NCBI GenBank assembly: GCA_963753595.1
Contig: CAVWCX010000001.1
Span: forward strand, 32,001-96,000
Direction: 5' to 3'
Length of the DNA: 64,000 nucleotides
From: Candidatus Methanoperedenaceae archaeon
GTDB taxonomy: Archaea; Halobacteriota; Methanosarcinia; Methanosarcinales; Methanoperedenaceae
Shown here: positions 1 through 64,000 of the stretch, in pieces
Position numbering within the stretch: position 1 is the stretch's first letter
How the letters are laid out: each line of letters opens with the position of its first letter
Position numbers and translations under genes: made by a program
Notes under the pieces: generated by a model
The model's input: the letters and a program-made list of their open reading frames with translations, nothing else
What the model was told of the DNA's origin: nothing
Database searches by the model: none

Positions 1-886
1 ATCCTGAAAGCAGGTTCATGCCAAATAACAAGAAGGTCACTGAATATTCCTATAATCCTCAGATAACAGCGGATTCTTCTTTTGGGATAATCATTTCCAA
101 CGATGTCACGTCAGAGGTAAGGGATGCAAATCAGCTTAAGCCTCAGATAATACAGGCAGAAGAGAATGTTGGAACCCTTCCGGAAGGTACGAAGGTGAGT
201 GCTGATAATGGATATTCAAGCAGCAAGAATCTCAAATTCATGAAGAAAAAAAAGCTGGATGGCTATATCCCGGATGAAAAAACGGCATCAAACCTGAACA
301 AAAATGAAGGAAAACCAGAAAACCCATTCGGTAAAGAGAATTTCGATTATGACCCGATAGAAGATTGTTTCATTTGCCCCAATAATCAGAAACTGACGTT
401 CCGTTTTGAGTATGTGGATATTGCCAAAAACAGAAATGTGCGGATTTATAAAGGCACTCAGTGTAAGCAATGTCCTGATCGTAAAAAATGTTCAAAGAAC
501 TCTCGGGATGGAAAAGTGATCAAGAATTATGAGGGGATGGAAGAGGAAAGAAGGAAGATGGCTTCTAAATTGATGTCAAAAGAGGGAGCATTGACATATC
601 AGACGAGGAAAAAGGTCGTGGAGTGCATCTTTGGTCATATCAAGAGGAATCTTGGGTTCAGGGAATTTCTGTTGAGAGGGATTAATGGGGCGAAAATTGA
701 GTTCAATCTTACCTGCATTGCTTCAAACCTGAGAAGAATGTGGAACTTTTTGAATGGATTTATTGAAGTAAGATGTTAAATTGGAGAAGAAGTATCGTTT
801 TTTTTTGTTTGTCTGAAAAATTAGGCAATTATTGCTGAAACATTGCTTGAATAAACTGTATTTGATATCAAATGTCGGTCAACCTC
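1..886 (+). mobile_element. IS1182-family element, 3' part (truncated by window edge); transposase C-terminus ends at 779
   Basis: Translation identical to the C-terminal 253 aa of the 6348..7844 transposase; right end ...ATGTCGGTCAACCTC at 886 is the reverse complement of the end at 6241. Confidence 0.92.
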
Positions 887-926
887 CGAGGTCGGAGGCA
901 TCATATGAATGCTCAAGATTTTAGCA
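887..926 (+). repeat. Right half of palindromic intergenic repeat (copy 1), interrupted by IS1182
   Basis: GTCGGAGGCATCATATGAATGCTCAAGATTTTAGCA aligns with TTCGGAGGCATCATGTGGATGCTCAAGGTTTTGGCA at ~4669-4704. Confidence 0.75.
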
Positions 927-1000
927 TTCTATCGGTTTCCCGGAGGTTCTGTTTTTCTTTTCAGGGCATGTTAAGTTTAAAAACAGGAAAGAGTTCGACC

Positions 1001-2321
1001 GGGGCTGTCAAAAAGTTTGGTGTTGGAGAAGAATTTATTTTTTATTGACAGATTAAAATAGAAAGATTTAAATATTATGAAAGTAGATATATATTTATGC
1101 AACTAAACATCGTATCTACTTTCGAAAACTGTATTGCTTCAGTACAACTTAAATTATCCGATTACATTTCAAAAGTTCCCAAGATAAAAGAAGGAATTAC
1201 ATCTCGATTATCAGAAAACAGATCAAGAAATATAAATAACCCCGTGGAACTATTATTTCATATCGGAAATAGATTTGAGATTCTATATCCCCATTGTCCG
1301 GAATGTAGTTCTTCAAAAGTGATAAAACAGGAATATTATCCACGCAATTTAAAATTGGCGGAATTTGGTCATCAAACAGTTTATGTGAGACGTTATTATT
1401 GCAAAACATGTGACAAGAAATTCAGCACACCCATTGACGCTATCGTAGAAAAAGGACATCAATATGCCAGGATTTATCAAAATCACATATGTGAAAGCTT
1501 TAAGACAGGTTATAATTCATTCAGACATTTGAAAAAGATATTTCACTCTTTCTACAATCATTCTCCTTCACATCAAACAATATACAACTGGATTTTTGAA
1601 ATGAATCCAAAATCGGAAGCAATAGAACCGAATTTATCTGGGTATTATTGCTATGACGAGCAATACTTAAAGATCGATGGGAAGCGATTTTATCGAATAA
1701 ATTTGATTGATTCAATACTTAATAAGCCGGTAAAAGAGTTGATCGTCAATGATTTTCAATATGATACAGTTAAATCGTTCATTGAAAAAGCGATATCTGG
1801 CATACCAGTCCACGCAATTACAACGGATCACAGAGGAGAATATAAAAGCATAATGGATGAACTGAAAATCAACCATCAACTTTGTATTTTTCATCTATTT
1901 AAAATGATCGGCAAAGAGATTATTCCAAAATTAAGATCTAAATTCATTTCAAACACCAATAAAATTCGATTATGCATATTATTTACTGAAATTAAGGAAA
2001 TTTTCAGAACTTTCGACTTGAATATCGCTATCAATAGACTTAATGGATTGTTGGAGAAATCAAATGCAACACCAAAAATTATCCATAAATTTATACAAAA
2101 AATAGAGGATGATTTTGAAAGACTCACTCTTTTTATGAGGGATGGGTTTGTTTCAAGAACAACGAATCCCATTGAAAACTATTATCGAACTACTATGCCT
2201 GATTCATTAAAAAGGATCTTCAAAACACCAGATGGAGCTTTAAAATATCTGGATATCAGGAAGAATTATTGGCTAAATAACATTTCAAAAAATATTTAAC
2301 ACCAAAAGATTTTACACCCAC
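1001..2321 (+). mobile_element. IS256/ISH6-like (Mutator-type DDE) insertion sequence
   Basis: 8-bp target duplication GTTCGACC at 993-1000 and 2322-2329; imperfect terminal IRs GGGGCTGTCAAAAAGTTTGGTGTT / GTGGGTGTAAAATCTTTTGGTGTT. Confidence 0.88.
1097..2299 (+). CDS. DDE transposase with N-terminal Zn ribbon
   Basis: CPEC...CKTC; YCYDEQY, ITTDH, HQLCIFH, TTNPIENY motifs. Confidence 0.9.
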   Translation: MQLNIVSTFENCIASVQLKLSDYISKVPKIKEGITSRLSENRSRNINNPVELLFHIGNRFEILYPHCPECSSSKVIKQEYYPRNLKLAEFGHQTVYVRRYYCKTCDKKFSTPIDAIVEKGHQYARIYQNHICESFKTGYNSFRHLKKIFHSFYNHSPSHQTIYNWIFEMNPKSEAIEPNLSGYYCYDEQYLKIDGKRFYRINLIDSILNKPVKELIVNDFQYDTVKSFIEKAISGIPVHAITTDHRGEYKSIMDELKINHQLCIFHLFKMIGKEIIPKLRSKFISNTNKIRLCILFTEIKEIFRTFDLNIAINRLNGLLEKSNATPKIIHKFIQKIEDDFERLTLFMRDGFVSRTTNPIENYYRTTMPDSLKRIFKTPDGALKYLDIRKNYWLNNISKNI

Positions 2322-2364
2322 GTTCGACCAAAAATTTAATACCAAAGATTACCTTTCAATAAAT

Positions 2365-2610
2365 ATGAAAAGTATGGAAAAATCAAATGTTACAGCTATA
2401 ATCTGGCAGGAAGATGATGTTTATGTTTCAAAATGCCCTGAACTTGAAGTTGCCAGTGCGGGTGACACACCGGAGGAAGCTCTTGAAAACCTGAAAGAGG
2501 CTGTTGAATTATATCTTGAGAATGCCAAAGCTCTGGGAATTTTAAATGATTTTGCTGCATCCTTACATTCTCCAAATAAATTCACTTCTACTTTTGGTGT
2601 GGCAGTGTGA
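2365..2610 (+). CDS. hicB: HicB-family antitoxin (short, no DNA-binding tail)
   Basis: YVSKCPELEVASAGDTPEEALENLKEAVELYLE is the typical HicB RNase-H-like fold motif. Confidence 0.9.
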   Translation: MKSMEKSNVTAIIWQEDDVYVSKCPELEVASAGDTPEEALENLKEAVELYLENAKALGILNDFAASLHSPNKFTSTFGVAV

Positions 2611-2846
2611 GTAAACTTCCTTTGGTATTATCTGAAAAGATCATACAAAGGCTTCTTAAAGCAGGGTTTGATTACGCACCTATAAAAGGAAAAGGAAGTC
2701 ACAGAGCCTTGGTAAGAGTAGGTAGTCAAGGTGAAAAGTATCTCGTTATCATTCCAAAAAAAGATCCTGTCCCAAAGGGTACTTTGATTTCAATCATCAA
2801 ACAATCAGGAATGACAAGAGAAGAGTTTATTAAATTACTGGAATGA
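2607..2846 (+). CDS. hicA: HicA-family mRNA interferase toxin
   Basis: KGSH motif, VPKGTLISIIKQSG; GTGA overlap with hicB. Confidence 0.9.
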   Translation: MSKLPLVLSEKIIQRLLKAGFDYAPIKGKGSHRALVRVGSQGEKYLVIIPKKDPVPKGTLISIIKQSGMTREEFIKLLE

Positions 2847-2999
2847 AATTTTTGGCTAAATATGTTATGTACCTTAGTTTATGGCGGTAAGATATGATAT
2901 ATTTTGGTTGCGAAATATGCTATGATTGGAATCGTGGAATAAACATTACTAAGCACTGGTGAAAAAATAAGGCAGTAGCTATACCACCATTAGATTAAT

Positions 3000-4541
3000 C
3001 CGTAACTCTCCCTTTTTTACGTAATACTCAAATCAATCCCCAATTTTTCAATAAGTAAACGTGTCTTTTTAGGAATCTCAGAGATCTCCCAGTCATCCCC
3101 TATCTTAACATTGAACACTCTTGATAGATGTAGAATAACATCTTTTGGTGAACATCTGCTTAAAATATTCCTGGAAAGTAGCAATCCATAAACCTTATAA
3201 TAAAGAAGTAGAGCAACAAAATTCACAAACATCCATCCTTCCATTGCGGAATCATCTCTCATATAACTGCGATCTGCATTCAACACATTTTTAAATGTGT
3301 CAAAAGTAACCTCGATCTCAACACGGCTTTTCAGCAACTCGAAAATTTTCTGTGGGGACAAATCCAATCCTGTAATTATCGATATTGTGCCAAACTTACT
3401 ATCATTTTCATGAAACTCTTCTATCTTGAGCTTTCCTTCATTCACCCTTATTAAAAAATCACGTTCCTCTTCCACTTTCAAAAAGTTATCCAGGAATGTA
3501 ACTATCCTTTTCCCATCTAATACACGTTCATAATGCCAGATCACTCGGTTCTCAAAAAGAAAATGACCATCAAACTGCTTTCTTCCGGCCTGTTTTAGAG
3601 GTGAGTAATCGATGAACTGACTATTCCTTTTCAGAGGTAAAATATACCTTATTTTCTTTGTTTCCAATTCTTTCGCATTGTCTGCAGAATAGAAACCCTT
3701 GTCTCCCACCAAAATAATGTCCTTCACCTTCGATTCTTCCATGGATAAAAGCAAACTGGAAACGTCCCTTATCGAACCGGGAACAAGTCTATAAAATATC
3801 GGCTGCATTCGATCAAGTGAAAAAAGCAAAAAAAGATTTATTTGCGGGAGGTAGTTCCTTTCTGAATTTCGACCTAAAGTAGCTGATATCACATTTTCTG
3901 AAAGAGAGAAAACATGTGTGAGATCAACCGCCATACATTCATCTTGTGCTATGTATTTTGACAGGAATTTCTTGATAAGATCTCTTTGCTGCCCTATTGC
4001 GTGAAGTATGTTGCTAAGTGTCTTGGGAGATACTTTTGCATCGGGTATGATGTCAGATAAGTAAGAACTCTGGTAATGATTTTGAACATTCTTTAGTGGT
4101 GATGATGAGAAAAAACGAAATGCTGCGAATGTGAATATCTCCTTCCATATATCTGGAAACACTTCTTTCAGGTTTTGGATGATATCTTTTGATTCATTAG
4201 CTATGAATCGTGATGCTCCAAACTCTTTTACACTAATATTTTTCCGTGATTCTATTGTCCTTTCATGTTTTGGTTTTATGAGTCCTTCTTCTGTTATTTT
4301 GCCAAGAAATTTTTCTGTGATCTTTTTGGCCCGTTTCTTTTCTTTGTCATATTCGCTTCTGATTTTGTAGAGATAATAGTACTTTCCGAGTTTTCTTATT
4401 TCTGTCCCTTTTGTTTTGTGTTTCAATACCCAATCCGGATGAGTCATAATATTACGTATATACGTAATACAAATATATAAAGATTACGGTATGTGTTGAC
4501 AGTTTTCTAAAAAATATTACACAAATTGGGCGGAGTTAAGG
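3000..4541 (-). mobile_element. IS1634-family insertion sequence
   Basis: IRs CCGTAACTCTCCC / CCTTAACTCCGCCC; 6-bp duplication ATTAAT at 2994-2999 and 4542-4547. Confidence 0.88.
3017..4447 (-). CDS. IS1634/IS4-type DDE transposase
   Basis: AVDLT, VGDKGFYS, RVEIEVTFDTFK motifs. Confidence 0.9.
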   Translation of the reverse strand: MTHPDWVLKHKTKGTEIRKLGKYYYLYKIRSEYDKEKKRAKKITEKFLGKITEEGLIKPKHERTIESRKNISVKEFGASRFIANESKDIIQNLKEVFPDIWKEIFTFAAFRFFSSSPLKNVQNHYQSSYLSDIIPDAKVSPKTLSNILHAIGQQRDLIKKFLSKYIAQDECMAVDLTHVFSLSENVISATLGRNSERNYLPQINLFLLFSLDRMQPIFYRLVPGSIRDVSSLLLSMEESKVKDIILVGDKGFYSADNAKELETKKIRYILPLKRNSQFIDYSPLKQAGRKQFDGHFLFENRVIWHYERVLDGKRIVTFLDNFLKVEEERDFLIRVNEGKLKIEEFHENDSKFGTISIITGLDLSPQKIFELLKSRVEIEVTFDTFKNVLNADRSYMRDDSAMEGWMFVNFVALLLYYKVYGLLLSRNILSRCSPKDVILHLSRVFNVKIGDDWEISEIPKKTRLLIEKLGIDLSIT

Positions 4542-4644
4542 ATTAATGAATTTACATATCATCTAAATGCGCGTATTATAAGGAATTGAAAAATGGTTAT
4601 TCTGTTTTCAATTCGCCTTATACAAGTATGAATCCTCCGCCCCC

Positions 4645-4704
4645 GCAGTCACTGACCCCCGAATCGAATTCGGAGGCATCATGTGGATGCTCAAGGTTTT
4701 GGCA
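4645..4704 (+). repeat. Palindromic intergenic repeat, intact copy 2
   Basis: GCAGTCACTGA-CCCCCGAAT-CGA-ATTCGGAGG-CATCA hairpin. Confidence 0.75.
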
Positions 4705-4895
4705 CATCGTTTTGCAAGAGTCTTCTATTAAATTCAGGCGCTATTTTATAACGGGTTTCAGGATGGTTTTATTGAATAATTCGTCAGAGGCATGGAAATA
4801 AGAGCGCAATCAGGAGATTAATAGATAAATAATGCTGATATAAAAAATAAAAGAAGGATAAAAACTTTCCTTCTTTTTTCAATTTGGAATGAATA

Positions 4896-5870
4896 CTAAA
4901 CAGGTGGTACAATTCTGACCGAATCTTTACCACTGATAGGTATCCCGTCGTATGTCATTCCTGTTAATACTGCTTCAGTATCGCCTTCTGATACCACCAA
5001 TGATTTAGTGCTTACATGGACAATGAGGTCCATAAAGCCATCGCCATTGACATCTTCATATGAGGACTGAGGTGTTTGAGCTTTACCCTTCAGGTTAACA
5101 GCCGCTCCTGCAAGGCTAATCGAGTAAGGATTCACAGTAGTGACATCGAATGTCGGGCTACCTAAAATGGCCACAGGTACATTCCCATTGCTGCCAAGGT
5201 TGATACTATTGGGATCACTTCCAAGCTTTATGTCAATGTTCACAGGTATTACTGCTAATTGTCCATAAGCCTGTATCTCTGATATAGAGAACATTTTATC
5301 TCCATTATTCATATTGCCCTTAAACTTTAGAGCATTCGTGGTAATAGGTGTTGTTAACAAATATTTCGCTGTATTATCATAAGGATTTGGACGAGTCTGC
5401 ATACCATATAAATTTACTCCGTCATAAACATTATAGTTTGGTACATTCCAAGCCAGTTGCCAAGTATTTGTAGTTAAATCCCGATAATATAACTCGTACG
5501 CATCATTATCATCTGTTTGTAGAACAAAACTTTCAATATTATATATACCGTTCAGATTAATTTCTATGTAAGGATTCTGGCCAGTAGTAGAATCCCACCA
5601 TAATGGCCCAAGATTCCATTGAGTACTTTGTGGGAAAAAAACACCATCAACAATAGTACTAGGCAAAACATCCGTCCAACCGCCGGGATACCCATTATAA
5701 ACAGTTAAGAAATTTCCTCCATTTAATGTTACCTCTGCATTTAGAGCTACATTAGTTACAGAAGTTGCGCCAGCCAGTCCACTTATAGCCAGAAATATAG
5801 CTAAAGCTATTCCTGGGATACCAAATATTGTGAGATCTCCGCAATTTATTCTACTATTTCTCTTAGTCAT
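4896..5870 (-). CDS. Secreted protein: signal peptide, discoidin/F5-8-like domain, C-terminal IDIKxGSDPNSIN/DVNGDG domain
   Basis: Hydrophobic N-terminus, NVALNA..IEINL..SISEIQAYG pattern, Ca-binding-like DVNGDGFMDL. Confidence 0.7.
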   Translation of the reverse strand: MTKRNSRINCGDLTIFGIPGIALAIFLAISGLAGATSVTNVALNAEVTLNGGNFLTVYNGYPGGWTDVLPSTIVDGVFFPQSTQWNLGPLWWDSTTGQNPYIEINLNGIYNIESFVLQTDDNDAYELYYRDLTTNTWQLAWNVPNYNVYDGVNLYGMQTRPNPYDNTAKYLLTTPITTNALKFKGNMNNGDKMFSISEIQAYGQLAVIPVNIDIKLGSDPNSINLGSNGNVPVAILGSPTFDVTTVNPYSISLAGAAVNLKGKAQTPQSSYEDVNGDGFMDLIVHVSTKSLVVSEGDTEAVLTGMTYDGIPISGKDSVRIVPPV

Positions 5871-6240
5871 TTTTCCTCCGTTATTTTAGATTTTCTTCTT
5901 TGAGTACTTACCTCTCAAAGGTTTTTATCTTATAGGAACTTCAATAAACAGAGATTCCCACCTATTGCGATTACCACCATAAGAATTACCTTTTTAGAAG
6001 CAATACTTGTTCGAAATTATTTCTTTGCTAAAGATAAATGTTTCGATATTTTTAAAACATTTATTTAAAAATAACCGATGATATTTATATAAGATCCATT
6101 AAAGAAATAACGAAATGCCAAAATCTTCTTCACCATCAATACGCGCCTGATTTCAGCATTCAAAAGAAACCTGGATTGTCCATCGCCTTTCAGGAGCATG
6201 AGAACGAGCACGTGGAGCAGTCACTAAACCCCGGACTTAA

Positions 6241-7970
6241 GAGGTTGACCGACATTTGATATCAAATACAGTTTATTCAAGCAATGTTTCAGCAATAATT
6301 GCCTAATTTTTCAGACAAACAAAAAAAAACGATACTTCTTCTCCAATTTAACATCTTACTTCAATAAATCCATTCAAAAAGTTCCACATTCTTCTCAGGT
6401 TTGAAGCAATGCAGGTAAGATTGAACTCAATTTTCGCCCCATTAATCCCTCTCAACAGAAATTCCCTGAACCCAAGATTCCTCTTGATATGACCAAAGAT
6501 GCACTCCACGACCTTTTTCCTCGTCTGATATGTCAATGCTCCCTCTTTTGACATCAATTTAGAAGCCATCTTCCTTCTTTCCTCTTCCATCCCCTCATAA
6601 TTCTTGATCACTTTTCCATCCCGAGAGTTCTTTGAACATTTTTTACGATCAGGACATTGCTTACACTGAGTGCCTTTATAAATCCGCACATTTCTGTTTT
6701 TGGCAATATCCACATACTCAAAACGGAACGTCAGTTTCTGATTATTGGGGCAAATGAAACAATCTTCTATCGGGTCATAATCGAAATTCTCTTTACCGAA
6801 TGGGTTTTCTGGTTTTCCTTCATTTTTGTTCAGGTTTGATGCCGTTTTTTCATCCGGGATATAGCCATCCAGCTTTTTTTTCTTCATGAATTTGAGATTC
6901 TTGCTGCTTGAATATCCATTATCAGCACTCACCTTCGTACCTTCCGGAAGGGTTCCAACATTCTCTTCTGCCTGTATTATCTGAGGCTTAAGCTGATTTG
7001 CATCCCTTACCTCTGACGTGACATCGTTGGAAATGATTATCCCAAAAGAAGAATCCGCTGTTATCTGAGGATTATAGGAATATTCAGTGACCTTCTTGTT
7101 ATTTGGCATGAACCTGCTTTCAGGATCAGTAGCACTGATGGCACTCTCTGATTTTTCGATTTCTTTTTCGATCTTATCAACCTGTTTCTTGATTTTTTCT
7201 TTTTGTTCTTTGCTCCCTGACTGATATTTCTCTTTCAATTTTTCCGCTATCGTTTTGTCAAAGATGTTATCTGGCAGCTCATCGATATTCTTATCACCAT
7301 GGATCCTGTCCTCTTCCTCGTCTATTCTGATGCCTTCTTCCAGTTCTCTTTCAACGAGTTCCTTCAATTTTAAAAAATCATCTTTTGTTACTGCACTGTG
7401 ATTTGATGCATTGGCTTTTATTTTTGTTCCATCAATGCATATGTGACCAAGAGATACCATGCCAAGATCTTTTGCGAATTTTACAACTTCATGAAATGAT
7501 GATTTGACCATTTCAAGATTGTTTTTCCGAAAGTCGCTTATCGTCCTGAAATCAGGTTGGAGAAGACCTGCAAGGTAAATGTATACCACGTTCTCTCTAG
7601 CATTTTTTGCTATTATCCTTGATGAACATACTCCATCTATTTGACCCAATATCAGAAGCTTGAGGATGAGTTTTGGATGATATGCGGGGTGTCCTGCTCC
7701 TTCGTATTCCTTTTCGATATCAGATAGATCCATATTCTGGATTATTTTATCAACCAGATGGCAGATGTGATTTTTTGGTATCATATCACGAATGTTTGGA
7801 GGTAAGAGCAGTTCCTGGTCTTTGAGGTCTTTATAGAAAGTCATATTTATTTAAAAACTGTATTTGTATGATATAAATGTTTTGAAATTATTTCGCAAGC
7901 AATGGGCTTGATTATAATTTGGAATTATGGAAAAATCGGAGAGTTTTTCAGTTAATTATCGGACAGCCTC
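6241..7970 (-). mobile_element. IS1182-family insertion sequence, complete, inserted in centre of palindromic repeat copy 3
   Basis: IRs GAGGTTGACCGACATT / GAGGCTGTCCGATAAT; flanks CCCCGGACTTAA | TCAAGTCGGGGG. Confidence 0.92.
6348..7844 (-). CDS. IS1182-family transposase
   Basis: GHPAYHP, PDFRTISDFRK, IDGTKIKANAS, TDPESRFM, ADNGY, VECIFGHIK. Confidence 0.95.
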   Translation of the reverse strand: MTFYKDLKDQELLLPPNIRDMIPKNHICHLVDKIIQNMDLSDIEKEYEGAGHPAYHPKLILKLLILGQIDGVCSSRIIAKNARENVVYIYLAGLLQPDFRTISDFRKNNLEMVKSSFHEVVKFAKDLGMVSLGHICIDGTKIKANASNHSAVTKDDFLKLKELVERELEEGIRIDEEEDRIHGDKNIDELPDNIFDKTIAEKLKEKYQSGSKEQKEKIKKQVDKIEKEIEKSESAISATDPESRFMPNNKKVTEYSYNPQITADSSFGIIISNDVTSEVRDANQLKPQIIQAEENVGTLPEGTKVSADNGYSSSKNLKFMKKKKLDGYIPDEKTASNLNKNEGKPENPFGKENFDYDPIEDCFICPNNQKLTFRFEYVDIAKNRNVRIYKGTQCKQCPDRKKCSKNSRDGKVIKNYEGMEEERRKMASKLMSKEGALTYQTRKKVVECIFGHIKRNLGFREFLLRGINGAKIEFNLTCIASNLRRMWNFLNGFIEVRC

Positions 7971-8082
7971 TCAAGTCGGGGGCATCAGGAGGAATGCATG
8001 AGTTTTTTTGAAAATTATTCGTTGTATTGGATAATATCGACAATACAGGCACAAAATCTTATCGAAATAAGGAGGTTCGGGG

Positions 8083-9369
8083 ATGAATTATAGTGAAGAA
8101 CACGAAGCATATATTAGAGAACATTGTGATATACGGCCAGACGAGGATTATGAGATGGATTTGACGGTCAAAGATAGAAAGAAATTATGGTTATCGACGG
8201 GGAATAAATGTGCCTTATGTAAATGTATTCTGCACCAAAAAAAGTCCAAAACCAATATTGGAGAAGAATGTCATATTAGTAGCGAAAGACCAGACCACCC
8301 AAGTAAGGAATTCCCAAGATATGATCCAGGCTTTGATCAACGGAATACGAGTGTTGATAACGCAATAATTCTCTGTGCCAATTGCCATAAGATAATAGAT
8401 AATCCAGAAAACACCCAATACACAATAGAAGAACTACATCGAATAAAAGAAAGACATGAAGTCGAGGTAGAAAAAAACCCTGACGTAATTAAAGAACGTG
8501 ACGAAAGACGCAAACAATTACAAGAATGGATACAGGAACATAACCAGACATTGATGAACAATTTCATCAAACCTTGGTCTGAATCCACGTCTGTAGATGA
8601 ATCAAATCTCCTCGCAATAGAACATCTTCAAAGTGGATATAAAGATATTTGGGATTTGCGTCCAAATAAACCTCTTCTAAGATGTATTTCGGACGATAGG
8701 AAGATTATTAAAGAAGAGCTTTTAAATAAATTTGGAGGAATCCCTGTGGATTTTGAATGGAAACATAATTCTGGGGTCACGAAAATACCAGTTTACAGAA
8801 TATTGAATTACTTTTTTCAGAATGATGATTTATCAGAGAATTGTAACATAAATACAGAGGATTTTATTGAATCGATCATAAAAGATGAACCATTATATGA
8901 GAAAATTAAAAAGATAGATAAAAACGAGGAAATCCGAGATGATAAAACCAATGAGTTTGAAAATGGTTTGATGGAAATAGTACAAGATTTCGAGGAGAAA
9001 CACATCCCATTAAAGGGTACTTGCAAAATCTGTAAAGAATGGCATAACGAACTCCAAGATGAAAACCGTGATAAAGAACGAATATATAATTGGTTATATA
9101 ATAAAACAGAAGCATATAAATGGATAACCGTTGGTGGATATATCGATGGCGGAGTTACCGGAACATTAACTGACACCAGATGGCGTTCTACTGAAGAGAT
9201 AGCAAGTGCCATTAACTTAACTGTAGAACGAACTGAGAAACTCTGTTTTCAAAACGAAAAACTCAAAAAAATGACGAAAGAGGATATCCCCAACGAGAAA
9301 AAAAACACAGATGAACGAGATTTAAAACGATGGGCAATAAAAGAATTCGTAAGTAAATATCGGGATTAA
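8083..9369 (+). CDS. HNH endonuclease-domain protein (possible defence effector)
   Basis: LWLSTGNKCALC...IGEECHI...NAIILCANCHKIID N-terminal HNH motif. Confidence 0.75.
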   Translation: MNYSEEHEAYIREHCDIRPDEDYEMDLTVKDRKKLWLSTGNKCALCKCILHQKKSKTNIGEECHISSERPDHPSKEFPRYDPGFDQRNTSVDNAIILCANCHKIIDNPENTQYTIEELHRIKERHEVEVEKNPDVIKERDERRKQLQEWIQEHNQTLMNNFIKPWSESTSVDESNLLAIEHLQSGYKDIWDLRPNKPLLRCISDDRKIIKEELLNKFGGIPVDFEWKHNSGVTKIPVYRILNYFFQNDDLSENCNINTEDFIESIIKDEPLYEKIKKIDKNEEIRDDKTNEFENGLMEIVQDFEEKHIPLKGTCKICKEWHNELQDENRDKERIYNWLYNKTEAYKWITVGGYIDGGVTGTLTDTRWRSTEEIASAINLTVERTEKLCFQNEKLKKMTKEDIPNEKKNTDERDLKRWAIKEFVSKYRD

Positions 9370-9446
9370 TATGCGTGCCTATGTTCTGATTCATAGGTTG
9401 TATAGATTCAGATTCTTTATGGATGCATGAACACGTCCGCAGCACG

Positions 9447-9482
9447 GCAGTCACCAGTATACCCCGTACGATGTACGAGGCC
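9447..9482 (+). repeat. Degenerate copy 4 of the palindromic repeat
   Basis: GCAGTCACC...CCCCGTAC-GAT-GTACGAGG-C. Confidence 0.45.
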
Positions 9483-9697
9483 TGTATATAGTGGTTTTCA
9501 GGAGCATACGGGATTATCTCTCCCATTAGCTTAAGGTGCAGGGCTTCAATGTGGGGCGACTGTAAAGGTGCGCTGCAAGCCTTACCCACATGGCTTACCA
9601 TTTCCTCCGAAGTCACCTGCAAGAGATAATTTTGTTTCCATGATATTTTAATCTGGCGGTAGTGAGTTTAAGGAGATATTCCTATCATAACCATAAA

Positions 9698-11106
9698 GGT
9701 GGTTACCAATTCATAGGTTTGCCTTATAAATTTAACTATTTTTTATACTTGCAGTAAGATTTATATTATTCATCCCCCCATTATTATTTTAATCACAAAA
9801 TTCCAAAGAGGGGATGAACAATGGAGTTTAATGTTGATAAGCAAATAAAAAGCTATTGGAACAAATTCATCGGTCAAACCGATGCAAATAATGAAGAGTT
9901 TGCAGATGCAACCTCCGAGAACAGCGTTCGGGCATCAAAATTTCTGGAAGGATTAAACCTGGATCCGATAATGCCTGAAATCAACAAGCATTATACCGTT
10001 AAAGAAGGAGTGGAAACCTATCCAAGAAGGGCAATGGTAAAGGCATTTATCTGGAGAAACATAAAGACAATAAAATATTATACGAAAGAGGAAAGAAACT
10101 TAAGAACACATCCTGATGAGGCACTAGAATTGGGTTTCAATATTGATCCGGATGAAAATATCATAGTTCCAGATCATGAAACTTTGAGGCATTTCGAAAA
10201 AGTGAGACTGGGTAATAAGGGGATGGATTCTATAATGCAACTTTTTTGTATAAAGGTTGTAGAAGCTGGTAACCGATTGGATTTAAAAATTGGAAAATGC
10301 ACTGGAACAGATAGTACTCCAATCAAGACACATAACGATCCTGATGGAAAATACAATGGCCATTATAAGAAAAAGATGGTCAAAGCACAAATAACCATGG
10401 ATTATGAGCACAATATTCCTCTGGCCAAAAAGGTATGCGGTGGAACTGAAGATGATGATAAATATCTTGAAGATATGCTCCGAAAGACAGCAGTATCTGC
10501 CGGGATGAACATGGAAGAGACTTGGTTCGATGGCGGTTATAACAGCAACAAAAACATTGCATTTGCTCATGTTGAAATGGGTTTGATGTCACATTATCAT
10601 ATTGACAAGGATTGGAGAGAAAATGTAAAATACGAGCATAGGTTTAATGGAAAAACCTATATCTACTCCCCTGAACAGGAGATTAATTATCTCTATAGAA
10701 AAAATTGGCAAGATTCAAAATATAAGAAAGATGCTTCTCTAGAATATAAGATGCAATTTCTGGTCAAAAAGGGATTTCATGACCCTGTTGCCATGTATTT
10801 TAGAAATGACTATATGAATAAATATGATGAGTGTCCCGATAATGTTCTTGATCTCTACCATAGAAGAAACAGCAACGAAGGAATCAATAGCTATCTGAAA
10901 GATCACCTTGAAGTTGAGGTACATTTGAATGGTAAAGGTATGAAGAATATTGATCTTCACGTGACAGAATGCTGTATTGCCATGCTGGCAGTAGCATTTG
11001 CACGATTGCAGCATGGTATAAAAGAAAATCTCTCTTCGGTTGCATATCTCACATAGGAGGTGAAAAAAAATCTACCAATGGTTTCAAGGGTGTCTTGGTA
11101 ACCACC
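9698..11106 (+). mobile_element. IS4/IS5-superfamily insertion sequence
   Basis: Perfect 12-bp IRs GGTGGTTACCAA / TTGGTAACCACC; 5-bp duplication ATAAA at 9693-9697 and 11107-11111. Confidence 0.88.
9821..11056 (+). CDS. DDE transposase
   Basis: GTDSTPI, WFDGGY, RRNSNEGINSYLK. Confidence 0.85.
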   Translation: MEFNVDKQIKSYWNKFIGQTDANNEEFADATSENSVRASKFLEGLNLDPIMPEINKHYTVKEGVETYPRRAMVKAFIWRNIKTIKYYTKEERNLRTHPDEALELGFNIDPDENIIVPDHETLRHFEKVRLGNKGMDSIMQLFCIKVVEAGNRLDLKIGKCTGTDSTPIKTHNDPDGKYNGHYKKKMVKAQITMDYEHNIPLAKKVCGGTEDDDKYLEDMLRKTAVSAGMNMEETWFDGGYNSNKNIAFAHVEMGLMSHYHIDKDWRENVKYEHRFNGKTYIYSPEQEINYLYRKNWQDSKYKKDASLEYKMQFLVKKGFHDPVAMYFRNDYMNKYDECPDNVLDLYHRRNSNEGINSYLKDHLEVEVHLNGKGMKNIDLHVTECCIAMLAVAFARLQHGIKENLSSVAYLT

Positions 11107-11148
11107 ATAAAAAATATATAGTTTATTACTAATATACTAGTAATAATT

Positions 11149-12495
11149 ATGTTAGAATGAAGCATTATTGAGAGAAACCCATGGTGGGCAACTGGAAAAG
11201 TGCCTGAAGAGCTTACAGGCATAAAACGAACAGAATACCTCTCAAAAATAGCAGAGCGTTTAAAAGACCGCAAGCTATTGGCGATCCTGGGCATAAGGAG
11301 AAGCGGAAAATCAACGCTCATATATCAATCAATTAAGTATCTTCTTGAAAATGGTACAGACCCAAAGAATATATTCTATTTAAATGCAGATGATTTCGAG
11401 AAGCCAGGAAGAAACTCGCTTGAGGAATCACTTGACTTCTGCCAGCAGAAGAACATGGTCTTCCTGAAAGATAAAAAGATCCATGTGTTCATCGATGAGA
11501 TACAGAACATCAAGGGATGGCAGATGCTCTTGAAAAAATATTATGATCTCAAATATGCCTCAAAATTCATTGTATCTGGCTCATCTTCCAGCCTTATTTA
11601 TAAAAACTCATCGGAAAGTCTTGCCGGAAGAATTAACTTTATTGATGTTTTTCCGCTCACATTCAGGGAGTTCCTGCAATTCAACAACATGGATATACCT
11701 GAGGTACCTTTTGATTTTAACTCCCTGAAAAGTATCTATTACAATCTTTCCCCGAAATGCAACGAGATAACAGGTTTTCTGTCACAGTACCTGAACCTCG
11801 GAGGATTTCCGGAATGGTTCGATATAAAAAATGAAGACGTATGGTTCAAAATACTCGCTGATGAATATACAAGCCTTCTCATATACAGGGATATTGTAAG
11901 GGTTTTCAGGATTCGTGACCCCCTGTTGCTTGAATCCGTATTCAGGTTTGCTTGCGCTCATTCAAGTGAGCGGTTCAGTTATCTTGGAATTGCAAAACAA
12001 AATGATGGGGACAAGGAAACATCAAAACAATATATTTTTCATCTCGCTCGATCTCATCTAATACATTTATCAGATTATTATACAAAAAGCAAAAAGGCTT
12101 CAGAGAGAAAGGAGAAAAAGATATATTTTTGCGATACCGGTCTTAAGAATTCCATTGGAGGGCGGCAGGATATTGGTTTTGATGCTGAAACATCGGTATA
12201 TTTGCACTGCCTCAAGCATGTCTCTGGCTACCCCATCGGAAAGATATTTTACTGGCTTGATAAGAAAAAGAATGAGACAGACATTATAATGAGTTACGGG
12301 TCTGTTTTGATCCCGGTTGAAGTAAAATATAGGACATCTATTGATGATGGTGATCTGAAAGGGATACTGAATTTTTGCATAAATTTCGGCGTTAAAAATG
12401 CGTATGTTGTAACAAAAGCACTCATTGAGGAAAGAGATATCGAAGGTATCCGGATTTCATTCATTCCTTTATGGTTGTTTTTGCTCGTATTTTGA
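11149..12495 (+). CDS. AAA_14/DUF4143 ATPase; codon 4 is TGA (11158-11160)
   Basis: GIRRSGKST Walker A, FIDEIQ, GGFPE, KKIYFCDTG, PVEVKY; family-typical NPWW motif lies in frame upstream of the track start. Confidence 0.85.
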
Positions 12496-13155
12496 GATAA
12501 GGAATAATCCTGTCCGCGCGAACAAATTAGGAAACAAACCGAAAAATCCATTATTACCAATAAAAGCACATCTCTTGATCCTGATATCCTGCCTCTTGCA
12601 ATAATCCCTGAAATCAGTTATGCTCAGGAAATGCAGGTTAGGCGTTTCATACCATTGGTATGGTAATGAGGGTGTCAAAGGCGTTTTTCCCCTGAAAAAT
12701 ATCTGGAACCTCGAATTATAATGTGCAAAATTCGGAAATCCAACGATCACTTCTTTTCCAACCCTCAAAGACTCCTTCAGAACTATATCCGGCTTTTTCA
12801 CCTGCTGGATGCTCTGGTTCAATATCACATAATCAAATGACTCCTCGCCATATTCTGAAAGACCATTATCAATATCCTGATGGGATACGCTCAAACCAAG
12901 TTCAACGCATTTATAGATCGCCTGTTCATCGATCTCGATACCCCGGCCCTTGGCATTCTTTTCCTTTACTATCCATGATAGCAATTCTCCTTCGTGGCAT
13001 CCAAGATCAAGCACCCTGGAATCATTTTTGATCCAATCAAGGATGATATTATAATCTGGTCTTACAGGTTCTTTCCCAAGGTCGTTCAGAAATCGCCATG
13101 CGCCTTCGTTCAATACAGAGAGGAGAATTGTGTTCAAACTAAATTTAGATAACAT
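12469..13155 (-). CDS. metW: Methionine biosynthesis protein MetW (SAM-dependent methyltransferase fold); true start possibly TTG 13079
   Basis: VLDLGC, FDYVILNQSIQQV, FPNFAH, LPYQWYETPNLH; downstream of metX. Confidence 0.9.
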   Translation of the reverse strand: MLSKFSLNTILLSVLNEGAWRFLNDLGKEPVRPDYNIILDWIKNDSRVLDLGCHEGELLSWIVKEKNAKGRGIEIDEQAIYKCVELGLSVSHQDIDNGLSEYGEESFDYVILNQSIQQVKKPDIVLKESLRVGKEVIVGFPNFAHYNSRFQIFFRGKTPLTPSLPYQWYETPNLHFLSITDFRDYCKRQDIRIKRCAFIGNNGFFGLFPNLFARTGLFLISKYEQKQP

Positions 13156-13201
13156 TAGAAACCACCAATTCTAAGACTTTTAATTCTCTTCTCGTTTGTA
13201 A

Positions 13202-13230
13202 AACCGCAGAGAGCACAGAGGACACAGAGA
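13202..13230. repeat. 9-bp-period repeat (CGCAGAGAG/CACAGAGGA/CACAGAG)
   Basis: AACCGCAGAGAGCACAGAGGACACAGAGA between metX and metW. Confidence 0.6.
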
Positions 13231-13363
13231 AAAGCGGCGCAGCTATGTGTACTGGTATGGCCGACTCTGTGTTTGATCAATTTTCCGGCACCTTCTTTTC
13301 CCAGAATAAAAAAATCTGCCAATTCTTTGAAAACCATAAAGATCGATTTTGCCAAAATCATTA

Positions 13364-14551
13364 TCAGACGTCCTCTGAAGCCACTGCATACCCATTGAAC
13401 ACCTTTTTCAGGAAATGCCTGACCAGATGCGTTTCCTCTTCGATTTCCAGAAGGAATGCATCATGCCCGTATGTGGAATTTATTTCGCAATACGTAGCCT
13501 CGATTCCTGCCAGTTTGCATATTTTCAAGATATCTTTTGATTGGTAAGTCGGGTATAGCCAGTCTGATTTGAAAGCCATTATCAGGAAATTTGCCCTGAT
13601 ATCTTTAAAAACTTCAAGGAGCGTCCTGCCATTTGAAAGATCAAAATAATCCAGCGCTTTTGTAATATACAGGTAAGAATTGGCGTCAAACCTCTTGACA
13701 AAATTATCCCCGTGATAATGAAGATATCTTTCTACTTCAAATTCCGCCCCGAATCTGGATTGGATATTCCCGTTCTTGATGCGCCGCCCGAATTTCTCAC
13801 TCATTGAAGTATCGCTCATATAAGTGATATGACCGATCATCCGTGCCACTGCAAGACCTTTTGATGGAGGTGGGCCGCCGTAGTAATTCCCCCTTTTCCA
13901 TTGAGGGTCTGCCATAATCGCCTGCCGTCCTGCCTCATTAAAAGCGATCTGCTGCGGAGAATGTTTAAGCGTCGCAGCAATTGGAATGACGGAGCTTACT
14001 CTTTCAGGATATGAAGCAGCCCACTGCAGCGCCTGCATTCCACCCATCGAACCGCCCACAACGCACAGTAGCTTTTCAATTCCAAGATGATCTATTAAGT
14101 ACTTCTGGGCATTGATCATATCTTTGATGGTGATCGTCGGAAAATCCAGCCCGTATGGCCATTTTGTTACAGGATTGATAGACGAAGGGCCGGTCGAACC
14201 TTTGCAACCGCCAAGCACGTTGGAACAGATAACAAAATATTTATCAGTATCAAATGCTTTTCCCGGCCCTATCATCTCATCCCACCAGCCGGATTTATCA
14301 TCCCCGCTATAAAAACCGGCTGCGTGAGCATCTCCGGAGAGGGCGTGAAGGACAAGTATCGCATTGGTTCTCCCAGGATTGAGCCTGCCGTATGTTTCAT
14401 ATGCAAGTGTTATAGGCCCCAGTTTTTCACCAGAGTCCAGGATCAACTCATCCGGGGGAGAAGCGAAAGTAAAGAACCTGATCCCTACTAGTCCGATACT
14501 TTGCGTCGGTTTTACGTTTCGCAGACTATCCAATACGATCGTTTCGCTCAT
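13364..14551 (-). CDS. metX: Homoserine O-acetyltransferase
   Basis: [16 protein letters not shown] nucleophile, FDANSY, GHDAFL. Confidence 0.95.
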
Positions 14552-14561
14552 GGTATGTCAA

Positions 14562-16259
<1,698 letters not shown>

Positions 16260-16273
<14 letters not shown>

Positions 16274-16604
16274 AAGAGGCGAAGTTTATTGGGTCAAACT
16301 CGATCCGATCGAAGGATCAGAGATCGGGAAAACAAGACCAGCTGTCGTGATCTCAAATAATATTAACAATGAATTTGCTGATACTTTAACTGTCATTCCT
16401 GTCACTTCAAGTGTTGGGAAAGTGTACCCTTTTGAAGTTCTCATAAAGAAAGGTATTGCAAATGTATCAACCGATTCTAAAGTCAAGGCAAATCAAATAA
16501 GAACGGTGGATAAAAAGAGGCTGAATGAGCGAATAGGGATAATTCCTGATGAGATATTGAAAGAGATAGAGAAAGCCGTGAAGATCCACCTTGAAATTAA
16601 GTAA
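16260..16604 (+). CDS. mazF: MazF/PemK toxin
   Basis: RRGEVYWVKLDPIEGSEIGKTRPAVVIS, QIRTVDKKRL. Confidence 0.93.
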
Positions 16605-16868
16605 GATCCTCTTAATTCAAACCTGCATAATCCATTACTGCTTTCTGGTCATTCAGGAATTTAACGATCTTCTCAAATTCGATATCATTTCCAGGTTCCT
16701 TGTTTTTGGTCTTAAGTTCAAAAGAGCTGTTCATTCTGGGACTGTTACATATTTTTTTCATCATATCGAGCACCATGAAGAGATAACACCGGTGAACATA
16801 TATAATTACACAAAGAGGCAGATGTTGACATAATTATTCCAACAACAAAAAAGCGTCTCAACTTATGA

Positions 16869-17168
16869 TTACATCTCTATCAAAGCAAGCTCGAACTTGA
16901 TCCCCATGCAGGATTGGCAGAATCCCATGAATTCTTTTGCATTGACGGACATTTCATCGTAGAGAGATTTCGATATGTAACAAACTATGTGGACTTTTCC
17001 GGGGTTCCCGGCGAGTTTCTTTTTTATTTCGCCGTGAAGCTCCTCAAAAATCGCCACAAAGGTCTTAAAGTTGATCCTTTTCAGGATACGGATGCGCCCC
17101 ACCCCTGTTTCATCTACCCATATCCTGTAATTGGCAGATTTTCTAACAAAAAGATCCGTATCATCCAT
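16869..17168 (-). CDS. Hypothetical protein with C-terminal CxxC
   Basis: 99-aa ORF 9 nt downstream of the 17178 gene, same strand. Confidence 0.7.
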   Translation of the reverse strand: MDDTDLFVRKSANYRIWVDETGVGRIRILKRINFKTFVAIFEELHGEIKKKLAGNPGKVHIVCYISKSLYDEMSVNAKEFMGFCQSCMGIKFELALIEM

Positions 17169-17177
17169 AATAGATTC

Positions 17178-17586
17178 TTAGTTCCTCTTACCGGCCTGGA
17201 TATCCCATCTCACATCTTGCGCCAGAGACCGTCTTGCAGCAGCTGCAATATCTAATTGTTCATATATATATTCACGTAAGTACATATCTTCTATTTTTTC
17301 CGCTTCATTTTCGATCTCATGCTGGCGACTGAGAATGTTTCCAAGTTCTCTTTGTGCATGATTCCTGTCTGTACGCTGCCAGCTTTCAGCTATTGTCGAA
17401 AGCGAGCGCCTTAATCTTTCAAGTCCGATCCTTATCCGGTGGAATTCCGGTCTTTTCAATCTTTCTTTTGCATAGTTTTCATATGGCGATTCCTGTTGAA
17501 TTTCCTCTGAAAATTCATCTATATCCGATACTTCACCATTCCATTTGTTATGGATGGCAAAAACGATCCCTTCTTTGGTTTAACAT
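17178..17586 (-). CDS. Helical hypothetical protein (~135 aa), predicted to be made by +1 frameshift at TTT-TGC (17557-17562) from leader MLNQRRDRFCHP* (17548..17586)
   Basis: +1 frame open for 128 codons from the slip site to the stop at 17178; no ATG before the TTG at 17459. Confidence 0.7.
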
Positions 17587-17615
17587 ATATTTCACATCAT
17601 CTTCATTAAAAAGAT

Positions 17616-17683
17616 GATATATATCCCTGAATATACAGGCAGGTTTTGTCACCATCTAAACAGAACCGGAATTATTACGACAA
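17616..17683 (-). promoter_or_regulatory. Degenerate regulon operator plus TATA
   Basis: ATACAGGCAG (17633-42) + 36 nt + GACAA (17679-83) next to TATATAT. Confidence 0.5.
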
Positions 17684-17726
17684 CAATTGCCTGATAGGGT
17701 AAACTTATGCTGATACTCTTCATAAA

Positions 17727-18035
17727 ATGGTTTCGGTGATCAATATGAGGGATATTTTTACAGGTGATGGGTTTAAGTTGCCAGATACAGGCATTTCAGG
17801 AAAAGGATTGGAAAATTACAGTTCTGCTAAGATCGAAGAATTCTCACCTTCGATGAAACTTGTTCTCAATATACTTGAAAATCATGGGCCACTGACACAA
17901 AAAGAGATAACGAAGGTAACCCGTCTTCCCACAAGAACAGTGCGCTATGCCTTAAACAGATTAAAACAGGAAGATATTTTAGAAGAGCGTGAATATTTCC
18001 AGGATGCCAGGCAGTGTTTATATCATATAAAATGA
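17727..18035 (+). CDS. Winged-helix (MarR/TrmB-like) transcriptional regulator
   Basis: KLVLNILENHGPLTQKEI...LPTRTVRYALNRL...DARQCLY. Confidence 0.88.
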   Translation: MVSVINMRDIFTGDGFKLPDTGISGKGLENYSSAKIEEFSPSMKLVLNILENHGPLTQKEITKVTRLPTRTVRYALNRLKQEDILEEREYFQDARQCLYHIK

Positions 18036-18080
18036 TTAGGCTTTTTTCAGGACTCTACAAGACTTGTTTTCAGGTAATAA

Positions 18081-18150
18081 TTGCCTTTGTCTTTCTGGAA
18101 ACCGAATGAATATATCAAATTTGGCTCATTTACTCGATTTAAATATATAT
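18081..18150 (+). promoter_or_regulatory. Regulon operator plus TATA
   Basis: TTGCC (18081-85), CCGAATGAA, TGGCTCATTT (18122-31) at 36-nt spacing, then TTTAAATATAT. Confidence 0.65.
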
Positions 18151-18176
18151 GAAAACTATGTTGTTTTGGTGATAAA

Positions 18177-18333
18177 ATGACACTACAAGAAAACAGAAGG
18201 GATTTACTTTGTCCCCGGAATAAAATACAGTAAAACAAAAAAGGCTATCAATCCCGAAAGTGATCAGGAGAAAGCATTGGGCGAATTTCAGGTTAATGCC
18301 CGGATGCATGATAATGTCTGGTGGCTTATATGA
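18177..18333 (+). CDS. Leader MTLQENRRDLLCPRNKIQ* (18177..18233) with +1 extension from CTT-TGT (18207-12) whose TGA overlaps the next ATG
   Basis: GGTGA RBS, ATG, shared motif AGA AGG GAT TTA CTT TGT; +1 frame open 42 codons ending in an ATGA overlap at 18330-33. Confidence 0.7.
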
Positions 18334-18479
18334 CCGCGACCAGACAGTACAAATGCCCGAACTGCAAACATTCGATATCGATAGCAACGGCAGATTTCAT
18401 CCGGGGGATTGCCATGACATCATGCGGTGATTGCGGCAGGAATGCTTTTGCAATAGACGAAGTTCTGTTGAATGGATAA
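18330..18479 (+). CDS. Small Zn-ribbon protein, 49 aa (below track cut-off)
   Basis: MTATRQYKCPNCKHSISIATADFIRGIAMTSCGDCGRNAFAIDEVLLNG; two CxxC pairs, GGTGG RBS. Confidence 0.8.
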   Translation: MTATRQYKCPNCKHSISIATADFIRGIAMTSCGDCGRNAFAIDEVLLNG

Positions 18480-18545
18480 AAAAAAACAGGGCGCTTTAAA
18501 TGATCCTATCCATTGGCGCCCCTTTCCTTATTTTTTGAGGTAAAA

Positions 18546-18641
18546 ATGAATAATAATAATGAAGAAAGAAATAAAAATAAAAATCCAGATGATGATGAAG
18601 ACCTGAGGCGCTTCCTGCGTGGAGGTTTTGGGGCAAAGTGA
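18546..18641 (+). CDS. Putative 31-aa peptide MNNNNEERNKNKNPDDDEDLRRFLRGGFGAK
   Basis: GAGGT RBS just before ATG; no homology recognised. Confidence 0.4.
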   Translation: MNNNNEERNKNKNPDDDEDLRRFLRGGFGAK

Positions 18642-18791
18642 GCGCACGAGCAATAACGGAATGTGTCCGGGGGGTCACATTTCACCTCCTGTTTTATTAC
18701 TTCCAAAAGAATCAGATCAGTTGTGACAACAATTGCTCCGATAAATAGGTTTATAAAGGTTAAATCCAAGTTTAAGCTGGAGAATTTAAAA

Positions 18792-19080
18792 ATGAATTTT
18801 AGAAGGAATCGTCTTTGCCATTACTGGCCCACAGATTGAATCGATAAAGATAGACCATTTACCGCCATCAGCAAAACTTGTTTTTAAGGTGCTTGAATCG
18901 AGCGGTTTTTTAACACAGAAAGATATTGCAAAGCAAACATATCTTCCGGCCAGGACAGTGCGTTATGCCCTGAACAGGCTGAAAGAAGAAAAAATATTGC
19001 AGGAGCGCTTCTATTTCCAGGATGCGCGCCAGAGCCTTTATGGGCTGAATGTTATTGTTCCGGGGGTGGTGAACGTATAA
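18792..19080 (+). CDS. Winged-helix regulator (~95 aa), predicted to be made by +1 frameshift at CTT-TGC (18813-18) from leader MNFRRNRLCHYWPTD* (18792..18839)
   Basis: Paralog of 17727 gene; homology (KIDHLPPSAKLVFKVLE vs KIEEFSPSMKLVLNILE) extends upstream of the GTG at 18889 into a frame with no ATG/GTG/TTG. Confidence 0.8.
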
Positions 19081-19150
19081 TTTACCTTACCTCCTTATTT
19101 TTTAGACCGCTGCTAATCACTTTTTTTGTAAAATCGAATTATTCGGGTAA

Positions 19151-19510
19151 TTATACGCGCGAATCTCTCAGCCTGTATTTAGCATACGCCAGAACATTCT
19201 CCTCAATGAACCCCGGAGCTTCAACTGGCTCTATACCCATGCTCTGCAATCCTTCTGCAGCCCCTCCTCCGATCCTGCTGCACAGCACCGCATCGCAGTC
19301 ATTGATCAGAGAAACACTTTTTTCAAGAGCATCATCGGCATGACCGCCATACTCAAGAGTACCGCATGAGGGATCGTTCTCTCTCACCTCAATGACTTTG
19401 ATCCCTTCTCCATCGGATTCTATTATGATGAATTTTCTTGCCTTCCCGAAATGCTGGTTAATAACCTTACCATCACTTGAAGCAATTGCCATCTTTAAAC
19501 TTGTCTTCAT
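19151..19510 (-). CDS. NifX/NifB-family (FeMo-cofactor-carrier-like) protein
   Basis: AIASSDG..INQHFGKA..DCDAVLCSRIGGGA. Confidence 0.88.
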   Translation of the reverse strand: MKTSLKMAIASSDGKVINQHFGKARKFIIIESDGEGIKVIEVRENDPSCGTLEYGGHADDALEKSVSLINDCDAVLCSRIGGGAAEGLQSMGIEPVEAPGFIEENVLAYAKYRLRDSRV

Positions 19511-19514
19511 GATC

Positions 19515-20378
19515 TCACACCAGCGGTCTTGGCTGCTTTTCATTGGGCAGTACCGGGAGCTTCATCGTATTCACAAGGATCGGGTCTTTCACTTCTTTTG
19601 CCCGCTCAAGCAAAAACTCTCTTCCTCTTCTGGTGATCGCGAATATGGGTACAGCCGTGCCGAATTGCGCTATGGTCTTTCCAGCTACGCCAGCCCGTAT
19701 CCATTTTGATGTGCAGCCTGTGGTCATATCCACAAGATCGATAAATTCTTTTGCTTCGTTATCAGGCATGCCTGTTGAATGTACTCCGAATGCTATTACT
19801 TCAGAGCCGGTTTCCTTTTCGATTTTTCTTATTTCTTTGAGATCTTTGAGATTTGCCACGGATACACCTATCTTCCTGTATCCAAGCTTTATGGCTTTTC
19901 TCACCCCGCTCACCTGGTCTATCGCGGCAGTGTCGGGGTCAATGACCACGCCGTCAGCAGCCTCTATCCTTTTGATCAGCCCCTGTATTGGTGACGTCTC
20001 CGTCAGTCCTGATATGCGCGAGCCCATGCCCTGACAGAGTTTGGGATTGCTCGTGATTACTGTGCCCGCCCCGTCGCAAACGGTAACTGTGGTGTCGAGC
20101 AGCCCGCGCCGCAGGGCGGTCATGAAAGTTTCGCTTGCCCCGAACCCCACGAATATCTCCATCTCCAGTTCACGGTTCTCTGTGAACATGCCGAAATCTT
20201 TCATCCTGAATTCTATATTTTCCCTGGCGGTCTTTGGGGTGAATTTCTTGATCCCCCTGACCTTATCAAAGATGGGACAGTACTCAGTCATCGGAACACC
20301 GACCTCAATTACCTTCCCGTTCTCAATGACTACTCGCGTTCTGCCCTGAAGTTCCATTACATGTCGTTCTTTTGGCAT
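19515..20378 (-). CDS. Methanogenesis marker protein 8 (DUF2099)
   Basis: HVMELQGRTRVVI, YCPIF, NIEFRMKDFGMFT, VCDGAGTVI, GMGSRISGL. Confidence 0.85.
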   Translation of the reverse strand: MPKERHVMELQGRTRVVIENGKVIEVGVPMTEYCPIFDKVRGIKKFTPKTARENIEFRMKDFGMFTENRELEMEIFVGFGASETFMTALRRGLLDTTVTVCDGAGTVITSNPKLCQGMGSRISGLTETSPIQGLIKRIEAADGVVIDPDTAAIDQVSGVRKAIKLGYRKIGVSVANLKDLKEIRKIEKETGSEVIAFGVHSTGMPDNEAKEFIDLVDMTTGCTSKWIRAGVAGKTIAQFGTAVPIFAITRRGREFLLERAKEVKDPILVNTMKLPVLPNEKQPRPLV

Positions 20379-20543
20379 AATTTGCCTCCTTATATTATGA
20401 ATAGTCCTTGCATACTTTTAACGGCTGGCTTTTCGGCAAATTGAGTGAAAAAAGAGGCAAATTTTGCCTCAATTGTATAGCTCGTTAGGTGGGTTTAATG
20501 TTGAGAATTAAGCAATTTTTCCTTTTCGGCAATAACTTACCAA

Positions 20544-20777
20544 TCACCCCTTCTTCACAAAAATGTGGTATGCTCCCTCTTTTGTTTTGACATCAAGGAA
20601 CTCATCACCGGATTTTGTCAACCATACATCGATATTTTGCCAGGCTTCAGGATCGCTGGCTATGACCTCGAGTATTTCACCTTTGTTGAGTTTTCTTAAT
20701 TCCTGAAGTGTCATTACTCGTGGATAGGGGCATTTCTCTCCACGGACGTCCAGCTTAACATTTGAAATTATGGTCAT
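20544..20777 (-). CDS. tusA: TusA-family sulfur carrier
   Basis: LDVRGEKCPYP. Confidence 0.9.
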   Translation of the reverse strand: MTIISNVKLDVRGEKCPYPRVMTLQELRKLNKGEILEVIASDPEAWQNIDVWLTKSGDEFLDVKTKEGAYHIFVKKG

Positions 20778-20788
20778 TATTAACCGCC

Positions 20789-21829
20789 TTATTTTTTATT
20801 TATATCTGCAATTGCCGCTTCTAAAAAGCTCTTATCTATCCAGGAATTGTAATCCACTTTTCCTTCCAGTAAATTATTTTCCTTCATGAATTCCTCTTCG
20901 TCTTTCAGGGCTTGAATTGAAAGATCTGTAATTCTCGGGTCATTATAAACGGTCTTATTGTCGGGATACGCTGCCCTTGTAGCTGTCTCGTTTTGTTTTT
21001 TTGCTTTAGCAAATATTTTCATTGCTTCATCAAAATGTTCATCTGCCCATTGCGATGTTTTCAGATCGATTTTCAATAATCTTTTTACGATTTCAGGATG
21101 TTTCTTTGCAAAATCTCCACGAACGTTGATCGGACTTGGTGGTGATTGGAATTCGGGATGATCTTTTCCACTCCATAGTATTCTTGCTTCCCCTGTGGAT
21201 AAAAGTGGAAATGTTGTACTCTCGCTTTCTACAAGAGCATCGACATCCCCTCTTATCAAGGCTGGACCGGAGGCTGTAAAATCGAGATTGAACGATTCAA
21301 TATCTTTGATAGACAATCCCTCTGTTTTCAATGCTTTTGTAATAGTTGCATGGCGCACAGTCCCTTTCAAATAAGCCACTTTTTTGCCTTTTAGATCCTT
21401 GACGGATTTTATAGCTGAATCATTCCTGACTATTATTGAAGAGGCTGAAATCGGATTACCAAAAGATGAGAGCCCAATTAGTTTGATATCTGCACCAGCT
21501 GCTGCGGTACGCAAAGCCGGATCAGTACCAGTATACGTGAAATCAAGACCGCCGCTGGCTAAAGCTACCATAGCTTCGGAGCCTCCGCCAGTAAATGGAT
21601 AATACTCTATTTTTATCCCATCCTTTGCGAATTCTTCATCCAACCACCCTTTTTCTATGTTTAATAAGAATTTGAGATGGCCAGGGGCTGTACTTCCAAT
21701 TTTAATTACTGAGATCTTTTCCTCACTATTTTGTGAGTTATTTTCATAAAAATAAATACCCGCCGAGCCTATTAATAAGGCTATTATCCCAATACTTAAT
21801 GCTGATTTACGTGTCATATTTTCCCACAT
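20789..21829 (-). CDS. SsuA/TauA-like ABC substrate-binding protein
   Basis: N-terminal anchor, ALASGGLD, IKSVKDLKGKKVA, FAKKHPEIVKRLL. Confidence 0.88.
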   Translation of the reverse strand: MWENMTRKSALSIGIIALLIGSAGIYFYENNSQNSEEKISVIKIGSTAPGHLKFLLNIEKGWLDEEFAKDGIKIEYYPFTGGGSEAMVALASGGLDFTYTGTDPALRTAAAGADIKLIGLSSFGNPISASSIIVRNDSAIKSVKDLKGKKVAYLKGTVRHATITKALKTEGLSIKDIESFNLDFTASGPALIRGDVDALVESESTTFPLLSTGEARILWSGKDHPEFQSPPSPINVRGDFAKKHPEIVKRLLKIDLKTSQWADEHFDEAMKIFAKAKKQNETATRAAYPDNKTVYNDPRITDLSIQALKDEEEFMKENNLLEGKVDYNSWIDKSFLEAAIADINKK

Positions 21830-23233
21830 TTATTTAAGTATCTCTATAAATGATTCTATACGATTCTGTGTCTGTTCAACTGATTCTAATCGTCCCAGTT
21901 CAGCAACTTCCAGGTTAATTGTTGGGACCCCTGTTTCTTCTTTCACAATGTCGGCGATCATCCTGGAAACAGCCGATTGGTAGCTGCATCCCCAGTTATA
22001 GCCGCATATAACACCATCAGCTCTTGATTTTTTCACTAATCCGACTATCCACTCAGCACGCACCTCAGTGGATTGTTCATAGGAATACGAAAGCACGCTT
22101 CGGGCTAATTTTTCATACGAATCGCCTGTTTCCTCAACATCGGCATAAATTTTGTTTAAGTGGTCATCTGTTCCCACTATTAAACCGCCTTTTTCTTCTA
22201 CGAAATCACCGCGAAGACCAAAGCACGAACCGCATGAAAATACCCTGACCGGATCGTCCTCTAATCCATCTGCTTTTACCGAGTGCTTTATCCGATCCTT
22301 TACTTCACGTTTTGCCCCCTCAAGAAGCTGTGTTGCGGCAAGAGAATCGCCTCGATCAAACCTGCCAAGAGTGATAGTACTTGATGTCTCTGTACTATTT
22401 ATTGGAGGAGTTGATGCCGACCAGGAAAGCTCAACCGTTTCACGCGCCAGCCGCCGTCCTTTATTTTCCAGCTTGATCTCCTTTTTCAGATCTTCATCGC
22501 TGGCTTCACTACCTTTTATTTCACCGATCTTTTTTATCAACCCATAAATTCTTGCTGCAAGATATTTTACTGTCCAGTCTTTATCCCGGGTGATAGGATA
22601 ATCGATTAAATATACAGGTACCTTGTGTTTATGAGTTCTATAAGATTCGATCGCATAAGCAATATCTGAGCAGCGTAAGCACATATACGGTGCGATCAGA
22701 TCAACAGGTACTAATTCTTGATGAATTGATTCTATGGCAGCTATTGGATTGTTGCACGCCTCGATAGAGACTGCTTTTCTTCCGCCTTCAAGTATTGTAT
22801 TCACGCGCTTGCCCGCTTCTCGTAAATTTAACCCTTCTTCCATATCCCTTGCCCAGCCCCTGAGTGGTCCTGGAACAATGGGTATCCCTCCGGCTGCAAA
22901 ATAAGGATCAACGGTCTGCCCTCCCTGAACATGTATGATCGGTGTACCCTGGCTATGTGCTTTTAAAAGGCGGTCCCTCAGTGTAAGAGAAAGATAGCCC
23001 CTTTTTATCCCGCTGAAGAATCCCACATCTTTTGACAATTGGCTATTGTGGAATCGTCCCAAACTGAATGCATGGGGAAATCTTCTTGGAGCTTCTTTTG
23101 TCATAAAATTCCAGATATCGGTGGATGAAACATGTGTCCCATCCCTGAAATCAAGTCCAGGGGTTTCTATAAATCGTTCTTTTATTTCTTCGGGGTATGA
23201 AAAGATTTCTTCGTTGTTATTTAATTTATTCAT
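21830..23233 (-). CDS. 2-hydroxyacyl-CoA dehydratase/benzoyl-CoA reductase-family Fe-S subunit (double-cubane-protein-like)
   Basis: ADGVI.....CSYQ, GVPTINLE, QNRIESFIE C-terminal signature; several Cys. Confidence 0.82.
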   Translation of the reverse strand: MNKLNNNEEIFSYPEEIKERFIETPGLDFRDGTHVSSTDIWNFMTKEAPRRFPHAFSLGRFHNSQLSKDVGFFSGIKRGYLSLTLRDRLLKAHSQGTPIIHVQGGQTVDPYFAAGGIPIVPGPLRGWARDMEEGLNLREAGKRVNTILEGGRKAVSIEACNNPIAAIESIHQELVPVDLIAPYMCLRCSDIAYAIESYRTHKHKVPVYLIDYPITRDKDWTVKYLAARIYGLIKKIGEIKGSEASDEDLKKEIKLENKGRRLARETVELSWSASTPPINSTETSSTITLGRFDRGDSLAATQLLEGAKREVKDRIKHSVKADGLEDDPVRVFSCGSCFGLRGDFVEEKGGLIVGTDDHLNKIYADVEETGDSYEKLARSVLSYSYEQSTEVRAEWIVGLVKKSRADGVICGYNWGCSYQSAVSRMIADIVKEETGVPTINLEVAELGRLESVEQTQNRIESFIEILK

Positions 23234-23245
23234 ATTTCCTCTTAT

Positions 23246-23430
23246 TTATTTAAGTATCTCAATAAATGATTCTATTCGATTCTGTGTTTGTTCTACAGAT
23301 TCCATCCTGCCAAGCTCGGCAACTTCGATATTGATAGTTTGAATTCCTGTTTCTTCTTTAACAATGTCTGAGAGTATTCTGGAGATCCCGGACTGGTAAT
23401 TTGTTTATCCTGTCTATTTGATTGATTCAT
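23246..23430 (-). pseudogene. Internally deleted paralog of the dehydratase subunit (start fused out of frame to last ~50 codons)
   Basis: YQSGISRILSDIVKEETGIQTINIEVAELGRMESVEQTQNRIESFIEILK* nearly matches the C-terminus of 21830..23233. Confidence 0.85.
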
Positions 23431-23475
23431 ATTTTTAATCCCATATTTTCATAATTATATATTATAAATAATATT

Positions 23476-24336
23476 TTATAATATTGCTGTATCATGTTCC
23501 CCTTTCCAGTATGTTGCTTTCTTTTCCATCCAAACAAGTGCATAGTTTAGTGATAGACCAATTATTGCAAGAGTTAATATTCCCGCATACATCTCGGGAA
23601 TGCGAAACATTAGCTGGGAATCCTGGACAAAATACCCTAATCCTGATTTAGCAGCCAGCATCTCAGCGCCAATTACTACCATCACAGCCGCTTTGGCTGA
23701 AAGCCTCGCACCGGCGATAATAGATGGAATAGTTGCCGGGATGATGATTTTTTTGAAGAGATCTATATCCGATATCCCAAATGATTTAGCGGCTTTTATA
23801 AAAAGAGGATCAACACTCTTTACCCCACTTATTGTATTAATTAACATATACCAGAGCGCCGCATAAAATACTATAGCGATCTTTGAAGTTTCACCGATTC
23901 CAAACAGCATGATGAATAATGGAAGCAAAGCGAATTGCGATGTGTTTCTTAAACTCTGGATGAGTAGATCCGTATACTTTTCAACACGCGAATACCATCC
24001 CATCAAAAGCCCCAATGGAATAGCAATAATGGCGGCTAATCCAAATCCCAGAATAGATCGTTCCATACTTGCTTTTGCATGAAATAATATTTCTCCAGAT
24101 AAAACAAGATTTTTTAGAGTTAAAACTGTTTCAGAAAAGGTGGGGAAAAATATCGAACTGACTAAACCTGTCCTGGGCAGCACCTCCCATGCAAAAAAGA
24201 AGGCAAACAGAAGTATAAGACCATGAGCATGTTTGCTTATTTTTATAATCTTCTCTTTAAATCTCTTTATAAAGCCTTCGATCCCTAAAAAATCTACTTT
24301 TAATTCTTCTTTAGAACTGAATATTTCTTCTACCAT
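23476..24336 (-). CDS. SsuC/TauC-like ABC permease
   Basis: LINTISGVKSVDPLFIKAAKSFG, GAEMLAAKSGLGY. Confidence 0.9.
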   Translation of the reverse strand: MVEEIFSSKEELKVDFLGIEGFIKRFKEKIIKISKHAHGLILLFAFFFAWEVLPRTGLVSSIFFPTFSETVLTLKNLVLSGEILFHAKASMERSILGFGLAAIIAIPLGLLMGWYSRVEKYTDLLIQSLRNTSQFALLPLFIMLFGIGETSKIAIVFYAALWYMLINTISGVKSVDPLFIKAAKSFGISDIDLFKKIIIPATIPSIIAGARLSAKAAVMVVIGAEMLAAKSGLGYFVQDSQLMFRIPEMYAGILTLAIIGLSLNYALVWMEKKATYWKGEHDTAIL

Positions 24337-24362
24337 CTGTATTATCCTCCTTTTTTTCTTTT

Positions 24363-25199
24363 CTATCTTGCATACACAGATGCCAGCTCCCAATCTTTCT
24401 GTGCTTTGAGTACTTCTTCTTTAAGCGCTCCCCAGACTTTATGCCGGTTGTCTGCGAATTCATTACTTGATCTTATGTCTGCGTCTCTTGGTCTTGAAAG
24501 ATCAATATCTAATATTGTTTTTATAATTCCAGGTCTGGCTGTCATAACAGCGACCCTGTCTGCAAGGAATACTGCTTCGTCGATACTGTGAGTTACGAAG
24601 ATAACAGTTGTATGAGTTTTTTCCCAGATTTTGAGAAGCTCATTCTGAAGAATTTCACGGGTTTGTGCATCCAGGGCGGCATAAGGTTCGTCCATCAACA
24701 ATACATCAGGATTGGTTGCAAGCGCTCTTGCTATGGCAACTCTTTGCTGCATACCACCGGAAAGTTGATAGGGAAATCGATCTCCAAAGTCTGACAACCC
24801 GAATTGAGACAAAAGCTTTTTTGCAATTTGTCCTCTTTCCCCTTTTGGAACATTTCGCATTTCTAGTCCGAATTCTATGTTAGAAAGAGCTGTCCTCCAT
24901 GGAAACAACGCATACTGCTGGAATACATATGCAGTTTTGATATTAGGGCCGTCAAGAATTTTGTCATCGATATAGACTTTTCCGGTGGTATGATTTGTCA
25001 ATCCGCCAATTATATCAAGAAATACTGATTTTCCGCAACCACTTGGACCAACAAGTGTGAGAAATTCCCCTTTTCTGATGTTCAGGTTAACGCCAGCCAG
25101 CACCTCAACTTCATTGGAAATCAAGCCGTTGCTGATCACTTTCTGCCCATCTTTAAGTTTAAATTTTTTCGTAATGTCCTCAGTTCTTATTTTGTCCAA
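24363..25199 (-). CDS. SsuB/TauB-like ABC ATPase
   Basis: GPSGCGKS, VFQQYALFPW, LSGGMQQR, VTHSIDEAVFLADR. Confidence 0.93.
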   Translation of the reverse strand: MDKIRTEDITKKFKLKDGQKVISNGLISNEVEVLAGVNLNIRKGEFLTLVGPSGCGKSVFLDIIGGLTNHTTGKVYIDDKILDGPNIKTAYVFQQYALFPWRTALSNIEFGLEMRNVPKGERGQIAKKLLSQFGLSDFGDRFPYQLSGGMQQRVAIARALATNPDVLLMDEPYAALDAQTREILQNELLKIWEKTHTTVIFVTHSIDEAVFLADRVAVMTARPGIIKTILDIDLSRPRDADIRSSNEFADNRHKVWGALKEEVLKAQKDWELASVYAR

Positions 25200-25310
25200 T
25201 CAAAACATCTCCTTCCAATCGTATTCGACTGCGGTATTGTCATTAATTCTTGATCGCAGAATTTCAATAAAAGCCTCAACGCGATTTTGAGAGCTGTATA
25301 GCTCTTTCAC
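25200..25310 (-). pseudogene. 36-aa in-frame stub of another deleted dehydratase-family subunit
   Basis: MKELYSSQNRVEAFIEILRSRINDNTAVEYDWKEMF*; GTG overlaps upstream TGA, stop abuts next TTG. Confidence 0.75.
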
Positions 25311-26500
25311 GCATTTACCTCCTGAATATTTTTATTTCTTACAAGCTCTATAAAAGCCTCAGCTCTTGTTCGTATAGCTCCTTCATCAGAACCGGCATAT
25401 TCCGTATGGATCTCAAGCAAGGGTATTCCCTCTGTTTTGAGAACGTTCTTTGTTTCGCCTGCCTTGAAAGTCCAGGGATCGCAATATCTCAATGTGTGAT
25501 AGATTACTCCCTGCGCCCTGTTGTCTTTGATCAATTGTTTCAGATTTTTAAGCCTCTTATCCGTTTCCAATTCCAAATAAGGTAGCGATGCATGAGGAAC
25601 CCGGTTAAGATATGCGTCTGCTATGCCCTCTATAGAAGGTTCTTTAATATTTACATCCAGGATCGGGTTAAGCCCAGACCACAGGTCATCTCCTACTATC
25701 GTGCCGCCCACCTGCTCGATAATATTTATCAGCTTTCTATCTTTAGGAGGAATTATGCTGCCGGATATGAAAATGCGGGCATCTCCGTTAAGATTTCCAG
25801 TTTTTGGGGTGCCGTGTTTTTCTTTCAGTTCTTTTAAAAGTTCCTGGAGTAATGAATTATACCGCCCTCTATCAAGGTAATATCCTGCCTGTACTATATC
25901 GAAAACTTCACGCCATTTTATAGGTGGTTTGTCAGCTGATTGGTATTTGTATAATTCTATTATGGATTTCCTTATGCTATTGTAAAGTTTGATGGATTCT
26001 GCAAGTTTCTTCTTATCAAGTTCGGTTCCTGCGAATTTTTCTAATCTATGCGTGAAGGCCTCTACTTCTTTGCGGAAATATTCCTGTCCTTCAGGCAGAT
26101 CAAAATTCTTTGGAACTCCAAGAATATCAGTGTTGACCTTGAAGTAATGTTTTATAAGCTCTGCCACGCGGTATGTTTGTAAGCAGGTTGCATCCACTGC
26201 TACCAGATCTGAATTTTTAATATATGGATCCTGGTTCTCTGCAAAGAGCCCTACGAGCTCTCTTGTAAAAACACAATTCTTTGTGGATATATACCTGGAG
26301 CCAATTTCAACCAGTCTGTCGTCTCCTCCTGTTCCAAGCCTGATCGGGATTAATCCAAGGGCGTGGATGATCTCTTCAGGGATATTGTAATTAAACCACC
26401 CAACAACCTTTTCCCCTTTTTTTCTTGCTTCTGCAAGCTCCTGAGGTCTATCCTTTACTGCATTTTCTATTTTGTTTATAGTCTCTAATACCATACTCAC
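25307..26500 (-). CDS. 2-hydroxyacyl-CoA dehydratase/BCR-family subunit (HgdB-like)
   Basis: IPEEIIHALGLIPIRL, GVIYHTLRYCDP, IRTRAEAFIE. Confidence 0.88.
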   Translation of the reverse strand: MSMVLETINKIENAVKDRPQELAEARKKGEKVVGWFNYNIPEEIIHALGLIPIRLGTGGDDRLVEIGSRYISTKNCVFTRELVGLFAENQDPYIKNSDLVAVDATCLQTYRVAELIKHYFKVNTDILGVPKNFDLPEGQEYFRKEVEAFTHRLEKFAGTELDKKKLAESIKLYNSIRKSIIELYKYQSADKPPIKWREVFDIVQAGYYLDRGRYNSLLQELLKELKEKHGTPKTGNLNGDARIFISGSIIPPKDRKLINIIEQVGGTIVGDDLWSGLNPILDVNIKEPSIEGIADAYLNRVPHASLPYLELETDKRLKNLKQLIKDNRAQGVIYHTLRYCDPWTFKAGETKNVLKTEGIPLLEIHTEYAGSDEGAIRTRAEAFIELVRNKNIQEVNA

Positions 26501-27303
26501 ACCTTTGAGCCATAGCTCCTGGCGAGTACTGCCGCTCCCAGTGCCCCAACCAACTGCGGATCATATTCTGGCGCAACTATCTTCGCTTTAAGTACTTCTT
26601 CCAGCGCTGCTTTCATTCCTACATTTTTTGCAACTCCGCCTGAGAAGAAAACATCGCTCTCCACACCTACACGCGAAAACATCCCTGATATCCTGTTTGC
26701 AATGGCATGGTGTATTCCTTTAATTATATTCCCCGGTTTCTCACCTCTTGCCAGCAGTGAGACTGTTTCGGATTCTGCAAAAACCGTGCATGTGCTGCTC
26801 ATCGGGACGATTTCTTTTGCATTTAATGACAGCGGACCCAGGTCGTTCAGTTTAACCTTAAAAACATTTGCCATAACTTCAAGGAACCGCCCTGTTCCTG
26901 CTGCGCATTTGTCGTTCATTGCAAAATCTACAACGTTTCCTTTCTCATCCAGGCGGATCGCTTTGCAATCCTGCCCACCCATGTCTATTATTGTTCTTGT
27001 TGCAGGGTGCAGGTAATGTGCCCCCCTGCCATGGCAGGTAATCTCGGTTACTGTTTTATCTGCATAAGGCGCTGAGATCCTTCCATAACCGGTTGCAACT
27101 ATGTATTTCAGGTCATCACGCTTGAGTTTTGCAGATTTAAGCGCTTTTTCAAGAGCAAGCAAGCCGCTCTCTTCTGAGTTCAATCCGGATTGAACAAGAC
27201 CATACCCGAGGATCGAGCCATTTGACACAATTACTGATTTTGCTGTCAGCGAGCCTACATCCACACCCGCAAATGGCGGTTTTATATTTGATTTCGTTGT
27301 CAT
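26497..27303 (-). CDS. ASKHA-type CoA-dehydratase activase / ATP-dependent reductase (HgdC/BadFG-like)
   Basis: GVDVGSLTAK, ATGYGR, EITCHGRG, IDMGGQD, MNDKCAAGTGRFLE, CTVFAESE. Confidence 0.95.
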   Translation of the reverse strand: MTTKSNIKPPFAGVDVGSLTAKSVIVSNGSILGYGLVQSGLNSEESGLLALEKALKSAKLKRDDLKYIVATGYGRISAPYADKTVTEITCHGRGAHYLHPATRTIIDMGGQDCKAIRLDEKGNVVDFAMNDKCAAGTGRFLEVMANVFKVKLNDLGPLSLNAKEIVPMSSTCTVFAESETVSLLARGEKPGNIIKGIHHAIANRISGMFSRVGVESDVFFSGGVAKNVGMKAALEEVLKAKIVAPEYDPQLVGALGAAVLARSYGSKV

Positions 27304-27348
27304 ATCTTCCTCCTCTTTTACTAAGAGTAAGGTCAATATTCCCTGTGG

Positions 27349-27424
27349 ATATATCACAGTTTAGAAATCAGCAACTATCGCCCTATTTATTCCAGATTCT
27401 GCATGATTGCGGCAATATTTTCCG
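27349..27424 (-). promoter_or_regulatory. Regulon operator plus TATA
   Basis: AAATCAGCAA (27365-74) + 36 nt + GGCAA (27411-15). Confidence 0.8.
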
Positions 27425-27448
27425 ATTCAATTCTGTTTTATGCCGTTT

Positions 27449-28639
27449 TCATGATGCTGATGTTTTTCGATTCAATTCATTTTTTCCACTAACAATAATA
27501 TAAAGTGCCATAACCCCAAACAGAGGTATAAAAGACAGGAAAATTGCCTGTGTGCTGAAAAAATCTCCGATAATTCCTCCCAGCGTTGGCCCGAATATTG
27601 AACCCATGCCATGACCGAAAGAGAAGATGCCCGCTATCTTGCCCTTCTCTCCGTCAATATTTCCGACCTGTGTAAATGTAATAAGTGTGATCAAACCTGA
27701 GCTCATTCCAATAACGACAGATGCTATTGAAATCTGAAAAATATCCCTGCTCATTCCCATAACCAGCAGAGCGAGAATGCTTACAATAAAACTGAATAAA
27801 TACAGGTTATTATTGTTTTTACGAAGCAACTGCCCCCCTAAAAATACCACACAAATAGTTGCGCCTCCCTTTAGCGCTATTAACATAGCAGCTACACCTG
27901 CAGATAAATCAAGGTCTTTGATCACAAGAACAGTGATGAAGGTAATAAAAGTAACAAAAAATGCACCATTTATACTCTCAATAATTGTTGCAGTTACTAA
28001 GGACCTGTTTTTTGCAAGCGCCTTGTAATGATTTGAGGCATCTGCAAATCCAAAATTTTTTGGTTTAGCAGGTAAATTGCTTCCACTATTTGTCCGGGCA
28101 AGAATAACTATGAACGGCGCAAGTAAAAATACGCTTGCAAGTGCGAAATAGCTTTTATAACTTATAACTACTATGGCCATTCCCCCAAGAACAGGCCCTA
28201 TCAATGAACCACCCACATTCATCGAACCCTTGAACCAGCCTCCTTTTTTGATGCCAATGAGGTTCATATTCTTGAAAAAATCAGCGTTGAGTGCGGTTGT
28301 TCTTAGACTTCTTGCCATGCCGAAAAATATCATACTGAAAAGAAGAAGTTCAATACTGGATACATATGAGATGAGAACAATTATTGATGAACCCATTACA
28401 GCGCTTACAGAGTACATCTTTTTGGAACCTAAATAATCCACCATGAATCCCGCAGGTAATACTACAAGTAAATCCCCGATCCCGGCTATCCCTTTGATCA
28501 GCCCGATCTGAGTAGAAGAAGCGTTCAGGCTGAGTGCGTAAATAGGCAGTATTAAATTCACCATACCCATCGCAATACCGGTGCTTATATTGATGAGCAT
28601 AAATTTTAAAATAAGCTCATTACCCTTGAAAATCTTCAC
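27449..28639 (-). CDS. MFS transporter
   Basis: About 12 hydrophobic segments, GFMVDYLGSKK motif A. Confidence 0.9.
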   Translation of the reverse strand: MKIFKGNELILKFMLINISTGIAMGMVNLILPIYALSLNASSTQIGLIKGIAGIGDLLVVLPAGFMVDYLGSKKMYSVSAVMGSSIIVLISYVSSIELLLFSMIFFGMARSLRTTALNADFFKNMNLIGIKKGGWFKGSMNVGGSLIGPVLGGMAIVVISYKSYFALASVFLLAPFIVILARTNSGSNLPAKPKNFGFADASNHYKALAKNRSLVTATIIESINGAFFVTFITFITVLVIKDLDLSAGVAAMLIALKGGATICVVFLGGQLLRKNNNNLYLFSFIVSILALLVMGMSRDIFQISIASVVIGMSSGLITLITFTQVGNIDGEKGKIAGIFSFGHGMGSIFGPTLGGIIGDFFSTQAIFLSFIPLFGVMALYIIVSGKNELNRKTSAS

Positions 28640-28659
28640 GCCTAAACTCTAAAAAGCAG

Positions 28660-28736
28660 ATATATAGCACTATACAAATCAGCAAGTGTTACCGTATTTA
28701 TTCGGAAAAACGAACGTTTGAGGCAATTATTTTCCG
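28660..28736 (-). promoter_or_regulatory. Regulon operator plus TATA
   Basis: AAATCAGCAA (28676-85) + 36 nt + GGCAA (28722-26). Confidence 0.85.
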
Positions 28737-28763
28737 GGCTGGCTTAGAACTGTATAACCAGTT

Positions 28764-29984
28764 TTACCCGGCGGTATTTTCTTCAACATTTTCAGGTAAT
28801 TTGCTGATGTTTTCAGATACGATTTTTTTACCACTAATGAATGTATGAATTGCCATCGCGCTAAATGGGATCATAAAAGCAAGAAAAATCGCCTGCACAC
28901 CATAAATATCCCCGATTATTCCACCAAGCGTAGGGCCAATTATAGCGCCAATGCCGTGACCGAAATTAAAGAACCCTGCTATCTTACCTTTTTCCCCATC
29001 CAGACTTCCGACTTCTGTAAAATTGATAAGAGTGATCAGACCGGTGCCTAACCCGTTTAACAACGAGGCCAGACCAAGCTGAATAGTATCAGTTCCTACC
29101 CCCAAAAAAAGAAGTGAAAAAACAGTGGTGATATATGCGAATAAATATAATCTGTTATTGTTCTTCTGCAAGTATGCACCTCCCATGAATACAACAAGCA
29201 AAGTGGACAATCCTTTTAAAGAGATAAGGGCCGCTGCAATACCAGGGGATAACCCCAGGTCTTTGATCACAAGTACTGTAATAAAAACCGTAAATGTCAT
29301 GAAAAATGCGGTATTAATGCCATTTTTGATAGTCGCACTAACCAGGGTCTTGTTCTTTGTAAGAGACAAATAGTGGCTAGAACTGCCGATCAAACTGAGA
29401 TTCTGTTTTTTCACATGCGAACGTATCTTATTTTTTGAGCCGGCATTTATCACCATGAGTGGTATTATTAAAATTGCACCCGTTATAAGAAAATAGCTAT
29501 TAAAACTGAGGGCTACTGCAGCTATACCGCCGATCATAGGTCCCAACAAAGCTGATCCTATGGTCATTGAACCCTTGTACCATCCGGCTTTTTTTACACC
29601 TATTGTATTCATGTTTTGGAAAAATGCAGCGCTTAACGACGTAGTCCTGAAAGTTCTGGCCACACCGTAGAATATCATGGTCAATAAGAGAATTTTCGGA
29701 CTGGCAGCCAGTGATAATAGCATTATTATCACAGCGCTGCAAATGCAGCTTATCGAATATGTTTTTCTTGATCCTAAATAATCCACAATAAATCCGGCGA
29801 CCAGCACTACAAGGATGTCTCCGATGCCTGAAAATCCTTTTATCATACCTATTTCGGTAGAAGTTGCATTCAGGCTGAGGGCATACACAGGGATGATAAA
29901 ATTCATCATGCCAATGGCAATTCCGGAACTGATATTTATTAGCATGAATCTGAAAATAAGTTCGTTGCCCCTGAAAAATTTCAT
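28764..29984 (-). CDS. MFS transporter, tandem paralog of 27449..28639
   Basis: Colinear similarity (MKFFRGNELIFRFMLINIS vs MKIFKGNELILKFMLINIS); upstream region also duplicated. Confidence 0.9.
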   Translation of the reverse strand: MKFFRGNELIFRFMLINISSGIAIGMMNFIIPVYALSLNATSTEIGMIKGFSGIGDILVVLVAGFIVDYLGSRKTYSISCICSAVIIMLLSLAASPKILLLTMIFYGVARTFRTTSLSAAFFQNMNTIGVKKAGWYKGSMTIGSALLGPMIGGIAAVALSFNSYFLITGAILIIPLMVINAGSKNKIRSHVKKQNLSLIGSSSHYLSLTKNKTLVSATIKNGINTAFFMTFTVFITVLVIKDLGLSPGIAAALISLKGLSTLLVVFMGGAYLQKNNNRLYLFAYITTVFSLLFLGVGTDTIQLGLASLLNGLGTGLITLINFTEVGSLDGEKGKIAGFFNFGHGIGAIIGPTLGGIIGDIYGVQAIFLAFMIPFSAMAIHTFISGKKIVSENISKLPENVEENTAG

Positions 29985-30004
29985 GGCTAAACTCTAAAAA
30001 GCAA

Positions 30005-30082
30005 ATATATAGCACTATAGAAATCAGCAAGGGTTGCTGTATTTATTCGGAAAGACGAATGTTTGGGGCAAGTTTCTATCCG
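30005..30082 (-). promoter_or_regulatory. Regulon operator plus TATA
   Basis: AAATCAGCAA (30021-30) + 36 nt + GGCAA (30067-71). Confidence 0.85.
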
Positions 30083-30155
30083 AACATTGGATGAAGTGAA
30101 GGAAAGAAAGCACAGAGTCGGCCATGAACTGAGGTTCCTAAATGAATATTAAAAA

Positions 30156-30227
30156 AACAACGAACAAAAATGAACTGAAACGAACTCCGGTGGCGTGAGT
30201 TCGTTTGGTTCGTACGAGTTCGTTGTT
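30156..30227. repeat. Long imperfect palindrome built of periodic GAAC/GTTC units
   Basis: AACAACGAAC..TGAAC..CGAACTC-loop-GAGTTCG..GTTCG..GTTCGTTGTT. Confidence 0.7.
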
Positions 30228-30296
30228 AATTTTCAACCAGACGCAAGGCGAAATCGCAAAGGAGAGGGCAGGGTGCGGGTATGTGCCGTTGAATCC

Positions 30297-30818
30297 TCAA
30301 ACCACCCCCACCTTTTTTCGATGCCCGACCAGTCCCCCATCAGCCAGTATCTCCTGCAGGAACTCAGGAAGTTTAGAAGCCGGATATTTCACGCCTTCAT
30401 GTACAATTATTCCATTCACCAAGTCGATTTCAATAGTGTCCCCTTCTTCGCAGTCGATCCTTGCTTCAATGATTGGCAGACCCACATTGATGGCATTCCT
30501 GAAAAATATCCTTGCGAACGATCCCGCCACCACGCAGGCAACGCCAGCATATTTTAACGCCAGGGGCGCCTGTTCGCGGGATGAGCCGCATCCGAAATTC
30601 TCACCTGCCACGATTACATCGCCCTTTTGCACTTTTTTTGAGAACTGCGGGTCTAATCCTTCCATGACATGGGCTGCGAATACTCCAAAATCAGTGGTAC
30701 GCAGGTATTTTCCGGGAATAATTACGTCCGTATCCACATTATCGCCAAATTTCCATACTTTTCCCGTGATTTTTTTAAAATTATTATTATTTGTATTATT
30801 TTTATTATTGATCGTCAT
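30297..30818 (-). CDS. LeuD/AksE-family small subunit (Asn-rich N-terminus)
   Basis: [43 protein letters not shown]. Confidence 0.93.
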
Positions 30819-30819
30819 T

Positions 30820-32063
30820 TCAGATGACCTCCCTCGGGTCTGCGATCTCACCACGAAGCGCGCTTGCAGCCGCAGTTTCAGGCGAAGACAGGTAAATCAA
30901 TCCTCCTGCCCCCATACGTCCTTTGAAGTTCCGGTTGGATGTGGAAAGACACGTCTCGCCTTCACATATTACTCCCTGGTGGGCGCCAAGACACGGCCCG
31001 CATCCGGGCGGCGCAATAACAGCGCCTGCTTTAAGAAGAGTGGAAATTATCCCGGATTCTGTGGCTTTTATGAGTATCGAACGCGAAGCTGGAAGCACGA
31101 TCGTCCTGGTTTTCACCTGCTTTCCATGCAGGATCTTTGCAACTACCTCAAGATCTTCGTACCTGCCATTAGTACAGGAACCTATGAAAACCTGGTCAAG
31201 AGGTGTCCCAACGACTTCGCTTATATTGAAAACATTATCCACTTCATGCGGTTTTGCGATCTGCGGTTCAAGGTTTGTCACATCATAATATAAATCTTCG
31301 AAGTATTTGGCATTGTCATCAGCATAAACCGGTTCATATTTTTCTTTTGCCTTTCCATTCAGAAAAGTGAAAGTTTTCTCATCAGCCGGCACTATGCCGG
31401 TTTTTGCTCCCATTTCTATGGACATATTGCAAAGCGTCATACGCTGCGCCATGGAAAGGTCTTGGATTGTCTCCCCATAATATTCGATGGCTTTATAATT
31501 AGCGCCATCGGTTCCTATGTTTTTGATTATATTAAGTGTCAGGTCTTTTGCCGATACCCCTTTGAAAGCTTTCCTTCTACCGTTATCCTGATAGTCTCTG
31601 GCACTCGAAGCCAGAGTTTTCCTGATGCAAATATCTCTGCCATATCTGTCGCCCCGACACCTGTTGCAAATGCCCCGAACGCCCCGTATGTGCATGAGTG
31701 CGAATCCGCGCCTATTATGAGTTTTCCAGGCAGGGCAAATCCATTTTCAGGAAGCACCTGGTGGCATATACCTTCGCCTATGTCAAAGAAGCTGGTAATT
31801 CCCTGTTCGCGAACCCATTGCCTTATTCCCTGATGCAGTTTGGCGCCGGTATCGGTATGCGCAGGCGTATAGTGATCAAATGGTATGATTATTCGTCCCG
31901 GATCCCATACTTTCTTTACTCCCATCTCCTTAAATGCTTTCACGGCAATAACGCCTGTGCCGTCATGCGCCATCGCATAATCAATATTGGCTATCACAAA
32001 ATCATCTGCATCGACTTGTTTTCCGGCTGCGCGGCTGAGTATTTTTTCGCTGATCGTTGGCAT
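30820..32063 (-). pseudogene. LeuC/AksD-family large subunit, split by a 1-nt deletion in a G-run at ~31557-31560 (mutation or sequencing error)
   Basis: [44 protein letters not shown] across two frames. Confidence 0.88.
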
Positions 32064-32088
32064 GGTTATTTGTTCATAGACTTAAAGC

Positions 32089-32165
32089 GGATATATAGCA
32101 CTAATTATGTAAGCAAGTGTTGTCCTGTTTATTCGGAAAAGCGAAGGGTAGGGGCAAAATATTGT
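32089..32165 (-). promoter_or_regulatory. Regulon operator plus TATA
   Basis: ATGTAAGCAA (32107-16) + 36 nt containing TTTATTCGG + GGCAA (32153-57). Confidence 0.8.
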
Positions 32166-32238
32166 CTGATAAAAACAGTGTATATCCAAGTTCACGTAAA
32201 TCGTCGACAGTAAAGAAATATTTGAATCAGAGACCCCA

Positions 32239-32279
32239 AATCCGCGCATATCCGCGTAATCCGTGTCATCCGTGTTCCC
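32239..32279. repeat. 9-10-bp-period ATCCGYG repeat
   Basis: AATCCGCGCATATCCGCGTAATCCGTGTCATCCGTGTTCCC. Confidence 0.65.
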
Positions 32280-32629
32280 TTTGATTTGATGATTATTATT
32301 TCATCCCCCAAAACAACAACGACCAAAACCCAGCCTATTCCATATCCTGCTGTCATTTCTGCGTCTCCTGTTATCTAAAAGAGTATAGAGTTTACATGCA
32401 GTATTTCTTTTCTCAAACCTGATATCCACAGCCTTAACCTAACATTAGGATAAACCAACACGAATTATAATGGACACAAAAAATCGCAATCCACATATAC
32501 ATACTGAACAGTATGTTACTATATGGTATGCTTCATCAACCGAAAGAATGCAGATAAATCCTGTTGATAAAAACTAATCCATATCCTCCCTCAACTGCGC
32601 CGTTTTCGTAAAAAAGCTAAGGAGGGGTT

Positions 32630-34751
32630 TTATCTCCTCAGTACCATATATCCTGTGCCAACAAGACCTGCCACAGCAAACAATATCCAATCATATTGCC
32701 GGGGTTTCGCATTATCAACGGGTTTTGTTACTGGCGAACTGGCCTGGACTGCGACGGCTGACGATGTGGATGGGGTTGTTGTTTCTGCCGACGTGGAAGA
32801 TTCAGCAGATGGGGTGGTTGCATTAGCAGTTGCAACTTTTAAATCTACTTTTGGAGCATCCTTGATCACCTGTTCAAAAAATGGATAGAATCGCAGTGCA
32901 GTTGAACTGTCAGCCACCTTGAATTTTAGTCCATTTGCAAGATCAATAACAGCATTCTGGCCAAGGTTTATGTTGTTCTTATTGTGGAGCAGAACGTAAT
33001 TCTCATTCGCTTCTTTTACCTCAAATATTCCGAACTTATCTCCTGTTTTTATTTCAAGCACATTGCGGGATATAAGCCATGTGTATCTGAGCTGCACAAA
33101 TGTTTCCGCGTCTTTGCGCCCCTGAAAATATACTGTCCACATAGGTAACGAATACAGGCACATTGGACTCTCCCTTCAGGTCTTTCTCTGAATAAGTGTA
33201 TACTTCTCCCTCATTTACTACTTTAATATCTAATGTTATTCCATCTTTTGTCAGGGAAAGTGATGCCTGTCTTGGATTTGTTCTTACATCAAGAGCATCA
33301 ACTGTTAGATTATATCCTTCACCAAGGTTCCATGTCGTTCCAAGCTTTAGTGTCTGTTTTTCCTGTTTATCCTGCTCCTTTATCAGTTTGGCTAACTTAT
33401 TTGCCTTGCCATTCACGGCAACATAAAGCCCACCCTACCAGCCAAGGCGTGCATAGAAGCCTCCATTCCTGCTATTCATGAACGTCTTTGTTGTGCTATT
33501 GTACTCAAGAGCATTCTCAATTTTCAAGCCTTTTTCACTGAATACCTTATATTTTTGGTCTGTCCGGGATGTATTATAAAGCAGCTTTTCTGCCTCAATA
33601 GTCCTGCTCGCATTGGTCAAAGTTGATGCGCTCTGATCAACGACTAGACTTTCACTTGATTTTCCACCACCTGATGCATACCAGAATCCTGAAAATCTTT
33701 GCGCATCCCATACAAGAGTCTTATACTTGCTTTCGTCATAAGCGCCGCCTCTTAATTCATATTTTCCGGGTTTTGTTTTTTCAAGGATCGGATAAAAGCG
33801 AAGTGCTGTTGCGCTATCGGCTACCTTGAATTTTAGATCGCCATACAACGGCTGTACCGAGTTCTGGCCAAGGTTTATTGATTCTTTATTATATAAGGTC
33901 ATGGTGTTTTCTGTTGCTTCTTTTACTTCAAAAACACCGAATTTATCCCCTATCTTTATTTCAAGCACATTATTTGATATCAGCCATGTGTACTTAAGCT
34001 GGACAAAGGCAGCTTTGTCTTCAGCGCCTGTGAAAATACCATCAATGTAGGTGACAAATAGCGGTACGCTGGATTCTCCACCCAGGCTTTTTTCGGTATA
34101 GGTATAGACTTCACCTTCATTAACTACCTTTATATCCAGTGTTTTGCCATCCTTTGTCAGGTTAAGCCATGCCTGTCTTGGGGATGTTTTTGCATCAATG
34201 GCTTCAAGGGTAAGATTGTAGCCTTCTGGGAGTCTCCAGGTCTCACCGAGCTTTAATGTCTGCTTTTCTTCTGCCTTTTGTTCTTTTACAAGTTTTGCCA
34301 GCTTGTTCGCTTTTCCATTCACAGCTACATAAACGTCGCCAAACCATCCAAGCCGTGCGTAATATCCGCCCGTAGTATTTCTTGTAAAGATCTTGCTGGT
34401 ACTGTTATATTCAAGACCGTTCTCTACTAATTTACCTTTTTCACTGAAAACCTTATATTTCTGGTCAGTACGAACGGTATTATACAGGAGTTTTTCTTCA
34501 TTGATGATCCTGCTACCTGTTTTCAGGCTTGACGCAGCCTGGTCTATCCTGAGGGTTTCACTTGATTTCCCGCCGCCTGACGCATACCAGAAACCAGTAA
34601 AATTCTGTGCATCCCACAGCAATGTGGTATTATATTTATTTGAGCTCTCATCAAAAACCACGCCGTGGATCTCAACTTTAGTCACGTTGCCAGCTGTCAC
34701 AGGTAGTGCGGAAATTAATATGATCGCAAGTATTGCCAATATTTGTTTCAT
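32630..34751 (-). pseudogene. Methanosarcinales S-layer protein (two DUF1608 repeats, Thr/Ser linker, C-terminal anchor) with in-frame TAG at 33435-37 and frameshift at ~33115-33125
   Basis: WDAQNFTGFWY..SETL, LKFKVAD..LRFYP repeated twice; three track ORFs join into one ~705-aa protein. Confidence 0.85.
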
Positions 34752-34786
34752 TTTTATAACCTCTGTGTTCAGAGATTTTTCCAAAT

Positions 34787-34862
34787 CTATATAATGTTAG
34801 AGAAATCAGCAACAGTTGTCGCAATTCATCCATAAACAGAATAAATCGAGCAAAGGATTCCG
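34787..34862 (-). promoter_or_regulatory. Regulon operator plus TATA
   Basis: AAATCAGCAA (34803-12) + 36 nt + AGCAA (34849-53). Confidence 0.8.
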
Positions 34863-34974
34863 CTTTGATTCCATAATGGAAGAATTCAAAACAAAATCAA
34901 ATTTTTTGCAATAATTGAACAAAATGAAAAAAGTAATTACGAAAAATCATCTATATGACGAGAAACGCGGATAT

Positions 34975-35193
34975 TCAGTGTTTTTTTATGATGACTTTAA
35001 AATCACTGCCAGATTCCTCGATCCGTACTACTTCATGCCCATGTTCCCTGGTCCATTGAGGAATTGCATTTCTTGCAGTAACGTCATCGGTTAAAATTTC
35101 AAGTTCTTCGCCGGTTTTTAGCCCATCTATCTGTTTTTTGGTATAAAACAATGGTAACGGGCATACTCTACCTCTTGCATCTATTTTGTGCAT
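34975..35193 (-). CDS. tusA: TusA-family sulfur carrier
   Basis: IDARGRVCPLP. Confidence 0.9.
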   Translation of the reverse strand: MHKIDARGRVCPLPLFYTKKQIDGLKTGEELEILTDDVTARNAIPQWTREHGHEVVRIEESGSDFKVIIKKH

Positions 35194-35271
35194 GTGTGGT
35201 AGTATGAATGCCGGCATATTTTAAGTTTGTATTAAGGCAAAAAATGTAAGAGTTATTCGCTTTTTGATAAA

Positions 35272-35505
35272 TCAGCTTTTTCGTACAAAGATACTATAAT
35301 TTCCTTTGATAGCCTCTACGGCAAGCAGTTCATTCCCTGATTTCTTTGCCCATGCATCTATATTCTGTGGAGCTACAGGGTCGCTGGCAAGGATTTTTAA
35401 TACCTGCCCCTTTTGAAGTTTGTCCACCTGCTGTTTTGTCCGTATCAAAGGATAGGGGCATGCTTCGCCCCTTACATCCAGTTCGAAGTCGTGAACTATT
35501 GTCAT
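35272..35505 (-). CDS. tusA: TusA-family sulfur carrier
   Basis: LDVRGEACPYP. Confidence 0.9.
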   Translation of the reverse strand: MTIVHDFELDVRGEACPYPLIRTKQQVDKLQKGQVLKILASDPVAPQNIDAWAKKSGNELLAVEAIKGNYSIFVRKS

Positions 35506-35506
35506 A

Positions 35507-35881
35507 TCAGAACACCAGTGTCACTTCACTCTCCAGTATCCTGTTCGTCAGGTCATCGATGTTAAGTTTAGATATTCCTTCGATAATTTCGCTGTCAGCC
35601 ACACCTCTTTTCTTCAGGTCCGCCTCCAGGGCATAGAACTTCACGCTATCCTTTGCCTTAATGATGCTTGCTTCAATGCTTGGCACATCTTTCTGCCATA
35701 CAGCAGCATCGCCGTAGCTGGTCTTCTGTCCCTTTACCACAGAGTGAACACCTCCACTCACAAAAGTGATGGACGGCGAATTTCCTGCCGCAGCCTGCGT
35801 CTCAGCAAGCGGGATCGCGCTGTATGCATCTTCCTTGCCGTAAGGGGGCTGTGTCACGATTATGTTTACTTTCTTGCTCAT
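35507..35881 (-). CDS. DsrF/TusC-like protein
   Basis: IIVTQPPYG, FVSGGVHSVVKGQ, ADLKKRGV. Confidence 0.85.
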   Translation of the reverse strand: MSKKVNIIVTQPPYGKEDAYSAIPLAETQAAAGNSPSITFVSGGVHSVVKGQKTSYGDAAVWQKDVPSIEASIIKAKDSVKFYALEADLKKRGVADSEIIEGISKLNIDDLTNRILESEVTLVF

Positions 35882-35886
35882 TTTTA

Positions 35887-36267
35887 TTACCCTAATAATA
35901 TGGTCTTGTCTGATTCTGCTGTCCATTCACCAAGATCGTAAAGTCCGCCGATGACAACGCCTTCTGTCTGCTGTTTTGTCACACCGCGGGCATCTGTGCA
36001 TTTGATGCATGCTATTGCATCGGTCTTGGGATTCTTCAGTCCTTTCTTGAGAACGGTGCCAAAGAGCTGCTCAACGACTGGGAATTCTTTTGGTCCCTGG
36101 TCGCGGTGTCCGATCAACGTGCCATCCAGGTAGTTGAAGAAGTTGACATTGATCCCTTTCTCTTTTGCAGCATGGGCGAGCCTGATAAGCGTGTATGCCG
36201 CTTCATCGCGATATGGGCCGTTTATCGATACGATCGTTAAGGTTTTATTATAGCCGTTGTTTGCCAT
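35887..36267 (-). CDS. DsrE/TusD-like protein
   Basis: GPY, FFNYLDG, ACIKCTDARG active-site Cys. Confidence 0.85.
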   Translation of the reverse strand: MANNGYNKTLTIVSINGPYRDEAAYTLIRLAHAAKEKGINVNFFNYLDGTLIGHRDQGPKEFPVVEQLFGTVLKKGLKNPKTDAIACIKCTDARGVTKQQTEGVVIGGLYDLGEWTAESDKTILLG

Positions 36268-36276
36268 TGTATCACC

Positions 36277-36603
36277 TTAGAACCATGCCACTCGTGTGTT
36301 ATCTTCAACTATGTTGTCAAGGAGTGTTCCTATTTCATTTACCTGTACCCGGTCGGCCAGGTTCCCGTCAAGTCCCCTTGACTGCACAGCCCTGTCATCT
36401 GCAAGGATTTTGATGCCTTTCTTTTTAGCATCCTGGAGTTTATTCCCGAATTCACTTTTCCGAGCAGCGGTAACTCCGTCCTCTACAAGATAAAGAGAAA
36501 CATTGTTGCCTTTTGTTTTGGCATTTAACCCGATATCCAGAACGAGATTTGGTATCTCGGTCGTATATGGGTCTTTGGATAATACCAGTAATAGATTTGT
36601 CAT
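36277..36603 (-). CDS. DsrH/TusB-like protein
   Basis: LYLVEDGVTAA, AVQSRGL. Confidence 0.82.
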   Translation of the reverse strand: MTNLLLVLSKDPYTTEIPNLVLDIGLNAKTKGNNVSLYLVEDGVTAARKSEFGNKLQDAKKKGIKILADDRAVQSRGLDGNLADRVQVNEIGTLLDNIVEDNTRVAWF

Positions 36604-36605
36604 GT

Positions 36606-36831
36606 TTATCTACCTCTGAAATTAATTGTTCGTTTATTATTCAATCCGGCAGTCAATTCATTCTCAACTCTTGCTATCATAGAATCAAGTGTTTCAAGTA
36701 TCGGCGTTCTTCTTTGCGCCCTTGAATACTCAAATTCGCGCCATTCCCTTAAGGTATTGAGGACCGGGGTTGTTTTCTGTGCTTTGCCTTTATCGGTGAC
36801 AAAGGCGATTCCTTCTTTTTATCTGATTAAT
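36606..36831 (-). CDS. Leader (ATT)NQIKRRNRLCHR* (36790..36831) with +1 extension from CTT-TGT (36799-36804) ending 2 nt before the dsrH-like ATG
   Basis: GGTGA RBS 6 nt before ATT; AGA AGG AAT CGC CTT TGT CAC; +1 frame open 66 codons (VTDKGKAQKTTPVLNTLREWREFEYSRAQRRTPILETLDSMIARVENELTAGLNNKRTINFRGR*). Confidence 0.7.
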
Positions 36832-36865
36832 ATTGTATCACCAGATACCTGATTATTAATGCAAT

Positions 36866-36935
36866 ACTTATATCAGTTCAGAAATCAGCAACTTTTGATT
36901 GGTTAATTCTGTTTTTGTAACAATTGGGGCAAGTT
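36866..36935 (-). promoter_or_regulatory. Regulon operator plus TATA
   Basis: AAATCAGCAA (36882-91) + 36 nt + GGCAA (36928-32). Confidence 0.8.
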
Positions 36936-37061
36936 TGTTTCAAAAATCGCTAATTTTGACCGTTGATTTTTTCTGCGGAAGCTGTCACAAAACAGGCATG
37001 GAATTGTAGGGTGTTTTATAAGATAAGATCAAGGTAAGAGTAGCGCGAAAGTGAAGGAACA

Positions 37062-37538
37062 ATGGCAGGATATAAAGAACACAATAAAATAGCAGAAATG
37101 GCAGGAATACCATCTGCCATATCCGAGGAGATCAATCGATTCATGGATGATATAAATCCTCCAGGGGACTTTGAAGCTCACAATACTGAAAATAAGATAT
37201 TCGTGTGCGGGCACTTGAATGTGTCAATAAGGACTTTGATGGGAAGTGAAAATTTACGAAACAGGGGAAAAAAGGAATGGGTGCAAAAAGAGGATCTGAA
37301 ATGGCTGCTGGCAGCGAAAAAAGAATATATCAGGTGCTACTATCTGCATCTTGCTGTTGATAATATTTGCGAGAGTAAGGAAAGCATAAAGGGCGGTAGA
37401 GAGACTGTTGATAGTTGCATAAATAGCTGGGGAAAAAATCGTGCTGCTGTTGTTCCGGGAACAGAACCGTATCTGAGAGACGTATTGGGTTTTTTGGGAA
37501 ATAATGTCGAGAATATCAGAAAGATTATTTTTTTATAA
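37062..37538 (+). CDS. Hypothetical protein
   Basis: 158-aa ORF with GAAGGA RBS; HxxxD (YLHLAVD) motif. Confidence 0.7.
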   Translation: MAGYKEHNKIAEMAGIPSAISEEINRFMDDINPPGDFEAHNTENKIFVCGHLNVSIRTLMGSENLRNRGKKEWVQKEDLKWLLAAKKEYIRCYYLHLAVDNICESKESIKGGRETVDSCINSWGKNRAAVVPGTEPYLRDVLGFLGNNVENIRKIIFL

Positions 37539-37726
37539 TTCAGATAGTAGAAGAATACTCTAAACCAGTTCATGTATAAAAAAAGAACCGCAAGACTTTC
37601 CCATAATTTCTCAAAGTGGGGAAGTGCATCTTTTTAGCATGGAGGCTTATGGGATAAGATTGAGGTAATTTGGTGAAAGTATTTGGAATCCAAACCGGAC
37701 ATTTTATCTGATAAGTAATACTTTCA

Positions 37727-37969
37727 ATGAATATGAAAATCATCTACAGGCGGATAATTGGATTCATATTGTGCCTTCCCTTCATTTATTTCCTGTATGC
37801 TTGCGGACTATCCCAACCATCAAGACTAATTTTACCATGTGCTTTGGGCGCAGGCTCAGGTTTAACACCATTTACAGACATTGCATTGATTATTGGTCTT
37901 TATCTTATCATTACGGGTTGTAGAAAGGTGGATAAGAAGAATCTATTTTTCCTGGATGTATTTTTATGA
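37727..37969 (+). CDS. Small membrane protein
   Basis: Two hydrophobic segments. Confidence 0.5.
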   Translation: MNMKIIYRRIIGFILCLPFIYFLYACGLSQPSRLILPCALGAGSGLTPFTDIALIIGLYLIITGCRKVDKKNLFFLDVFL

Positions 37970-38307
37970 ATTTAAAAGAATTTCTCATGCTGGATAAAGA
38001 AAAGATCAGAATATCCGGCGCTATTTTTATAATATCAATAATCTGCATAATTATCGGCATCTATTTTGGAGGGTCTAATTCAATATTACGCTTGTTCTTC
38101 ATTGCAGCATCTTTCTTTTATCTCCCAGTTCTGTTATTACCGGAGATAGCGTATTCCATCATTCCTTCGATGCGCCCTGATATGGATACAATGACTGCTC
38201 TGCAATTTTATTTCCAATCTGGTTTAATGTTTGTCCTTGTTTGTGTTTATATATATCTTATGTCCTGTGCTATCGTATTTGTCAGGAGAAAGAGAACAAC
38301 TGTTTGA
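37966..38307 (+). CDS. Membrane protein
   Basis: Three hydrophobic segments; ATGA overlap with previous ORF. Confidence 0.65.
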   Translation: MNLKEFLMLDKEKIRISGAIFIISIICIIIGIYFGGSNSILRLFFIAASFFYLPVLLLPEIAYSIIPSMRPDMDTMTALQFYFQSGLMFVLVCVYIYLMSCAIVFVRRKRTTV

Positions 38308-38425
38308 TGCTTACCGAGATAAACAAAGAGGTGAGGCGATATTATTGGTCTATTCTCCGATTTCGGAAATACCTAGCAAACATTATTTAATCATTGATAC
38401 GTATTTATGAGGGAAAATAAAAGCG

Positions 38426-41400
38426 GTGATATATATTACCTTAGAATCTCTCCTCTCATCCCTGAAACCTCGCCAGCTTGAATCCATCAAACACTCACAA
38501 GGCCCCCAACTGATCCTCGCAGGCGCCGGAACTGGCAAGACCACGACCATCACCGCAAAGATCGCTTACATGGTCGAAAAAGAAGGCATCGACCCTTCCA
38601 ACATCCTCGCGCTCACCTTCTCCAAAGAAGCAGCAAGGAACATGCGCGAAAAAGTCGAGAAACTCCTTCAGGGAAAGGAAGTGATCGTTAAGACTTTTCA
38701 CTCATTCTGCGCCGAGCTTATCAAGGATCATGCTGACCGGTGCAAGGTTCCAGGTGATTTCAAGATATTCGAGGAGATGGATTCAGCTATTTTCATATAC
38801 AGGGAACTCAAAGTCGATGCAAGGACCGCCAGCCTGTACGCGAACACGATCGGAAAAGCCAAAGACCTGAATATCTCGATAGATAAATTCAAAGAATATC
38901 TGGAAACGCTTAAAAAACGGGTTCAGGATATCGCAAAAGATGAGAGCACATGGAAAGAACTGTATCGCGAATCTAAATTCAAACTCAATACATTCCATCT
39001 TCAGGAATTCAAAGACAAAGAAGATAAGAAGGCAAAACAGGCAGAGAAGAAAAGATATTCAGAATTCATAGACTTCTATGAAGAATACCTGAAATATTCA
39101 AACTTCATATCAGCCTGGGAGAAATATGAAGAAAAGAAAATAGCTTCAGGCGCTCTGGATTATGGCGACCTGAATCAGATCGTTCTCTGGTATCTGGATG
39201 TGTATGGCACGCAGGAATTGAATGACACCTTCAGCTACATAATCATTGATGAATTCCAGGATACCAATTATGTACAATTCGAACTGATAAAAAAACTCAC
39301 GGCAGCGAATAAGAACATAACAGTGGTGGCAGACCCGAACCAGACCATATATGCATTCCGTGGGGCGTACACCAATAATATTGAGGAGTTCAAAAAGAAA
39401 TTCTCACTATCTGATAAAGATATCGTGTCACTGGATGTGAGTTTCAGGTCAACGAATAAGATACTCAGAGTGGCTCATACCCTGATCGAAAAGAACTATG
39501 GAGAAGATAAAAGGCAAGAATGCCTGCTCCTGAAAAATCACAAAGATAAAGAAGGAGAGAACGTTAGTATCATCGAAACAGAGGATGATAATGAAGAAGC
39601 ACGAGCCATAGTCGAGAAGATCGAAGACTATCTGGCACAGGGAATCCCCCAAAAGAGATCGCTGTATTATACAGGACACATGCCCAGGGACGAAAGGTAA
39701 GACAGGCTCTTGAAAACAGGGGTCTGCCCTTTCGGGTCAAGGACGATACCGATTTCCTGAAGCAGCCTGAAATAAAGACCGCTCTTGCTTATCTGTATAT
39801 AATCAACAATATATCTCATCCCACAGCCCGCGGGACAGAAGCATGGTGGAGGATATTCCATTACAATAATGCCCTGAGCCAGGAAGATTCCATCAGGATA
39901 GGAGAATACCTCAAGAAAAAATGGGTCTCGTTCCAGGAAGCTATCTATCATCACATTGTAGAACTTAAACTTTCAAATAGCGGTCTTGAGACCATAAACA
40001 ATGTAAAAAAAAGAGTCGATTTACTGTGCTCGAAGAAGAATCTGGATGTATCAGACCTCATCCTTGAGGTATATGACCAATCCGGTCTCTCAAGGCAATT
40101 CGCCCATACAGACACAAAACGCAGCAGGGAAGCGCTGTTGAATCTCAGGCAGCTTCATGAATTAGCCAGTAATTTTGAGGAGTTCCATGGAAAAGACCTG
40201 AGTTTGTTCATAGATTATCTTGAGATCCTTGACGAGATGGACGGAAATCCGTCACCTGCAAGAATAGCGGATGATGATGCCATAAATCTCATGACGATAC
40301 ATTCGGCAAAAGGGCTGGAGTTCAAGGTTGTATTTGTCACAAATCTTGCAAAAGATAAATTCCCTCTGTACCGGGGAGGCGCAGAGCCACTTATTCCACC
40401 TGAATTGATGGAACAGTACAGGGATATTTTCGAGGACAAATCCATTAAAGATACTGAAAAAGCAGTCAGGGAGCGCAAAAAAGAGATCAAAAAAGAAGAA
40501 GAAAGACGGCTTGCTTATGTGGCACTTACCAGGACTAAAGAACATCTTTTCCTGACACTGGCAATCAAATACGCAGAGGATGAAAGAGAGCCGTCTGAGT
40601 TCCTTATTGATATTGGATATGACAACTGGAGAGCTGGCGGGAATATCACAGCTGGAGATATCAGTTATTTCAGGGATACTGATATGAAGGTCAGGGAGAT
40701 GGTAAAAGACAGCGCGCTTGAGCGGGAAAAGGCTCTGCGAAAAAGGCTGCTCATCGAGTCGCTTGATTCAGGCGATTTTAATGAGATAATGAAAAATACG
40801 CTGCTGTATCAGGCTTTAAAGCATGGAAAAGCGCCTGATTTCAAGGAATTTTTCGATTCCAACTGGGAAAAAATAGACCCTGCGCAGGATGCGCAGATTA
40901 TTCTGGGCAAGATCAAAGAGAATAAGAATGGGTTGAAATTCAATCCTGCAAGCATGACTTTCAGCTATTCCTCAATAAGTTCCTATGAACGGTGCCCGCG
41001 CCAGTATGAACTTGCAGAGCTTCTCAGGATGCCAACGCGCGATTCAGAAGATTCTACGGGAGCTATGAGACGCGGGAATTTTGTCCATAAGGTGCTTGAA
41101 AAAGCTGTGAGTGAGAAAATTACGTCAAAGGATCGGTTGTATGAAATAAGAGATACAGTTGCAAGAGAACCTGAATTCAAAGGTGTTGATATTGAAACGG
41201 CAACCGGGGCACTTGATGTATTCTGGGAGCGCAACAAGAATACAATTTCAAATAACCTGATGGTTGAGCAGCGGTTCACAGTACCGCTTGGCGGCTTTAA
41301 TTTTAAGGGATTCATTGACCGTGTGGATCTTATTCCGGGAACAAAGGATGAGGTCGAGATCATAGATTACAAGGCAGGAAAATATGAACCAGGACCTGTT

Positions 41401-41695
41401 GAACGAGGAAGACAACTTTTGCTGTATACACGCGGTATCGAGCATATGTATCCGAAATACAGGGTGAAAAGACTCACTCTGGAATTGCTCAACCTTCCTA
41501 ATCCCAGGACATTTGAGCTTATCGATGGAAAGTTCAAGAGCACAGGCAGCTCGCGGATGGAAGGGCTTGATGAGGCCGCTGTTGAGGATATGATCGAGAC
41601 TGCAAAGAAGATCGCGCATGATTATGAACACGGGTTTGAGAGGACGAAGGATGACGGTTATAAGGAGTGTTGATGCAGTTGTATTGCGGGGATTG
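38426..41695 (+). pseudogene. UvrD/PcrA helicase fused to PD-(D/E)xK nuclease (AdnB/AddA-like); frameshift at ~39650 and damaged C-terminal Cys cluster
   Basis: AGAGTGKT, DEFQDTN, MTIHSAKGLEF, EERRLAYVALTR, SYSSISSYERCP, GFIDRVD, IIDYK; second frame open from 39650 to 41673. Confidence 0.88.
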
Positions 41696-41929
41696 AAATC
41701 AAAGAATTAACAGGCAGCAAGGACAAAATACATGAAAAATAGAGGTGGGGGATGACCTGCTAAGAAGTGCATCCCTGACTTACCGTTATTTGAACATTTA
41801 TATAAATATTGTTGTGAGTGAAATTATAATGAGAACGATACTCCGATGAGGACAGAAAAATAACGAAAAAAGGACCCCCACAACCGGGTAAATCACACCG
41901 CAAGGACGGCGCCTGAGACCACATCATGC

Positions 41930-42240
41930 ACTCAAGACGGCTGGCAGTATTACCGCGATATCACTATCAACAACACCGGCAGCGCCCTGACCTACTACCA
42001 GGTGCTGGTAAACCTCACAGGAAGCGCCTTCCCAAACAGTGCACAACCCAGCGGCGCAGACATCAGATTCAGGGATGCGGGCGGCACTGATTTGAATTAC
42101 TGGTTCGAGAAGTGGGATCATGTGAACGGGAGCGCGCTTGTGTAGGTGAATGTCACCAGCATACTCGCAGGAGGAGACATGAGCATGCGGATGTATTACG
42201 GGAATCCGGGCACGGCAGGTGCGAGCGATGTAAATGCTCA
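41930..42240 (+). pseudogene. DUF2341-domain fragment with internal TAG (42143-45)
   Basis: WQYYRDITINNTG..LTYYQVLVNL..SGADIRF..LNYWFEKWD..V*VNVTSI..MYYGNP. Confidence 0.75.
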
Positions 42241-42278
42241 GGTTCCCCCTCCCGGCGGATATTAGAAGAGTTCCAATC

Positions 42279-42680
42279 TCAAGTAATTTTGTTCCAGTTA
42301 ATGACTTCTAATTCATGGATATTATTAAAATGACCATCATTAGTCAGAAGCGGAACATCATGTTCCAAACATAATGCAGCTATCCAGATGTCATTTTCAG
42401 GAATAGGATTTCCTTTCTTTTTCAGGTCATAACGAACCTTAGCATATCGTATGGCAGCAGCTTCATCAATAGACATGAGAATTGAATCGTTGGCAAACAT
42501 GGTTATATCATGTTCATTTTTTTCTGGTTTTGCACTATTGATCGCACCATATAGCAGTTCACCCAGCACGATAGCAGGAAGAAATAGCTGAACTGTCTTA
42601 TCTATCAATGAACAAACATCAGAATTGGCTTCTCTATAAGCAATTACTGCATTAGTATCGATAGCCAGCCTACCATTCAC
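42279..42680 (-). CDS. vapC: VapC PIN-domain toxin
   Basis: IDTNAVI, IVLGELLYG, PIPENDIWIAA, LLTNDGHF. Confidence 0.92.
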   Translation of the reverse strand: MNGRLAIDTNAVIAYREANSDVCSLIDKTVQLFLPAIVLGELLYGAINSAKPEKNEHDITMFANDSILMSIDEAAAIRYAKVRYDLKKKGNPIPENDIWIAALCLEHDVPLLTNDGHFNNIHELEVINWNKIT

Positions 42681-42900
42681 CTTCAATTTTTTCAAACTCC
42701 TTGTCTATAAGGTTCTGCTGTTCTTTTGCTTCATCATGAGTCAATGTCCCAACTACATCACGCAGCCCTTTCCTGACGGGGCGAGGACGTATAATTACTA
42801 TTACATTCTGATGTTCCATGATCCCCTTTAGAGGTTTTATGGGTTTCAATACGTTATCTTCGTATACTGCTTCTATTGTCTGTGTCGTGCTTTCTATCAT
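42670..42900 (-). CDS. AF2212/DUF104-family antitoxin
   Basis: TIEAVYEDNVLKPIKPL; overlaps vapC. Confidence 0.88.
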   Translation of the reverse strand: MIESTTQTIEAVYEDNVLKPIKPLKGIMEHQNVIVIIRPRPVRKGLRDVVGTLTHDEAKEQQNLIDKEFEKIEGEW

Positions 42901-43310
42901 CTTAATTTCAAATAAGTTATTGGATTATTAAGATATATATTCTCTCTCTGTCAATGAAAATCAGCAATTTTTGTTTTCCTATAAAAAAAAGAATGGGTCA
43001 AGCTTGTGCATTTGATGGCGAGTGGAAGGTGGAGGAGGTCAGTGTCGGCAGGAGGTTTTCCATGCAGCCAATCTGCGTTCATATGCGGTTTTTATTTTCA
43101 TTGCTCGTTAATAATCCTTTTTGCACGATGCGCTTGAGGTTGCATGTGTATGTCGGCGTGCTGTATTTTAAAGCAGCATGTAATAAATATCATGGTAGTC
43201 CTCTGCCGGTGGTTATTTGAGGTCAGAATACTATCTGCCTTTTCTTTTAGCGAGCTGGAGAAATTATCCTGAAAATAAAGTTAAAAATAGGACTATCTAA
43301 AAAAATTATG

Positions 43311-43385
43311 TGCTCCGATGGGGATTTGAACCCCAGTCGTCAGAGTGAGAGTCTGACATGATTGGCCGTGCTACACTATCGGAGC
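43311..43385 (-). tRNA. tRNA-Glu(CTC)
   Basis: Reverse complement GCTCCGATAGTGTAG..TCAGA-CT-CTC-AC-TCTGA..GGGGTTCAAATCCCC-ATCGGAGC-A folds as a cloverleaf. Confidence 0.95.
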
Positions 43386-43556
43386 AGGATTGTCTCAAAG
43401 TAGTTATGTGTTAATTAAAGTTTCGTTTGTTGTTGGGGGAATTTGAATGAATCGATATTTATTACAACATAATTAAATATCATGATTAATAAGTATAATG
43501 ATTAAACATGATAAACTATAAGTACTTTAATATTCATACTAAAGGAAGGTGAAAGC

Positions 43557-43973
43557 ATGAGTCAAATCGTAAATGTGGTTTCCCGCGGTAATGGGAAGGT
43601 AACAAGAAAAAAAGTAAAAGCATCGCCATATGAATTTACAATAGCTACCAGGGCAAAGTGGGAAATGGTAATAGCGGATGAAGATATCCCGATCGGGGCC
43701 GGTAAGCTTGAGCGTGTCAAGGTAAAAGAAATAAGCGTGCAAAAGGACATGCTTGCGATACCATGTGCTTTCAGCCATCATCCAATTGTTTCGGTCATTA
43801 AAGTGGCAACAAAAGAAGGGCCAACACCAGTCGAAATGGACCGGACGATAAATGTAGCTTATGTTATGGGCCAGGAATCCGGCGAGATCAAAAAAGGAGA
43901 TCTCCTGTCAGTCCTGAACCTTTATCCCATAATGTTCACGCGGGAAGCAACTAAGCCGGTATGCGTCGGGTGA
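43557..43973 (+). CDS. DUF22-family archaeal protein, copy 1
   Basis: RAKWEMVIADED, PCAFSHH, GEIKKGDLLSVLNLYP. Confidence 0.75.
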   Translation: MSQIVNVVSRGNGKVTRKKVKASPYEFTIATRAKWEMVIADEDIPIGAGKLERVKVKEISVQKDMLAIPCAFSHHPIVSVIKVATKEGPTPVEMDRTINVAYVMGQESGEIKKGDLLSVLNLYPIMFTREATKPVCVG

Positions 43974-43978
43974 TAAAA

Positions 43979-44479
43979 ATGGAAACCTGCAAGATATGCA
44001 AGGGAGACCAGGATTCAAAACAATACAAGGGCTATAATATTTGTACCGAATGCGCAGACCTCATGGAAGACCTCATGGGTGAATATTTCCTGAGGACCAT
44101 AAGTGAAAGTGGAGAAACAAAAAAAGGGTACCTGAAATACCTGGAGAATGGAAAAGAATTCATAAGCAACTACCAGAAAATAAGACAGCACAGTAAAAGG
44201 CATATAAAGCATATGGAAGAACACGTGCAGGAGGAGATAAAAGGTGCCCAGGGCGGGAAACAAAGATACCTTGAGCGGCTCCTCATGACCATCAACTGGC
44301 TTGAACGCTGCCCGGAGTTCTACAATTATTATTTCAAGGAATATTATGTATGCCCGGGTTGCGGTGCGTCAATATTTGACCATTATGGTAAACATGAAGT
44401 TGGAGATTGGCTCATGATCTCTTGTGAAAAATGCGATACGGTTATCAAGAAGTATTTTTCGCCAAAGTTCATGAACTGA
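43979..44479 (+). CDS. Protein with four CxxC motifs (two Zn fingers), copy 1
   Basis: CKIC, CTEC, CPGC, CEKC. Confidence 0.8.
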   Translation: METCKICKGDQDSKQYKGYNICTECADLMEDLMGEYFLRTISESGETKKGYLKYLENGKEFISNYQKIRQHSKRHIKHMEEHVQEEIKGAQGGKQRYLERLLMTINWLERCPEFYNYYFKEYYVCPGCGASIFDHYGKHEVGDWLMISCEKCDTVIKKYFSPKFMN

Positions 44480-44660
44480 CCAACTTTATCCTTTTTAATT
44501 TCCTTTTATCCTTTTGGATTTAATTTTTCCAGTCTGCAACCTTTAATATTAATAAAGATTTATTATTAATTTGAATTTAATTAAAAATAAAATAAATTTA
44601 TAATGATTAGTCATGATAAAATATAAGTACTATTACAGTAGTTATCTTATGGGGGTTCTT

Positions 44661-45077
44661 ATGAACGAAATTGTAAATGTAGTAACCCATAACAACGGAC
44701 GAGTGGATCGAAAAAAAGTAAAGGCATCGCCATATGAATTTACAATAGCGACCCGGGCAAAATGGGAAATGATAATTGCAGATGAAGATGTCACAATAGG
44801 TGCGGGAAAACTTGAAAAAGTAAAAATTAAAGAGATAATTGTACAGAAAGATATGCTTGCAATGCCATGCGCATTCAGTCATCATCCTGTCGTATCTGTT
44901 ATTAAGGTCAAAACCAGGGATGGCCCATCACCCATTGAAACTGATCGCATAGTAAATAGTGCTTTTGTCCTTGGCCAGGAATCCGGTGAGATCAAAAAAG
45001 GTGACCTTTTGTCAGTGCTAAATCTCTATCCCATAATGTTCACGCGTGAAGCCACAATACCAGTAGGAGTGAGGTAG
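44661..45077 (+). CDS. DUF22-family protein, copy 2
   Basis: Highly similar to copy 1. Confidence 0.75.
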   Translation: MNEIVNVVTHNNGRVDRKKVKASPYEFTIATRAKWEMIIADEDVTIGAGKLEKVKIKEIIVQKDMLAMPCAFSHHPVVSVIKVKTRDGPSPIETDRIVNSAFVLGQESGEIKKGDLLSVLNLYPIMFTREATIPVGVR

Positions 45078-45079
45078 TT

Positions 45080-45586
45080 ATGGAGACATGCAGGATCTGC
45101 AAGGGTGAACAGGACACCAGGTATTTCAAGGAATATAATATTTGTACTGAATGTGCTGATCTTATGGAAGACCTCATGAGTGAGTATTTCCAGAGAACCA
45201 TTAAATTTGAAGGATCCGTTTCAAAAAGATGGTATAACGATTATGTTGAAAACGTAAAACAATTTGCAAGCGATTATCAAAGAATACGAAAGCACAGCAA
45301 ACAGCACATAAGACATATGGAAGAACATGTAAAAGATGAAATGAATAAAGGCGTTGAGGGGGGAAGAAGGAGATATCTTGAAAGGCTGCTCCTCACGATC
45401 AACTGGCTAAGCGCCAGCCCTGAATTTTATAATTATTATTTCAAGGGCTTTTCTTCCTGTAAAGGATGCGGTTCATCAATATTCGACCACTTTGATAAAA
45501 TGGAAGTGGGAAGCTGGTTCATGATAAAATGTGATAAGTGCGATACTGTGATCAAGAAATATTTCTCGCCAAAGTTCATGAACTGA
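45080..45586 (+). CDS. Four-CxxC protein, copy 2
   Basis: CRIC, CTEC, CKGC, CDKC; same C-terminus KKYFSPKFMN. Confidence 0.8.
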   Translation: METCRICKGEQDTRYFKEYNICTECADLMEDLMSEYFQRTIKFEGSVSKRWYNDYVENVKQFASDYQRIRKHSKQHIRHMEEHVKDEMNKGVEGGRRRYLERLLLTINWLSASPEFYNYYFKGFSSCKGCGSSIFDHFDKMEVGSWFMIKCDKCDTVIKKYFSPKFMN

Positions 45587-45765
45587 TTTTTTTTTTTGCA
45601 ATAATAAGACCCATATTTCGCACATTACATTGTTGAATTTACATTGTTTTCCGATTCAGATTATTATAAATATATATCTCGATTTATTGATTAATACTCC
45701 GCTGCTTAATTATTTTTAAATATCAAATTTATTTCGAGCATGTGCGAAATGCAGGACAGGATATC

Positions 45766-46782
45766 CTAAAACCACTTATCCAGTGTCTGTTGCCCCTCAT
45801 CCGAGGCTTCGACCAGGCGCTCCACAGCTTTTGAAACGCGAACTTGCGCAAAATCATGGTCATCACACAGGAATTTCATGATCGCCTTTGGATCTGGTTT
45901 TCTCCACTTTATCTCATATTCCTGAGTAACTACAGGATTGAGGAATAAATCTTTTATTTCAGAAAGATGTGTGATCTGCGTATTTAATTCAAGAAGCGCA
46001 GCTTCAATTCCTGCATGTTTTTTTATCAATTTCAAAGCCTTCTTGGGACCTATTCCCTTTATGCCGTCATTATAATCTGTTCCCACAAGAAGCGCAATAT
46101 CCACAAGTTGTTCTCTTGATATTCCCAGTGTTTCAAGCCCTTTTTCAAGTTCGATGAGTTCAGGTTTTACTTCCACGAATATGCTCTTTCCCGCAAGCTT
46201 TCGTTTCCCTGTGACTGCAAGATTCCTTACAACAACAGGCGCGCCGAACAACAGTGCATCATAATCCTGTGAACCTGCAGCATATGCTTTTCCATCCCTT
46301 ACTATTGATGAAGCCTGCGCCTCCCCTTCAGACGGCGCCTGGATGACAGGCATCCCCATAATCTGTAGCAAAAGTTTTGCATCTTCTATCATGTTTCCCT
46401 TGATCCGGGATGATGCCTGGGCGTGTTTAAAGGCTTCTTTATCTTCTCCCCTTGCTTTTGCCTCATCCCATTTTTCCTGGGCATTTGCTCTTAATTTTTT
46501 TCGTTCTTCAATTGTTTTATTTTTAAATTCAGGGGGTGTGCCATCAAAGACGAATACCGGTTTTATCCCCTCTTCTATGAGGTTTGTTGTCCGGTAAAGG
46601 AAACCTGAAAGATGGGATGTTACCTCCCCGTGGGAATCAATAAGCGGTGTACCATCACGCTGGCGTATTATACTCAGGAATTGATAAAGTGTATTATAGG
46701 CATCTATGGCTATTACTTTTCCTTTCAGGTCGGAAAATTCAATTTCTTTTCGTTCAAAAAGATCTCCGAGGTCAACCCCCAT
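45766..46782 (-). CDS. fen: Flap endonuclease 1
   Basis: MGVDL, IDAYNTLYQFL, APSEGEAQA, SQDYDALLFG, GTDYN, C-terminal PIP box QQTLDKWF. Confidence 0.97.
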   Translation of the reverse strand: MGVDLGDLFERKEIEFSDLKGKVIAIDAYNTLYQFLSIIRQRDGTPLIDSHGEVTSHLSGFLYRTTNLIEEGIKPVFVFDGTPPEFKNKTIEERKKLRANAQEKWDEAKARGEDKEAFKHAQASSRIKGNMIEDAKLLLQIMGMPVIQAPSEGEAQASSIVRDGKAYAAGSQDYDALLFGAPVVVRNLAVTGKRKLAGKSIFVEVKPELIELEKGLETLGISREQLVDIALLVGTDYNDGIKGIGPKKALKLIKKHAGIEAALLELNTQITHLSEIKDLFLNPVVTQEYEIKWRKPDPKAIMKFLCDDHDFAQVRVSKAVERLVEASDEGQQTLDKWF

Positions 46783-46798
46783 GATAGCACCCTAAAGT

Positions 46799-47077
46799 TC
46801 ATCCCATTCTTACATCTATTACTGAATCGTTATCTGCTTCAATACCTCTTACTGTCAAAAGGTTGCCTTTTCGGTTTATTAATTCAGTTGACGTGACACT
46901 GACCTGATGTTCGTCCTGGGATTCTGTATTTTTATGTATGATCAGCACTTTTGTTCCTTTTTCGAATTCTTCCACGAAATTCCCAAGAACATGTTCATAA
47001 TCAGAATATATCAATATATGAGATAATCCGGATGCTGTGTTCTTGATAATGCCGATTGGTTCGATCTTTAGATTCAA
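46799..47077 (-). CDS. Short TsaA/TrmO-like beta-barrel protein
   Basis: LKIEPIGII...GNLLTVRGIEA...VIDV pattern. Confidence 0.55.
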   Translation of the reverse strand: MNLKIEPIGIIKNTASGLSHILIYSDYEHVLGNFVEEFEKGTKVLIIHKNTESQDEHQVSVTSTELINRKGNLLTVRGIEADNDSVIDVRMG

Positions 47078-47360
47078 ATGGATGACCTCTTAAAATATAC
47101 CGTTATTCGCATGGCCTGCATATAGCTTTTTCGACAATATGAATTTTCCCGGTTTGCCCTTTATTATGTAAATCCTCATCCCAATCCAACATTAATAATC
47201 GATATATATTCTTCAATTTCCAGGAAATTACCAGATAATGTTATATACAAAAACAAAGGTGATACGGGGTTCTGTTGTAATTTAAATAAATGAAAAAAAG
47301 CTGGGATATAATATTTTAAAAATATATGATTATTTATTTCTTGGACTGGTTGTTTTTTAT

Positions 47361-49352
47361 TTGATTGGGGCCATTTCATCAGTTATCTTAAACAAAAAAG
47401 ACCGCATTTGTTCCTACATTTCATTTTTCAGCGCAGCGGCAGGAGCCATTTTTGGAGTGATCTTTTCAATATCGGTAATTTTTGGCGAAACGTTTTACCT
47501 GGCACTTTCGCAAGATTCATACCTGAAATTCGGTATTTTTGTCGATAAACTATCTGCATTTTTTATTCTTGTAATATCAATATCAGTGTTTGCAGTATCG
47601 ATATTTTCAACAGGATATGTTAAAGAATATTTTGGGAAAAAGAATATCGGACATCTTGGTTTCCTGTATAATATTTTTATTCTTTCAATGATATTTGTAG
47701 TTTCGGCAAATAATGCAATAATGTTCTTAATAGTGTGGGAATTAATGTCTGTGATATCTTTTTTCCTCGTGGTTTACGAACATGAAAAACCAGAAACAAG
47801 AAAAGCGGGTTTTATCTATATTGTAATGACCCACATCGGAACCGGTTTCATTCTATTGTCATTCATGATCTTTGCAGGAACATCGGGCAGTTTCGGTTTT
47901 GAAACATTCCACGCTGCCGGCTCGACCATGACACCTCTTCTTAAAGATCTTGCTTTCATTTTTGCATTGATCGGTTTTGGAGCAAAAGCGGGTATCGTTC
48001 CCCTGCATATATGGCTTCCCTATGCTCATCCTGCGGCGCCAAGTAATGTCTCAGCGCTTATGTCTGGTGTAATGATAAAAACCGCTATTTTCATGCTGAT
48101 CCGGATATCTTTTGATTTCCTTGGGGCAAGCGTGTCCTGGTGGGGATACGTTGTGCTGGCAGTGGGTACGATATCTGCAATACTTGGCATATTGTATGCA
48201 GTTGTGGAACCGGATATGAAAAGGATGCTTGCATTCAGCAGCATCGAAAATATAGGGATCATCCTTATTGGTCTTGGCGCTTCTATGATCTTTTTAGCAA
48301 GCGGAAAGCCCATAATTTCAGCAATAGCCGCGATTGCGGCACTATACCACCTCCTGAATCATTCTGTTTTTAAAGGATTGCTCTTCATGGGAGCTGGTTC
48401 CATATTATTTTCAACACATACAAAAAATATCGAGAAGCTGGGTGGAATAATAAAGAAAATGCCATTTAGCGCCATTCTTATCCTTATTGGTGTTTTATCA
48501 ATTTCAGCGTTGCCGCCATTCAGCGGTTTTGTGAGCGAATGGCTGACTTTCCAGTCCTTGCTCCTGAGTTTTAATTTAAATAACAATTTTGCCATGATCG
48601 TGTTATCGATCAGTGCAGCAGTACTGGCTTTGACCGGAGCGCTTGCTGCTTATTGTTTCCTCAAGTTTTTCGGGATGGTTTTCCTTGCTCTGCCCAGAAG
48701 CGAACATGCGCAACACGCAAAAGAGGTAAATGTTTCAATGCTGGCCGGAATGGGGATATTTGCATTATTATCAATATTGCTTGGTATATTGCCAAAGTAC
48801 GTACTTCCTGTTCTTGACAGGATAGCAGCATCTTTTATCGGGACAGGTGCATTCAGCCAATCCATTTCAGTTGGCACTTTCGGGATGATATCCATCCCAT
48901 CCTCGCAGGGAATTTCAATTTCAACGCCGGTGCTTCTTGTAATGTTATTGATCCTTATGTTAATACCCGCAGTGATTTTATTGACCAATAGAAAGACCCT
49001 GCAGCCAATATATGAAACCTGGGGATGCGGCCAGCCAATTTCAACCTCAAGGAATGAATATTCGGCAAACGCTTTCTCAAAACCTGTACAGGTGTGGTTC
49101 AAGAGCTTATATCGTCCTGCAAGAGAAACAGAAGCAACATATTCATCCCCGTATCTTAAGCAATCATTTAAGTTCGAGTCAAGAATAGAACAGGTATTTG
49201 AACAATATTTATATAATCCGGTGGTTGATTTTGTCATAGTAAAATCAAGAAAAGCCAAACTGATCCAGACAGGAAGCATTCATGCATATCTTGGTTACAT
49301 TTTTGGAATATTAATAATCCTTTTTATGTTTGTGATCGCAGGAGGAACTTAG
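47361..49352 (+). CDS. hyfB: HyfB-like antiporter subunit (start probably ~15 codons upstream)
   Basis: GFGAKAGIVPLHIWLPYAHPAAPS, KRMLAFSSIENIG, TWGCG. Confidence 0.92.
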   Translation: MIGAISSVILNKKDRICSYISFFSAAAGAIFGVIFSISVIFGETFYLALSQDSYLKFGIFVDKLSAFFILVISISVFAVSIFSTGYVKEYFGKKNIGHLGFLYNIFILSMIFVVSANNAIMFLIVWELMSVISFFLVVYEHEKPETRKAGFIYIVMTHIGTGFILLSFMIFAGTSGSFGFETFHAAGSTMTPLLKDLAFIFALIGFGAKAGIVPLHIWLPYAHPAAPSNVSALMSGVMIKTAIFMLIRISFDFLGASVSWWGYVVLAVGTISAILGILYAVVEPDMKRMLAFSSIENIGIILIGLGASMIFLASGKPIISAIAAIAALYHLLNHSVFKGLLFMGAGSILFSTHTKNIEKLGGIIKKMPFSAILILIGVLSISALPPFSGFVSEWLTFQSLLLSFNLNNNFAMIVLSISAAVLALTGALAAYCFLKFFGMVFLALPRSEHAQHAKEVNVSMLAGMGIFALLSILLGILPKYVLPVLDRIAASFIGTGAFSQSISVGTFGMISIPSSQGISISTPVLLVMLLILMLIPAVILLTNRKTLQPIYETWGCGQPISTSRNEYSANAFSKPVQVWFKSLYRPARETEATYSSPYLKQSFKFESRIEQVFEQYLYNPVVDFVIVKSRKAKLIQTGSIHAYLGYIFGILIILFMFVIAGGT

Positions 49353-50297
49353 ATGATCGCACAAATTATTTTCCAGATAATTATTATCATTGCACTTGCA
49401 CCGCTGCTTAGCGGAATTATGAAAAAAGTAAAAGCGTTCTTCCAGATAAGAAAAGGCCCGGGCGTTCTGCAGCCTTATTTTGATATTATAAAACTGCTTA
49501 AAAAAGATTCCGTTATTTCAGGGAATGTGTCCTGGATATTTCATGCTGCGCCTATTATTTCTTTTGTTGCCTTCCTTACAGCGGGTCTTTTGATACCGAT
49601 ATACATTACACAACTTTCCCTTGGTTTTGCCGGAGACCTGATCGCGGTTATCTACCTGTTTGCCCTTGCAAGATTCTTTACTGCCCTTGCTTCACTGGAT
49701 GCAGGAAGTTCTTTCGGCGGGATGGGGGGAAGCCGTGAGATGTTCATAGCGTCTTTAGTAGAACCTGCATTGATGCTTTCCATATTTGCAGTTGCGTTAA
49801 ATGTTGGTTCAACGAATCTGGGTTTCATTTCACAAACCATATCGGGCCTGGGTATTGGTGCCATGTCACCTTACCAGATCCTTGCTTTTGTTGCATTTTT
49901 TATCATCGCAATAGCTGAAACCGGGCGTATCCCTGTGGATAACCCGGCCACACATCTTGAACTTACAATGATCCACGAGGCAATGATACTTGAATATTCA
50001 GGAAAACAACTTGCAATAGTGGAGCTTGGGGCAATGATAAAGCAATTACTTATTTTTTCATTGCTTGCTAACATATTTTTCCCATGGGGCATAGCCACAG
50101 AAGGTGCAGGTGCATCAGCAATGGTTTTAGCACTCCTGGTTTATTTTATAAAGATAGTGATTATTGGAATTACAATGGCATCTGTTGAAATTTCAACAGC
50201 AAAATGGAGATTATTCAGATTGCCTGAATTAATGTCAATATCTCTTATGCTTTCATTCCTTGCCCTTGTCTCATTTATTATAGTAAAAGGAGGATAA
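49353..50297 (+). CDS. hyfC: HyfC/NuoH-like membrane subunit
   Basis: FGGMGGSRE, AETGRIPVDNP..ELTMIHEAMILEYSG. Confidence 0.92.
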   Translation: MIAQIIFQIIIIIALAPLLSGIMKKVKAFFQIRKGPGVLQPYFDIIKLLKKDSVISGNVSWIFHAAPIISFVAFLTAGLLIPIYITQLSLGFAGDLIAVIYLFALARFFTALASLDAGSSFGGMGGSREMFIASLVEPALMLSIFAVALNVGSTNLGFISQTISGLGIGAMSPYQILAFVAFFIIAIAETGRIPVDNPATHLELTMIHEAMILEYSGKQLAIVELGAMIKQLLIFSLLANIFFPWGIATEGAGASAMVLALLVYFIKIVIIGITMASVEISTAKWRLFRLPELMSISLMLSFLALVSFIIVKGG

Positions 50298-50301
50298 AAA
50301 A

Positions 50302-50961
50302 ATGACAGAAGTTGTTTTCGGGTCTAAAATAATGCAATTATTGATAGCATTCATTCTTGTTTCCACCTTCATGATCCTTGGTTCCACAAGGCTTTATTCA
50401 TGTGTCAGGGCTTTTGGGATACAATCATTCCTGCTTGCATGTGTTGCCGGGATCGTGGCATATTCCACAGGAAAATATGATATTTATATTGTCGCTCTCC
50501 TGACCCTTATAATAAAATCAGCAGTAATTCCTTATATTTTTATTTACATTATCCGGGAGATCAAAGTTAAAAGGGAGATAGAACTTTATGTAAGCATCTC
50601 ACCTTCACTTATCATAGGCGGCATCCTTGTTGTGATCTCATATTATCTCATAAGATCGATAAGTATAATTTCAGAACTTTCAAGTTTAGCCCTTTCAGCA
50701 TCCATGTCGCTTGTGTCAATAGGACTTTTCATTATGATAAGCCGAAAAAAAGCCCTGATGCAGATGCTTGGAATCCTGATAATGGAAAATGGTCTTTTCC
50801 TTGGGGCAATCTCATTGACAAATGGCATGCCTCTCCTTGTTGAACTCGGGATATTCTTTGATGTCCTTATCGGAGTTCTCATTATGGGCATCCTGATATT
50901 CAGGATAAACAAAACATTTGAGAGTATAGATACGGATTTGCTCAAAAATTTAATAGGTTGA
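50302..50961 (+). CDS. hyfE: HyfE-like membrane subunit
   Basis: ENGLFL, PLLVELGIFFDV. Confidence 0.9.
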   Translation: MTEVVFGSKIMQLLIAFILVSTFMILGSTRLYSCVRAFGIQSFLLACVAGIVAYSTGKYDIYIVALLTLIIKSAVIPYIFIYIIREIKVKREIELYVSISPSLIIGGILVVISYYLIRSISIISELSSLALSASMSLVSIGLFIMISRKKALMQMLGILIMENGLFLGAISLTNGMPLLVELGIFFDVLIGVLIMGILIFRINKTFESIDTDLLKNLIG

Positions 50962-50965
50962 TACC

Positions 50966-52420
50966 ATGATAGAATATCTTCTTCTTGCTCCGATATTGAC
51001 AGGCATATTATGCTTTTTTACAAGATCAAAGAAACAGGTTGAGACGGCAAGTCTTATAGGCTCTATTGCTACCCTTATTCTTGGATTGGTCCTGGTGAAA
51101 AATGTGTATCAAAACGGCACCATAGTATCGTGGACAAATTCTCTCTTTGCGGATGCATTCAGTGCTTTTATTGTCCTTATCGTTTCCATTGTGGGTTTTG
51201 TGGCTTCGGTTTATTCCATCGGCTACATGGGGCATGAATTCAAACACGGGATAATGGATTTAAAAAAATTGAAAATCTATTATGTCCTTTTCCACACCTT
51301 CATGTTCACCATGCTCCTTGTTGGAGTCACAAATAATCTTGGCCTGTGGATCGCCATTGAGATGACAACTCTAGTCTCAGCCCTCCTCATGATACTTCAT
51401 ACCAAAAAATCCTCTGTTGAAGCCGCATGGAAATATATGATCATATGTACTGTAGGAATCACGTTCGCCCTGTTCGGAACCATACTTACTTACTATGGCG
51501 CTGTAAAAATACTGGGGGAATCAGGAGATGCGCTTAACTGGACATCTCTTATCGCGGTGGCAGACCAGTTTGACCCGACTATAATGAAGCTCGCATTCAT
51601 ATTTATTCTCATAGGTTATGGCACAAAAGCAGGTCTTGCTCCCATGCATACCTGGCTTCCGGATGCGCACAGCGAGGCCCCAACACCTGTGAGCGCGCTG
51701 CTTTCAGGAGTTCTCCTGAATTGCGCCATGTACGGGATTATCAGATTCTATACTATAGCAACAAAGTCAACAGGACCGGCTTTTACAAGCAATCTCCTCA
51801 TTATATTCGGGCTTCTTTCCATTGGCATTGCAGTACCGTTCATAATTCTCCAGGAAGATTACAAAAGGATGCTAGCATACAGCAGCGTTGAGCATATGGG
51901 AATAATAGCCCTCGGGATAGGGTTCGGCGGGTTCCTGGGGGTTTTTGGCGCGATACTTCATATGTTTAACCATGCCATGACAAAATCACTAATGTTCTTC
52001 GGCGCAGGAAATGTGCTTCTAAAGCATGAAACAAAAGAGATAGACAAGGTGAGCGGCATAATTAAATCCATGCCGGCAACAGGAACAATGCTGCTGATAG
52101 GAGGGCTTGCGATCACAGGGTCGCCGCCATTTGGGATATTCATTAGTGAATTTACAATACTTTCAGCAGGTTTTTTCCAGGGAAATATCATCTCTTCGGT
52201 CTTATTTCTGCTATTTATAATTATGATATTCGCAGGCTTTTTCTATAACCTCAGTAAAATGATTTTCGGAACTCCAAAACCCGGAATAGTGGCCGGGGAA
52301 GTGAGCAGGTGGACACTCGGAGCAATGGCGATCGTTGCAGTTTTCGTAATTGTGCTCGGAGTCTATATTCCTCCGTTTTTTTATGATATGATAATAAAAG
52401 TCGTGGCTGTTATAAGGTGA
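50966..52420 (+). CDS. hyfF: HyfF-like antiporter subunit
   Basis: EAAWKY, GYGTKAGLAPMHTWLPDAHSEAP, KRMLAYSSVEHMG. Confidence 0.92.
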   Translation: MIEYLLLAPILTGILCFFTRSKKQVETASLIGSIATLILGLVLVKNVYQNGTIVSWTNSLFADAFSAFIVLIVSIVGFVASVYSIGYMGHEFKHGIMDLKKLKIYYVLFHTFMFTMLLVGVTNNLGLWIAIEMTTLVSALLMILHTKKSSVEAAWKYMIICTVGITFALFGTILTYYGAVKILGESGDALNWTSLIAVADQFDPTIMKLAFIFILIGYGTKAGLAPMHTWLPDAHSEAPTPVSALLSGVLLNCAMYGIIRFYTIATKSTGPAFTSNLLIIFGLLSIGIAVPFIILQEDYKRMLAYSSVEHMGIIALGIGFGGFLGVFGAILHMFNHAMTKSLMFFGAGNVLLKHETKEIDKVSGIIKSMPATGTMLLIGGLAITGSPPFGIFISEFTILSAGFFQGNIISSVLFLLFIIMIFAGFFYNLSKMIFGTPKPGIVAGEVSRWTLGAMAIVAVFVIVLGVYIPPFFYDMIIKVVAVIR

Positions 52421-52424
52421 TTCA

Positions 52425-53990
52425 ATGAATTCCAATATAGAATCCATCAACAAAGAATTTAATGCTAATATTCTTGATGTTTCCACATCACATAATGAAA
52501 CATATCTCACTGTAAAAAAAGAGATAATCGTGAAAATGTGTGACTATATTTATCACCATCTGGATCTTCCCCTCATTTCTCTTTTTGCCACGGATGAACG
52601 CAAAATTGATGGTTCTTTTAAGATCCATTATGTTTTTTCAGTGGACAAAGAAGATGCATTCATAATTTTAAGAATAAATATCGATGAAAAAAATCCTACA
52701 TATCCATCTATCACAAATAAGATCGCTGCTGCTAACTGGTATGAACGGGAGATACAGGACCTGTTCGGCTTGATACCAATGGGGCATCCTGATCCGAGAA
52801 GGCTTATGAATTTTGAGGACTGGCCTGCCGGATTGCATCCCCTCAGGAAGGATTTTGATATCAAAACAAAACCCCCCAGGGTTGAGGGTGAATATATCTA
52901 CCGCCGTGTGGAGGGTGAAGGTGTATATGAGATACCCGTAGGACCTGTGCATGCCGGTGTAATAGAACCCGGGCATTTCAGGTTCAGCGTAGCAGGTGAG
53001 CCCATACTCAACCTTGAGATCAGGCATTTCTACACTCACAAAGGAGTTGAGAAACTATTTGAGAACATCTCTATCGATAAAGCCGTTTTTCTTGCAGAAA
53101 GGGTTTCCGGCGATAACTCAGTTGCTCATGCAGTGGCTTTTTGCCAGGCAATGGAAAAAATCGCTGGCATAAACATCCCGCCACGCGCAAAGCATATCAG
53201 GACAATTCTTCTGGAACTTGAGCGGATATACAATCACCTTGGTGACATTGCCGGGATCGCGACAGATGTGGCTTTTTCATTCGGCGCAGCGCATGCGAAC
53301 AAACTAAGGGAAGATGTATTGCAGTTAAACGAACGTGCCACAGGAAGCAGGATGCTTCGGGGAATGAACACAATCGGTGGCGTGCGGCGGGATATCGGTG
53401 ACCGGAAAGATGAAATCCTTCTTAGCCTCTCAATTATCCAGCGGGATTTCAGGAAATTGATGGAACACCTTACTTCGACCCCATCACTTATGGACAGGAT
53501 AGAAACAACAGGGCGTCTCTACAATGATATAGCTAAGGGATTGCATGTAGTTGGGCCGGTTGGACGAGCTTCAGGGATCGACAGGGATATGCGGCGCGAC
53601 CACCCTTACGCTGCCTACAGGGAATTCAATTTCAAAGTAATTGTTTTAAAAGCAGGTGATGTGCTTGCAAGGACCATTGTAAGGGCAGATGAAGTGTGTG
53701 AATCTGTGGCATTGATAGAACAGGCGCTCTGGTCACTTCCCGAAGGGGACATAAAAGTAAAGGTTGATGAAATCCCTGACGGTCAAGCACTTGGGATTTG
53801 CGAAGCACCAAGGGGAGAAACAATTTACTGGATAAGAACTTCAGGGAATAAGATCGAAAGATGCAAAGTCCGTGACCCGTCCTTCTGTAACTGGCTATCC
53901 ATAGAGTATGCTGTACTTGATAATATCGTCCCGGATTTTCCGATCATAAACAAAAGCTTGAGCTTGTCTTATTCAGGCAATGATATGTAG
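52425..53990 (+). CDS. Ehr/HyfG-like large subunit (NuoCD fusion) lacking Ni-binding cysteines
   Basis: GPVHAGVIEPGHFRF; ERVSGD instead of RxCGxC; NKSLSLSYSGNDM instead of DPCxxC. Confidence 0.9.
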   Translation: MNSNIESINKEFNANILDVSTSHNETYLTVKKEIIVKMCDYIYHHLDLPLISLFATDERKIDGSFKIHYVFSVDKEDAFIILRINIDEKNPTYPSITNKIAAANWYEREIQDLFGLIPMGHPDPRRLMNFEDWPAGLHPLRKDFDIKTKPPRVEGEYIYRRVEGEGVYEIPVGPVHAGVIEPGHFRFSVAGEPILNLEIRHFYTHKGVEKLFENISIDKAVFLAERVSGDNSVAHAVAFCQAMEKIAGINIPPRAKHIRTILLELERIYNHLGDIAGIATDVAFSFGAAHANKLREDVLQLNERATGSRMLRGMNTIGGVRRDIGDRKDEILLSLSIIQRDFRKLMEHLTSTPSLMDRIETTGRLYNDIAKGLHVVGPVGRASGIDRDMRRDHPYAAYREFNFKVIVLKAGDVLARTIVRADEVCESVALIEQALWSLPEGDIKVKVDEIPDGQALGICEAPRGETIYWIRTSGNKIERCKVRDPSFCNWLSIEYAVLDNIVPDFPIINKSLSLSYSGNDM

Positions 53991-53998
53991 GTGAAATA

Positions 53999-54337
53999 AT
54001 GCTTGAAATACTTAAGAAAACCATTAAAACCGGCTGCCAAACAACGAAATATCCCGCTGTACCTGATATTGCGCCGGAGGGATTTCGCGGAAAACCGGAG
54101 TTCACTTCCAATAATTGTACCTATTGCGGTGAATGCGTCAAAGCCTGTCCGCCTGGTGTTATCCTGCTTAAAGAAAAAAGCGGCGAAAAGACGCTTTCAT
54201 TATCATATTGCGGCTGCATATTCTGTGGAAGATGCGAGGAAGTATGCAAATACGGTGCCGTCAGGCTTACACAGGAATATGAACTCGCATCAAAGACAAA
54301 AGAAGACCTTGTTACCAGTATCCGGAGAAAGTTATGA
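53999..54337 (+). CDS. HyfH/NuoI-like 2x[4Fe-4S] subunit
   Basis: CTYCGECVKACP, CIFCGRCEEVC. Confidence 0.9.
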   Translation: MLEILKKTIKTGCQTTKYPAVPDIAPEGFRGKPEFTSNNCTYCGECVKACPPGVILLKEKSGEKTLSLSYCGCIFCGRCEEVCKYGAVRLTQEYELASKTKEDLVTSIRRKL

Positions 54338-54822
54338 CCGTTGAAGATGAAATAGAGATCATGGGGCAGCGCCTGAATGATAAAATAAGGAATATATTCG
54401 GGCGCTCACTGCATATTCGGGAGGTAGATGCCGGCTCATGCAATGCATGTGAGGTGGAGGTGAATTCGCTCTCAAATCCGATATACGATATCGAGCGATT
54501 CGGTCTTCATATTGTGGCTTCACCGCGCCATGCAGATATGCTTATTGTCACAGGTCCTGTGACGCGGAATATGGAATTAGCTCTTCTTAAGACATATAAT
54601 GCCACACCAGCACCAAAACTTGTCGCCGCAATGGGTTCATGTGCCTGCAACGGCGGGATTTTTGGCGATACTTACGCAAGCTTGGGCGGAGTTGATAAAA
54701 TTATTCCCGTTGATGTGTATATTCCGGGGTGCCCTCCAAGACCGCAGGCTGTGATTTTTGGACTTATGGTGGCACTTGATAAACTTGAGCAAAAAATCAA
54801 AAAGACAGAGGTCTTATCATGA
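54334..54822 (+). CDS. HyfI/NuoB-like small subunit
   Basis: GSCNACEVE, SPRHAD, GSCAC, IPGCPP. Confidence 0.92.
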   Translation: MTVEDEIEIMGQRLNDKIRNIFGRSLHIREVDAGSCNACEVEVNSLSNPIYDIERFGLHIVASPRHADMLIVTGPVTRNMELALLKTYNATPAPKLVAAMGSCACNGGIFGDTYASLGGVDKIIPVDVYIPGCPPRPQAVIFGLMVALDKLEQKIKKTEVLS

Positions 54823-55253
54823 CCCATTATGAGATACTCCTTGCTACAGATGGCAGTGATTATGGGAGAAAAGCAGAGATAGCAGCTATGAAGATCACAA
54901 AATCCTACAATATCAAAATGGCAGCTATATATGTTGCTGTAGCAAAGAAGGATTCAGAGAGGGAGGAACTTGTATCACATGGTGAGGAAGTATTGGGGAG
55001 GGTCGTGGAAATGGGGGATGATATGGGCATAGATGTCCATAAAATACTTGTTGGGGTAAGCATGCAGCGGATCCCAAAGATGGGAGCCCGCGCAGAAATC
55101 ATCGCGCATGCGATACTTGAAGCTGCTGAAAAATATAAGGTCCATACGATCGTCATGGGCGGCGAGGGTGAGACCGAGATAAATCCGGAGCTTGGGAGTG
55201 TGGCGCAGGCTGTGGTAAAAATGGCAAAATGCACGGTGCTTGTGGCGAGATAA
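54819..55253 (+). CDS. Universal stress protein
   Basis: ILLATDGS, IVMG, LGSVAQAVVKMAKCTVLV. Confidence 0.88.
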   Translation: MTHYEILLATDGSDYGRKAEIAAMKITKSYNIKMAAIYVAVAKKDSEREELVSHGEEVLGRVVEMGDDMGIDVHKILVGVSMQRIPKMGARAEIIAHAILEAAEKYKVHTIVMGGEGETEINPELGSVAQAVVKMAKCTVLVAR

Positions 55254-55282
55254 CCTGGAGCAAAATCCCTATAGTTTATCTT

Positions 55283-55669
55283 TCACAACTTTTTGAGAAT
55301 CCTTAATGCCAGGTATGCCGCATTCTCACCATTATCTATTCCCACACAAGCGACAGGGACTCCTTTTGGCATCTGGACTATTGATAAAAGCGCATCAAGT
55401 CCGCCAAGTTTTGAACTTACTGGAACGCCTATTACAGGTTTCTTTGTCCGTGAGGCGACTATCCCGGGAAGAGCTGCAGATAATCCTGCAATTGCAATGA
55501 ACACCTGCGCATCACTATTTTGTATATAATCCTCAAGCTCTGCCGGATTCCTGTGAGCGGAAAGAACCTGAATATCATAATCGATACCTGCATTATCCAG
55601 CACTTTTATTGTTTTTTCGGCGATTTGGCGGTCTGATTCCGATCCTATCAGTATTGCAATATTAACCAT
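55283..55669 (-). CDS. purE: N5-CAIR mutase / AIR carboxylase
   Basis: [37 protein letters not shown]. Confidence 0.95.
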
Positions 55670-55765
55670 AGATATTAATGGTTGATTAATACTTAAAATC
55701 CTTTTGAGAAAAAAGCTTTTAGAGAGGTGAGGGGGGAAGACCAATCCCGCCCCCTTTATGGCATC

Positions 55766-56026
55766 TCACTCTTCTTGATCATCATTACAAGGTTTAGCGT
55801 GTCTTGTAAACATTGAAAGCCACATTGCATACTTTCCATAGGCCATAATGGCGCTATTCGGGTAAGCAGTTTCATTTATGTATGTGGAGTCTTGCCCCAG
55901 TTCGGCAGTATCCTGGAAATTTAACATCATCGCCCCATTTTCTTGAAAAACAAGTGAAATGTTGATATTTTGTGTTTCATTTGGCTGGATCTGGATAGAT
56001 GTGATATATTTTGGAACATCTTTCAT
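55766..56026 (-). CDS. Hypothetical protein
   Basis: 86-aa ORF with GGAGGAG RBS, coupled to the upstream small gene. Confidence 0.65.
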   Translation of the reverse strand: MKDVPKYITSIQIQPNETQNINISLVFQENGAMMLNFQDTAELGQDSTYINETAYPNSAIMAYGKYAMWLSMFTRHAKPCNDDQEE

Positions 56027-56027
56027 A

Positions 56028-56165
56028 TTACTCCTCCTGTGCGCATTTTAAATAATAATAAACAGCTTTTGAAATCGCTTCCTTTACTGAGGATTCTCCA
56101 GTTTTTGTTTTAAGAGCAATCACATCCTCCTGTGGAAGTACTGATTGAACGTGAACATATTTCAT
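56028..56165 (-). CDS. DUF5371-like small protein, 45 aa
   Basis: MKYVHVQSVLPQEDVIALKTKTGESSVKEAISKAVYYYLKCAQEE; GGAGG RBS. Confidence 0.75.
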   Translation of the reverse strand: MKYVHVQSVLPQEDVIALKTKTGESSVKEAISKAVYYYLKCAQEE

Positions 56166-56335
56166 TCCTTAATTCCTCCGAATGCTACTAAACATATTAT
56201 AATCATAATAATGATACTAATGATGTATAAAGCTTTCGATGGAAAATCTTCCCTTTGAAATTTGACTTATCAAAAACTTAATATGCAAGGTAAGGTATTC
56301 ACCTGCAAAATTGAGGTAGCAGAGGATATTATTGA

Positions 56336-57067
56336 ATGATTGGACGATTTAAATACGATAATGAAGTGTTCAAAGGGGTCGTCAAGGGAGAGCGCGTTAT
56401 AGTTGAAAGGGGGCTTTATAGTGATACTTTTGTTCTATCAGAGTTAGAGATATTGCCGCCAACAATCCCGAGTAAAATAATCTGCGTGGGATTAAACTAC
56501 ATGGATCATGCCCGGGAACTGGAAATGACGATACCGGAAAAACCTTTGATTTTTCTAAAACCCCCGTCTTCAGTAATAGGTCATCTAGGGAAAATTGTTT
56601 ATCCTGGCACGGTAAAACGAGTTGATTATGAAGCTGAACTTGCTGTTGTAGTAGGCAAGCGCTGTAAAAATGTTCCCTCCATGGATGCAGGTAGTGTAAT
56701 TATGGGATATACGTGTTTCAATGATGTAACGGCCAGGGATATCCAGAAGGAAGATGGACAATGGACACGGTCAAAAAGTTTTGATACTTTTGCTCCCACA
56801 GGTCCTTTTATAATGGATCAGGGACTGGATATTAGTGACCTTTCTATCAGGACAAGGGTAAATGGAAAAGTAAGGCAGGATTCAAGAACTTCCGATCTTA
56901 TTTTTAGCGTACCTGAATTGATAGAGTTCATTTCCAATATAATGACTCTTGAGGCCGGTGATATCATAGCTACAGGCACGCCTCCGGGTGTTGGTGAATT
57001 ATATGCCGGGAATGAGGTTGAAATTGAAATTGAGGACATTGGAGTATTGAAAAACAGTGTTGTTTGA
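56336..57067 (+). CDS. Fumarylacetoacetate hydrolase family protein
   Basis: KIICVGLNY, DYEAELAVV, NDVTARD, KSFDTF, GDIIATGTP. Confidence 0.93.
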   Translation: MIGRFKYDNEVFKGVVKGERVIVERGLYSDTFVLSELEILPPTIPSKIICVGLNYMDHARELEMTIPEKPLIFLKPPSSVIGHLGKIVYPGTVKRVDYEAELAVVVGKRCKNVPSMDAGSVIMGYTCFNDVTARDIQKEDGQWTRSKSFDTFAPTGPFIMDQGLDISDLSIRTRVNGKVRQDSRTSDLIFSVPELIEFISNIMTLEAGDIIATGTPPGVGELYAGNEVEIEIEDIGVLKNSVV

Positions 57068-57193
57068 TAGAGACCAAATATAATCATTGAATATTGGATA
57101 TTAAAAAATAAAACCTATCAATTGTATCCTCTCGTTTTATTAAGAATGAAATCAATAAAAGTATCAAATAACAAGCGAAAAGGTGAATGAATA

Positions 57194-57352
57194 ATGTCGG
57201 ATGTATATGATAATGTATGGGAAACCAGAAAGCGTAAGCCTCCTGCAAGGGAAGAAAAAAAACTCCAGGAGGTAAAACCACCATCCACAGACCGGGACAG
57301 GTTAAATGATACAATTGAGCGAAGAAAAAAGAATGTTTATGGGATGAAATAA
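57194..57352 (+). CDS. Putative 52-aa charged peptide
   Basis: AGGTGA RBS; MSDVYDNVWETRKRKPPAREEKKLQEVKPPSTDRDRLNDTIERRKKNVYGMK. Confidence 0.5.
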   Translation: MSDVYDNVWETRKRKPPAREEKKLQEVKPPSTDRDRLNDTIERRKKNVYGMK

Positions 57353-57382
57353 CTTTTTTTATTTAGATCAGGGGGTATTCAT

Positions 57383-58090
57383 ATCGTAGAGGTTTCAATC
57401 GTACTTCCTGCTTATAACGAAGCGAAACGAATTGAAGGAACTGTTGAAAGAACGGCAGCAGCTCTATGCGAAATCACCTCATCTTTTGAAATAATAATAG
57501 CTGAGGATGGCGCCATTGACGGCACAGATAAAATATGTGAATCTCTTGCAAGAAAATATAATTTTGTGATGCATCTGCACTCGGATGAACGCCAGGGAAG
57601 GGGACGAGCCCTGAACCGGGCATTCAAGGCATCAAAAGGAGAAATCCTTGGATATATAGATGTAGACCTTGCAACTGATATGGATCATCTAAAAGAGTTG
57701 ATACAATACATCCGTGATGGATATGATTTTGCCACTGGCTCACGGATGCTTCCGGAAAGCAATGTCAAGCGGCCTTTAAAAAGAGGATTTGCAAGCAAGG
57801 GTTTCAATTACCTGACGCGCCTGGTGCTTGGTTCGAAACTCTATGACCACCAGTGCGGTTTCAAATCCTTCAGGCGCGAAGCCTTATTTTCGCTCATGGA
57901 TGATATCAAAGATACCCACTGGTTCTGGGATACCGAATTGTTCGTGAGGGCACAGCGCAAAGGATTCAAAGTAAAGGAATTTCCGGTTGTCTGGAAACAT
58001 GGCGGCACAACCAAAGTCAATCTTGTGAAGGATGTATTCGGAATGGGATCCCAGGTATTCAGGTTATGGTATGAATTCTTATGGGATTGA
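57383..58090 (+). CDS. GT2 dolichyl-phosphate hexosyltransferase-like; probable ATC start
   Basis: VSIVLPAYNE, IAEDG..DGT, YIDVD, DHQCGFK, WFWDTE; N-terminal motif lies in frame 61 codons upstream of first ATG. Confidence 0.9.
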   Translation: MVEVSIVLPAYNEAKRIEGTVERTAAALCEITSSFEIIIAEDGAIDGTDKICESLARKYNFVMHLHSDERQGRGRALNRAFKASKGEILGYIDVDLATDMDHLKELIQYIRDGYDFATGSRMLPESNVKRPLKRGFASKGFNYLTRLVLGSKLYDHQCGFKSFRREALFSLMDDIKDTHWFWDTELFVRAQRKGFKVKEFPVVWKHGGTTKVNLVKDVFGMGSQVFRLWYEFLWD

Positions 58091-60267
58091 ACCTGTTTGA
58101 TATTGCGATCTGGTGGCTTGTTTTAGAGCTTATCGGTTTTTTAACCCTTCCGATTTCGTGTTATTTTTGCCGGAATTTAAAAGATTCAGGCTATTGTATT
58201 TCAAAACCGCTTGGATTACTGCTCGTTACATATATTAGCTGGATAATTTCTATTGTTATCGGTTATTCTTATATTTCCGTAATGCTTTCATTGGTTGTTA
58301 TAGCTGCATTATCGTTCTGGATATATATCAAAAAAGGATTTGCTCATTTTGAAAAAAAATATATTATTAAATTTGAAGTAATGTTTTTACTTGCTTTTTT
58401 AATATTTGTATTGATACGCGCTTACAGCCCAGAGATTTATTGGACAGGTGGTGAGAAATTCATGGATATGACCTTCATTAACGGCATACTTCGAACCACC
58501 GGGTTCCCGCCTCCTGACCCGTGGATGTCAGGCACTGTGACATATTATTATTATTTCGGCTATCTTGTAGTTTCGAATTTGATAAATATTACCGGAATAT
58601 TGCCGTCGATAGCTTTTAATCTTGCTACCGCTTCTTTTTTTGCTTTATCTTTCACGACAGCTTTCGGTATCGGGTTCAATAGTACTGAAAGAATAAAGTA
58701 CGGGATCCTTACTGCATTTTTCGTTACTATCGCTGGGAATCTTGTGGGTTTTTACCAGATGGTGGATATTTTCAGAAAAGAAAACGCCATTAGCAGCATG
58801 CTTTCGTTTGATTACTGGACAAGTTCCCGCGTTATCCCCGATACTATCAACGAATTCCCATTTTTCAGCTTCCTCCAGGGTGACCTGCATCCCCATATGA
58901 TATCAATTACTTTCCAGCTTCTTGTAATTCTTCTTCTGCTGAATATAATGAAATCAAATTCTATTAAATCTAATTCTATTGATTGGCCTTTGATCCTGAT
59001 TGTGGGGCTATCCATAGGTTTTTTGTATCCATTGAATACGTGGGATTATCCGGTTTATCTGGTTCTGGCGATTACGGTAATCGGCTGCAATCAAATATTT
59101 AATTATCAAATTCATCAGATACGAATAAAATTTTATCTTACCTCATTTGCATCAATAACGGCAATGGCAGCTGTAAGTTATCTATTATATATACCATATC
59201 ATCTTTCATATAAAATAGATAAGACTATTTCATTAGTCCCTTCTGGCAGGACATCGTTGATATTTTATCTGGCTGTTTATGGATTATTCCTTTTCCTTAT
59301 TTACTCTTTTGTCCTGAGAAACACCTGGAATTTTAATAAAAAAATATTCAAGTTATCATTGACCCTGGCGGGAATAGGTATATTGATAACATTAATTGAG
59401 TTTCGGCAGTTTATTTTAAATACTTCGGCAAATCCAAAAACCAGTGAATTCGAAATTTTGATCCTACTGATACCGCTTCTTGTTATAACGGTACTTTCAA
59501 TTTTAAAAGAGAAGGATAAGAATAATGTTTTTATTTTGATATTGATTCTTGCGGGTGTATTCACATCCCTGTTTTGTGAATTTTTTTATATCCAGGACGC
59601 TCTGGGAAGTGGTGACTCAACATATATCCGCTTGAACACTGTTTTTAAATTGTATCTCCAGAACTGGGTATTTTGGGGCATATGCGCCGGTTATATCGTA
59701 TTCCAGCTGCGTGATCATTTCAAATCAAAAAAAGCATGGGGGGTAGCAGCTGTCACTCTCATCCTGCTGGTTTCCATATATCCTGTTTTTGCTACTATCG
59801 GAAAATCCGGAAGTTTCAGGGGTGTTCCTGAACTTGACGGCATGGCGTATGTGGAAAAAGAGCATCCACAGGACTACCAGGCGATATTATGGTCCATGAA
59901 TATCACAGGGCAGCCCGTAATCCTCCAGGCGCCGGGTGAATTATACCATTGGAATACTGCCATAACAACCTTTACAGGACTTCCGACAGTAATAGGATGG
60001 GCCGGGCATGAACTTAACTGGAGATTCCCGAAAAGGAGTGAAGTAGATATGCGCTGGTCTGATGTCGGTAAAATATACACATCGAGTGATATTAGCGAAG
60101 CAGGGGGGCTTTTGAGAAAATATAATGTTTCTTATGTTTATTTTGGTGAGGCTGAGGCGAAACGATTTGGCAGTCCGAACCTTTTTGAGGAACATCCTGA
60201 GGTGTTTGAAAAGGTGTTTGAATATGGGGAAGTGCGGATTTTCAAGCTGAAAAACATAGAGTATTGA
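58081..60267 (+). CDS. DUF2298 / YYY-motif membrane protein (GT-C-like)
   Basis: GEKFMD, PPDPWMSG..YYYYFG, TINEFPFFSFLQGDLHPH, NTVFKLY. Confidence 0.88.
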   Translation: MGLNLFDIAIWWLVLELIGFLTLPISCYFCRNLKDSGYCISKPLGLLLVTYISWIISIVIGYSYISVMLSLVVIAALSFWIYIKKGFAHFEKKYIIKFEVMFLLAFLIFVLIRAYSPEIYWTGGEKFMDMTFINGILRTTGFPPPDPWMSGTVTYYYYFGYLVVSNLINITGILPSIAFNLATASFFALSFTTAFGIGFNSTERIKYGILTAFFVTIAGNLVGFYQMVDIFRKENAISSMLSFDYWTSSRVIPDTINEFPFFSFLQGDLHPHMISITFQLLVILLLLNIMKSNSIKSNSIDWPLILIVGLSIGFLYPLNTWDYPVYLVLAITVIGCNQIFNYQIHQIRIKFYLTSFASITAMAAVSYLLYIPYHLSYKIDKTISLVPSGRTSLIFYLAVYGLFLFLIYSFVLRNTWNFNKKIFKLSLTLAGIGILITLIEFRQFILNTSANPKTSEFEILILLIPLLVITVLSILKEKDKNNVFILILILAGVFTSLFCEFFYIQDALGSGDSTYIRLNTVFKLYLQNWVFWGICAGYIVFQLRDHFKSKKAWGVAAVTLILLVSIYPVFATIGKSGSFRGVPELDGMAYVEKEHPQDYQAILWSMNITGQPVILQAPGELYHWNTAITTFTGLPTVIGWAGHELNWRFPKRSEVDMRWSDVGKIYTSSDISEAGGLLRKYNVSYVYFGEAEAKRFGSPNLFEEHPEVFEKVFEYGEVRIFKLKNIEY

Positions 60268-60325
60268 ATAAAACCCAAACCGTTAAAGCTTTTTAGTAAT
60301 AGGTTGTGCAAAGCCAGGAATAATA

Positions 60326-63190
60326 ATGAAAGAATGGTATAATCCGCAGGAAATAGATGAAAAATGGCAGCGCAAATGGAGCGATGCCAGGATATTCGAG
60401 CCTGAGCCAGATGATCGTGAAAAGTTTTTCATAACCATCCCATACCCATATTTGAACGGCAATCTCCATGCAGGTCATACAAGGACTTTCACGATCGGCG
60501 ATGTTATTGCGCGGTATAAACGCATGTCAGGATTTAATGTTCTTTTCCCGATGGGTTTTCATGCAACAGGTACGCCAATCGTTGGTCTTGCTGAACAGAT
60601 AGCAAAAAAAGATCCAGAAACCATGAGGGTATATAATCAGCTCCACCAGATACCGCTTGAGGTACTCGATACTATCCAGACGCCTGAGCAAATCGTTGAA
60701 TTCTTCAGTAAAGAAGATGAAGCAGCTATGAAAATAATAGGATTTTCTATTGACTGGCGAAGAAAATTCACAACTACTGACCCGCATTATAAGAAAATGA
60801 TAACCTGGCAGTTCAACCTGCTTCGCAGCAAGAACAAGGTCGTAAAAGGGGCGCATCCGGTCAGATGGTGCCCGCACGATGAAAACCCGGTTGAGGACCA
60901 TGATATCTTAAAAGGCGAAGATGCCACGATCATAGATTATACACTCATTAAATTCAAACTTGACGGGTATATCCTTCCCTGCGCCACGCTACGCCCTGAG
61001 ACCGTATTCGGGGTAACGAACCTGTGGGTCAATCCGAAAATCCTTCATGTGAAGACCAGGGTGAATGAAGAGACCTGGATAATAAGTAAAGAAGCCTATG
61101 ATAAACTCAAATTCACAGATAAGCTGGTGGAACTGATCGGGGAAATCAATGGCGAAGAACTGATAGGTAAGAAAGTCACAAATCCCGTTACAGGTTCCCT
61201 TGTTTTGATATTGCCGGCATCTTTTGTATGCCCGGAAAATGGCAGCGGAATAGTGATGAGCGTTCCGGCGCATGCTCCCTACGATTACCTTGCACTTCAC
61301 GACCTAAAAGGGGCAGATCTGTCAAAATATGCAATTACAGAAGATGTGTCCTCAATCCCTCTCATTTCACTTATAAAAGTGCCGGAATACGGAAAATATC
61401 CTGCTGTGGATGCGGTTTCTGAATTAAAAGTAAAAGATCAGAACGACCCAAAAGCAGAAGAAGCGACAAAACTCGTTTACAGGCGGGAATTCCATGGGGG
61501 AGTCCTGACCGGGTCAACTGGTAAATATGCAGGAATGGCAGTTTCTAAAATCAAAGATATTCTTACTCATGACTTTATTGAACAGGGGATAGCGGATATT
61601 TTCTATGAGTTCAGCGAACAGCCGGTAATATGCAGGTGCGGCGCCACATGTGTTATAAAAATGGTAAAGGACCAGTGGTTCCTTAATTATTCAGACCTTT
61701 CATGGAAAGAACAGGTTTATAAATGCCTTGGAAATATGAAAATAATACCATCTGAATTAAGAGTGGAATTTGAAAATAAGATAGACTGGCTGAAAGATAA
61801 AGCCTGTGCCCGGCGAAAAGGGCTTGGGACGAGGGTTCCATGGGATCCTGAATGGGTGATAGAATCCCTGGGTGATTCAACTATCTATATGGGATATTAT
61901 ATTATTGCAAAATACCTTGATAAATTTGAACCCGAACAATTAAAAGAGGAGTTTTTCAATTATTGCTTCCTTGGTGAAGGGACAGAGCAAAGTGTAGTCT
62001 CAAGTACAGGGATCGATGAAAGCATAATCGATAATATAAGAAAGGATTTCCTTTACTGGTACCCGGTTGACCTTCGCTCTTCAGGTAAAGACCTTATACC
62101 GAACCACCTCTTGTTTTTCCTGTTCCATCATGTAGCAATTTTTCCGGAAATCCACTGGCCGCGTGCTATTGCTGTCAATGGTTTTGTCTCGCTTGAAGGG
62201 CAAAAGATGAGTAAATCCAAAGGGCCTATCCTCACATTGAAATCTGCGGTAAACGAATACGGCGCTGATATCACACGTCTTTATATCCTGAGTACAGCCG
62301 AGCATGTACAGGATGCAGATTGGAGGTCAGCTGATATTGAATCCACGCGAAAACAATTTGAAAGATTCTATAAAATGGCTTTTGATTGCCCGCCAAGTGA
62401 CCAGAATACCGGGGATCGCCAACTGAAGTTCATAGATAAATGGATGCTCAGCAAATTACAATACAGGATAAAAGAAACAACTGATGCCCTGGGTAAAATG
62501 GAGATAAGAAGAGCGGTCCAGAATGCTTTTTATCATATGATCAATGATATGAAATGGTATGAACGGCGTGGAGGTATTGCAGTCAAGGGAGAGGTCATAA
62601 ACGTCTGGATCAGGTTAATGGCGCCATTTACACCTCATACTTGTGAGGAAATCAATGAACGATCCGGAAAGGATTTCATTTCATTGGATAAGTTCCCCGA
62701 AGCGGATATTTCATTAATTGACAGGGGTGCAGAACTCGCAGAAGAAATAACGGGTAATACTCTGCGGGATATTGAAGAAATAATCAGGCTTATCAGGATT
62801 AAACCAAAAAGAGTTATTCTTTATACTGCGGCTTCCTGGAAGAAAAAGGTCCTGGTAAAAGCTATAATTATGAAAAAAGGTAATGTCCTTGAAATGAAAA
62901 CTCTCATGAATGCACTAATGAGCGATCCTTTAATGAGACCGTTTGTAAAAGAGATCCCGAAATTTGCACAAAAGATAATTACTGATGTCCAGGGGATGGA
63001 AATGGAATTGATGAAATCCCTGACAGAGGTAGATTTTGATGAGACGTCCGCATTAAAAGAATCATTGGATTTCCTGAGCCGTTCTGTTGAATGCAGTGTA
63101 GAGATTTTAAATGCAGATGATGCTGGATATGATCCACAGGGAAAAAGCCGCCAGGCAGTTCCTATGAGACCGGCAATATATATTGAATAA
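60326..63190 (+). CDS. leuS: Leucyl-tRNA synthetase (archaeal type)
   Basis: PYPYLNGNLHAGH, ATLRPET, KMSKS. Confidence 0.97.
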   Translation: MKEWYNPQEIDEKWQRKWSDARIFEPEPDDREKFFITIPYPYLNGNLHAGHTRTFTIGDVIARYKRMSGFNVLFPMGFHATGTPIVGLAEQIAKKDPETMRVYNQLHQIPLEVLDTIQTPEQIVEFFSKEDEAAMKIIGFSIDWRRKFTTTDPHYKKMITWQFNLLRSKNKVVKGAHPVRWCPHDENPVEDHDILKGEDATIIDYTLIKFKLDGYILPCATLRPETVFGVTNLWVNPKILHVKTRVNEETWIISKEAYDKLKFTDKLVELIGEINGEELIGKKVTNPVTGSLVLILPASFVCPENGSGIVMSVPAHAPYDYLALHDLKGADLSKYAITEDVSSIPLISLIKVPEYGKYPAVDAVSELKVKDQNDPKAEEATKLVYRREFHGGVLTGSTGKYAGMAVSKIKDILTHDFIEQGIADIFYEFSEQPVICRCGATCVIKMVKDQWFLNYSDLSWKEQVYKCLGNMKIIPSELRVEFENKIDWLKDKACARRKGLGTRVPWDPEWVIESLGDSTIYMGYYIIAKYLDKFEPEQLKEEFFNYCFLGEGTEQSVVSSTGIDESIIDNIRKDFLYWYPVDLRSSGKDLIPNHLLFFLFHHVAIFPEIHWPRAIAVNGFVSLEGQKMSKSKGPILTLKSAVNEYGADITRLYILSTAEHVQDADWRSADIESTRKQFERFYKMAFDCPPSDQNTGDRQLKFIDKWMLSKLQYRIKETTDALGKMEIRRAVQNAFYHMINDMKWYERRGGIAVKGEVINVWIRLMAPFTPHTCEEINERSGKDFISLDKFPEADISLIDRGAELAEEITGNTLRDIEEIIRLIRIKPKRVILYTAASWKKKVLVKAIIMKKGNVLEMKTLMNALMSDPLMRPFVKEIPKFAQKIITDVQGMEMELMKSLTEVDFDETSALKESLDFLSRSVECSVEILNADDAGYDPQGKSRQAVPMRPAIYIE

Positions 63191-63280
63191 TGACTATAAT
63201 AGATAATAACTTTCATGATAGTGATTATGATGTGTACGAAAATATATAACTTATAACGTTTGTAGTATTATTGGAGTAAG

Positions 63281-63646
63281 ATGACAACAATAGAAATGCT
63301 TGAAAAGGCCTTGAAGGAGATTAATAATGTCGGAGGGGTCGAAGCATCTGCTGTGGCAAGCAGGGATGGTTTATTGATATGTTCAACAATATCCAAAAAA
63401 CAGCATGCTGAAACATTTGTAGCAATGTCCGCTACAATGGTGGGGGCAGCCGAAACAGCAACTATGGAGCTTGGAAAAGGCCTTCCGGACAGAATTATCG
63501 TGGAGTCCAAAAATGGAAGAATAATTGGGACCGGAGCCGGACCGAAAGCGTTACTATTGGTCATGACCAGGCCGGATGCAGGTCTTGGATTAGTTTTGAT
63601 CGAGATGGCAAAATCTTCAGAAAAGATCAGGGAGATCCTGGGTTAA
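63281..63646 (+). CDS. Roadblock/LC7 domain protein
   Basis: ASAVASRDGLLI, AMSATMVGAAE. Confidence 0.9.
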   Translation: MTTIEMLEKALKEINNVGGVEASAVASRDGLLICSTISKKQHAETFVAMSATMVGAAETATMELGKGLPDRIIVESKNGRIIGTGAGPKALLLVMTRPDAGLGLVLIEMAKSSEKIREILG

Positions 63647-63661
63647 TATTCGAGGAATAAA

Positions 63662-64000
63662 ATGAAAAAGGTAATGACGGGGATAAAAGGTCTGGATGAT
63701 ATTCTGGGAGGAGGTTTCCTGCGGCCATCAATTGTATTGATATCCGGCACGGCCGGGACTGGAAAAACAACACTGGCAATGCAATCAATTTTTAACTCGG
63801 CAAAAAAAGAGGAAATCTGCATGTATATAACTGCACTTTCCGAGCCAATTGCCATGATCAATAACTTCATGTCACAATTCTCTTTCTATAACATTTCGCT
63901 TCTTGGAAAAGGCAATGTCAAGTATGTGCCTATCGATATCGATATCATTCATAAGGGTTCTGAAGCGATCATTAAGGAAATGGAACGCAATATTGAAATA
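63662..64000 (+). CDS. KaiC/RAD55-like ATPase, 5' part
   Basis: TGIKGLDDILGGG..LISGTAGTGKTT; runs off window. Confidence 0.88.
   Translation, partial: MKKVMTGIKGLDDILGGGFLRPSIVLISGTAGTGKTTLAMQSIFNSAKKEEICMYITALSEPIAMINNFMSQFSFYNISLLGKGNVKYVPIDIDIIHKGSEAIIKEMERNIEI

Follow-up and report, generated by a model that had tools for sequence, protein, structure and literature searches.

The window analysed here, a 64,000-nucleotide stretch of DNA from a Candidatus Methanoperedenaceae archaeon, contains four short leaders that share an 18-nt motif, AGAAGGRATNNNYTTTGY, each of them lying in front of a protein-coding frame displaced by +1. The last codon of the motif is referred to below as the slot, and the codon before it as the predicted P-site codon. 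The leaders, the genes in their +1 frames and the surrounding operons are arranged as follows.

13364..15872, minus strand: MetX (homoserine O-acetyltransferase-like) and MetY (O-acetylhomoserine sulfhydrylase family), lying 3' of leader 1 in the same orientation
16869-17168, minus strand: 99-aa ORF after family A
17178..17573, minus strand: family A protein, +1 frame, 131 codons from GAA, no canonical start before codon 39
17548..17586, minus strand: leader 1, frame 0; ATG 17586-17584, motif 17574-17557, predicted P-site codon TTT 17562-17560, slot TGC 17559-17557, TAA 17550-17548
18177..18233, plus strand: leader 2, frame 0; ATG 18177, motif 18195-18212, predicted P-site codon CTT 18207-18209, slot TGT 18210-18212, TAA 18231-18233
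18196..18479, plus strand: family B +1 ORF (18196-18333, 45 codons) and zinc-ribbon gene
18792..18839, plus strand: leader 3, frame 0; ATG 18792, motif 18801-18818, predicted P-site codon CTT 18813-18815, slot TGC 18816-18818, TGA 18837-18839
18802..19080, plus strand: family C winged-helix regulator, +1 frame, 92 codons (HTH_24, 25.7 bits, cut-off 21.9)
19151..27357, minus strand: neighbouring operon with NifX-like protein, methanogenesis marker 8 (DUF2099), SsuA-family sulfonate-binding protein, two HGD-D proteins, ABC permease, ABC ATPase and BcrAD/BadFG activase
34975..36603, minus strand: operon behind leader 4, with three DsrE/DsrF/DsrH(TusB)-like genes and TusA (sulfur relay)
36606..36815, minus strand: family D small protein, +1 frame, 69 codons
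36790..36831, minus strand: leader 4, frame 0; ATT start 36831-36829, motif 36816-36799, predicted P-site codon CTT 36804-36802, slot TGT 36801-36799, stop 36792-36790

All four leaders lie where the original prediction had placed them, with ATG or ATT starts and a frame-0 stop after 12-18 codons, and their +1 frames are open as claimed, over the listed numbers of codons when these are counted from GAA. The ATT start proposed for leader 4 coincides with an ATG in the orthologs, at an equal distance from GGTGA. Moreover, the +1 ORFs were said either to encode the protein or to end at the start of the next gene, and the latter is found at site 2, where family B ends in an ATGA that overlaps the ATG of the zinc-ribbon gene (to 18479), and at site 4, where the stop of family D lies 2 nt before the next ATG.

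Genes linked to the leaders

Family A leaders orthologous to leader 1 were found at 26 loci other than its own, 23 of which have the 99-aa ORF following the family A gene; in seven non-own loci MetY lies further downstream on the same strand, and in the window MetX-MetY are candidates for sharing one transcript with leader 1. The family A protein matches no Pfam family above cut-off, and all zinc-ribbon Pfam matches of the zinc-ribbon protein are below cut-off; in other genomes (L004, L006) family B and the zinc-ribbon protein are fused as one +1 ORF. In family C, the first canonical start is GTG 18889, the use of which would cost 29 residues. The operon at 19151..27357, in which the SsuA_fam match reaches 250.6 bits (cut-off 163.5), recurs near families A-C in other genomes and may be a target of the regulators.

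Behind family D, for which no Pfam family was found, the first gene is TusB/DsrH-like. Sulfur genes had been expected near the leaders, and DsrE/TusA sulfur-relay genes do follow family D on the same strand at all 17 non-own loci with downstream sequence. Family E is followed by a PstS-like transporter, which is not evidently sulfur-related. Altogether, Cys (TGY) leaders precede the DsrE/TusA genes, the MetY-MetX region and small regulators. No known function attaches to families A, B, D and E.

Conservation of leader architecture and slot codons

The motif has four exact matches in the window against 0.01 expected, a number reached by none of 100 window shuffles; the pattern was taken from the same four sites, so this statistic is post hoc and other genomes provide the independent test. 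In the whole genome of 2,888,054 bases (2.9 Mb) the motif is absent outside these four sites, and the leader set is not a genome-wide system. The proposed search of further genomes succeeded within the genus, where 34 of 36 congeneric (Candidatus Methanoperedens) genomes have a match, and largely failed in other families (2 of 24 genomes), while the reversed motif gave near-zero matches in the same genome search. Each genome contains four Cys leaders together with one before LeuA and one before CimA, and the leader design reaches four genera of the Methanoperedens family.

A single architecture is shared by 106 of 131 evaluable strict-motif sites, as opposed to 43 of 1,777 other AGAAGG sites in G000 (2.4%). 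It was defined by an in-frame ATG, GTG or TTG 1-7 codons 5' of the motif, a frame-0 stop 7-13 codons past AGA, and a +1 frame that is closed 0-34 codons upstream without a canonical start and open for at least 20 codons. The order at the 106 sites is start, 1-7 codons, motif and frame-0 stop, with the protein in the +1 frame lacking a start of its own; at 96 of them an SD-like sequence lies within 16 nt of the start, and the leader SD stands 4-8 nt before the frame-0 ATG. The cassette is the one feature shared by at least six protein families that are otherwise unrelated. Cys is encoded in the slot by TGC at 81 sites and by TGT at 25, and motif position 19 is C in 81 of the 106.

The same slot is occupied by other amino acids in front of two biosynthetic enzymes. 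Enzyme identity was taken from database names, the C7 type being named (R)-/D-citramalate synthase (NCBI, JGI) and the C11 type 2-isopropylmalate synthase (JGI, NCBI, UniRef); LeuA and CimA are told apart by these names only, and were not separable by NCBIfam, PDB matches or gene neighbourhood. Before LeuA, the slot is TTA (Leu) after CTT in 33 of 33 unique sequence contexts, four of them from three sister genera, and all 33 read AGG RAT CNT YTT TTA C with the enzyme in +1. The enzyme frame has no canonical start in 22 of 30 in-genus LeuA loci, and the position that is a plain Met start in LeuA outside the family is Leu or Val here. A TGA stands directly before GGG-ATC in 11 of the 30 loci, and a +1-frame stop stands immediately 5' of GAA at 19 sites; therefore, a shift of frame would have to occur inside the motif.

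Before CimA, the slot is an Ile codon (ATT or ATC after TTT), in frame with the leader, in 28 of 34 contexts. In G076 it is the synonymous ATC, without a stop after it. This class is heterogeneous: the slot is TTT in L163, L156 has its ATG in another frame than TTT-ATT-TAA, at three loci the reading frame is continuous, and a further locus has lost the leader. The finding of Leu before LeuA and Ile before CimA extends the idea of the slot as a putative sensor beyond Cys.

Proposed amino-acid sensing by frameshift and its alternatives

With moderate confidence, the leaders can be regarded as prfB-like programmed +1 frameshift sites acting as amino-acid sensors, in which low charged tRNA (Cys, Leu, Ile) appears to switch on the matching sulfur, leucine and isoleucine genes. 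Translation would begin at a real start codon, SD-led or near the promoter, and the ribosome would read 1-7 codons and then (AGA) AGG RAT NNN, until YTT or TTT occupies the P site and the tRNA for the slot codon, i.e., Cys-tRNA for TGY at the four window leaders, Leu-tRNA for TTA in front of LeuA and Ile-tRNA for ATT/ATC in front of CimA, is awaited in the A site. With plentiful charged tRNA, frame 0 would continue and end after a few codons, releasing only a 9-18-aa peptide. With scarce charged tRNA, the P-site tRNA would re-pair one base forward (CUU or UUU to UUU; UUA in the Ile class) and translation would enter the +1 frame. In turn, the +1 product, a committed pathway enzyme or sulfur-relay proteins and small regulators, would restore the supply. 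The architecture, its conservation, the frame relations, the missing in-frame starts and the match of slot codon to pathway are read directly from the genomes compared, and from them we infer that the shift occurs, that it takes place at the YTT-slot and that it responds to tRNA charging.

The original prediction is partly upheld: its core, a +1 shift at YTT-TGY with Cys as the hungry codon and sulfur genes as targets, gains strong comparative support as a candidate mechanism (106/131 versus 2.4%), and several of its details have to be amended. The purine-rich AGGRAT(C) element may stimulate the shift by pairing with the 16S 3' tail, as had been proposed for an SD-like sequence. This fits the GAT variants, the pairing of which (-8.7 to -11.8 kcal/mol, top 0.2-1.7% of genomic 12-mers) is comparable with that of the leaders' own SDs, but agrees poorly with the AAT variants (54 of 106 Cys sites), which pair weakly (-4.0 kcal/mol, matched or beaten by 27% of background 12-mers). 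Nor is AGA invariant, and the RRxR peptide named as the other possible stimulator is not universal because LeuA leaders have GCG, GTG or GGA in front of AGG. As to the assumed synthesis of Cys-tRNA via SepRS/SepCysS, SepRS is present, but the genome carries canonical CysRS alongside it.

A +1 shift that is real but no sensor, proceeding at a fixed low rate or on another trigger (translation stress, initiation rate) with the pathway match a coincidence, is unlikely. It would accommodate slot codons that are common (TTA 17% of Leu, ATT 32% of Ile, TGC 58% of Cys) and single in each leader, the TTT slot of L163, the obscure functions of families A, B, D and E, and the CysRS present besides SepRS. 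It would leave to chance three independent matches at the same motif position (Leu/LeuA, Ile/CimA and Cys/DsrE-TusA plus MetY/MetX), as well as the retention of the slot amino acid through synonymous changes (ATT/ATC, TGC/TGT) that are non-synonymous in the +1 frame.

The main rival, itself rather improbable, dispenses with the frameshift: the main ORF would have a non-AUG start in its own frame (ATC/ATT at motif positions 8-10, ATA elsewhere), and the short ORF would be a separate uORF, regulatory or incidental. Positions 8-10, read in the +1 frame, are indeed conserved as ATY, a public gene call for LeuA starts with MVFYT, as expected if ATC was taken as the start codon, and the g18 CimA genes are open in frame without a canonical start. 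Direct initiation stays plausible because near-cognate codons (ATT, ATA, ACG) stand at leader start positions in several genomes of the lineage, and four loci (L066, L162, L167, L183) have ATG in place of ATY, the leader ATG being also lost in L066. However, AGAAGG ends 1 nt before ATY and cannot be its SD, whereas a genuine SD precedes the frame-0 ATG, and at the 106 sites leader ATG and slot share one reading frame (chance estimate about 1/3). Moreover, the CimA genes of the G000 clade carry two 1-nt indels that compensate each other, so that start...TTT ATT TAA stays in one frame, while the ATT at positions 8-10 does not share the frame of the enzyme. Stalling at the slot would place a ribosome over ATY, and starvation would therefore lower the expression of the gene instead of raising it. 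Nor does direct initiation account for the agreement of slot codon and pathway.

It is very unlikely that the 18-mer is mainly a DNA or RNA operator, e.g., one bound by the winged-helix regulators encoded nearby or targeted by an sRNA, with secondary frame relations. The motif lies 10-30 nt 3' of TATA-like boxes, winged-helix genes occur within the cluster, and nucleotide conservation exceeds the need of the peptide; nevertheless, the motif is non-palindromic, and an operator explains neither the missing starts and fixed +1 relation in 106 + 33 + 28 cases nor the in-frame leader starts and pathway-specific slot codons. Hardly any credence is due to a tRNA whose expanded anticodon loop reads a quadruplet, or to slippage during transcription or editing of the RNA within the T run: the T runs are 3-5 long, below the length of known slippage tracts, and aragorn found 35 tRNAs (45 with introns allowed), none with a four-base anticodon or odd loop; such a gene could be missing because the assembly is 92% complete, but a constitutive reader would not need three different slot codons. 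Finally, assembly artefacts or decaying pseudogenes can, although every genome is metagenome-assembled, practically be dismissed on account of the same frame arrangement in three sister genera and 44 of the 49 genomes of the genus, the essential enzymes involved (LeuA, CimA), the conserved downstream +1 ORFs, and independent contigs from four public runs (three studies) with no insertion or deletion inside three leaders among the indels listed.

Relation to known systems

As amino-acid-sensing frameshift sites, the leaders would be closest to the bacterial prfB frameshift, the consensus of which is given as YTT_TRA_C with an upstream SD (PMC3711429). In both, a short frame-0 ORF is followed by a functional protein in +1, the shift site is of the form YTT_TNN_C (YTT_TGY_C at Cys sites, CTT_TTA_C at LeuA sites), TTT offers the P-site tRNA a codon to re-pair with, a purine-rich element complementary to the anti-SD lies just upstream, and a slow A site would decide the outcome, making the site both sensor and effector. 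In contrast to prfB, the leaders are archaeal and serve many unrelated genes within their first 4-12 codons, and their SD-like core ends 6 nt (2 nt if GAUC pairs) before the P-site codon, the spacing in E. coli prfB being 3 nt.

LeuA and the Ile pathway are classic targets of bacterial leader-peptide attenuation and T-box riboswitches. As in these T-boxes and in trp/leu/ilv/his attenuation, codons or tRNA of the cognate amino acid would report the supply of charged tRNA and gate biosynthetic genes. Unlike them, the leaders have a single putative regulatory codon instead of a run and would need no terminator or antiterminator; the output would be a change of reading frame within one mRNA, and the sensing ribosome itself would make the product.

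Hungry-codon +1 shifts are familiar from yeast Ty1, which shifts at CUU-AGG-C and whose landing codon UUA parallels the Ile class, and from Ty3. Gallant reportedly described starvation-induced frameshifts in E. coli, and Curran and Yarus are said to have measured aa-tRNA selection with RF2-site constructs carrying sense codons. These cases differ in being set-ratio expression from mobile elements, errors of translation or constructs made in the laboratory, and to our knowledge none of them serves as a conserved regulatory switch for cellular amino-acid or sulfur genes. The combination of a slow A-site sense codon and a slippery P-site codon described for hungry-codon frameshifting (PMC5009743) would also be that of the leaders. 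The same source presents antizyme as a +1 frameshift that is a polyamine sensor and effector of metabolic feedback (PMC5009743), a role the leaders would share; however, antizyme is eukaryotic, is stimulated by the metabolite, has a stop codon as its shift site and works in the opposite direction, in that abundance induces a repressor. According to a 2021 review, Saccharolobus solfataricus fucA1 is the one cellular gene of archaea for which a frameshift has been demonstrated; this shift, confined to a single gene, is described there as a -1 shift on an A-AAA-AAT heptamer in the middle of the gene, without known regulatory meaning (PMC8211752). In the literature searched, a sensor of this kind has not been described from archaea before. 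In the leaders, the sense codon standing in the A site would gauge its cognate charged tRNA, which would make them an archaeal counterpart of attenuation.

Cysteine leaders in the window and in the genus

The observation, made in the original prediction, that four leaders of the window share one 18-nt motif is confirmed, and pattern search for AGAAGGRATNNNYTTTGY located all four sites as described. Each heads an ORF in the +1 frame, i.e., that of the main protein, while frame 0 is the reading frame of the leader. At least six unrelated families of +1 ORFs are headed by this cassette.

Families of +1 ORFs headed by the cassette, with the position of the motif in the window
17557-17574, minus strand: site 1, family A, +1 ORF of 130 aa
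18195-18212, plus strand: site 2, family B, +1 ORF fused or coupled to a zinc ribbon
18801-18818, plus strand: site 3, family C, +1 ORF encoding a winged-helix regulator
36799-36816, minus strand: site 4, family D, +1 ORF of 69 aa
Family E: +1 ORF of 44 aa
Sixth family: short +1 ORF

The four matches compare with 0.01 expected in the window, a post hoc figure, since the pattern was derived from these same sites; therefore, it is the other genomes that provide an independent test. In the whole 2.89-Mb assembly the motif is restricted to the four window sites, and it occurs in 34 of 36 same-genus genomes, with 1–6 copies each, and in 2 of 24 genomes of the order's other families, while a reversed-pattern control gave almost no matches in the same genome sets. 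Source names of homologous proteins assign the genus to Candidatus Methanoperedens. An assembly error finds no backing in independent contigs from four public runs of three studies, where none of the indels listed falls inside three of the leaders. The public runs listed for this stretch include none of RNA. In two of the public runs, contigs skip 63 bases at 18478-18542, at the start of an Asn/Lys/Asp-rich small ORF (18513-18641), a difference in length between strains that preserves the frame.

The strict motif defined 133 unique sites from 189 fetched loci and the own genome, 131 of them with enough flank. A start in frame 1–7 codons upstream of AGA, a frame-0 stop 7–13 codons after AGA, and a +1 frame that is closed 0–34 codons upstream, has no canonical start and stays open for at least 20 codons were found together in 106 of the 131, compared with 43 of 1,777 other AGAAGG sites of the own genome. 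The start codons of these 106 leaders are ATG (102), GTG (3) and TTG (1), preceded within 16 nt by a Shine–Dalgarno (SD)-like sequence of the GGTGA/AGGTG/GGAGA type in 96, and the +1 frame lacks a canonical start from its upstream stop to 6 codons past the motif start. The P-site codon is CTT in 79 and TTT in 27, with T next in each, an arrangement imposed by the search pattern itself, and 81 of the 106 have C at position 19. In 19 sites a +1-frame stop lies immediately 5' of GAA, and the nearest frame-0 stop comes 7 codons after AGA; thus, the frame change must fall inside the motif. The 25 remaining sites comprise 11 within ordinary ORFs, 7 with an incidental start farther upstream in the +1 frame, 1 with a long frame 0, 2 with ACG at the start position, and 4 family-D leaders, window site 4 included, with ATT where orthologs carry ATG.

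Near-cognate ATT, ACG or ATA codons exactly where orthologous leaders carry ATG were seen in the window (36829-36831) and in fetched loci L015, L037, L089, L066, L104, L144-L152 and L164, several of them in the clade that includes the own genome (G000), which suggests tolerated weak initiation or a tuning of leader translation. Two further loci were noted. At ~6195 of L036 (G032:C57:61194), 2 kb from a family A/B cluster, a leader-like ORF begins ATG AGA ATA CAA ACA AAC AGA AGG GAT TTG TTT ACT, with ACT as the slot codon (the A-site codon that ends the motif) and frame 0 open for 55 codons, possibly a degenerated cassette or one of another kind. In L098 (G061:C14), a near-identical segment with AGAAGGAATCTGTTTTTGCC and a +1 ORF of 66 codons is present twice, ~4.4 kb apart, and resembles a repeat more than it does a leader.

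The original prediction tied the Cys leaders to sulfur-starvation genes, which agrees with family D: DsrE/DsrH(TusB)-like genes and/or TusA lie downstream of it, on the same strand, in 17 of the 18 non-own loci (the sequence of the 18th ends ~270 nt past the site), and in the window three DsrE-family genes and TusA do so. A sulfur link is not evident for family E, which has an ABC transporter downstream with a PstS-like binding protein that scores below the cut-off. The same 99-aa ORF comes after family A in 23 of 26 loci, and MetY lies farther downstream on the same strand in 7 loci, 6 of which also have MetX; the window has the same arrangement. An SsuA-family sulfonate-binding protein (250.6 bits vs. 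a cut-off of 163.5), an ABC permease and an ATPase adjoin families A–C in the window, as they do in several other genomes. The genome encodes SepRS (733.9 bits) as well as CysRS (407.6 bits).

Other genes of the region deserve mention. On the minus strand, 19151-27357 carries the SsuA-type ABC transporter, two HGD-D (2-hydroxyacyl-CoA dehydratase-like) proteins, a BcrAD/BadFG activase, methanogenesis marker 8 and a NifX-like protein, an unusual operon that might constitute an organosulfur-processing pathway. Between leaders 1 and 2, a second winged-helix gene (17746-18035, plus strand) starts with ATG AGG GAT ATT TTT ACA, matching 12 of the 18 motif positions in frame with its own protein, and could have arisen from the cassette as a form that needs no frameshift. 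Many genomes carry a homolog of this gene on the opposite strand, ~300 nt upstream of family A. Two small overlapping ORFs of 75 and 114 aa (16046-16604, plus strand), which may encode an RHH antitoxin and a MazF/PemK-type toxin, lie between the pair formed by family A and the 99-aa ORF and MetY, on the opposite strand.

Leucine and isoleucine leaders of LeuA and CimA

Once the TGY requirement was dropped and non-TGY matches were inspected, a 511-aa LeuA/CimA-type synthase without a start of its own was found behind ATG ACA AAT AGA AGG GAT CGT CTT TTA, and both ~500-aa paralogs, the LeuA-like C11 type and the CimA-like C7 type, were then traced across the genus by homology instead of by pattern. 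All 30 C11 loci carry the leader ATG-N-AAY-N-AGG-RAT-CGT-CTT-TTA-C, in which frame 0 stops 7 codons downstream of AGG (6–7 for LeuA overall), and the enzyme lies in +1. The P-site codon is CTT or TTT followed by T in 33 of 33 LeuA contexts, here derived from homology. LeuA leaders have GCG, GTG or GGA in place of AGA, so that AGG-RAT alone is common to all classes. No canonical start exists upstream of the catalytic DTTLRDGEQ motif in 22 of the 30 loci, and in 11 a TGA shuts the +1 frame immediately 5' of GGG-ATC. An ATG occupies this place in 8 loci, G000 included, and was rejected as the LeuA start of G000 because of the 11 orthologs with TGA there.

The C7 type comprises 34 unique contexts, 28 of which have an Ile codon in the slot. 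Half of them (17/34) read GGTGA-N-ATG-AAY-AGA-AGG-GAT-NNN-TTT-ATY followed by a stop (GGC-TGA in genome G076), with the enzyme in +1, and one more has ATA instead of ATG. Ten contexts, from the G000 clade, have one base less before AGAAGG and one extra after it, and the enzyme is still in +1; as a result of this double change, ATA...TTT-ATT-TAA is kept in frame. Single contexts have TTT in the slot, an ATG out of frame with TTT-ATT-TAA (L156), or no leader, and three have a straight-through reading frame. In the Ile class, the +1 landing codon is TTA, with only 2 of 3 base pairs. The family's three sister genera also carry the device: all four of their LeuA leaders retain TTA, one CimA leader has TTT-ATT-TAG, and another has TTT-ATC-GGC-TGA, a synonymous Ile codon with no stop next, which speaks for the Ile codon, and not a stop after it, as the conserved element in CimA leaders. 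A GC-rich hairpin, CCCCGCATT-N-AATGCGGGG, was noted upstream of CimA in L156, L160 and L168; in some genomes it stands immediately 5' of the leader, and in G029, where the leader is deleted, it abuts the enzyme's frame.

Wider searches were less informative. Architecture-only scans of G000 with loose cores returned mainly noise and no additional convincing leader, and a looser pattern at the family level matched 53 of 53 genomes with a non-zero control, giving no discrimination. A Tyr-slot variant, ATG CCT CGT GAT AGA AGG GAT TAT TTT TAC, was discarded as a false positive: it is the normal N-terminal part of a long ORF, which may be RlmE/FtsJ, with frame 0 open for ~190–250 codons.

NCBIfam places C7 and C11 in a single archaeal subfamily, and neither PDB sequence matches nor gene neighbourhood tell them apart; the named control genomes yielded no loci for comparison. 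Source names do separate them: close relatives of C7 bear the name (R)-citramalate synthase at NCBI or D-citramalate synthase at JGI, besides older '2-isopropylmalate synthase' labels, and relatives of C11 are named 2-isopropylmalate synthase (JGI, NCBI, UniRef), with citramalate synthase absent from the 120 listed. On the basis of these names, Leu (TTA) precedes LeuA and Ile (ATT/ATC) precedes CimA, which commits carbon to isoleucine in methanogen-type archaea. Outside the family, LeuA has a plain start, M-R-N-K...; Methanoperedens has Leu or Val in place of this Met, with ~10 residues ahead of it. Public LeuA calls within the genus use the incidental ATG, open with MVFYT, as would a call at ATC, or comprise 450 aa without the catalytic motif. 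Many LeuA/CimA database entries (P0144, P0011 and others) are N-terminally truncated to 450 or 465 aa and lack DTTLRDGEQ; gene callers evidently find no start codon. Public annotations of Methanoperedens mis-call or shorten LeuA, CimA and the small regulators, which affects metabolic models of these nitrate/metal-dependent methane oxidisers.

Proposed shift site, candidate stimulator and competing readings

In the proposed mechanism, the P-site tRNA on CUU or UUU would re-pair one base forward while the A site awaits the tRNA of the slot codon, so that the shift would compete with aminoacyl-tRNA selection at a hungry sense codon. Such competition was reportedly seen by Curran and Yarus in laboratory constructs of the RF2 site with sense codons in the A site. 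A cassette of ~20 nt, (AGA)AGG-RAT-NNN-YTT-[codon X], would then induce the downstream ORF when charged tRNA-X is short. The genome encodes tRNA-Leu(GAG), tRNA-Phe(GAA), a single tRNA-Cys(GCA), tRNA-Leu(UAA) and tRNA-Ile(GAU). The slot codons are not rare in the own genome; therefore, the device, if it senses anything, would sense charging and not tRNA gene dosage. A shift caused by AGA and AGG as rare Arg codons was rejected, as both are the commonest Arg codons here (25% and 31%) and AGA is dispensable in LeuA leaders.

The 16S gene ends in ...GGAUCACCUCCU / ...GGATCACCTCCT, and AGAAGG-GAUC pairs with this tail with one mismatch and one bulge. Variants with GAT reach −8.7 kcal/mol in the Cys class and −11.5 to −11.8 kcal/mol in LeuA, placing them (−8.7 to −11.8 kcal/mol) in the top 0.2–1.7% of background, beside −9.0 and −9.8 kcal/mol for the leaders' own SDs and a genomic 12-mer mean of −2.9 kcal/mol. 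The AAT variant, found in half of the Cys sites, reaches only −4.0 kcal/mol, at 27% of background. The SD-like stimulator of the original prediction is thus a plausible candidate in some leaders, namely those with GAT, and a possible one in others. A nascent R-D/N-x-L/F peptide could conceivably contribute to the shift.

Initiation straight at a non-AUG codon of the main frame, the ATY at motif positions 8–10, is the chief rival. This triplet does lie in the +1 frame, it is ATG in four loci, and near-cognate codons occupy leader start positions in this lineage. However, the true SD belongs to the frame-0 ATG, and in 106 sites this ATG shares its frame with the slot codon; AGAAGG lies only 1 nt before ATY. 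Furthermore, the compensating indels of the G000-clade CimA leaders preserve the leader frame through TTT-ATT-TAA and not the frame from ATT to the enzyme, and the match between slot codon and pathway would be left unexplained. A frameshift without amino-acid sensing, a purely operator function of the motif, and an artefact have lower odds, as does quadruplet decoding, for which aragorn found no tRNA with an odd anticodon loop among the 35 (45 with introns) of the whole genome.

On balance, we lean towards a portable attenuator cassette of the Methanoperedenaceae, in which codon X has evolved to Cys, Leu or Ile and which has come to precede the genes for the committed steps of the Leu and Ile pathways, sulfur-relay operons and genes of small regulators. 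The core of the original interpretation is supported at the level of comparative sequence, with details corrected and the scope widened from four Cys leaders of one window to family-wide Cys, Leu and Ile leaders.

Relation to known systems and biological meaning

The device appears to be prfB-type +1 frameshifting with a new sensed quantity, domain of life and regulatory use. As in prfB, a short frame-0 ORF runs from a genuine start and ends soon after the site, and conserved proteins without a start of their own continue in +1. The sites YTT_TGY_C (Cys) and CTT_TTA_C (LeuA) parallel the prfB consensus YTT_TRA_C, which has an upstream SD-type stimulator (PMC3711429, in part). Unlike in prfB, the slot holds a sense codon (TGY, TTA, ATT/ATC) and not a stop read by the regulated protein, which makes the site a variant of the prfB type and not a strict member. 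Leader-peptide attenuation likewise uses leader codons for the pathway's own amino acid, as here with Leu before LeuA (33/33), Ile before CimA (28/34) and Cys before sulfur-relay genes. In contrast, the present leaders have one codon and no run, and the main ORF overlaps the leader, leaving in the sequence no room for terminator/antiterminator hairpins.

The original prediction knew of no archaeal description, and neither full-text literature search nor passages of PMC8211752, PMC5009743, PMC3711429 and PMC4683180 brought one to light. In its passages, a 2021 review (PMC8211752) gives a single demonstrated frameshift in archaea, the −1 shift of fucA1, and names a few candidates. Those of a 2016 general review (PMC5009743) and of the GeneTack survey (PMC3711429) hold nothing similar, and 'isopropylmalate' and 'citramalate' are absent from the survey's main text, supplementary tables excluded.

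If true, archaea would have their first case of a +1 frameshift conserved in cellular genes. Starvation-induced shifting at hungry codons has long been regarded as an error, and the cassette would be its first natural regulatory use, a supposed error made into a regulator. Being short and modular, it is also attractive as a synthetic reporter of tRNA charging. To our knowledge, little has been described of how archaea sense amino-acid supply, and we know of no leader-peptide attenuation or T-boxes, the bacterial solutions, in archaea. The device would be the first known tRNA-charging sensor in archaeal amino-acid control and an archaeal equivalent of attenuation that needs neither an RNA switch nor an extra protein.

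Follow-up and report, generated by a model that had tools for sequence, protein, structure and literature searches.

Among described recoding systems, the programmed +1 frameshift of prfB (release factor 2) takes place at CUU UGA C, with a Shine-Dalgarno-like element upstream. In yeast, the +1 sites of Ty1, ABP140 and EST3 have the form CUU AGG C or CUU AGU U. Termination-reinitiation coupling at overlapping ATGA gene pairs occurs in both archaea and bacteria. Frameshifting at hungry codons is described in PMC8211752, as is the +1 frameshift of antizyme, which serves as a polyamine sensor. In mycobacteria, cysteine-responsive leaderless short ORFs encoding polycysteine have been described (bioRxiv 10.1101/834739). 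For Archaea, the account in PMC8211752 gives only one programmed frameshift as demonstrated by 2021, the −1 shift in fucA1, and presents a +1 shift as only suggested, for a haloarchaeal virus. No published report of the cassette described below was found in the literature.

The locus lies in a 64,000-nt stretch of a Candidatus Methanoperedenaceae genome (contig CAVWCX010000001.1, positions 32,001 to 96,000), here called the window, in which all coordinates are counted. The initial annotation had proposed a two-part unit, namely a leader with a Cys codon whose +1 extension overlaps a 49-residue zinc-ribbon gene. The TATA element, the GGTGA ribosome-binding site and the leader with CTT TGT were each found in place, and the +1 frame indeed ends in ...NVWWLI-TGA and shares ATGA with the zinc-ribbon start at 18330-18333. 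The parts of the locus are as follows.

18138..18145, + strand: TATA-like element TTTAAATA, 39 nt 5′ of the leader ATG, in a block conserved in a 20-locus alignment
18168..18173, + strand: Shine-Dalgarno-like element GGTGAT, separated by 3 nt from the leader ATG and with complementarity to the 16S 3′ tail ...GGAUCACCUCCU
18177..18233, + strand: 0-frame leader ORF of 18 codons, MTLQENRRDLLCPRNKIQ and stop (ATG 18177, TAA 18231-18233)
18195..18212, + strand: cassette core AGA AGG GAT TTA CTT TGT (CTT 18207-18209, TGT 18210-18212)
18207..18210, + strand: candidate slip site CTT_T, for which the A site would hold the Cys codon TGT (18210-12)
18198..18201, + strand: alternative candidate slip site AGG_G, within the same core
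18181..18333, + strand: +1-frame ORF of 50 codons (ORF-A), ending ...DNVWWLI and stop (TGA 18331-18333, overlapping the zinc-ribbon ATG)
18316..18345, + strand: possible hairpin GUCUGGU (18316-22) / ACCAGAC (18339-45), its loop holding the zinc-ribbon AUG and part of GGUGG
18330..18479, + strand: 49-aa zinc-ribbon gene, MTATRQYKCPNC...CGDCG, with CPNC...CGDCG (ATG 18330-18332, ATGA common with the ORF-A stop)
18546..18641, + strand: ORF-C, 31 aa, MNNNNEERNKNKNPDDDEDLRRFLRGGFGAK, with a GAGGT and an ATG of its own
18668..18701, + strand: terminator-like hairpin with T-rich tail that closes the unit, suggestive only, as it comes from a bacterial-type scan in an archaeon

The frame of ORF-A is bounded upstream by TGA 18178-18180, which itself overlaps the leader ATG. 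Judged from the usual archaeal TATA-to-start spacing, the transcript of the zinc-ribbon unit would start near 18168. The region 5′ of the TATA box, the "operator" area, is conserved in the alignment.

The core block GAAGGGRTTTACTTTGYC, with at most one mismatch, occurs at 33 sites in 31 of 49 Candidatus Methanoperedens genomes (species), and a reversed-pattern control gave 0. The orthologous leaders of these 33 loci read M-T-x-Q-E-x-R-R-D/G-L-L-C. They start with ATG in 29 loci and with ACG in 3, the leader being truncated in 1, and they stop 3-8 codons past CTT in 32 of 33 and 12 codons past it in the remaining locus (L020). Across the 33 loci the +1 frame has no canonical start; ORF-A of the window has none before codon 32. 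In all 27 of the 27 two-ORF loci the variable spacer is open in the +1 frame, with 0 stops versus 50 and 103 in the other two frames. When one representative of each of six spacer groups was shuffled, the probability of an open frame was 0.064-0.118 each, with a product of 4.8e-7. Conservation of the overlap had been named beforehand in the initial annotation as a point on which its interpretation could fail, and the outcome is in its favour. The spacer takes eight different lengths, and the block holding ATGA is in phase with the open +1 frame in 26 of the 27 loci. In four of the 33 loci (G023, G044, G046 and G060) the +1 frame continues without a break into a zinc ribbon that lacks an ATG, so these ribbons would be reachable only via the leader ATG plus a +1 shift. 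Together with the occurrence of the core before other start-less genes, described below, these fusions support the frameshift interpretation of the initial annotation. The second half of the zinc ribbon in the G060 copy is itself out of frame.

The middle part of ORF-A has a pN/pS of 0.59 versus 0.68-0.73 in the other frames, which is weak constraint. At its end, the Leu codon of VWWLI is CTT, CTG, CTC, CTA or TTG, variation that is synonymous in the +1 frame and gives Y/D/H/N or A/V in the zinc-ribbon frame. A paralogous locus of the same genome (G000:C7, L022), which lacks the cassette, holds an ORF-A-like ORF that starts at an ATG of its own and ends in the same ATGA stop/start overlap, in the form ...DYVWWLI, stop and ATGA. 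Profile searches found no family match for ORF-A. It occurs once among about 5.8 billion proteins, as a shortened 39-aa call that JGI made from a non-canonical start. As judged by comparison of these sequences, the layout of the zinc-ribbon frames, their conservation and the openness of the +1 frame go beyond chance.

The same core, in the general form AGA AGG RAT NNN YTT TGY, is also found ahead of at least five further +1 ORFs that lack a start, in the same frame relation. About 140 cassette sites were counted in 45 genomes of the genus versus 6 control matches, counts which in the genus-wide and layout scans are conditioned on the search pattern. One cassette family precedes a PstS-like transporter, not an obvious sulfur gene. 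Four copies lie in the window, and the three besides the zinc-ribbon leader are these.

17178..17586, − strand: TTT TGC cassette, leader MLNQRRDRFCHP and stop at 17548-17586, core 17557-17574, +1 ORF 17178-17579 of 133 codons
18792..19080, + strand: second cassette, leader MNFRRNRLCHYWPTD and stop at 18792-18839, core 18801-18818, +1 ORF 18796-19080 encoding a winged-helix regulator
36606..36837, − strand: cassette 5′ of a DsrE/DsrE/DsrE-TusA operon, core 36799-36816, +1 ORF 36606-36818 of 70 codons

In the winged-helix +1 ORF, matches to HTH_24 and TFIIE_alpha begin at residues 25-31 and the first canonical start, GTG 18889, is residue 32, which leaves the first helix upstream of it. The core is in phase in 16/16 orthologues of this gene and in 18/18 orthologues of the 133-codon ORF. 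Four winged-helix loci have ATG where the core has AGA (ATGAGG). The DsrE-operon cassette is present in 19 of 20 protein-anchored orthologues, and in four of these (type-3, window included) ATT replaces the ATG of the leader, at 36829-36831 in the window.

Among 98 distinct core sites in the loci examined, an in-frame ATG is present in 89 and lies 7-11 codons upstream in 88 of them. The 0 frame stops within 12 codons in 95/98, and at least 20 codons are open in the +1 frame in 94/98. As background, 86 of the 11,950 YTTTGY sites (0.72%) in the window's own genome have the cassette layout. In a relaxed scan of the genome, 4/4 cores with zero mismatches show this layout, ATT replacing ATG in one of them; among the listed matches with one or two mismatches, none shows it in full. 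No ATG, GTG or TTG lies in the +1 frame 5′ of the core in 85 of the 98 sites. The other 13 have a canonical +1-frame start there, as do several of the 22 long database forms examined among the 100 matches listed, and direct initiation may operate in this minority of loci. In databases, the calls for most type-5 proteins lack about 40 residues. Loci of five gene families were also collected by the downstream protein, independently of the motif. In these anchored sets the core scores at least 9/12 in 27/29, 16/16, 22/22, 13/14 and 18/18 loci, the downstream protein is in +1 phase in 96/96, and YTT is followed by TGT or TGC in 95/96. The distance from ATG to the core is always a multiple of three. 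A search of 53 genomes of the family for mended in-frame alleles, with a pattern one T shorter, gave 1 match versus 3 control matches.

The reading that we prefer, at a probability of about 0.68, is a programmed +1 ribosomal frameshift, most likely by a P-site slip on YUU_U before Cys, followed by termination-reinitiation onto the zinc ribbon. We infer the occurrence of the shift, its exact site, its response to Cys and its coupling to the zinc ribbon from sequence data. In this scheme, a transcript with a short 5′ UTR would present the GGTGAT ribosome-binding site, and the leader would be initiated at ATG. A fraction of ribosomes would shift +1 inside AGA AGG RAU NNN YUU UGY, the most likely event being a slip of peptidyl-tRNA-Leu (or -Phe) from YUU onto UUU, with UGY in the A site still awaiting decoding. 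Non-shifted ribosomes would terminate the leader a few codons on. Shifted ribosomes would read ORF-A, a fast-evolving Cys-free "translated spacer", up to the UGA that overlaps the zinc-ribbon AUG (AUGA). There they may open the hairpin around this AUG and reinitiate, so that, as proposed, zinc-ribbon output would follow the frameshift rate.

Several observations bear on the slip on YUU_U. Of 108 filtered sites, 75 have CTT as the P-site codon and 33 have TTT, always followed by T, counts conditioned on the pattern, and CTT_T and TTT_T slip sites are also seen in the protein-anchored sets. Synonymous variation occurs in the 0 frame (AGA/CGA, CGT/CGC/CGA, TGT/TGC). In the metagenomic protein P0037, the leader is fused in frame as ...MFNQRRNRF-ATHNKW..., with a junction exactly as a UUU_U slip predicts. 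The multiple-of-three spacing, the synonymous variation and this junction suggest that the 0 frame is read as far as YUU. ARAGORN found 35 tRNAs, with tRNA-Leu(GAG), tRNA-Phe(GAA) and a single tRNA-Cys(GCA) among them. None of the 35 is an odd or four-base-decoding tRNA, in a genome 92% complete and where intron-bearing tRNAs may be missed.

Of the features that mark prfB- and Ty1-type sites, a short upstream-frame ORF, a start-less long +1 ORF and a P-site codon able to re-pair are found at the cassette. As in prfB, a short 0-frame ORF has a P-site CUU that can re-pair with UUU, the A-site codon being slow in prfB, a purine-rich element containing GG lies a few bases upstream, and the A-site decoder would set the shift rate. 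Unlike in prfB, the A-site codon is the sense codon UGY for Cys, not a stop, and the archaeal host has no RF2. The site also differs in lying 5-10 codons from the start, like a leader, in using UUU UGY as well as CUU UGY, and in serving, within a lineage, six or more unrelated gene families instead of one. Complementarity to the 16S tail is weak as well. AGAAGG agrees at 5 of 6 positions with the complement of CCUCCU at the 16S 3′ end, and its duplex with the tail, at −4.4 to −9.0 kcal/mol, is reached by 4-38% of random 18-mers, which makes for a weak case that AGAAGG is a Shine-Dalgarno-like stimulator. With Ty1 and hungry-codon sites the cassette would share a P-site CUU slip driven by a slow sense codon with a scarce tRNA. 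The limiting tRNA of Ty1 is a rare isoacceptor, and the shift there is not known to sense a nutrient; in the cassette a Cys codon would be decoded by the sole tRNA-Cys found, and the products are poor in Cys.

A slip earlier in the core, at AGG_R, is an unlikely alternative. tRNA-Arg(UCU) would move from AGG to GGR, constitutively or tuned by something besides cysteine, and I/V-x-F-A/V would be a translated, conserved N-terminal peptide. The Cys codon would then be read only by non-shifted ribosomes and would not be the sensor. Position −6 is a purine in 95/98 sites, as re-pairing with U34 needs, though any base there keeps Gly. GGG/GGA and ATC/ATT vary as third positions of the +1 frame, while the T of RAT, third position in the 0 frame, is invariant, a pattern that would mean either that the block is constrained as nucleotides or that the shift comes at AGG_R. 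In a type 1 locus (L049), TTA has become TTT, which is Y to F in the +1 frame, and tRNA-Arg(UCU) is the sole tRNA found for AGR codons, again in a genome 92% complete. However, a slip at AGG_R leaves unexplained why TTT is never TTC, why TGY follows in 95/96 anchored loci and why the products are Cys-free. The CGT/CGC/CGA series, synonymous only in the 0 frame, would encode V/A/D if read in the +1 frame, the junction in the in-frame variant P0037 is that of a UUU_U slip, and the A site at AGG_R would hold no obvious pause codon (GAU/AAU/GGU).

A decidedly less probable explanation does without a frameshift. The 18-nt core would be a site bound by a factor, either in DNA, as an operator of the winged-helix regulators nearby, or in RNA, and the leader would be an independent uORF. 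The long ORFs would start non-canonically or internally, and the zinc ribbon would be made from its own GGTGG and ATG. Nucleotide conservation of the core holds in both frames, the core lies 20-40 nt 3′ of the predicted transcript start, and archaeal repressors often bind 20-40 nt downstream of the transcript start. Two winged-helix genes flank the zinc-ribbon unit. Codons other than ATG (ACG, ATT) stand at some leader starts, and the single JGI call of ORF-A and the 13/98 sites with a +1 start upstream also suit initiation in the +1 frame. A binding site, on the other hand, leaves unexplained the multiple-of-three distance between ATG and core, the +1 phase in 96/96 anchored loci and the 85/98 sites without a canonical upstream start. 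It equally leaves aside the start-less winged-helix domain, the four start-less zinc ribbons and the open, in-phase ORF-A, and the +1 ORFs have no conserved near-cognate start, the Ile codon alternating with GTT in type 1. That ORF-A is untranslated, its open frame and ATGA being by-products of constraint on the zinc-ribbon ribosome-binding site in an unannotated small gene behind a conserved 5′ UTR, is very improbable: the low contrast in pN/pS of its middle part (0.59 vs 0.68-0.73), the overlap of VWW with GGTGG and the absence of a family match agree with it, but not the stop counts (0 vs 50 and 103) with the shuffle product of 4.8e-7, the eight spacer lengths with all but one in phase, the in-frame zinc-ribbon fusions in four species or the paralogue that has its own ATG and the same C-terminus and junction.

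Two further candidates were tried and rejected. Transcriptional slippage was rejected by eye, as runs of A or T in the window's core do not exceed four and relatives with GAAAAAAG are not universal. Reinitiation past the leader stop was rejected because no +1-frame start codon lies near the variable leader stops. A permissive Rfam search of 17900-18900 gave two chance-level matches only (E = 2).

The coupling of the zinc ribbon to the leader is the second half of the proposed frameshift reading. ORF-A and the zinc ribbon resemble the usual archaeal and bacterial ATGA termination-reinitiation pairs in their overlap (26/27 loci), and the hairpin may hide the start; they differ from such pairs in that ORF-A itself would be reachable only by recoding. 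The hairpin around the AUG appears in the minimum-energy fold of the window, whose z is −1.78. In 24 junction sequences, 92.9% of cells in its arms are paired versus 23-43% with the partner slid; the same 24 sequences show no compensatory changes, and their RNAalifold consensus has three pairs only, the hairpin not among them. We infer that zinc-ribbon translation is coupled to the leader, with which a conserved hairpin is consistent. The ribbon also has its own GGTGG/ATG.

The 49-aa protein is assigned by its predicted model to the zinc-ribbon fold, with two CxxC knuckles carried by a small beta sheet. AF2 predicts four strands (pLDDT 79.9), C9, C12, C32 and C35 are invariant in 30 sequences, and pN/pS is about 0.1-0.3 in valid pairs. 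Matches were found in 19/24 genomes of the genus and in 0/16 genomes of other genera, and public protein sets list it as a "hypothetical protein" in several Candidatus Methanoperedens MAGs. It resembles the C(P)XCG micro-proteins (Haloferax HVO_2753, NF041909) in having fewer than 70 aa, two Cys pairs (CPNC ... CGDCG) and a zinc-ribbon fold. Unlike HVO_2753, it would have one zinc site, not two, and it falls outside NF041909 (12.8 bits against a cut-off of 80). It also scores below the cut-offs of Elf1 (NF011482; 17.1 vs 109) and RpoP (14.5 vs 72) and under the gathering cut-offs of all Pfam zinc-ribbon families. Foldseek of the model against PDB gave no match at E<1 and generic small zinc ribbons only; all matches, 6ydh at rank 28 included, had E>1. 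As for the two-part unit of the initial annotation, both parts are present but the unit is larger: the conserved 31-aa ORF-C, with an invariant C-terminal E-x-L-x-RFLRGG-x-GAK, follows the ribbon in 23/33 loci and is fused to it in frame in one (L020, G022). A predicted complex of the two scored 0.00 in both runs. The best explanation is a generic four-Cys micro-protein that would act with, or next to, ORF-C.

That the cassette senses cysteine is plausible, given the Cys codon in 95/96 anchored loci, the almost Cys-free products and the sulfur-gene neighbours. The shifted products of five families contain 4 Cys in about 6,800 residues (0.06%) versus 1.15% in the genome's ORFs of at least 200 aa. 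The neighbours are MetW, a MetX-like hydrolase, O-acetylhomoserine sulfhydrylase, two TusA and three DsrE-family genes; SepRS, SepCysS and CysRS are all present. The constant A-site Cys codon and the near absence of Cys from the products suggest that the switch probably responds to a shortage of charged tRNA-Cys, the genes probably being turned up when it is short. Such a shortage could reflect limitation of sulfur or cysteine, or possibly SAM-dependent tRNA modification. The P-site tRNAs (Leu-CUN, Phe) and tRNA-Cys would all need G37 modifications that are made with SAM. G37 modifications block +1 slips and help aminoacylation, according to a general statement in PMC5372744. If the tRNAs involved depend on them, a single site could combine cysteine status with that of the methyl donor (sulfur). 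The four Cys codons of the zinc ribbon itself fit poorly with induction under severe Cys shortage.

Like antizyme, the cassette would use a +1 shift for regulation, making the amount of shifted product depend on the level of a metabolite; antizyme differs in being eukaryotic, in its UGA A-site codon and RNA pseudoknot, and in belonging to a single gene family. With the mycobacterial leaders and with attenuators the cassette shares a very short 5′ ORF with a codon for the regulatory amino acid before sulfur- or cysteine-related genes. Those systems use runs of Cys codons and in-frame attenuation or stalling, whereas the cassette has one Cys codon and a change of frame. Attenuator leaders have several codons for the regulatory amino acid; most leaders here have one Cys codon, and the type-4 leaders two or three. 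No alternative terminator/antiterminator structures past the leader were found in consensus and window folds, nor any Rfam match.

More tentatively, at somewhat less than even odds, Candidatus Methanoperedens and a few relatives may run a small regulon on a portable cassette (Shine-Dalgarno element, ATG, 1-5 codons, AGG RAU NNN YUU UGY) that reads the charging of Cys-tRNA-Cys. If this is true, the switch would turn on Cys-free proteins, namely a regulator, the leader protein of a sulfur-relay operon and a transporter leader, and would reach the zinc ribbon through ORF-A and reinitiation. It would then be the first natural frameshift switch that reads the tRNA charging of a sense codon and, for Archaea, also the first programmed +1 frameshift of cellular genes and the first recoding regulon spanning several genes. 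The principle would be new too, a "hungry" frameshift at a sense codon used as a nutrient sensor and modular over several gene families. The cassette offers a short, testable element for frameshifting on archaeal ribosomes. Conserved genes without a start codon are missed or shortened by gene callers, and the cassette would explain the presence of such genes in this environmentally important methane oxidiser.

The unit in question lies on the forward strand and consists of a short leader, an ORF in its +1 frame (ORF-A) and a gene for a small zinc-ribbon protein, followed by a further micro-ORF.

18138-18145, forward: TATA-like sequence TTTAAATA
18168-18173, forward: GGTGAT
18177 (ATG) to 18231-18233 (TAA), forward: leader ORF of 18 codons, MTLQENRRDLLCPRNKIQ and stop
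18181-18333, forward: ORF-A, 50 open codons, HYKKTEGIYFVPG...ARMHDNVWWLI, up to TGA 18331-18333
18330-18479, forward: 49-aa zinc-ribbon protein with CPNC and CGDCG
18546-18641, forward: ORF-C, an unannotated 31-aa acidic micro-ORF downstream of the zinc ribbon

The initial annotation had described a TATA box, a GGTGA ribosome-binding site, a leader, a +1 ORF and a zinc ribbon joined through ATGA. This account is accurate, its elements were located, and the existence of the unit is confirmed. A TGA (18178-18180) overlapping the leader ATG closes the +1 frame before its 50-codon open stretch, and ATGA is common to the stop of ORF-A and the start of the zinc ribbon (ATG 18330). ORF-A is missed by gene callers; among about 5.8 billion database proteins, it is represented by a single truncated call of 39 aa.

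Going by the names carried by its database relatives, the organism is a Candidatus Methanoperedens. The zinc ribbon was matched in 19 of 24 genomes of the same genus versus none of 16 from other genera, with several paralogues in each genome. With up to one mismatch allowed, the leader core GAAGGGRTTTACTTTGYC was found at 33 places, spread over 31 of the 49 genus genomes (reversed pattern, 0). The ATGA overlap, for which relatives had been named as the test, is kept together with the leader, the +1 ORF ending in VWWLI and the zinc-ribbon ATG in 26 of these 33 distinct loci. In one locus (L017) the junction block is out of phase, another (L020, genome G022) has a divergent +1 ORF of 96 codons, and L067 is a deletion variant. 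The other four (genomes G023, G044, G046 and G060) are without the spacer, and ...EGIYFVPD... runs directly into YKCPNC with the zinc-ribbon ATG absent; in the fused copy of G060, the second half of the ribbon is out of frame. The leader starts with ATG in 29 loci and ACG in 3, and has lost its start in one.

The spacer between core and junction is poorly alignable and has 8 lengths, and still the junction block falls in the +1 phase at 26 of 27 loci. The spacers hold no stop in the +1 frame versus 50 and 103 in the other two. When one representative of each of six groups (single linkage on shared 8-mers) was mononucleotide-shuffled, the +1 frame was open with P = 0.064-0.118 each (product 4.8e-7). 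The Leu codon of VWWLI varies among CTT, CTG, CTC, CTA and TTG. In the middle of ORF-A, the summed pN/pS is 0.59, a weak amino-acid constraint, and the shifted frames have 0.73 and 0.68; that of the zinc ribbon is about 0.1-0.3 in valid pairs, and its summed value of 0.34 is inflated because 2 of 16 pairs involved broken or truncated ribbons. At a paralogous locus of the same genome (G000:C7), which lacks the cassette of leader core and start-less +1 ORF, an ORF-A-like ORF has its own ATG, ends in ...DYVWWLI and keeps the ATGA junction. We read ORF-A as a frame that would need to be translated and whose own sequence would be of little importance. The +1 frameshift proposed in the initial annotation is a reading that strong comparative evidence supports.

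The core is not confined to ORF-A. AGAAGG-N6-YTTTGY has four copies in this genome, every one within the window (reversed control, 0), and each lies inside a short ORF, after which comes a long +1 ORF that has no usable start.

18195, forward: core copy of the ORF-A unit
18792-19080, forward: cassette with core copy 18801, 15-codon leader MNFRRNRLCHYWPTD and stop, and winged-helix regulator as +1 ORF (18796-19080)
17178-17579, reverse: 133-codon +1 ORF, core copy 17574
36606-36837, reverse: cassette with core copy 36816 and 70-codon +1 ORF (36606-36818) before a DsrE/DsrE/DsrE-TusA operon
About 18100-18137, 18730-18750 and 36880-36900 (the last reverse): AAT(T/A)TTGCT(C/G)-like element, by eye

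In the winged-helix ORF, the HTH_24 and TFIIE_alpha matches start at residues 25-31, and the first canonical start is residue 32. No canonical start covers the first helix, and the gene lies in the +1 frame of the leader. In four species this leader is reduced to ATG AGG AAT CGT CTT TGC... The DsrE/TusA cassette has ATT for the usual ATG in four species (G000, the window's own genome, and G052, G004 and G045) and is otherwise intact; with ACG at three leaders of the ORF-A type, this may reflect near-cognate initiation. In three cassette promoters, the AAT(T/A)TTGCT(C/G)-like element precedes the TATA box by about 10-20 nt and may be a shared transcription-factor site of one regulon.

Two other ORF pairs were observed in the window.

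30823-32063, reverse: overlapping ORFs of 291 and 174 aa, C-terminal and N-terminal aconitase-family parts in different frames, which could be a frameshifted gene, a split gene or an assembly error
16046-16604, forward: ORFs of 75 and 114 aa with a 14-nt overlap, which by eye look like a ribbon-helix-helix antitoxin and a PemK/MazF-type toxin

In a scan over the order, exact matches to AGAAGGNATNNNYTTTGY numbered 140 in 45 genus genomes versus 6 for the control, and 29 versus 15 in 106 other genomes. The excess beyond the genus comes from genera of the same family and from G107, a genome of another family with 4 sites; examples fetched from both have a layout identical to the genus cassettes. 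A fifth family (type-4 loci, including L081, L072 and L082) has a cassette-led ORF of about 45 aa, EGIVFAV...IRDFL...RNSRWN, always upstream of a PstS-like binding lipoprotein and a PstC-like permease, which score about half of the curated cut-offs.

Counts over 98 distinct core sites in fetched loci are conditioned on the search pattern. An in-frame ATG is present at 89 sites, lying 7-11 codons upstream at 88; the 0 frame stops within 12 codons at 95; the +1 frame stays open for 20 codons or more at 94, and at 85 it has no ATG, GTG or TTG upstream. Six of the misfits are chance matches within ordinary genes. By comparison, 86 of 11,950 YTTTGY sites in the genome (0.72%) have the full layout. 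Because of this conditioning, a second set took the downstream proteins as its anchors: the core reached a score of 9 or more out of 12 in 27/29, 16/16, 22/22, 13/14 and 18/18 loci of five families, the protein was in +1 phase at all 96 loci, and TGY directly followed YTT at 95. An in-frame version of the core, one T shorter, was not enriched over its control across 53 family genomes (1 match versus 3). The out-of-frame state is one that is kept rather than tolerated.

As for the slip position within the core, we hypothesize two candidate sites. At YUU_U, tRNA-Leu or tRNA-Phe would move onto UUU with the Cys codon UGY in the A site, which is chemically plausible. The distance from ATG to core is a multiple of 3 without exception, the changes AGA/CGA, CGT/CGC/CGA and TGT/TGC are synonymous when read in the 0 frame, and TTC never replaces TTT, all of which count for YUU_U. 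A JGI metagenome protein (P0037), one of 22 long forms examined among 100 matches, has the type-5 leader fused in frame to its protein (...MFNQRRNRF-ATHNKW...) at the junction predicted by this slip; this variant may be a mended allele or, since it comes from a single contig, a homopolymer sequencing error. A slip of tRNA-Arg UCU from AGG_R onto GGR is also chemically plausible; in its favour, GGG/GGA and ATC/ATT vary as third positions of the +1 frame, the T of RAT is invariant, and a purine occupies position -6 in 95 of 98 sites. The same observations count equally for a pure nucleotide constraint on the core. The case for AGAAGG as a Shine-Dalgarno-like element is weak, and ATG AGG occurs directly in four regulator loci. 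Comparison alone leaves both slip sites, and YUU_U is favoured by analogy with prfB and Ty1, the model systems behind this choice.

A hairpin of GUCUGGU (18316-22) and ACCAGAC (18339-45) can enclose the zinc-ribbon AUG in its loop. In 24 sequences, 92.9% of cells pair versus 23-43% with the partner slid, and covariation is absent because the 5' arm is invariant. The conserved overlap and the predicted hairpin fit termination-reinitiation onto the zinc ribbon, and we hypothesize that its translation is coupled to that of ORF-A. The ribbon matched no family above cut-off in profile libraries; AF2 models it as a ribbon of four strands (pLDDT 79.9), for which the PDB gave no neighbour with E below 1. 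ORF-C follows the ribbon at 23 of 33 loci and is joined to it in one. It has an invariant C-terminus, ...E-x-L-x-RFLRGG-x-GAK, with the motif EDL(R/Q)RFLRGGFGAK, and no family match.

The accessible text of a 2021 review gives one archaeal frameshift as shown, a -1 shift in fucA1, and a +1 shift as suggested only, in a viral case (PMC8211752). Our literature search found no report of this recoding cassette.

The cassettes may be linked to cysteine. Both synonymous Cys codons occur in the A site (TGC 76, TGT 32). Over five families, the roughly 6,800 residues of shifted product include 4 Cys (proteome proxy, 1.15%); for a single representative of each family, about 353 residues in all, the expectation would be about 4. 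Neighbouring genes related to sulfur encode MetW, a MetX-like hydrolase, O-acetylhomoserine sulfhydrylase, two TusA and three DsrE-family proteins; a further neighbour is an ABC transporter accompanied by an NMT1-type binding protein. SepRS, SepCysS and CysRS are all in the genome, and one tRNA-Cys gene was found. Against a simple Cys-starvation model, the zinc ribbon itself holds four Cys codons and one cassette family lies upstream of a phosphate-type transporter. That the Cys codon would act as the sensor of the frameshift is our hypothesis.

Follow-up and report, generated by a model that had tools for sequence, protein, structure and literature searches.

A candidate +1 frameshift signal with a cysteine codon in the A site precedes a family of archaeal winged-helix regulators

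At the yeast +1 sites of Ty1, ABP140 and EST3 (CUU_AGG_C, CUU_AGU_U), slippage occurs on CUU while a slow codon occupies the A site, and the availability of aminoacyl-tRNA sets the efficiency of the shift. Eukaryotes have no upstream SD-like words. For bacterial prfB, the consensus CTT_TGA_C with an SD stimulator is given in the section of the GeneTack survey (PMC3711429) that deals with it, and 'hungry codon' frameshifting is described in the corresponding part of a 2021 review (PMC8211752). What is known from archaea? The archaeal passages of that review report one PRF case (-1) and name no cellular +1 case; in the same portions, the recoding reviews (PMC8211752, PMC5009743) give fucA1 (-1) as the sole demonstrated archaeal frameshift, with no cellular +1. 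The portions of the literature that were searched hold no prior description of the site considered here, although frameshift-cluster supplements and proteomics or Ribo-seq supplements might contain one.

The window, the whole stretch of 64,000 nt of Candidatus Methanoperedenaceae DNA that was analysed, carries at positions 18792-19080 a winged helix-turn-helix (wHTH) gene. Comparison of its relatives makes it probable that translation of this gene depends on a programmed +1 ribosomal frameshift at YUU_UGY, similar in layout to that of prfB except that a sense codon for Cys occupies the A site. The features of the locus and of its neighbouring paralogue are as follows.

17680-17691, plus strand: word ACAACAATTGCC, twin of the word at 18726-18737, before the in-frame paralogue
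17745-18035, plus strand: in-frame paralogue MRDIFTG... (frame 17727-18035), starting ATG AGG GAT ATT TTT ACA, with SD GGTGATC at 17735-41
18726-18737, plus strand: promoter-proximal word ACAACAATTGCT, a possible operator by inference
18750-18757, plus strand: TATA-like box TTTATAAA, ~35 nt 5' of the ATG; type-A orthologues conserve TTATAAAGG
18779-18782, plus strand: SD GGAG, 9 nt 5' of ATG 18792
18792-18839, plus strand: frame-0 leader ORF of 15 codons (MNFRRNRLCHYWPTD, then stop), of which the first 8 codons alone are proposed to enter the regulator
18793-18795, plus strand: TGA closing the +1 frame, overlapping the ATG (ATGA)
18804-18818, plus strand: proposed recoding cassette AGG AAT CGT CTT TGC, identical in 27/27 orthologues
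18817-19080, plus strand: +1 ORF running from Ala (GCC) through the 87-aa wHTH protein to the stop; predicted product MNFRRNRL-AITGPQ...VVNV, 95 aa
18889-18891, plus strand: first canonical +1 start, GTG, within helix 1; truncated 63-aa product if used

Why invoke a change of frame at all? The +1 frame is open for 94 codons (P0001), from the TGA at 18793-95 to the TAA at 19078-80, and its first ATG, GTG or TTG is GTG 18889, which lies inside KVLE and 3' of LPPSAKLVF. Frame 0 is read from the SD-linked ATG through CTT TGC and ends at TGA 18837-39, six sense codons past TGC. The first-pass annotation had read both frames in this way: it had placed the first helix of the wHTH upstream of the first canonical start, the closing TGA at 18793-95 and an early stop behind the GGAG-linked ATG, and all of this can be read directly in the sequence, with GTG 18889 falling inside helix 1. 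Its arithmetic for the fused product is right (8 + 87 = 95 aa), as is its alignment with the in-frame paralogue at 17727-18035, which gives 63% identity over residues 15-85. Its central claim, that the whole regulator can be made only by a +1 shift at CTT_TGC once translation has begun at the SD-linked ATG, finds strong support in the comparative evidence set out below. In the cassette itself, an SD-like AGGAAUC is separated by 2 nt from the slippery CUU_U at 18813-18816, and the Cys codon UGC occupies 18816-18818; as an exact 14-mer the cassette occurs once in its own genome. By the established archaeal promoter layout, the TATA-like box would be a promoter element, and from its distance to the ATG (~35 nt) the 5' UTR would be short and start near the SD.

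The proposed sequence of events is simple. A ribosome starting at ATG 18792 would read M-N-F-R-R-N-R-L in frame 0, which brings Leu-tRNA onto CUU in the P site and UGC into the A site. The peptidyl-tRNA would then slip from CUU to UUU, GCC (Ala) would be read next, and translation would run through the winged-helix ORF to yield a 95-aa MarR-type wHTH protein, while ribosomes that do not slip would add Cys and terminate a few codons on. Within AGG-RAU-CGN-YUU-UGY, YUU_U would thus serve as the slippery site and UGY as a slow or sensed A-site codon, and the invariant AGGRAUC, 2 nt upstream of the slip codon, is probably an internal SD-like stimulator, as in bacterial prfB. We infer the slippage itself, the residues that meet at the junction (Leu/Phe, then Ala/Val) and the function of AGGRAUC from the frames, the conservation and the codon-level substitutions shown below.

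Using Pfam, structure prediction and family alignment, we asked what kind of protein the +1 frame would encode. P0001 matches HTH_24 (PF13412) with an E-value of 9e-6 and a score of 25.6 bits, above the gathering cut-off of 21.9; it scores 19.7 against PF12802 (cut-off 27) and PF01047 is not among the matches listed, which places it outside the MarR family proper. The structure model (pLDDT 82) has helices at 17-29, 34-41 and 45-57 and a two-strand wing, in the order H-H-H-E-E, with the first 8 and last 7 residues disordered. In Foldseek, the best PDB matches of residues 17-77 are MarR-family DNA-binding domains (E 3e-5 to 1e-3, TM to query ~0.7). MarR-type regulators such as BpsR (6pco), HpaR (7el3) and MepR share the same three helices and beta-wing with the predicted fold, but they are ~140 aa long and have N- and C-terminal dimerisation helices, which the ~95-aa wHTH product lacks. 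By sequence, no close solved relative was found, only weak wHTH matches (E >= 0.01). When 23 family members are aligned, 23 positions across the three helices and the wing do not vary, and helix 1 (LPPSAKLVFK) is invariant or nearly so. Public records call the family 'winged helix-turn-helix regulator' or 'TFIIE alpha', at 56-96 residues and with arbitrary starts. The window and 12 loci from complete genomes share no conserved gene neighbourhood, and because it is not conserved across the class, no function can be read from synteny.

Thirty-six genomes of the genus Methanoperedens were sampled, and 33 of them have homologues of the wHTH. We compared the 5' regions of our own copy and 26 orthologues (82-95% identity) from 26 other genomes. 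The 15-mer AGGAATCGTCTTTGC is identical at all 27 loci while the flanks differ, and every locus has an SD-like word and a frame-0 ATG. The leaders are of two types: type A (15/27) reads GGAG-N9-ATG-NNN-NNN-AGA-AGG, with three extra codons, and type B (12/27) reads GGTGAT-N6-ATG-AGG, with the ATG directly before AGG. At each of the 27 loci, frame 0 stops 1-6 codons past TGC, and the +1 frame, which offers no start, has its closing stop 0-5 codons 5' of GGA. With at most one mismatch allowed, the 15-mer has 113 matches, spread over 43 of the 49 genus genomes, and its reversed control has 9. The first-pass annotation had named orthologues with an in-frame ATG and no leader as evidence that would speak against a shift; none was found, the orthologues keep the leader, and in-frame versions are paralogues only. 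Downstream of the proposed shift, variable columns fall on +1 codon positions as 35/27/77 among the 25 orthologues of the same length. Codon periodicity is flat in the 14-codon linker directly after the shift (11/11/12), so that the coding status of this linker rests only on the ORF being kept open and on length changes by whole codons. Contigs of four public metagenome runs have no indel at 18698-19100; on this and on the conservation we reject a sequencing error or pseudogene.

How far does the signal extend? Two homologues from other families carry the variant ATG AGG GAT CGT TTT TGT. The pattern ATGAGGRATCGTYTTTGY occurs in 104 of 392 genomes of the class, without a single match for the reversed control, and each of the 20 sites that were sampled in other families stands before a gene of this wHTH family. 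Relaxed to ATG-AGG-RAT-CGN-YTT-TGY, it is present in 58 of the 401 genomes of a phylum scan (each >=90% complete), again with 0 control matches. Families of other classes carry it in 6/10, 10/43 and 2/4 genomes, and it is absent from three large families of that scan (0/71, 0/35, 0/19); nine of ten sites sampled across the phylum precede wHTH genes. The exact 15-mer has no match outside the Methanoperedenaceae. Recurrent one-mismatch matches of the forms AGGTAT.. and AGGAGT.. lie inside long frame-0 ORFs and are no cassettes. Five large genomes of genus g12 have no wHTH homologue at E <= 1e-10, which makes the distribution patchy. Named family proteins are known from Methanosarcina, Methanolobus and Methanomethylovorans, so the carriers include cultured genera.

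We gathered 63 distinct wHTH cassette loci across the phylum, of which those of relatives are not independent. All 63 have a frame-0 ATG 1 or 4 codons before AGG, and an SD-like word precedes that ATG at 62. The 4-9 open +1 codons upstream contain a canonical start at none of the 63, and at 43 the +1 frame is closed just 4 codons before the entry codon. From the cassette, the +1 frame is open across 12-28 variable linker codons to LPPSAKL at every locus, with lengths that differ by whole codons; the first canonical +1 start lies at or after LPPSAKL at 57 of the 61 loci having one (2/63 are without any). A frame-0 stop follows the Cys codon immediately at 15 of 20 sampled loci outside the Methanoperedenaceae and at 10 of 16 CGA/CGC sites; in these many lineages, non-shifted ribosomes would release a hexapeptide. 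With 27/27 loci in the genus and 63/63 in the phylum, the arrangement is far beyond chance. The comparison points to an ancient, phylum-wide signal in front of the wHTH family.

In which frame is the cassette read? Sites with at most one mismatch number 141 in 242 genomes (2 control matches), and 55 of them carry a single change. In 33 of the 55, CGT has become CGA or CGC, which leaves Arg unchanged in frame 0 and in the +1 frame replaces Val by Asp or Ala. We inspected 16 of these sites, and every one is a wHTH cassette gene, in one case truncated. No single change falls within YTTTGY (0 of 55; 141 sites). Among the other 22 single changes, 10 were inspected and just 3 are wHTH cassette genes (one truncated), so that the one-mismatch tally is noisy outside the CGN class; ATG-to-AAG matches in large genomes were rejected as unrelated ORFs. 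The synonymy of CGN in frame 0, taken with the +1 periodicity downstream, indicates that ribosomes stay in frame 0 up to and including the Arg codon and read +1 thereafter. The switch must then sit at YUU-UGY, and since YUU to UUU is the sole P-site re-pairing possible there, we assign the slip to this codon.

Other variable positions seem at first to say the opposite. The A/G alternation in RAT and the C/T alternation in YTT are synonymous in the +1 frame and non-synonymous in frame 0, and taken alone they would fit +1 reading from GGR-ATC. The wHTH might accordingly start at a non-canonical +1 codon, the invariant AUC of GG-AUC-GU, with the ATG-led mini-ORF of MRDRFC type, a separate overlapping frame, modulating no more than that start, and one public record (P0059, 'MVFVD...') does place its start on this AUC. 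We consider such a start unlikely. The codon after AUC goes from Val to Asp or Ala at the 33 sites at which Arg is kept in frame 0; an SD-spaced AUG 5 nt (type B) or 14 nt (type A) upstream should win initiation, and in type A the SD is ~23 nt from the AUC. Moreover, the invariance of YTT-TGY would be left unexplained, and the in-frame paralogues use AUG and have the N-terminus MRDRF.

These paralogues bear on the position of the shift as well. The genome of origin (2.89 Mb, 37 contigs) has two with ordinary starts, one at 17727-18035 of the window and one on contig 24; those of relatives begin MRDIFA or MRDRFA, so that the family reads MRD(R/I)F(A/T) overall. One of them, L022, reads ATG AGG GAT CGT TTT GCA (MRDRFA), the cassette minus one T. 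At the junction the in-frame paralogues have Ala, Thr or Ser, never Cys. Their N-termini reproduce the predicted trans-frame junction, and by sequence they appear to be natural 'fused' relatives of the cassette. Could the shift occur one codon later? In that case Cys would be incorporated and the ribosome would move +1 with Cys-tRNA in the P site, in an antizyme-like step helped by the following stop, giving a product ...L/F-C-.... The stops directly after Cys (TGT TGA, TGC TGA/TAA) at the loci counted above are what such a step would use, but in Methanoperedens Cys is followed by a sense codon that varies (CAT, CAA, AAA, TGT and others), tRNA-Cys(GCA) is unable to re-pair on GYN, and a Cys at the junction is what the paralogues lack. 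A later shift is therefore very unlikely, and slippage from YUU to UUU with UGY in the A site is the reading that we retain.

A slippery codon, CTT_T or TTT_T, is present in every cassette, and the A-site codon is UGC or UGU at all sites, not a UGA read by the gene's own product as in the prfB type. CUU is read by a single tRNA-Leu(GAG), and there is likewise a single tRNA-Phe(GAA) and, for UGY, a single tRNA-Cys(GCA). In long ORFs, in-frame CTT-TGC and TTT-TGC pairs are not avoided (observed/expected 0.85 and 0.91), which suggests that the bare heptamer is not very shifty and that context, including the proposed stimulator, must matter. AGG, RAU and CG occur without their synonymous alternatives (AGA/CGN, RAC) at the 141 sites while the N of CGN is free, and this suggests a role for AGGRAUC at the RNA level. 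The 16S 3' end is ...GGAUCACCUCCU, and its pairing with AGGRAUC, judged by eye, is partial: AGGA gives 4 bp, or GGGAUC gives 6 bp with GAUCACC and a bulge. Leaders of wHTH genes fold no better than shuffled sequences (z +0.95 to +1.29), and no downstream stimulatory structure is evident in them. A hairpin beginning at UGC was seen in the leaders of two other types of cassette ORF only, those of 126 aa and ~40 aa. No Rfam family matches 17000-19300 at E <= 1. Leader-peptide attenuation was considered and rejected, for there is a single Cys codon, no leader structure and no Rfam match, and the main ORF overlaps the leader in another frame.

Three further explanations fare worse. The frame might be repaired in the RNA, by transcriptional slippage or by editing that deletes one U of the U-run, and such a run is indeed present (U3 in CUUUGC, U5 in GUUUUUG). 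U3, though, is far below the slippage-prone run lengths given in the relevant part of PMC5009743, and repair of this kind leaves the conserved flanks AGGRAUCGN and GY without a reason, which makes it extremely unlikely. Just as improbable is that only the 63-aa protein from GTG 18889 is made, or none, the upstream conservation being that of a DNA operator or leader-peptide gene, or the whole a pseudogene or assembly error. Gene callers do annotate short forms (56-96 aa) and a few truncated copies exist (L166, L184, L160, L171); a short product would nevertheless lose the near-invariant helix 1, the +1 frame is open from the cassette to that helix at 63/63 loci with linkers of 12-28 codons, and the same layout recurs in independent assemblies of many genera and in indel-free metagenome contigs. 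A dedicated tRNA decoding four bases (CUUU/UUUU or UGCN) would likewise yield the +1 frame and is next to negligible, as the genome (92% complete) has yielded 35 tRNA genes, each with an ordinary anticodon, and CTT-T and TGC-N, common in ordinary genes, would be misread.

Is the cassette tied to the wHTH gene? In Methanoperedens, the leader M-x2-4-R-R-N/D-R-L/F-C also heads other small ORFs, two of them in the window.

17178-17586, minus strand: second cassette-led gene, with ATG 17586, leader MLNQRRDRFCHP and stop, cassette AGGGATCGTTTTTGC at 17571-17557 and a +1 ORF of 126 aa (17558-17178)
36606-36840, minus strand: third cassette-led ORF, 64 aa in the +1 frame behind cassette AGGAATCGCCTTTGT (36813-36799)

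The 126-aa ORF (17558-17178) has no Pfam match; homologous ORFs are 126-130 aa long. The leader of the 64-aa ORF starts with ATT in the window and with ATG in relatives. This ORF heads an operon of three DsrE/DsrH-like and two TusA genes (36603-34975), and the 64-aa ORF and DsrE/TusA genes are also linked in both of the other genomes checked (2/2). A further cassette ORF, of ~40 aa, stands before a PstS-like lipoprotein gene; among 20 cases, its stop overlaps the start of that gene 18 times and precedes it by 25 nt twice. The cassette is modular and portable between unrelated genes.

Why should the A-site codon always be a Cys codon? We tentatively suggest that the efficiency of the frameshift rises when charged tRNA-Cys is scarce, so that the regulator and the other cassette ORFs would report on sulfur or cysteine supply. 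Somewhat more doubtful still is the wider proposal of an old and portable 'frameshift attenuator', in which AGG-RAU-CGN-YUU_UGY would gauge charged tRNA-Cys: when it is short, ribosomes waiting at UGY would slip +1, make the Cys-free wHTH regulator and, in Methanoperedens, switch on leader ORFs linked to genes of sulfur relay (DsrE/TusA) and transport. Sensing is favoured because Cys (UGC/UGU) is kept at every site although the +1 codon may be either Ala (GCN) or Val (GUN), because one cassette-led ORF heads the DsrE/DsrH/TusA operon, and because the controlled proteins are nearly Cys-free: there are 4 Cys in 5920 residues of 64 wHTH sequences and 0 in 672 residues of the ~40-aa ORFs, whereas long ORFs have 10.4 per 1000. 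Small DNA-binding proteins, however, often have no Cys, and the sequences counted are related. UGC (6.2 per 1000, the 8th rarest codon) and UGU (4.2 per 1000) are both among the eight rarest. The case is weakened because the U needed after YUU already restricts the A-site codon to UNN, because the genome encodes both SepRS and CysRS, and because the PstS-like gene points to phosphate rather than sulfur. The evidence for Cys sensing is thus circumstantial.

Targets of the regulator can be sought among repeated promoter words. The word ACAACAATTGCY ends 54-55 nt before the ATG of both wHTH paralogues; the 64 kb contain 2 exact matches to it and 7 with at most one mismatch, against 2.26 expected. 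For TTGCTGATTT there are 6 exact copies against 0.43 expected. The TTGCC-N36-TTGCTGATTT sites described in the first-pass annotation do exist (4 found, 0.03 expected); every copy is on the minus strand, and the genes behind them are two for MFS transporters, a BcrAD/HGD-D cluster and the operon of the 64-aa cassette ORF. ACAACAATTGCY and TTGCTGATTT are real promoter-region words and may be operators, to which binding of the regulator is hypothetical. The role of 'master switch' that had been suggested for the regulator is unsupported.

If the frameshift occurs as proposed, it would be the first widespread cellular +1 frameshift in archaea, spanning several classes of methanogens and anaerobic methanotrophs. 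It would also correct a family of transcription factors whose current annotation truncates the protein or starts it arbitrarily, together with the small leader ORFs. A compact and mutable signal of 15 nt would become available for studying frameshifting on archaeal ribosomes, and control of genes by tRNA-Cys charging could be tested in organisms that make cysteine on tRNA; were the sensing real, it would be a new form of ribosome-level sulfur or cysteine sensing in methanogens and methanotrophs. With cultured genera among the carriers, the question is directly testable.

How does this signal compare with known frameshift systems? Bacterial prfB (AGGGGG-UAU-CUU_UGA-C) has in common with it the short 5' ORF, the proposed P-site slip from CUU to UUU, an A-site codon that begins with U and is presumably slow, an SD-like word rich in purines at 2-3 nt upstream and the location of most of the protein in the +1 frame. 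However, the A site of prfB holds the stop codon UGA, whereas the archaeal cassette has the Cys sense codon UGC or UGU, also accepts UUU_U as slip codon and serves several unrelated genes. The feedback logic must also differ, because the product is a DNA-binding protein and not a factor that reads the A-site codon. Ty1, ABP140 and EST3 share with the mechanism proposed for the cassette a P-site slip on CUU with a slowly decoded sense codon in the A site, but these are eukaryotic and use a rare Arg or Ser codon, where the cassette has Cys and possibly an upstream SD-like word. Antizyme (UCC_UGA_U), as treated in the relevant sections of PMC8211752 and PMC5009743, has, as is proposed for the cassette, a short ORF0, a +1 shift near its end, and sensor and effector in one circuit; in contrast, it shifts at a stop codon without P-site re-pairing, has downstream pseudoknots and senses polyamines, whereas wHTH leaders are without stable downstream structure. 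Among archaeal cases, Saccharolobus solfataricus fucA1 (-1, A_AAA_AAT) and the Mg-chelatase of Methanococcales (-1, poly-A) involve archaeal ribosomes too but shift by -1, and the tail genes of haloarchaeal viruses (HSTV-2, for which +1 has been suggested) are archaeal frameshifts as well but viral. The mechanism proposed here is notable for its domain, the archaea, for its breadth and for its modular use.

Two further cassettes, copies of the proposed +1 frameshift signal AGG-RAU-CGN-YUU-UGY, lead genes in the window besides the one encoding the predicted winged helix-turn-helix (wHTH) regulator at 18792-19080; a weak cassette-like site and a toxin ORF are listed with them:

17178-17586 (-), second cassette-led gene, with the same leader as the wHTH gene
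34975-36840 (-), third cassette-led operon, cassette AGGAATCGCCTTTGT at 36813-36799
18198-18330 (+), weak cassette-like site AGGGATTTACTTTGT
16260-16604 (+), PemK/MazF-type toxin ORF (Pfam E 4.9e-32)

On the minus strand, the leader of the second gene starts at ATG 17586 and reads MLNQRRDRFCHP*, with its cassette, AGGGATCGTTTTTGC, at 17571-17557. The +1 ORF encodes 126 aa that match no Pfam family; next comes a 99-aa ORF (16869-17168), which in other genomes lies immediately 5' of a cassette-led ORF of ~40 aa and a PstS-like gene. The third cassette precedes a 64-aa ORF, after which come three DsrE/DsrH-like and two TusA genes. Since its leader has ATT in this genome where relatives have ATG, the copy could be a weakened one or could initiate at a non-canonical codon. 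The weak site, with a 40-codon +1 ORF and an ATG 7 codons 5', is probably a chance occurrence. The toxin ORF adjoins the cassette gene cluster.

The ~40-aa ORF (…EFIQIRDFL…NSRWN), of which no copy was found in this genome, is conserved at loci L080-L119 of other Methanoperedens genomes, directly 5' of a lipoprotein gene of the PstS/PBP_like_2 family. In 18 of 20 cases its stop and the lipoprotein start share 1-4 nt, and in the other two the stop lies 25 nt upstream, an arrangement that looks like translational coupling. At L113 the two are fused.

In some genera of family f4 (L126, L128, L032 and similar loci), the cassette-led wHTH protein has a C-terminal extension of 30-40 residues ending ...KEYEVLA/YELTAF, and the basic linker that follows the shift site is longer. 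A second wHTH copy at L019 (genome G023), a paralogue of the type found in-frame at 17745-18035 (+), reads ATG AGG TAT CGT TTT GTC AGA TAA. Its wHTH lies in the +1 frame following TTT_G, which reflects either a recent frameshift mutation or a slip context of another kind.

Among in-frame codon pairs in long ORFs of the window's own genome, NNT-TGG is much rarer than expected (CTT-TGG, 17 pairs where 164 are expected; observed/expected for ATT-TGG 0.21, GTT-TGG 0.20, TTT-TGG 0.43) and NNC-TGG is ~2.2-fold over-represented. As a plain hexamer, CTTTGG is not rare there.

A long cluster runs convergent toward the wHTH gene, and a recurrent promoter word lies on the same strand as that cluster:

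19151-29984 (-), two MFS transporters, BcrAD/BadFG ATPase, two HGD-D proteins, ABC transporter with NMT1-type binding protein, TusA, methanogenesis marker 8 (DUF2099), Nitro_FeMo-Co protein
27365-27415, 28676-28726, 30021-30071, 36882-36932 (-), TTGCC-N36-TTGCTGATTT
34803, 42958, two further positions

The four copies compare with 0.03 expected, and a TATA-like AATAAATA is enclosed between the TTGCC and TTGCTGATTT words. Downstream of the sites lie two MFS transporter genes, a cluster of BcrAD/HGD-D genes and the operon headed by the cassette-led 64-aa ORF; the sites are one shared promoter type.

Follow-up and report, generated by a model that had tools for sequence, protein, structure and literature searches.

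In bacteria, prfB (release factor 2) is expressed through a programmed +1 frameshift, at CUU followed by U with UGA in the A site, and the trp, his and pheL operons are examples of control by leader-peptide attenuation. The yeast element Ty1 uses a hungry-codon +1 shift at CUU_AGG_C, as described in PMC5009743. For Archaea, PMC8211752 gives the -1 frameshift of Saccharolobus solfataricus fucA1 as the only programmed frameshift reported by 2021, and a DsrE/DsrH-TusA sulfur-relay gene cluster, dsrE3A-dsrE2B-tusA, is described for Metallosphaera in PMC4175335, in a literature that deals with the proteins. No description of a frameshift-gated leader gene ahead of DsrE/DsrH-TusA clusters was met in the literature, and nothing like the cassette presented here was found in the literature on Methanoperedens, archaeal frameshifting, methanogen sulfur/cysteine regulation or leader peptides.

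The locus described here lies in the window, i.e. the whole 64-kb stretch of DNA that was analysed, in a region best read as the 5' end of a dsrE/H-tusA operon mRNA. It has a conserved architecture of two overlapping frames, coding selection in the +1 frame, a Shine-Dalgarno geometry shared with its relatives and an 18-nt cassette that is spread over many other genes. From these features we infer that a frameshift occurs, where it occurs, that it is coupled to the operon and what it might sense. The favoured account, held with somewhat better than even confidence, is a programmed +1 frameshift, likeliest on YUU_U with a Cys codon in the A site, that gates a small protein and feeds the operon. 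The features of the locus are:

36866..36874, minus strand: GATATAAGT, candidate TATA box for the operon, conserved in orthologous upstream regions
36837..36842, minus strand: Shine-Dalgarno-like GGTGAT, which pairs with the genome's own 16S 3' end (GGAUCACCUCCU) and would serve the frame-0 start
36829..36831, minus strand: ATT, presumed weak frame-0 start, at the position of the ATG of most orthologues
36790..36831, minus strand: frame-0 short ORF, 13 sense codons and TAA (36792-36790)
36606..36818, minus strand: +1 open frame, 70 codons (36818-36609) and TAA (36608-36606)
36799..36816, minus strand: cassette AGA AGG AAT CGC CTT TGT (site 1), common to at least six gene families
36799..36804, minus strand: proposed shift site CTT_T GT, with a P-site Leu codon that can re-pair as UUU and an A-site Cys codon
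36612..36616, minus strand: GAGGT, which serves the dsrH-like gene as Shine-Dalgarno and falls within the final codons (F R G R) of the small ORF
34975..36603, minus strand: operon body, five genes, from the ORF list and Pfam DsrE, DsrH and TusA
36603-36277, minus strand: dsrE/H-like operon gene (the dsrH-like gene of the text), first after the small ORF
36267-35887, minus strand: dsrE-like operon gene
35926-35507, minus strand: dsrE/H-like operon gene
35505-35272, minus strand: tusA, operon gene
35217-34975, minus strand: tusA, operon gene

As in the Metallosphaera cluster, the genes downstream of the leader belong to the DsrE/DsrH and TusA families by Pfam: three are DsrE/DsrH-like and two are TusA, with DsrE scores of 37-55 bits (cut-off 22.7) and TusA scores of 81-88 bits (cut-off 28.6), while one DsrH match falls below its cut-off (23.7 vs 24.4 bits). 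The conserved GATATAAGT would be a promoter element of this operon.

The frame-0 codons of the leader (ATT AAT CAG ATA AAA AGA AGG AAT CGC CTT TGT CAC CGA TAA) would specify the peptide I N Q I K R R N R L C H R, and orthologous frame-0 peptides have the form M-x-x-I-K-R-R-N/D-R-L-C, with a stop 7-10 codons past AGA in most cases (28 in L010). The start is ATG in 16 of the 20 intact orthologues and ATT in the window, L003, L013 and L014, and GGTGAT keeps a spacing of 4-6 nt to this codon. An earlier, sequence-only reading of this DNA had taken the ATT at 36831 for a start, which agrees with the orthologous ATG position; because it is ATT, expression at site 1 may be low. The same reading had unshifted ribosomes stopping at 36790 with some 185 nt left untranslated, and the TAA does lie there, 186 nt from the dsrH-like ATG (36603). 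It was likewise right that the +1 frame crosses GAGGT, stops 2 nt before the dsrH-like ATG and is missed by the ORF list, which is built on canonical starts; the first ATG, GTG or TTG in this frame does not appear before codon 47. Its long +1 reading stands, but its figure of 66 codons after the shift corresponds to a shift two codons upstream of CTT_T (36804-36801), from which likeliest shift point the count is 64. Read-through of a TGA in the +1 frame was considered and rejected, since that stop is TAA at site 1 and in its clade, and the frame has no upstream in-frame start.

Stops breaking the +1 frame in relatives with an intact operon had been named as evidence against the frameshift leader; of 48 other Candidatus Methanoperedens genomes, 21 keep the frame open throughout. 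Over 20 orthologues (L020, L021 and L022 excluded as degenerate), codons 8-70 of the +1 frame have a dN/dS of 0.21, where the other two frames give 1.0-1.3; for codons 8-22 the figures are 0.19 and 0.75-1.0. Both things that a comparison of orthologous leaders could find conserved are conserved, namely the peptide and the position of the stop, the gap between this stop and the dsrH-like ATG being 1-4 nt in each of the 20. Even L022, which has an in-frame internal deletion in the small ORF, retains the cassette and the end of the ORF. Because it is conserved with a dN/dS of about 0.2, the +1 frame is considered to encode a protein and to be more than a leader; the previous view of it as a mere leader does not hold in the face of purifying selection and a predicted, conserved helical hairpin. 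The AlphaFold2 model places helices at residues 11-34 and 39-60 with a mean pLDDT of 72.7. The protein has no Pfam or NCBIfam family and no Atlas relative, and the PDB fold search found generic helical hairpins (best match E 1.1) and no relative; its homologues are confined to Methanoperedens. The +1 ORF is thus to be seen, by its pattern of substitution and its predicted fold, as the coding sequence of a small helical protein specific to Methanoperedens, probably translated from 36800 onward.

The beginning of the small ORF behaves differently from the rest, in that synonymous variation is suppressed in its first seven codons and dN/dS over the cassette overlap is 0.036 in frame 0 vs 0.24 in the +1 frame. 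Constraint on the cassette evidently acts at the nucleotide level. Its consensus across the genus is AGA AGG RAT CGY YTT TGY, and it has 92 matches in 39 of 49 genus genomes, where the reversed-pattern control has 0, and heads at least six unrelated ORF families. Among the matches listed in a GTDB-wide motif scan, those outside Methanoperedens were single matches in unrelated bacteria, at chance level, and Rfam has no match at the cassette. Matches of the AGAAGGRATAGTTTTTAT type were rejected as cassettes, being the internal EGIVFIGPS motif of an ATP-grasp carboxylase. The window's own genome has three copies, every one of them inside the window, so that two further genes join the leader:

18792..19080, plus strand: second cassette gene, a winged-helix regulator in the +1 frame (ATG 18792, cassette 18801-18818, Pfam HTH_24)
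17178..17586, minus strand: third cassette gene, a 131-codon +1 ORF without Pfam or NCBIfam match (ATG 17586, cassette 17574-17557, AGAAGGGATCGTTTTTGC)

The winged-helix regulator carries the arrangement beyond the genus, into Methanosarcinaceae, Methanothrix-type and other methanogen families, where its gene begins with a Shine-Dalgarno followed by ATG AGG GAT CGN YTT TGY and a TGA closes the +1 frame. The cassette is present in 54 of 63 regulator instances from genome loci, the nine without it being eight high-GC loci and one extra paralogue, and in 70 of 71 distinct metagenome contexts. Single-contig genomes are among its carriers, which rules out an artefact of assembly. In databases the regulator is given starts at ATC, GTG or internal TTG/GTG codons.

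The register of the two frames is the same throughout. Among 51 distinct genus cassettes the frame-0 start is ATG in 45, GTG in one, TTG in one and ATT in four, and the ATG, GTG and TTG starts lie 3-5 codons ahead of AGA; overall, ATG either replaces AGA or precedes the cassette by 2, 3, 4, 5 or 7 codons, always at a distance of whole codons. The frame-0 ORF has one invariant Cys codon and is 6-18 codons long in most cassettes (28 in L246). The long ORF is in +1 in all 51, and 49 have no canonical upstream start in that frame; a two-frame layout without an in-frame +1 start was also counted in 54/54 and 70/70 cassette genes. The premise of the sequence-only reading that the +1 ORF needs a change of frame is borne out by these counts and by the Shine-Dalgarno and ATG conserved in frame 0, and expression of the cassette genes probably does require a +1 frameshift from the frame-0 start. 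A TTG at cassette positions 15-17 was dismissed as a start, as it belongs to the third frame, where a stop is reached within 2-26 codons.

If the favoured account is correct, GGTGAT would place ribosomes on the frame-0 start (ATT here, ATG in most relatives), and after a few codons of AGA AGG RAT CGY YTT TGY a fraction of them would slip by +1. With UGY still undecoded in the A site, peptidyl-tRNA-Leu(GAG), or tRNA-Phe where the variant is UUU, would most likely exchange its pairing with YUU for one with UUU. The 16S 3' end would pair with the purine-rich GAGGRAUC immediately before this site, a parallel to prfB of bacteria. Non-shifted ribosomes would terminate after 13 codons, whereas shifted ribosomes would make a helical protein of 64-70 residues and finish 2 nt before the dsrH-like ATG. 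As termination would then take place over the dsrH-like Shine-Dalgarno, it is proposed that the shift also feeds the sulfur-relay genes by coupling.

Several features of the cassette are in line with such a slip. The YTT T needed in the P site (CUU_U or UUU_U) is found in the cassettes, and YTT TGY is invariant in those at gene starts, excepting leuA-type variants with TTA or ATT in place of TGY. The codon between the Shine-Dalgarno-like element and YTT can be CGT, CGC, CGA, CTA, TTA, TGT, CAT or CAA, while Phe in the +1 frame is encoded by TTT in every one of 54 cassettes, where flanking long ORFs have 374 TTT vs 654 TTC. The genome has tRNA-Leu(GAG), tRNA-Phe(GAA) and one tRNA-Cys(GCA). Predicted pairing to the 16S 3' end amounts to -11.5 kcal/mol for the common cassette (first percentile of window 14-mers -10.7). 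Of the three sites of the window, site 3 reaches -9.0 kcal/mol, and site 1 (-4.1) and site 2 (-4.0) are at background level (mean -3.4). The chances that YUU_UGY is the shift site are rated about even. A pre-shifted YTT/GYN form, ATGAGGRATCGNYTTGYN, had 0 matches among 401 genomes, and the exact junction is therefore not fixed by sequence. The fused form ATGGGRATYGNYTTTGY had five matches in 121 genomes, three of them within longer open frames and none at a regulator gene start. Transcriptional slippage was judged unlikely, with a T run of only 3-5 nt.

The resemblance to prfB is considerable: a short frame-0 ORF with the main body in +1, a P-site CUU followed by U on which tRNA-Leu(GAG) can re-pair as UUU, a candidate internal Shine-Dalgarno-like element a few nt upstream, whose predicted pairing with the 16S 3' end is strong in the common cassette and at background at sites 1 and 2, an A-site triplet beginning with UG and, as proposed for the cassette, a shift that is obligatory for the product. 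Unlike the UGA of prfB, however, the A-site triplet is TGT or TGC (Cys) and never a stop at site 1 and in all regulator cassettes, and because the A site holds a sense codon there would be no release-factor feedback; no release factors were found by Pfam among the products of cassette genes. The cassette places its shift site at codons 5-11 rather than at about codon 26, and is portable among many unrelated archaeal genes, whereas prfB is one autoregulated bacterial gene. Ty1 shares the CUU slip in the P site and a slow sense codon in the A site, and the next +1 codon, GYN (Ala or Val) in the cassette, is a common one; Ty1 differs in its use of a rare tRNA-Arg and its lack of a Shine-Dalgarno-like element, whereas the cassette is prokaryotic, has a Shine-Dalgarno-like stimulator and would have Cys, whose scarcity is hypothetical, as its slow codon. 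Like fucA1, the cassette genes are archaeal cellular genes spread over two frames whose product would need recoding, but fucA1 is a single gene of a single species whose -1 shift takes place at an A-AAA-AAT heptamer in mid-gene, and the cassette, conserved across several methanogen families, would shift by +1 at the 5' end.

A reading without any frameshift would have the +1 ORFs begin at the AUC of the cassette (or AUU or GUG), the frame-0 AUG opening a separate leader peptide of 6-15 codons, M..R-D/N-R-L/F-C, and translation of this peptide, or a stall on its Cys codon, tuning the start that it overlaps. Almost every cassette has the ATC (L231 and L245 have ATT), a GTG stands directly ahead of it in 7 of 71 metagenome contexts, often together with a weaker upstream Shine-Dalgarno, and NCBI homologues begin M-VFVG, M-DFAE or M-YFAE, i.e. 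with ATC read as Met. L274, a natural in-frame relative of the cassette genes, reads M S D V F A, and an in-frame Cys codon would also account for the retained frame 0 and U16. Still, this reading is unlikely. The AUC has no Shine-Dalgarno at a usable distance, as only 1 nt separates it from the purine-rich element, while the Shine-Dalgarno footprint ends about 3 nt before the AUG, as it does at the dsrH-like start, and the AUC lies 7 nt further on. The upstream AUG would capture ribosomes, so that an initiation site with a well-spaced Shine-Dalgarno and no better AUG is not what the sequence around AUC suggests. The GIVFA segment that would open the regulator is predicted to be undocked (residues 1-10 unstructured, mean pLDDT 49, core 92-96), its third residue varies (V, A, D, Y, I or N), and we know of no precedent for a leader peptide acting on an internal non-AUG start.

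Rather improbable, too, is a +1 shift earlier in the cassette, either at AGG_R, with tRNA-Arg moving onto GGR, or at RAU_C without re-pairing as in Ty3, by which I-V-F-A or V-F-A would belong to the protein. L274 could be read as M S D / V F A, as though C10 were skipped, P0220 begins M T V F A (protein sequence alone), the I-x-F pattern is kept in the +1 frame, AGG_G should permit re-pairing by G.U, G-C and G-C, and no tRNA-Arg(CCU) is among the 35 tRNAs detected, an incomplete set. However, re-pairing is poor on AGG_A, which is what site 1 and many Methanoperedens cassettes have, the frame-0 codon that follows RAU is so variable that no slow codon is constant there, the N-terminal segment is of low confidence in both AlphaFold2 models, and the invariance of Y13, U16 and UGY would be left unexplained by an earlier shift. 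The seven GTG-containing cassettes would allow I-V-F to be translated, and they and L274 agree with an earlier shift or an AUC-proximal start no less well than with the favoured account. A decayed start or a sequencing error is very improbable; the small ORF would then be what is left of a pseudogene, and the operon would depend on the dsrH-like start only. Decay or error would explain the ATT in place of ATG and the weak Shine-Dalgarno-like element in the window, another cassette gene of the same genome has no ATG, and the dsrH-like gene has its own Shine-Dalgarno and ATG; but 20 intact orthologues share the out-of-frame layout with over 100 further cassette genes, single-contig genomes among them, and purifying selection on the +1 ORF continues within the ATT clade (dN/dS 0.11-0.50).

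The sequence-only reading had also placed the leader under an 18-nt regulon operator, whereas this 18-mer behaves as a translated recoding cassette. Winged-helix-type regulators frequently autoregulate, and the 18-mer is common to several promoter-proximal regions including that of the regulator's own gene, as would be expected if it were only the DNA operator of this regulator, with the two frames a by-product and the proteins starting at downstream canonical codons. The 18-mer, however, has no palindromic symmetry, occurs on the sense strand in every case and keeps the frame of a Shine-Dalgarno-served ATG over varying whole-codon distances, which is not the behaviour of an operator. The first canonical +1 start falls at codon 12-96, differs among orthologues and cuts into conserved, selected sequence, so that it would drop the selected codons 8-22 of the small ORF and delete the first helix of the regulator. 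It is hence highly unlikely that the 18-mer is an operator and nothing else. The palindrome-like AACAATTG further upstream is a better operator candidate, and the palindromic GTTAAC and TTAACGCCGTTAA are also found there.

Between the leader and the operon, the stop-start geometry of a coupled gene pair is present, and functional coupling may go with it. The attenuation by frameshifting proposed in the sequence-only reading, including a shielding of the nascent RNA from factor-dependent termination, would be a conjectural extension of this. The geometry claimed by the sequence-only reading is conserved in the 20 orthologues, a dsrH-like orthologue is next to the small ORF in about 17 genomes, and the design recurs where the cassette and a 44-codon ORF, with a stop that overlaps the following start, precede a PstS-family-like gene (11 loci checked). 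Occlusion of the dsrH-like Shine-Dalgarno is predicted to be modest and only weakly indicated, the unpaired probability of GAGGT being 0.21 in the window and 0.36 on average over 20 orthologues, with 0.52 in the surroundings.

A further suggestion, put forward tentatively and more doubtful than the shift, is that the cassette senses Cys-tRNA(Cys) through translation. Many archaea of this kind make Cys on the tRNA. Under sulfur shortage tRNA-Cys would be poorly charged, and the ribosome would pause at UGY and slip on YUU_U; the winged-helix regulator of cysteine/sulfur genes would be made only after the slip, and in Methanoperedens copies of the switch would have come to control further genes, the dsrE/H-tusA relay operon among them. 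A hungry Cys codon in the A site is a conjecture. Cassette-gene neighbourhoods are, on their annotations, rich in Cys and sulfur functions, with CysRS (L229, L242), a SepCysS-like gene (L208), O-acetylhomoserine sulfhydrylase, TusA, ThiF and SsuA; cassette genes without an obvious sulfur link are the PstS-family-like binding protein and the leuA/cimA paralogues. As in attenuators, a very short 5' ORF of a biosynthetic or assimilation operon carries a codon for what may be the relevant amino acid, and ribosome behaviour at that codon would set downstream expression. In contrast to them, the cassette has a single regulatory codon, its output would be a change of reading frame instead of transcription read-through, and no alternative terminator/antiterminator hairpins are seen (51 regulator 5' regions, mean z -0.34); the heterogeneous folding of these regions likewise gives no support to a hairpin of GAUCGYY with GGUGAUC sequestering the Shine-Dalgarno. 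No oligo-T tract was seen in the small ORF of the window.

If confirmed, this would be the first programmed +1 ribosomal frameshift for archaeal cellular genes (PMC8211752 has one -1 case), and, unusually, a portable 5' cassette that gates a gene set and a conserved regulator in several families of methanogens and methanotrophs. A widespread regulator family would have its annotated starts corrected, the sulfur-relay operon would probably be controlled through translation of its first, previously unannotated gene, and the sensing of cysteine/sulfur status by methanogens would become directly testable. Should the sensor reading also be true, archaea would have in the cassette an equivalent of T-box and leader-peptide control that works via a change of reading frame, conserved in Methanosarcinales, Methanothrix-type and Methanomicrobiales-like methanogens and in methane oxidisers.

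The variants with TTA or ATT in place of TGY raise the bare idea of Leu/Ile sensors, which is left as a mere note because the identity of their genes as LeuA or CimA is not settled: both leuA-like paralogues score as NF002085, which does not separate the two. In paralogue B of the window's own genome, the ATG and the cassette register have been lost.

The +1 frame at the minus-strand 5' end of the dsrE/H-tusA operon (site 1) is, on the evidence of its conservation, a gene. In the layout listed here frame 0 is that of the ATT and +1 that of the small ORF.

Features at site 1, read from the sequence unless stated otherwise
36874-36866, minus strand: conserved GATATAAGT
36842-36837, minus strand: GGTGAT
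36831-36829, minus strand: ATT, the frame-0 start position
36792-36790, minus strand: TAA closing the frame-0 run of 13 sense codons
36818 to TAA 36608-36606, minus strand: +1 open frame, 70 codons stop-to-stop (stop-to-stop ORF list)
36616-36612, minus strand: GAGGT of the dsrH/dsrE-like gene, within the last codons of the +1 frame
36603, minus strand: ATG of the dsrH/dsrE-like gene, 2 nt after the +1-frame TAA

The sequence-only reading had described the frame-0 stop and a +1 frame that crosses the dsrH-like ribosome-binding site and stops 2 nt before its ATG, and every element was confirmed. The +1 frame is indeed missing from the canonical ORF list and has 70 codons in the stop-to-stop list; the 66 codons originally counted after the shift become 64 from a CTT_T shift, or 70 for the open frame as a whole. 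Downstream lie three DsrE/DsrH-family genes and two TusA genes, and after the operon a 449-residue protein with two S-layer (PF07752) domains (33435-34784, minus strand).

The product of the frame, P0001, is stop-free in 12 of the 24 same-genus genomes first drawn. The whole family sample gives 21 of 48 other genomes of the genus and 0 of 4 genomes of other genera; P0001 is single-copy in its own genome and the names on homologous proteins are Candidatus Methanoperedens. Aligned by codon, 20 intact orthologues (three truncated or broken copies, L020, L021 and L022, excluded) differ mostly by synonymous changes, with dN/dS over codons 8-70 of 0.21 in the ORF frame against 1.0-1.3 in the other two, and over codons 8-22 of 0.19 against 0.75-1.0. 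The first seven codons are near-invariant at the nucleotide level, with dN/dS of 0.036 in frame 0 versus 0.24 in the ORF frame. No orthologue (0/20) has an ATG, GTG or TTG in the ORF frame before codon 12, and in the window's clade a TAA closes that frame directly before its first codon. In all 20, GGTGAT or a near-identical sequence is followed after 4-6 nt by a start in frame 0, the -1 frame as seen from the small ORF; 16 have ATG there, while the window and three relatives have ATT. The small ORF is still under purifying selection in the ATT clade (dN/dS 0.11-0.50).

Database versions of the small protein begin at an internal TTG (48 residues), where the window has TTA, and such a start would drop sequence under selection. 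Five database proteins (P0002, P0003, P0004, P0015 and P0020) begin upstream in the ORF frame; their contigs would have TGG instead of the TGA of ATGA or, for P0002 (a single 1029-nt contig), lack one base ahead of the cassette. From the 20-sequence alignment, AlphaFold2 predicts a helical hairpin for the small protein (H11-34, H39-60; mean pLDDT 72.7) with residues 1-9 below 50, and searches of Pfam, NCBIfam, the Atlas and PDB folds gave no family, neighbour or meaningful match. L022 (G047:C67) has lost an internal in-frame segment, leaving 42 codons, and retains the cassette and the C-terminal INFRGR ahead of an intact dsrH-like orthologue.

The 18-nt cassette AGA AGG RAT CGY YTT TGY occurs three times in the genome, always within the window. 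At sites 2 and 3 the ATG is likewise in frame 0 and the rest of the gene in +1.

Other cassettes of the window
18801-18818, plus strand: site 2, before a winged-helix regulator (gene 18792-19080)
17574-17557, minus strand: site 3, before a 131-codon ORF of no known family (gene 17178-17586)

Across the genus there are 92 matches in 39 of 49 genomes and none to the reversed pattern. Among 51 distinct instances inspected, the frame-0 start (45 ATG, 1 GTG, 1 TTG, 4 ATT) lies 3-5 codons before the cassette, frame 0 stops 7-15 codons on (once after 28), and a long ORF is present in +1 every time, with a canonical +1 start upstream in only two. Six or more unrelated families are represented among these ORFs: the small protein of the dsr operon (21 instances), the 131-residue protein (14), a 44-residue ORF (8, and 1 fused to the following binding protein), the regulator (5) and a 110-residue ORF (1), with one instance interrupted by a contig end.

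Relaxed searches recovered further regulator paralogues with ATG in place of AGA (ATG AGG RAT CGT CTT TGC), in which the +1 frame is closed by the TGA of ATGA; a second regulator paralogue in the window, at 17727-18035, has an ordinary ATG. Two leuA/cimA-like paralogues, L258 (G000:C11:36309-37829, the window's own genome) and L259 (G042:C2), carry variant cassettes with TGY replaced, L258 having CGT CTT TTA and also an in-frame ATG CGA GGG ATC, and the variant CGY TTT ATT TAA is found in at least seven other genomes. In the window's own genome, the copy of the second of these paralogues (G000:C7:155545-157032) has an altered cassette, a different ORF register, no ATG at the homologous place and no canonical start before its ILDTT motif; with the ATT of site 1, this makes two cassette genes in the genome without a canonical start.

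With 3467 proteins in one search and 793 representatives in another, the regulator family is large; the loci outside the genus came from further families of the phylum and class, single-contig Methanosarcinaceae- and Methanothrix-type genomes among them. The arrangement SD-N5-8-ATG AGG GAT CGN YTT TGY with the body in +1 is found in 54 of 63 regulator genes and in 70 of 71 distinct metagenome contexts. Of the nine other genes, eight are at high-GC loci and have an ordinary in-frame ATG, and one is an extra paralogue. In public annotations the start is wrong or doubtful in four or more different ways, including ATC taken as Met (MVFVG.., MDFAE.., MYFAE..), a GTG within the cassette (VIVF.., MIVF..; a variant that retains the frame-0 ATG) and internal GTG or ATG giving 63-76 residues. 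Some homologues are named 'transcription initiation factor IIE alpha subunit'.

Cassette genes combine an SD-served ATG in frame 0, at variable whole-codon distances from the cassette, with a body in +1 that lacks its own start. The +1 Phe codon is TTT in 54/54 regulator cassettes, against 374 TTT and 654 TTC in flanking ORFs, and Y13, U16 and UGY are invariant, while the codon before YTT varies freely (CGT, CGC, CGA, CTA, TTA, TGT, CAT, CAA), as does the matching +1 residue (V, A, D, Y, I, N). Neither frame alone explains these nucleotide-level constraints, and a programmed +1 frameshift on YUU_U fits all three of the frame-0 ATG, the startless +1 body and the constraints. The invariant GIVFA of the regulator lies outside the confident winged-helix part of its AlphaFold2 model (residues 1-10, mean pLDDT 49), and this undocked segment agrees with a nucleotide-level signal. 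Two observations would suit a shift earlier in the cassette, or initiation at AUC or GUG, just as well: GTG precedes ATC in seven cassettes, and L274 (G071:C64), one base shorter, reads M S D V F A wholly in frame (ATG AGT GAC GTC TTT GCT), a natural 'resolved' form in a family whose member L275 (G081:C8) has the standard cassette. The fused form YTT|GYN was found in 0 of 401 genomes and the gene start ATG-GGR-ATY in none of 121.

For the frameshift on YUU_U, tRNA-Leu(GAG) or tRNA-Phe(GAA), the genes for both of which are present, would re-pair on UUU with the Cys codon, read by a single tRNA, in the A site and Ala or Val as the next +1 codon, and the purine-rich GAGGRAUC two bases upstream would pair with the 16S 3' end GGAUCACCUCCU. 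The predicted pairing of the common cassette is -11.5 kcal/mol (top 1% of window 14-mers) and that of site 1 only -4.1 kcal/mol; as site 1 also starts with ATT, both steps, initiation and the shift, may be weak there. Bacterial prfB frameshift sites have a slippery P-site codon and an upstream SD-like element; the proposed shift would have this architecture, except that its A-site triplet is a sense codon. We class the proposed mechanism as a prfB-like +1 frameshift, the new elements being the domain, the use as a 5' cassette of many genes and the sense A-site codon. Folding of regulator 5' regions gave no support for a conserved SD-to-cassette hairpin.

Excerpts of a 2021 review of recoding in Archaea report a single programmed frameshift, a -1 (PMC8211752), and those of two broader papers (one PMC5009743) only a viral case, a magnesium chelatase case and possible Sulfolobus cases; full-text literature searches found nothing on such a cassette and Rfam has no family at it.

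The leader had also been placed under a regulon operator. Reading the 18-nt motif as an operator only fails on frame, strand and symmetry; better candidates are the palindromic motifs that lie upstream. The palindrome-like AACAATTG(TT), a likely DNA operator, precedes all three window cassette genes at about -65 to -103 of the ATGs (36920-36990, 18725-18740 and 17685-17700 for sites 1, 2 and 3), and in other families the regulator is preceded by related motifs, TTAACAATTGT, GTTAAC and TTAACGCCGTTAA.

The sequence-only reading took the frame for a leader controlling the operon. Among orthologous leaders the stop position is kept, 1-4 nt from the dsrH-like ATG in 20/20, and the peptide is selected too, i.e. 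the +1 frame is a gene. The invariant C-terminus F-R-G-R overlaps the SD of the dsrH-like gene, whose orthologue (at least 82% identity) comes next in about 17 genomes, and a second dsrH-like paralogue occurs elsewhere without the small ORF. Similarly, at all 11 loci checked the 44-codon cassette ORF runs 8 nt into a PstS-family-like binding-protein gene (Pfam support in 8), and at one further locus the two are fused. The dsrH SD is predicted to be somewhat less accessible than its surroundings (0.36 versus 0.52; 0.21 in the window), which lends weak support to coupling, and gating of the operon by frameshifting is plausible but inferred.

Since the Cys codon of the cassette is invariant and many genes next to cassette genes have cysteine or sulfur functions, the sequences suggest that the cassette may be a hungry-Cys-codon switch. 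In the window such genes form an island around the cassette genes (14562-21829).

Genes of the sulfur and cysteine island
14562-16019: O-acetylhomoserine sulfhydrylase/homocysteine synthase-like gene
19151-19543: NifX-like Nitro_FeMo-Co protein
19515-20378: methanogenesis marker 8/DUF2099
20544-20777: TusA
20789-21829: SsuA-family sulfonate-binding protein

In other genera the regulator adjoins cysteinyl-tRNA synthetase (L229, L242), and elsewhere a SepCysS-like enzyme (L208); its other neighbours in other genera include cysteine-synthase-like proteins, Cys/Met PLP enzymes, ThiF, TusA and NifH/NifD-like proteins. Against a Cys switch, however, PstS-like and leuA/cimA genes also carry cassettes, and in leuA-type variants TTA or ATT stands where the cassette has TGY.

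An insertion that separates the sulfhydrylase gene from the genes of site 3 holds a 75-codon ORF (16046-16273) and a PemK/MazF-like toxin ORF (16260-16604, plus strand), which probably form a type II toxin-antitoxin pair (predicted; 16046-16604). The only Rfam match in the window is a tRNA gene (43311-43385, minus strand).
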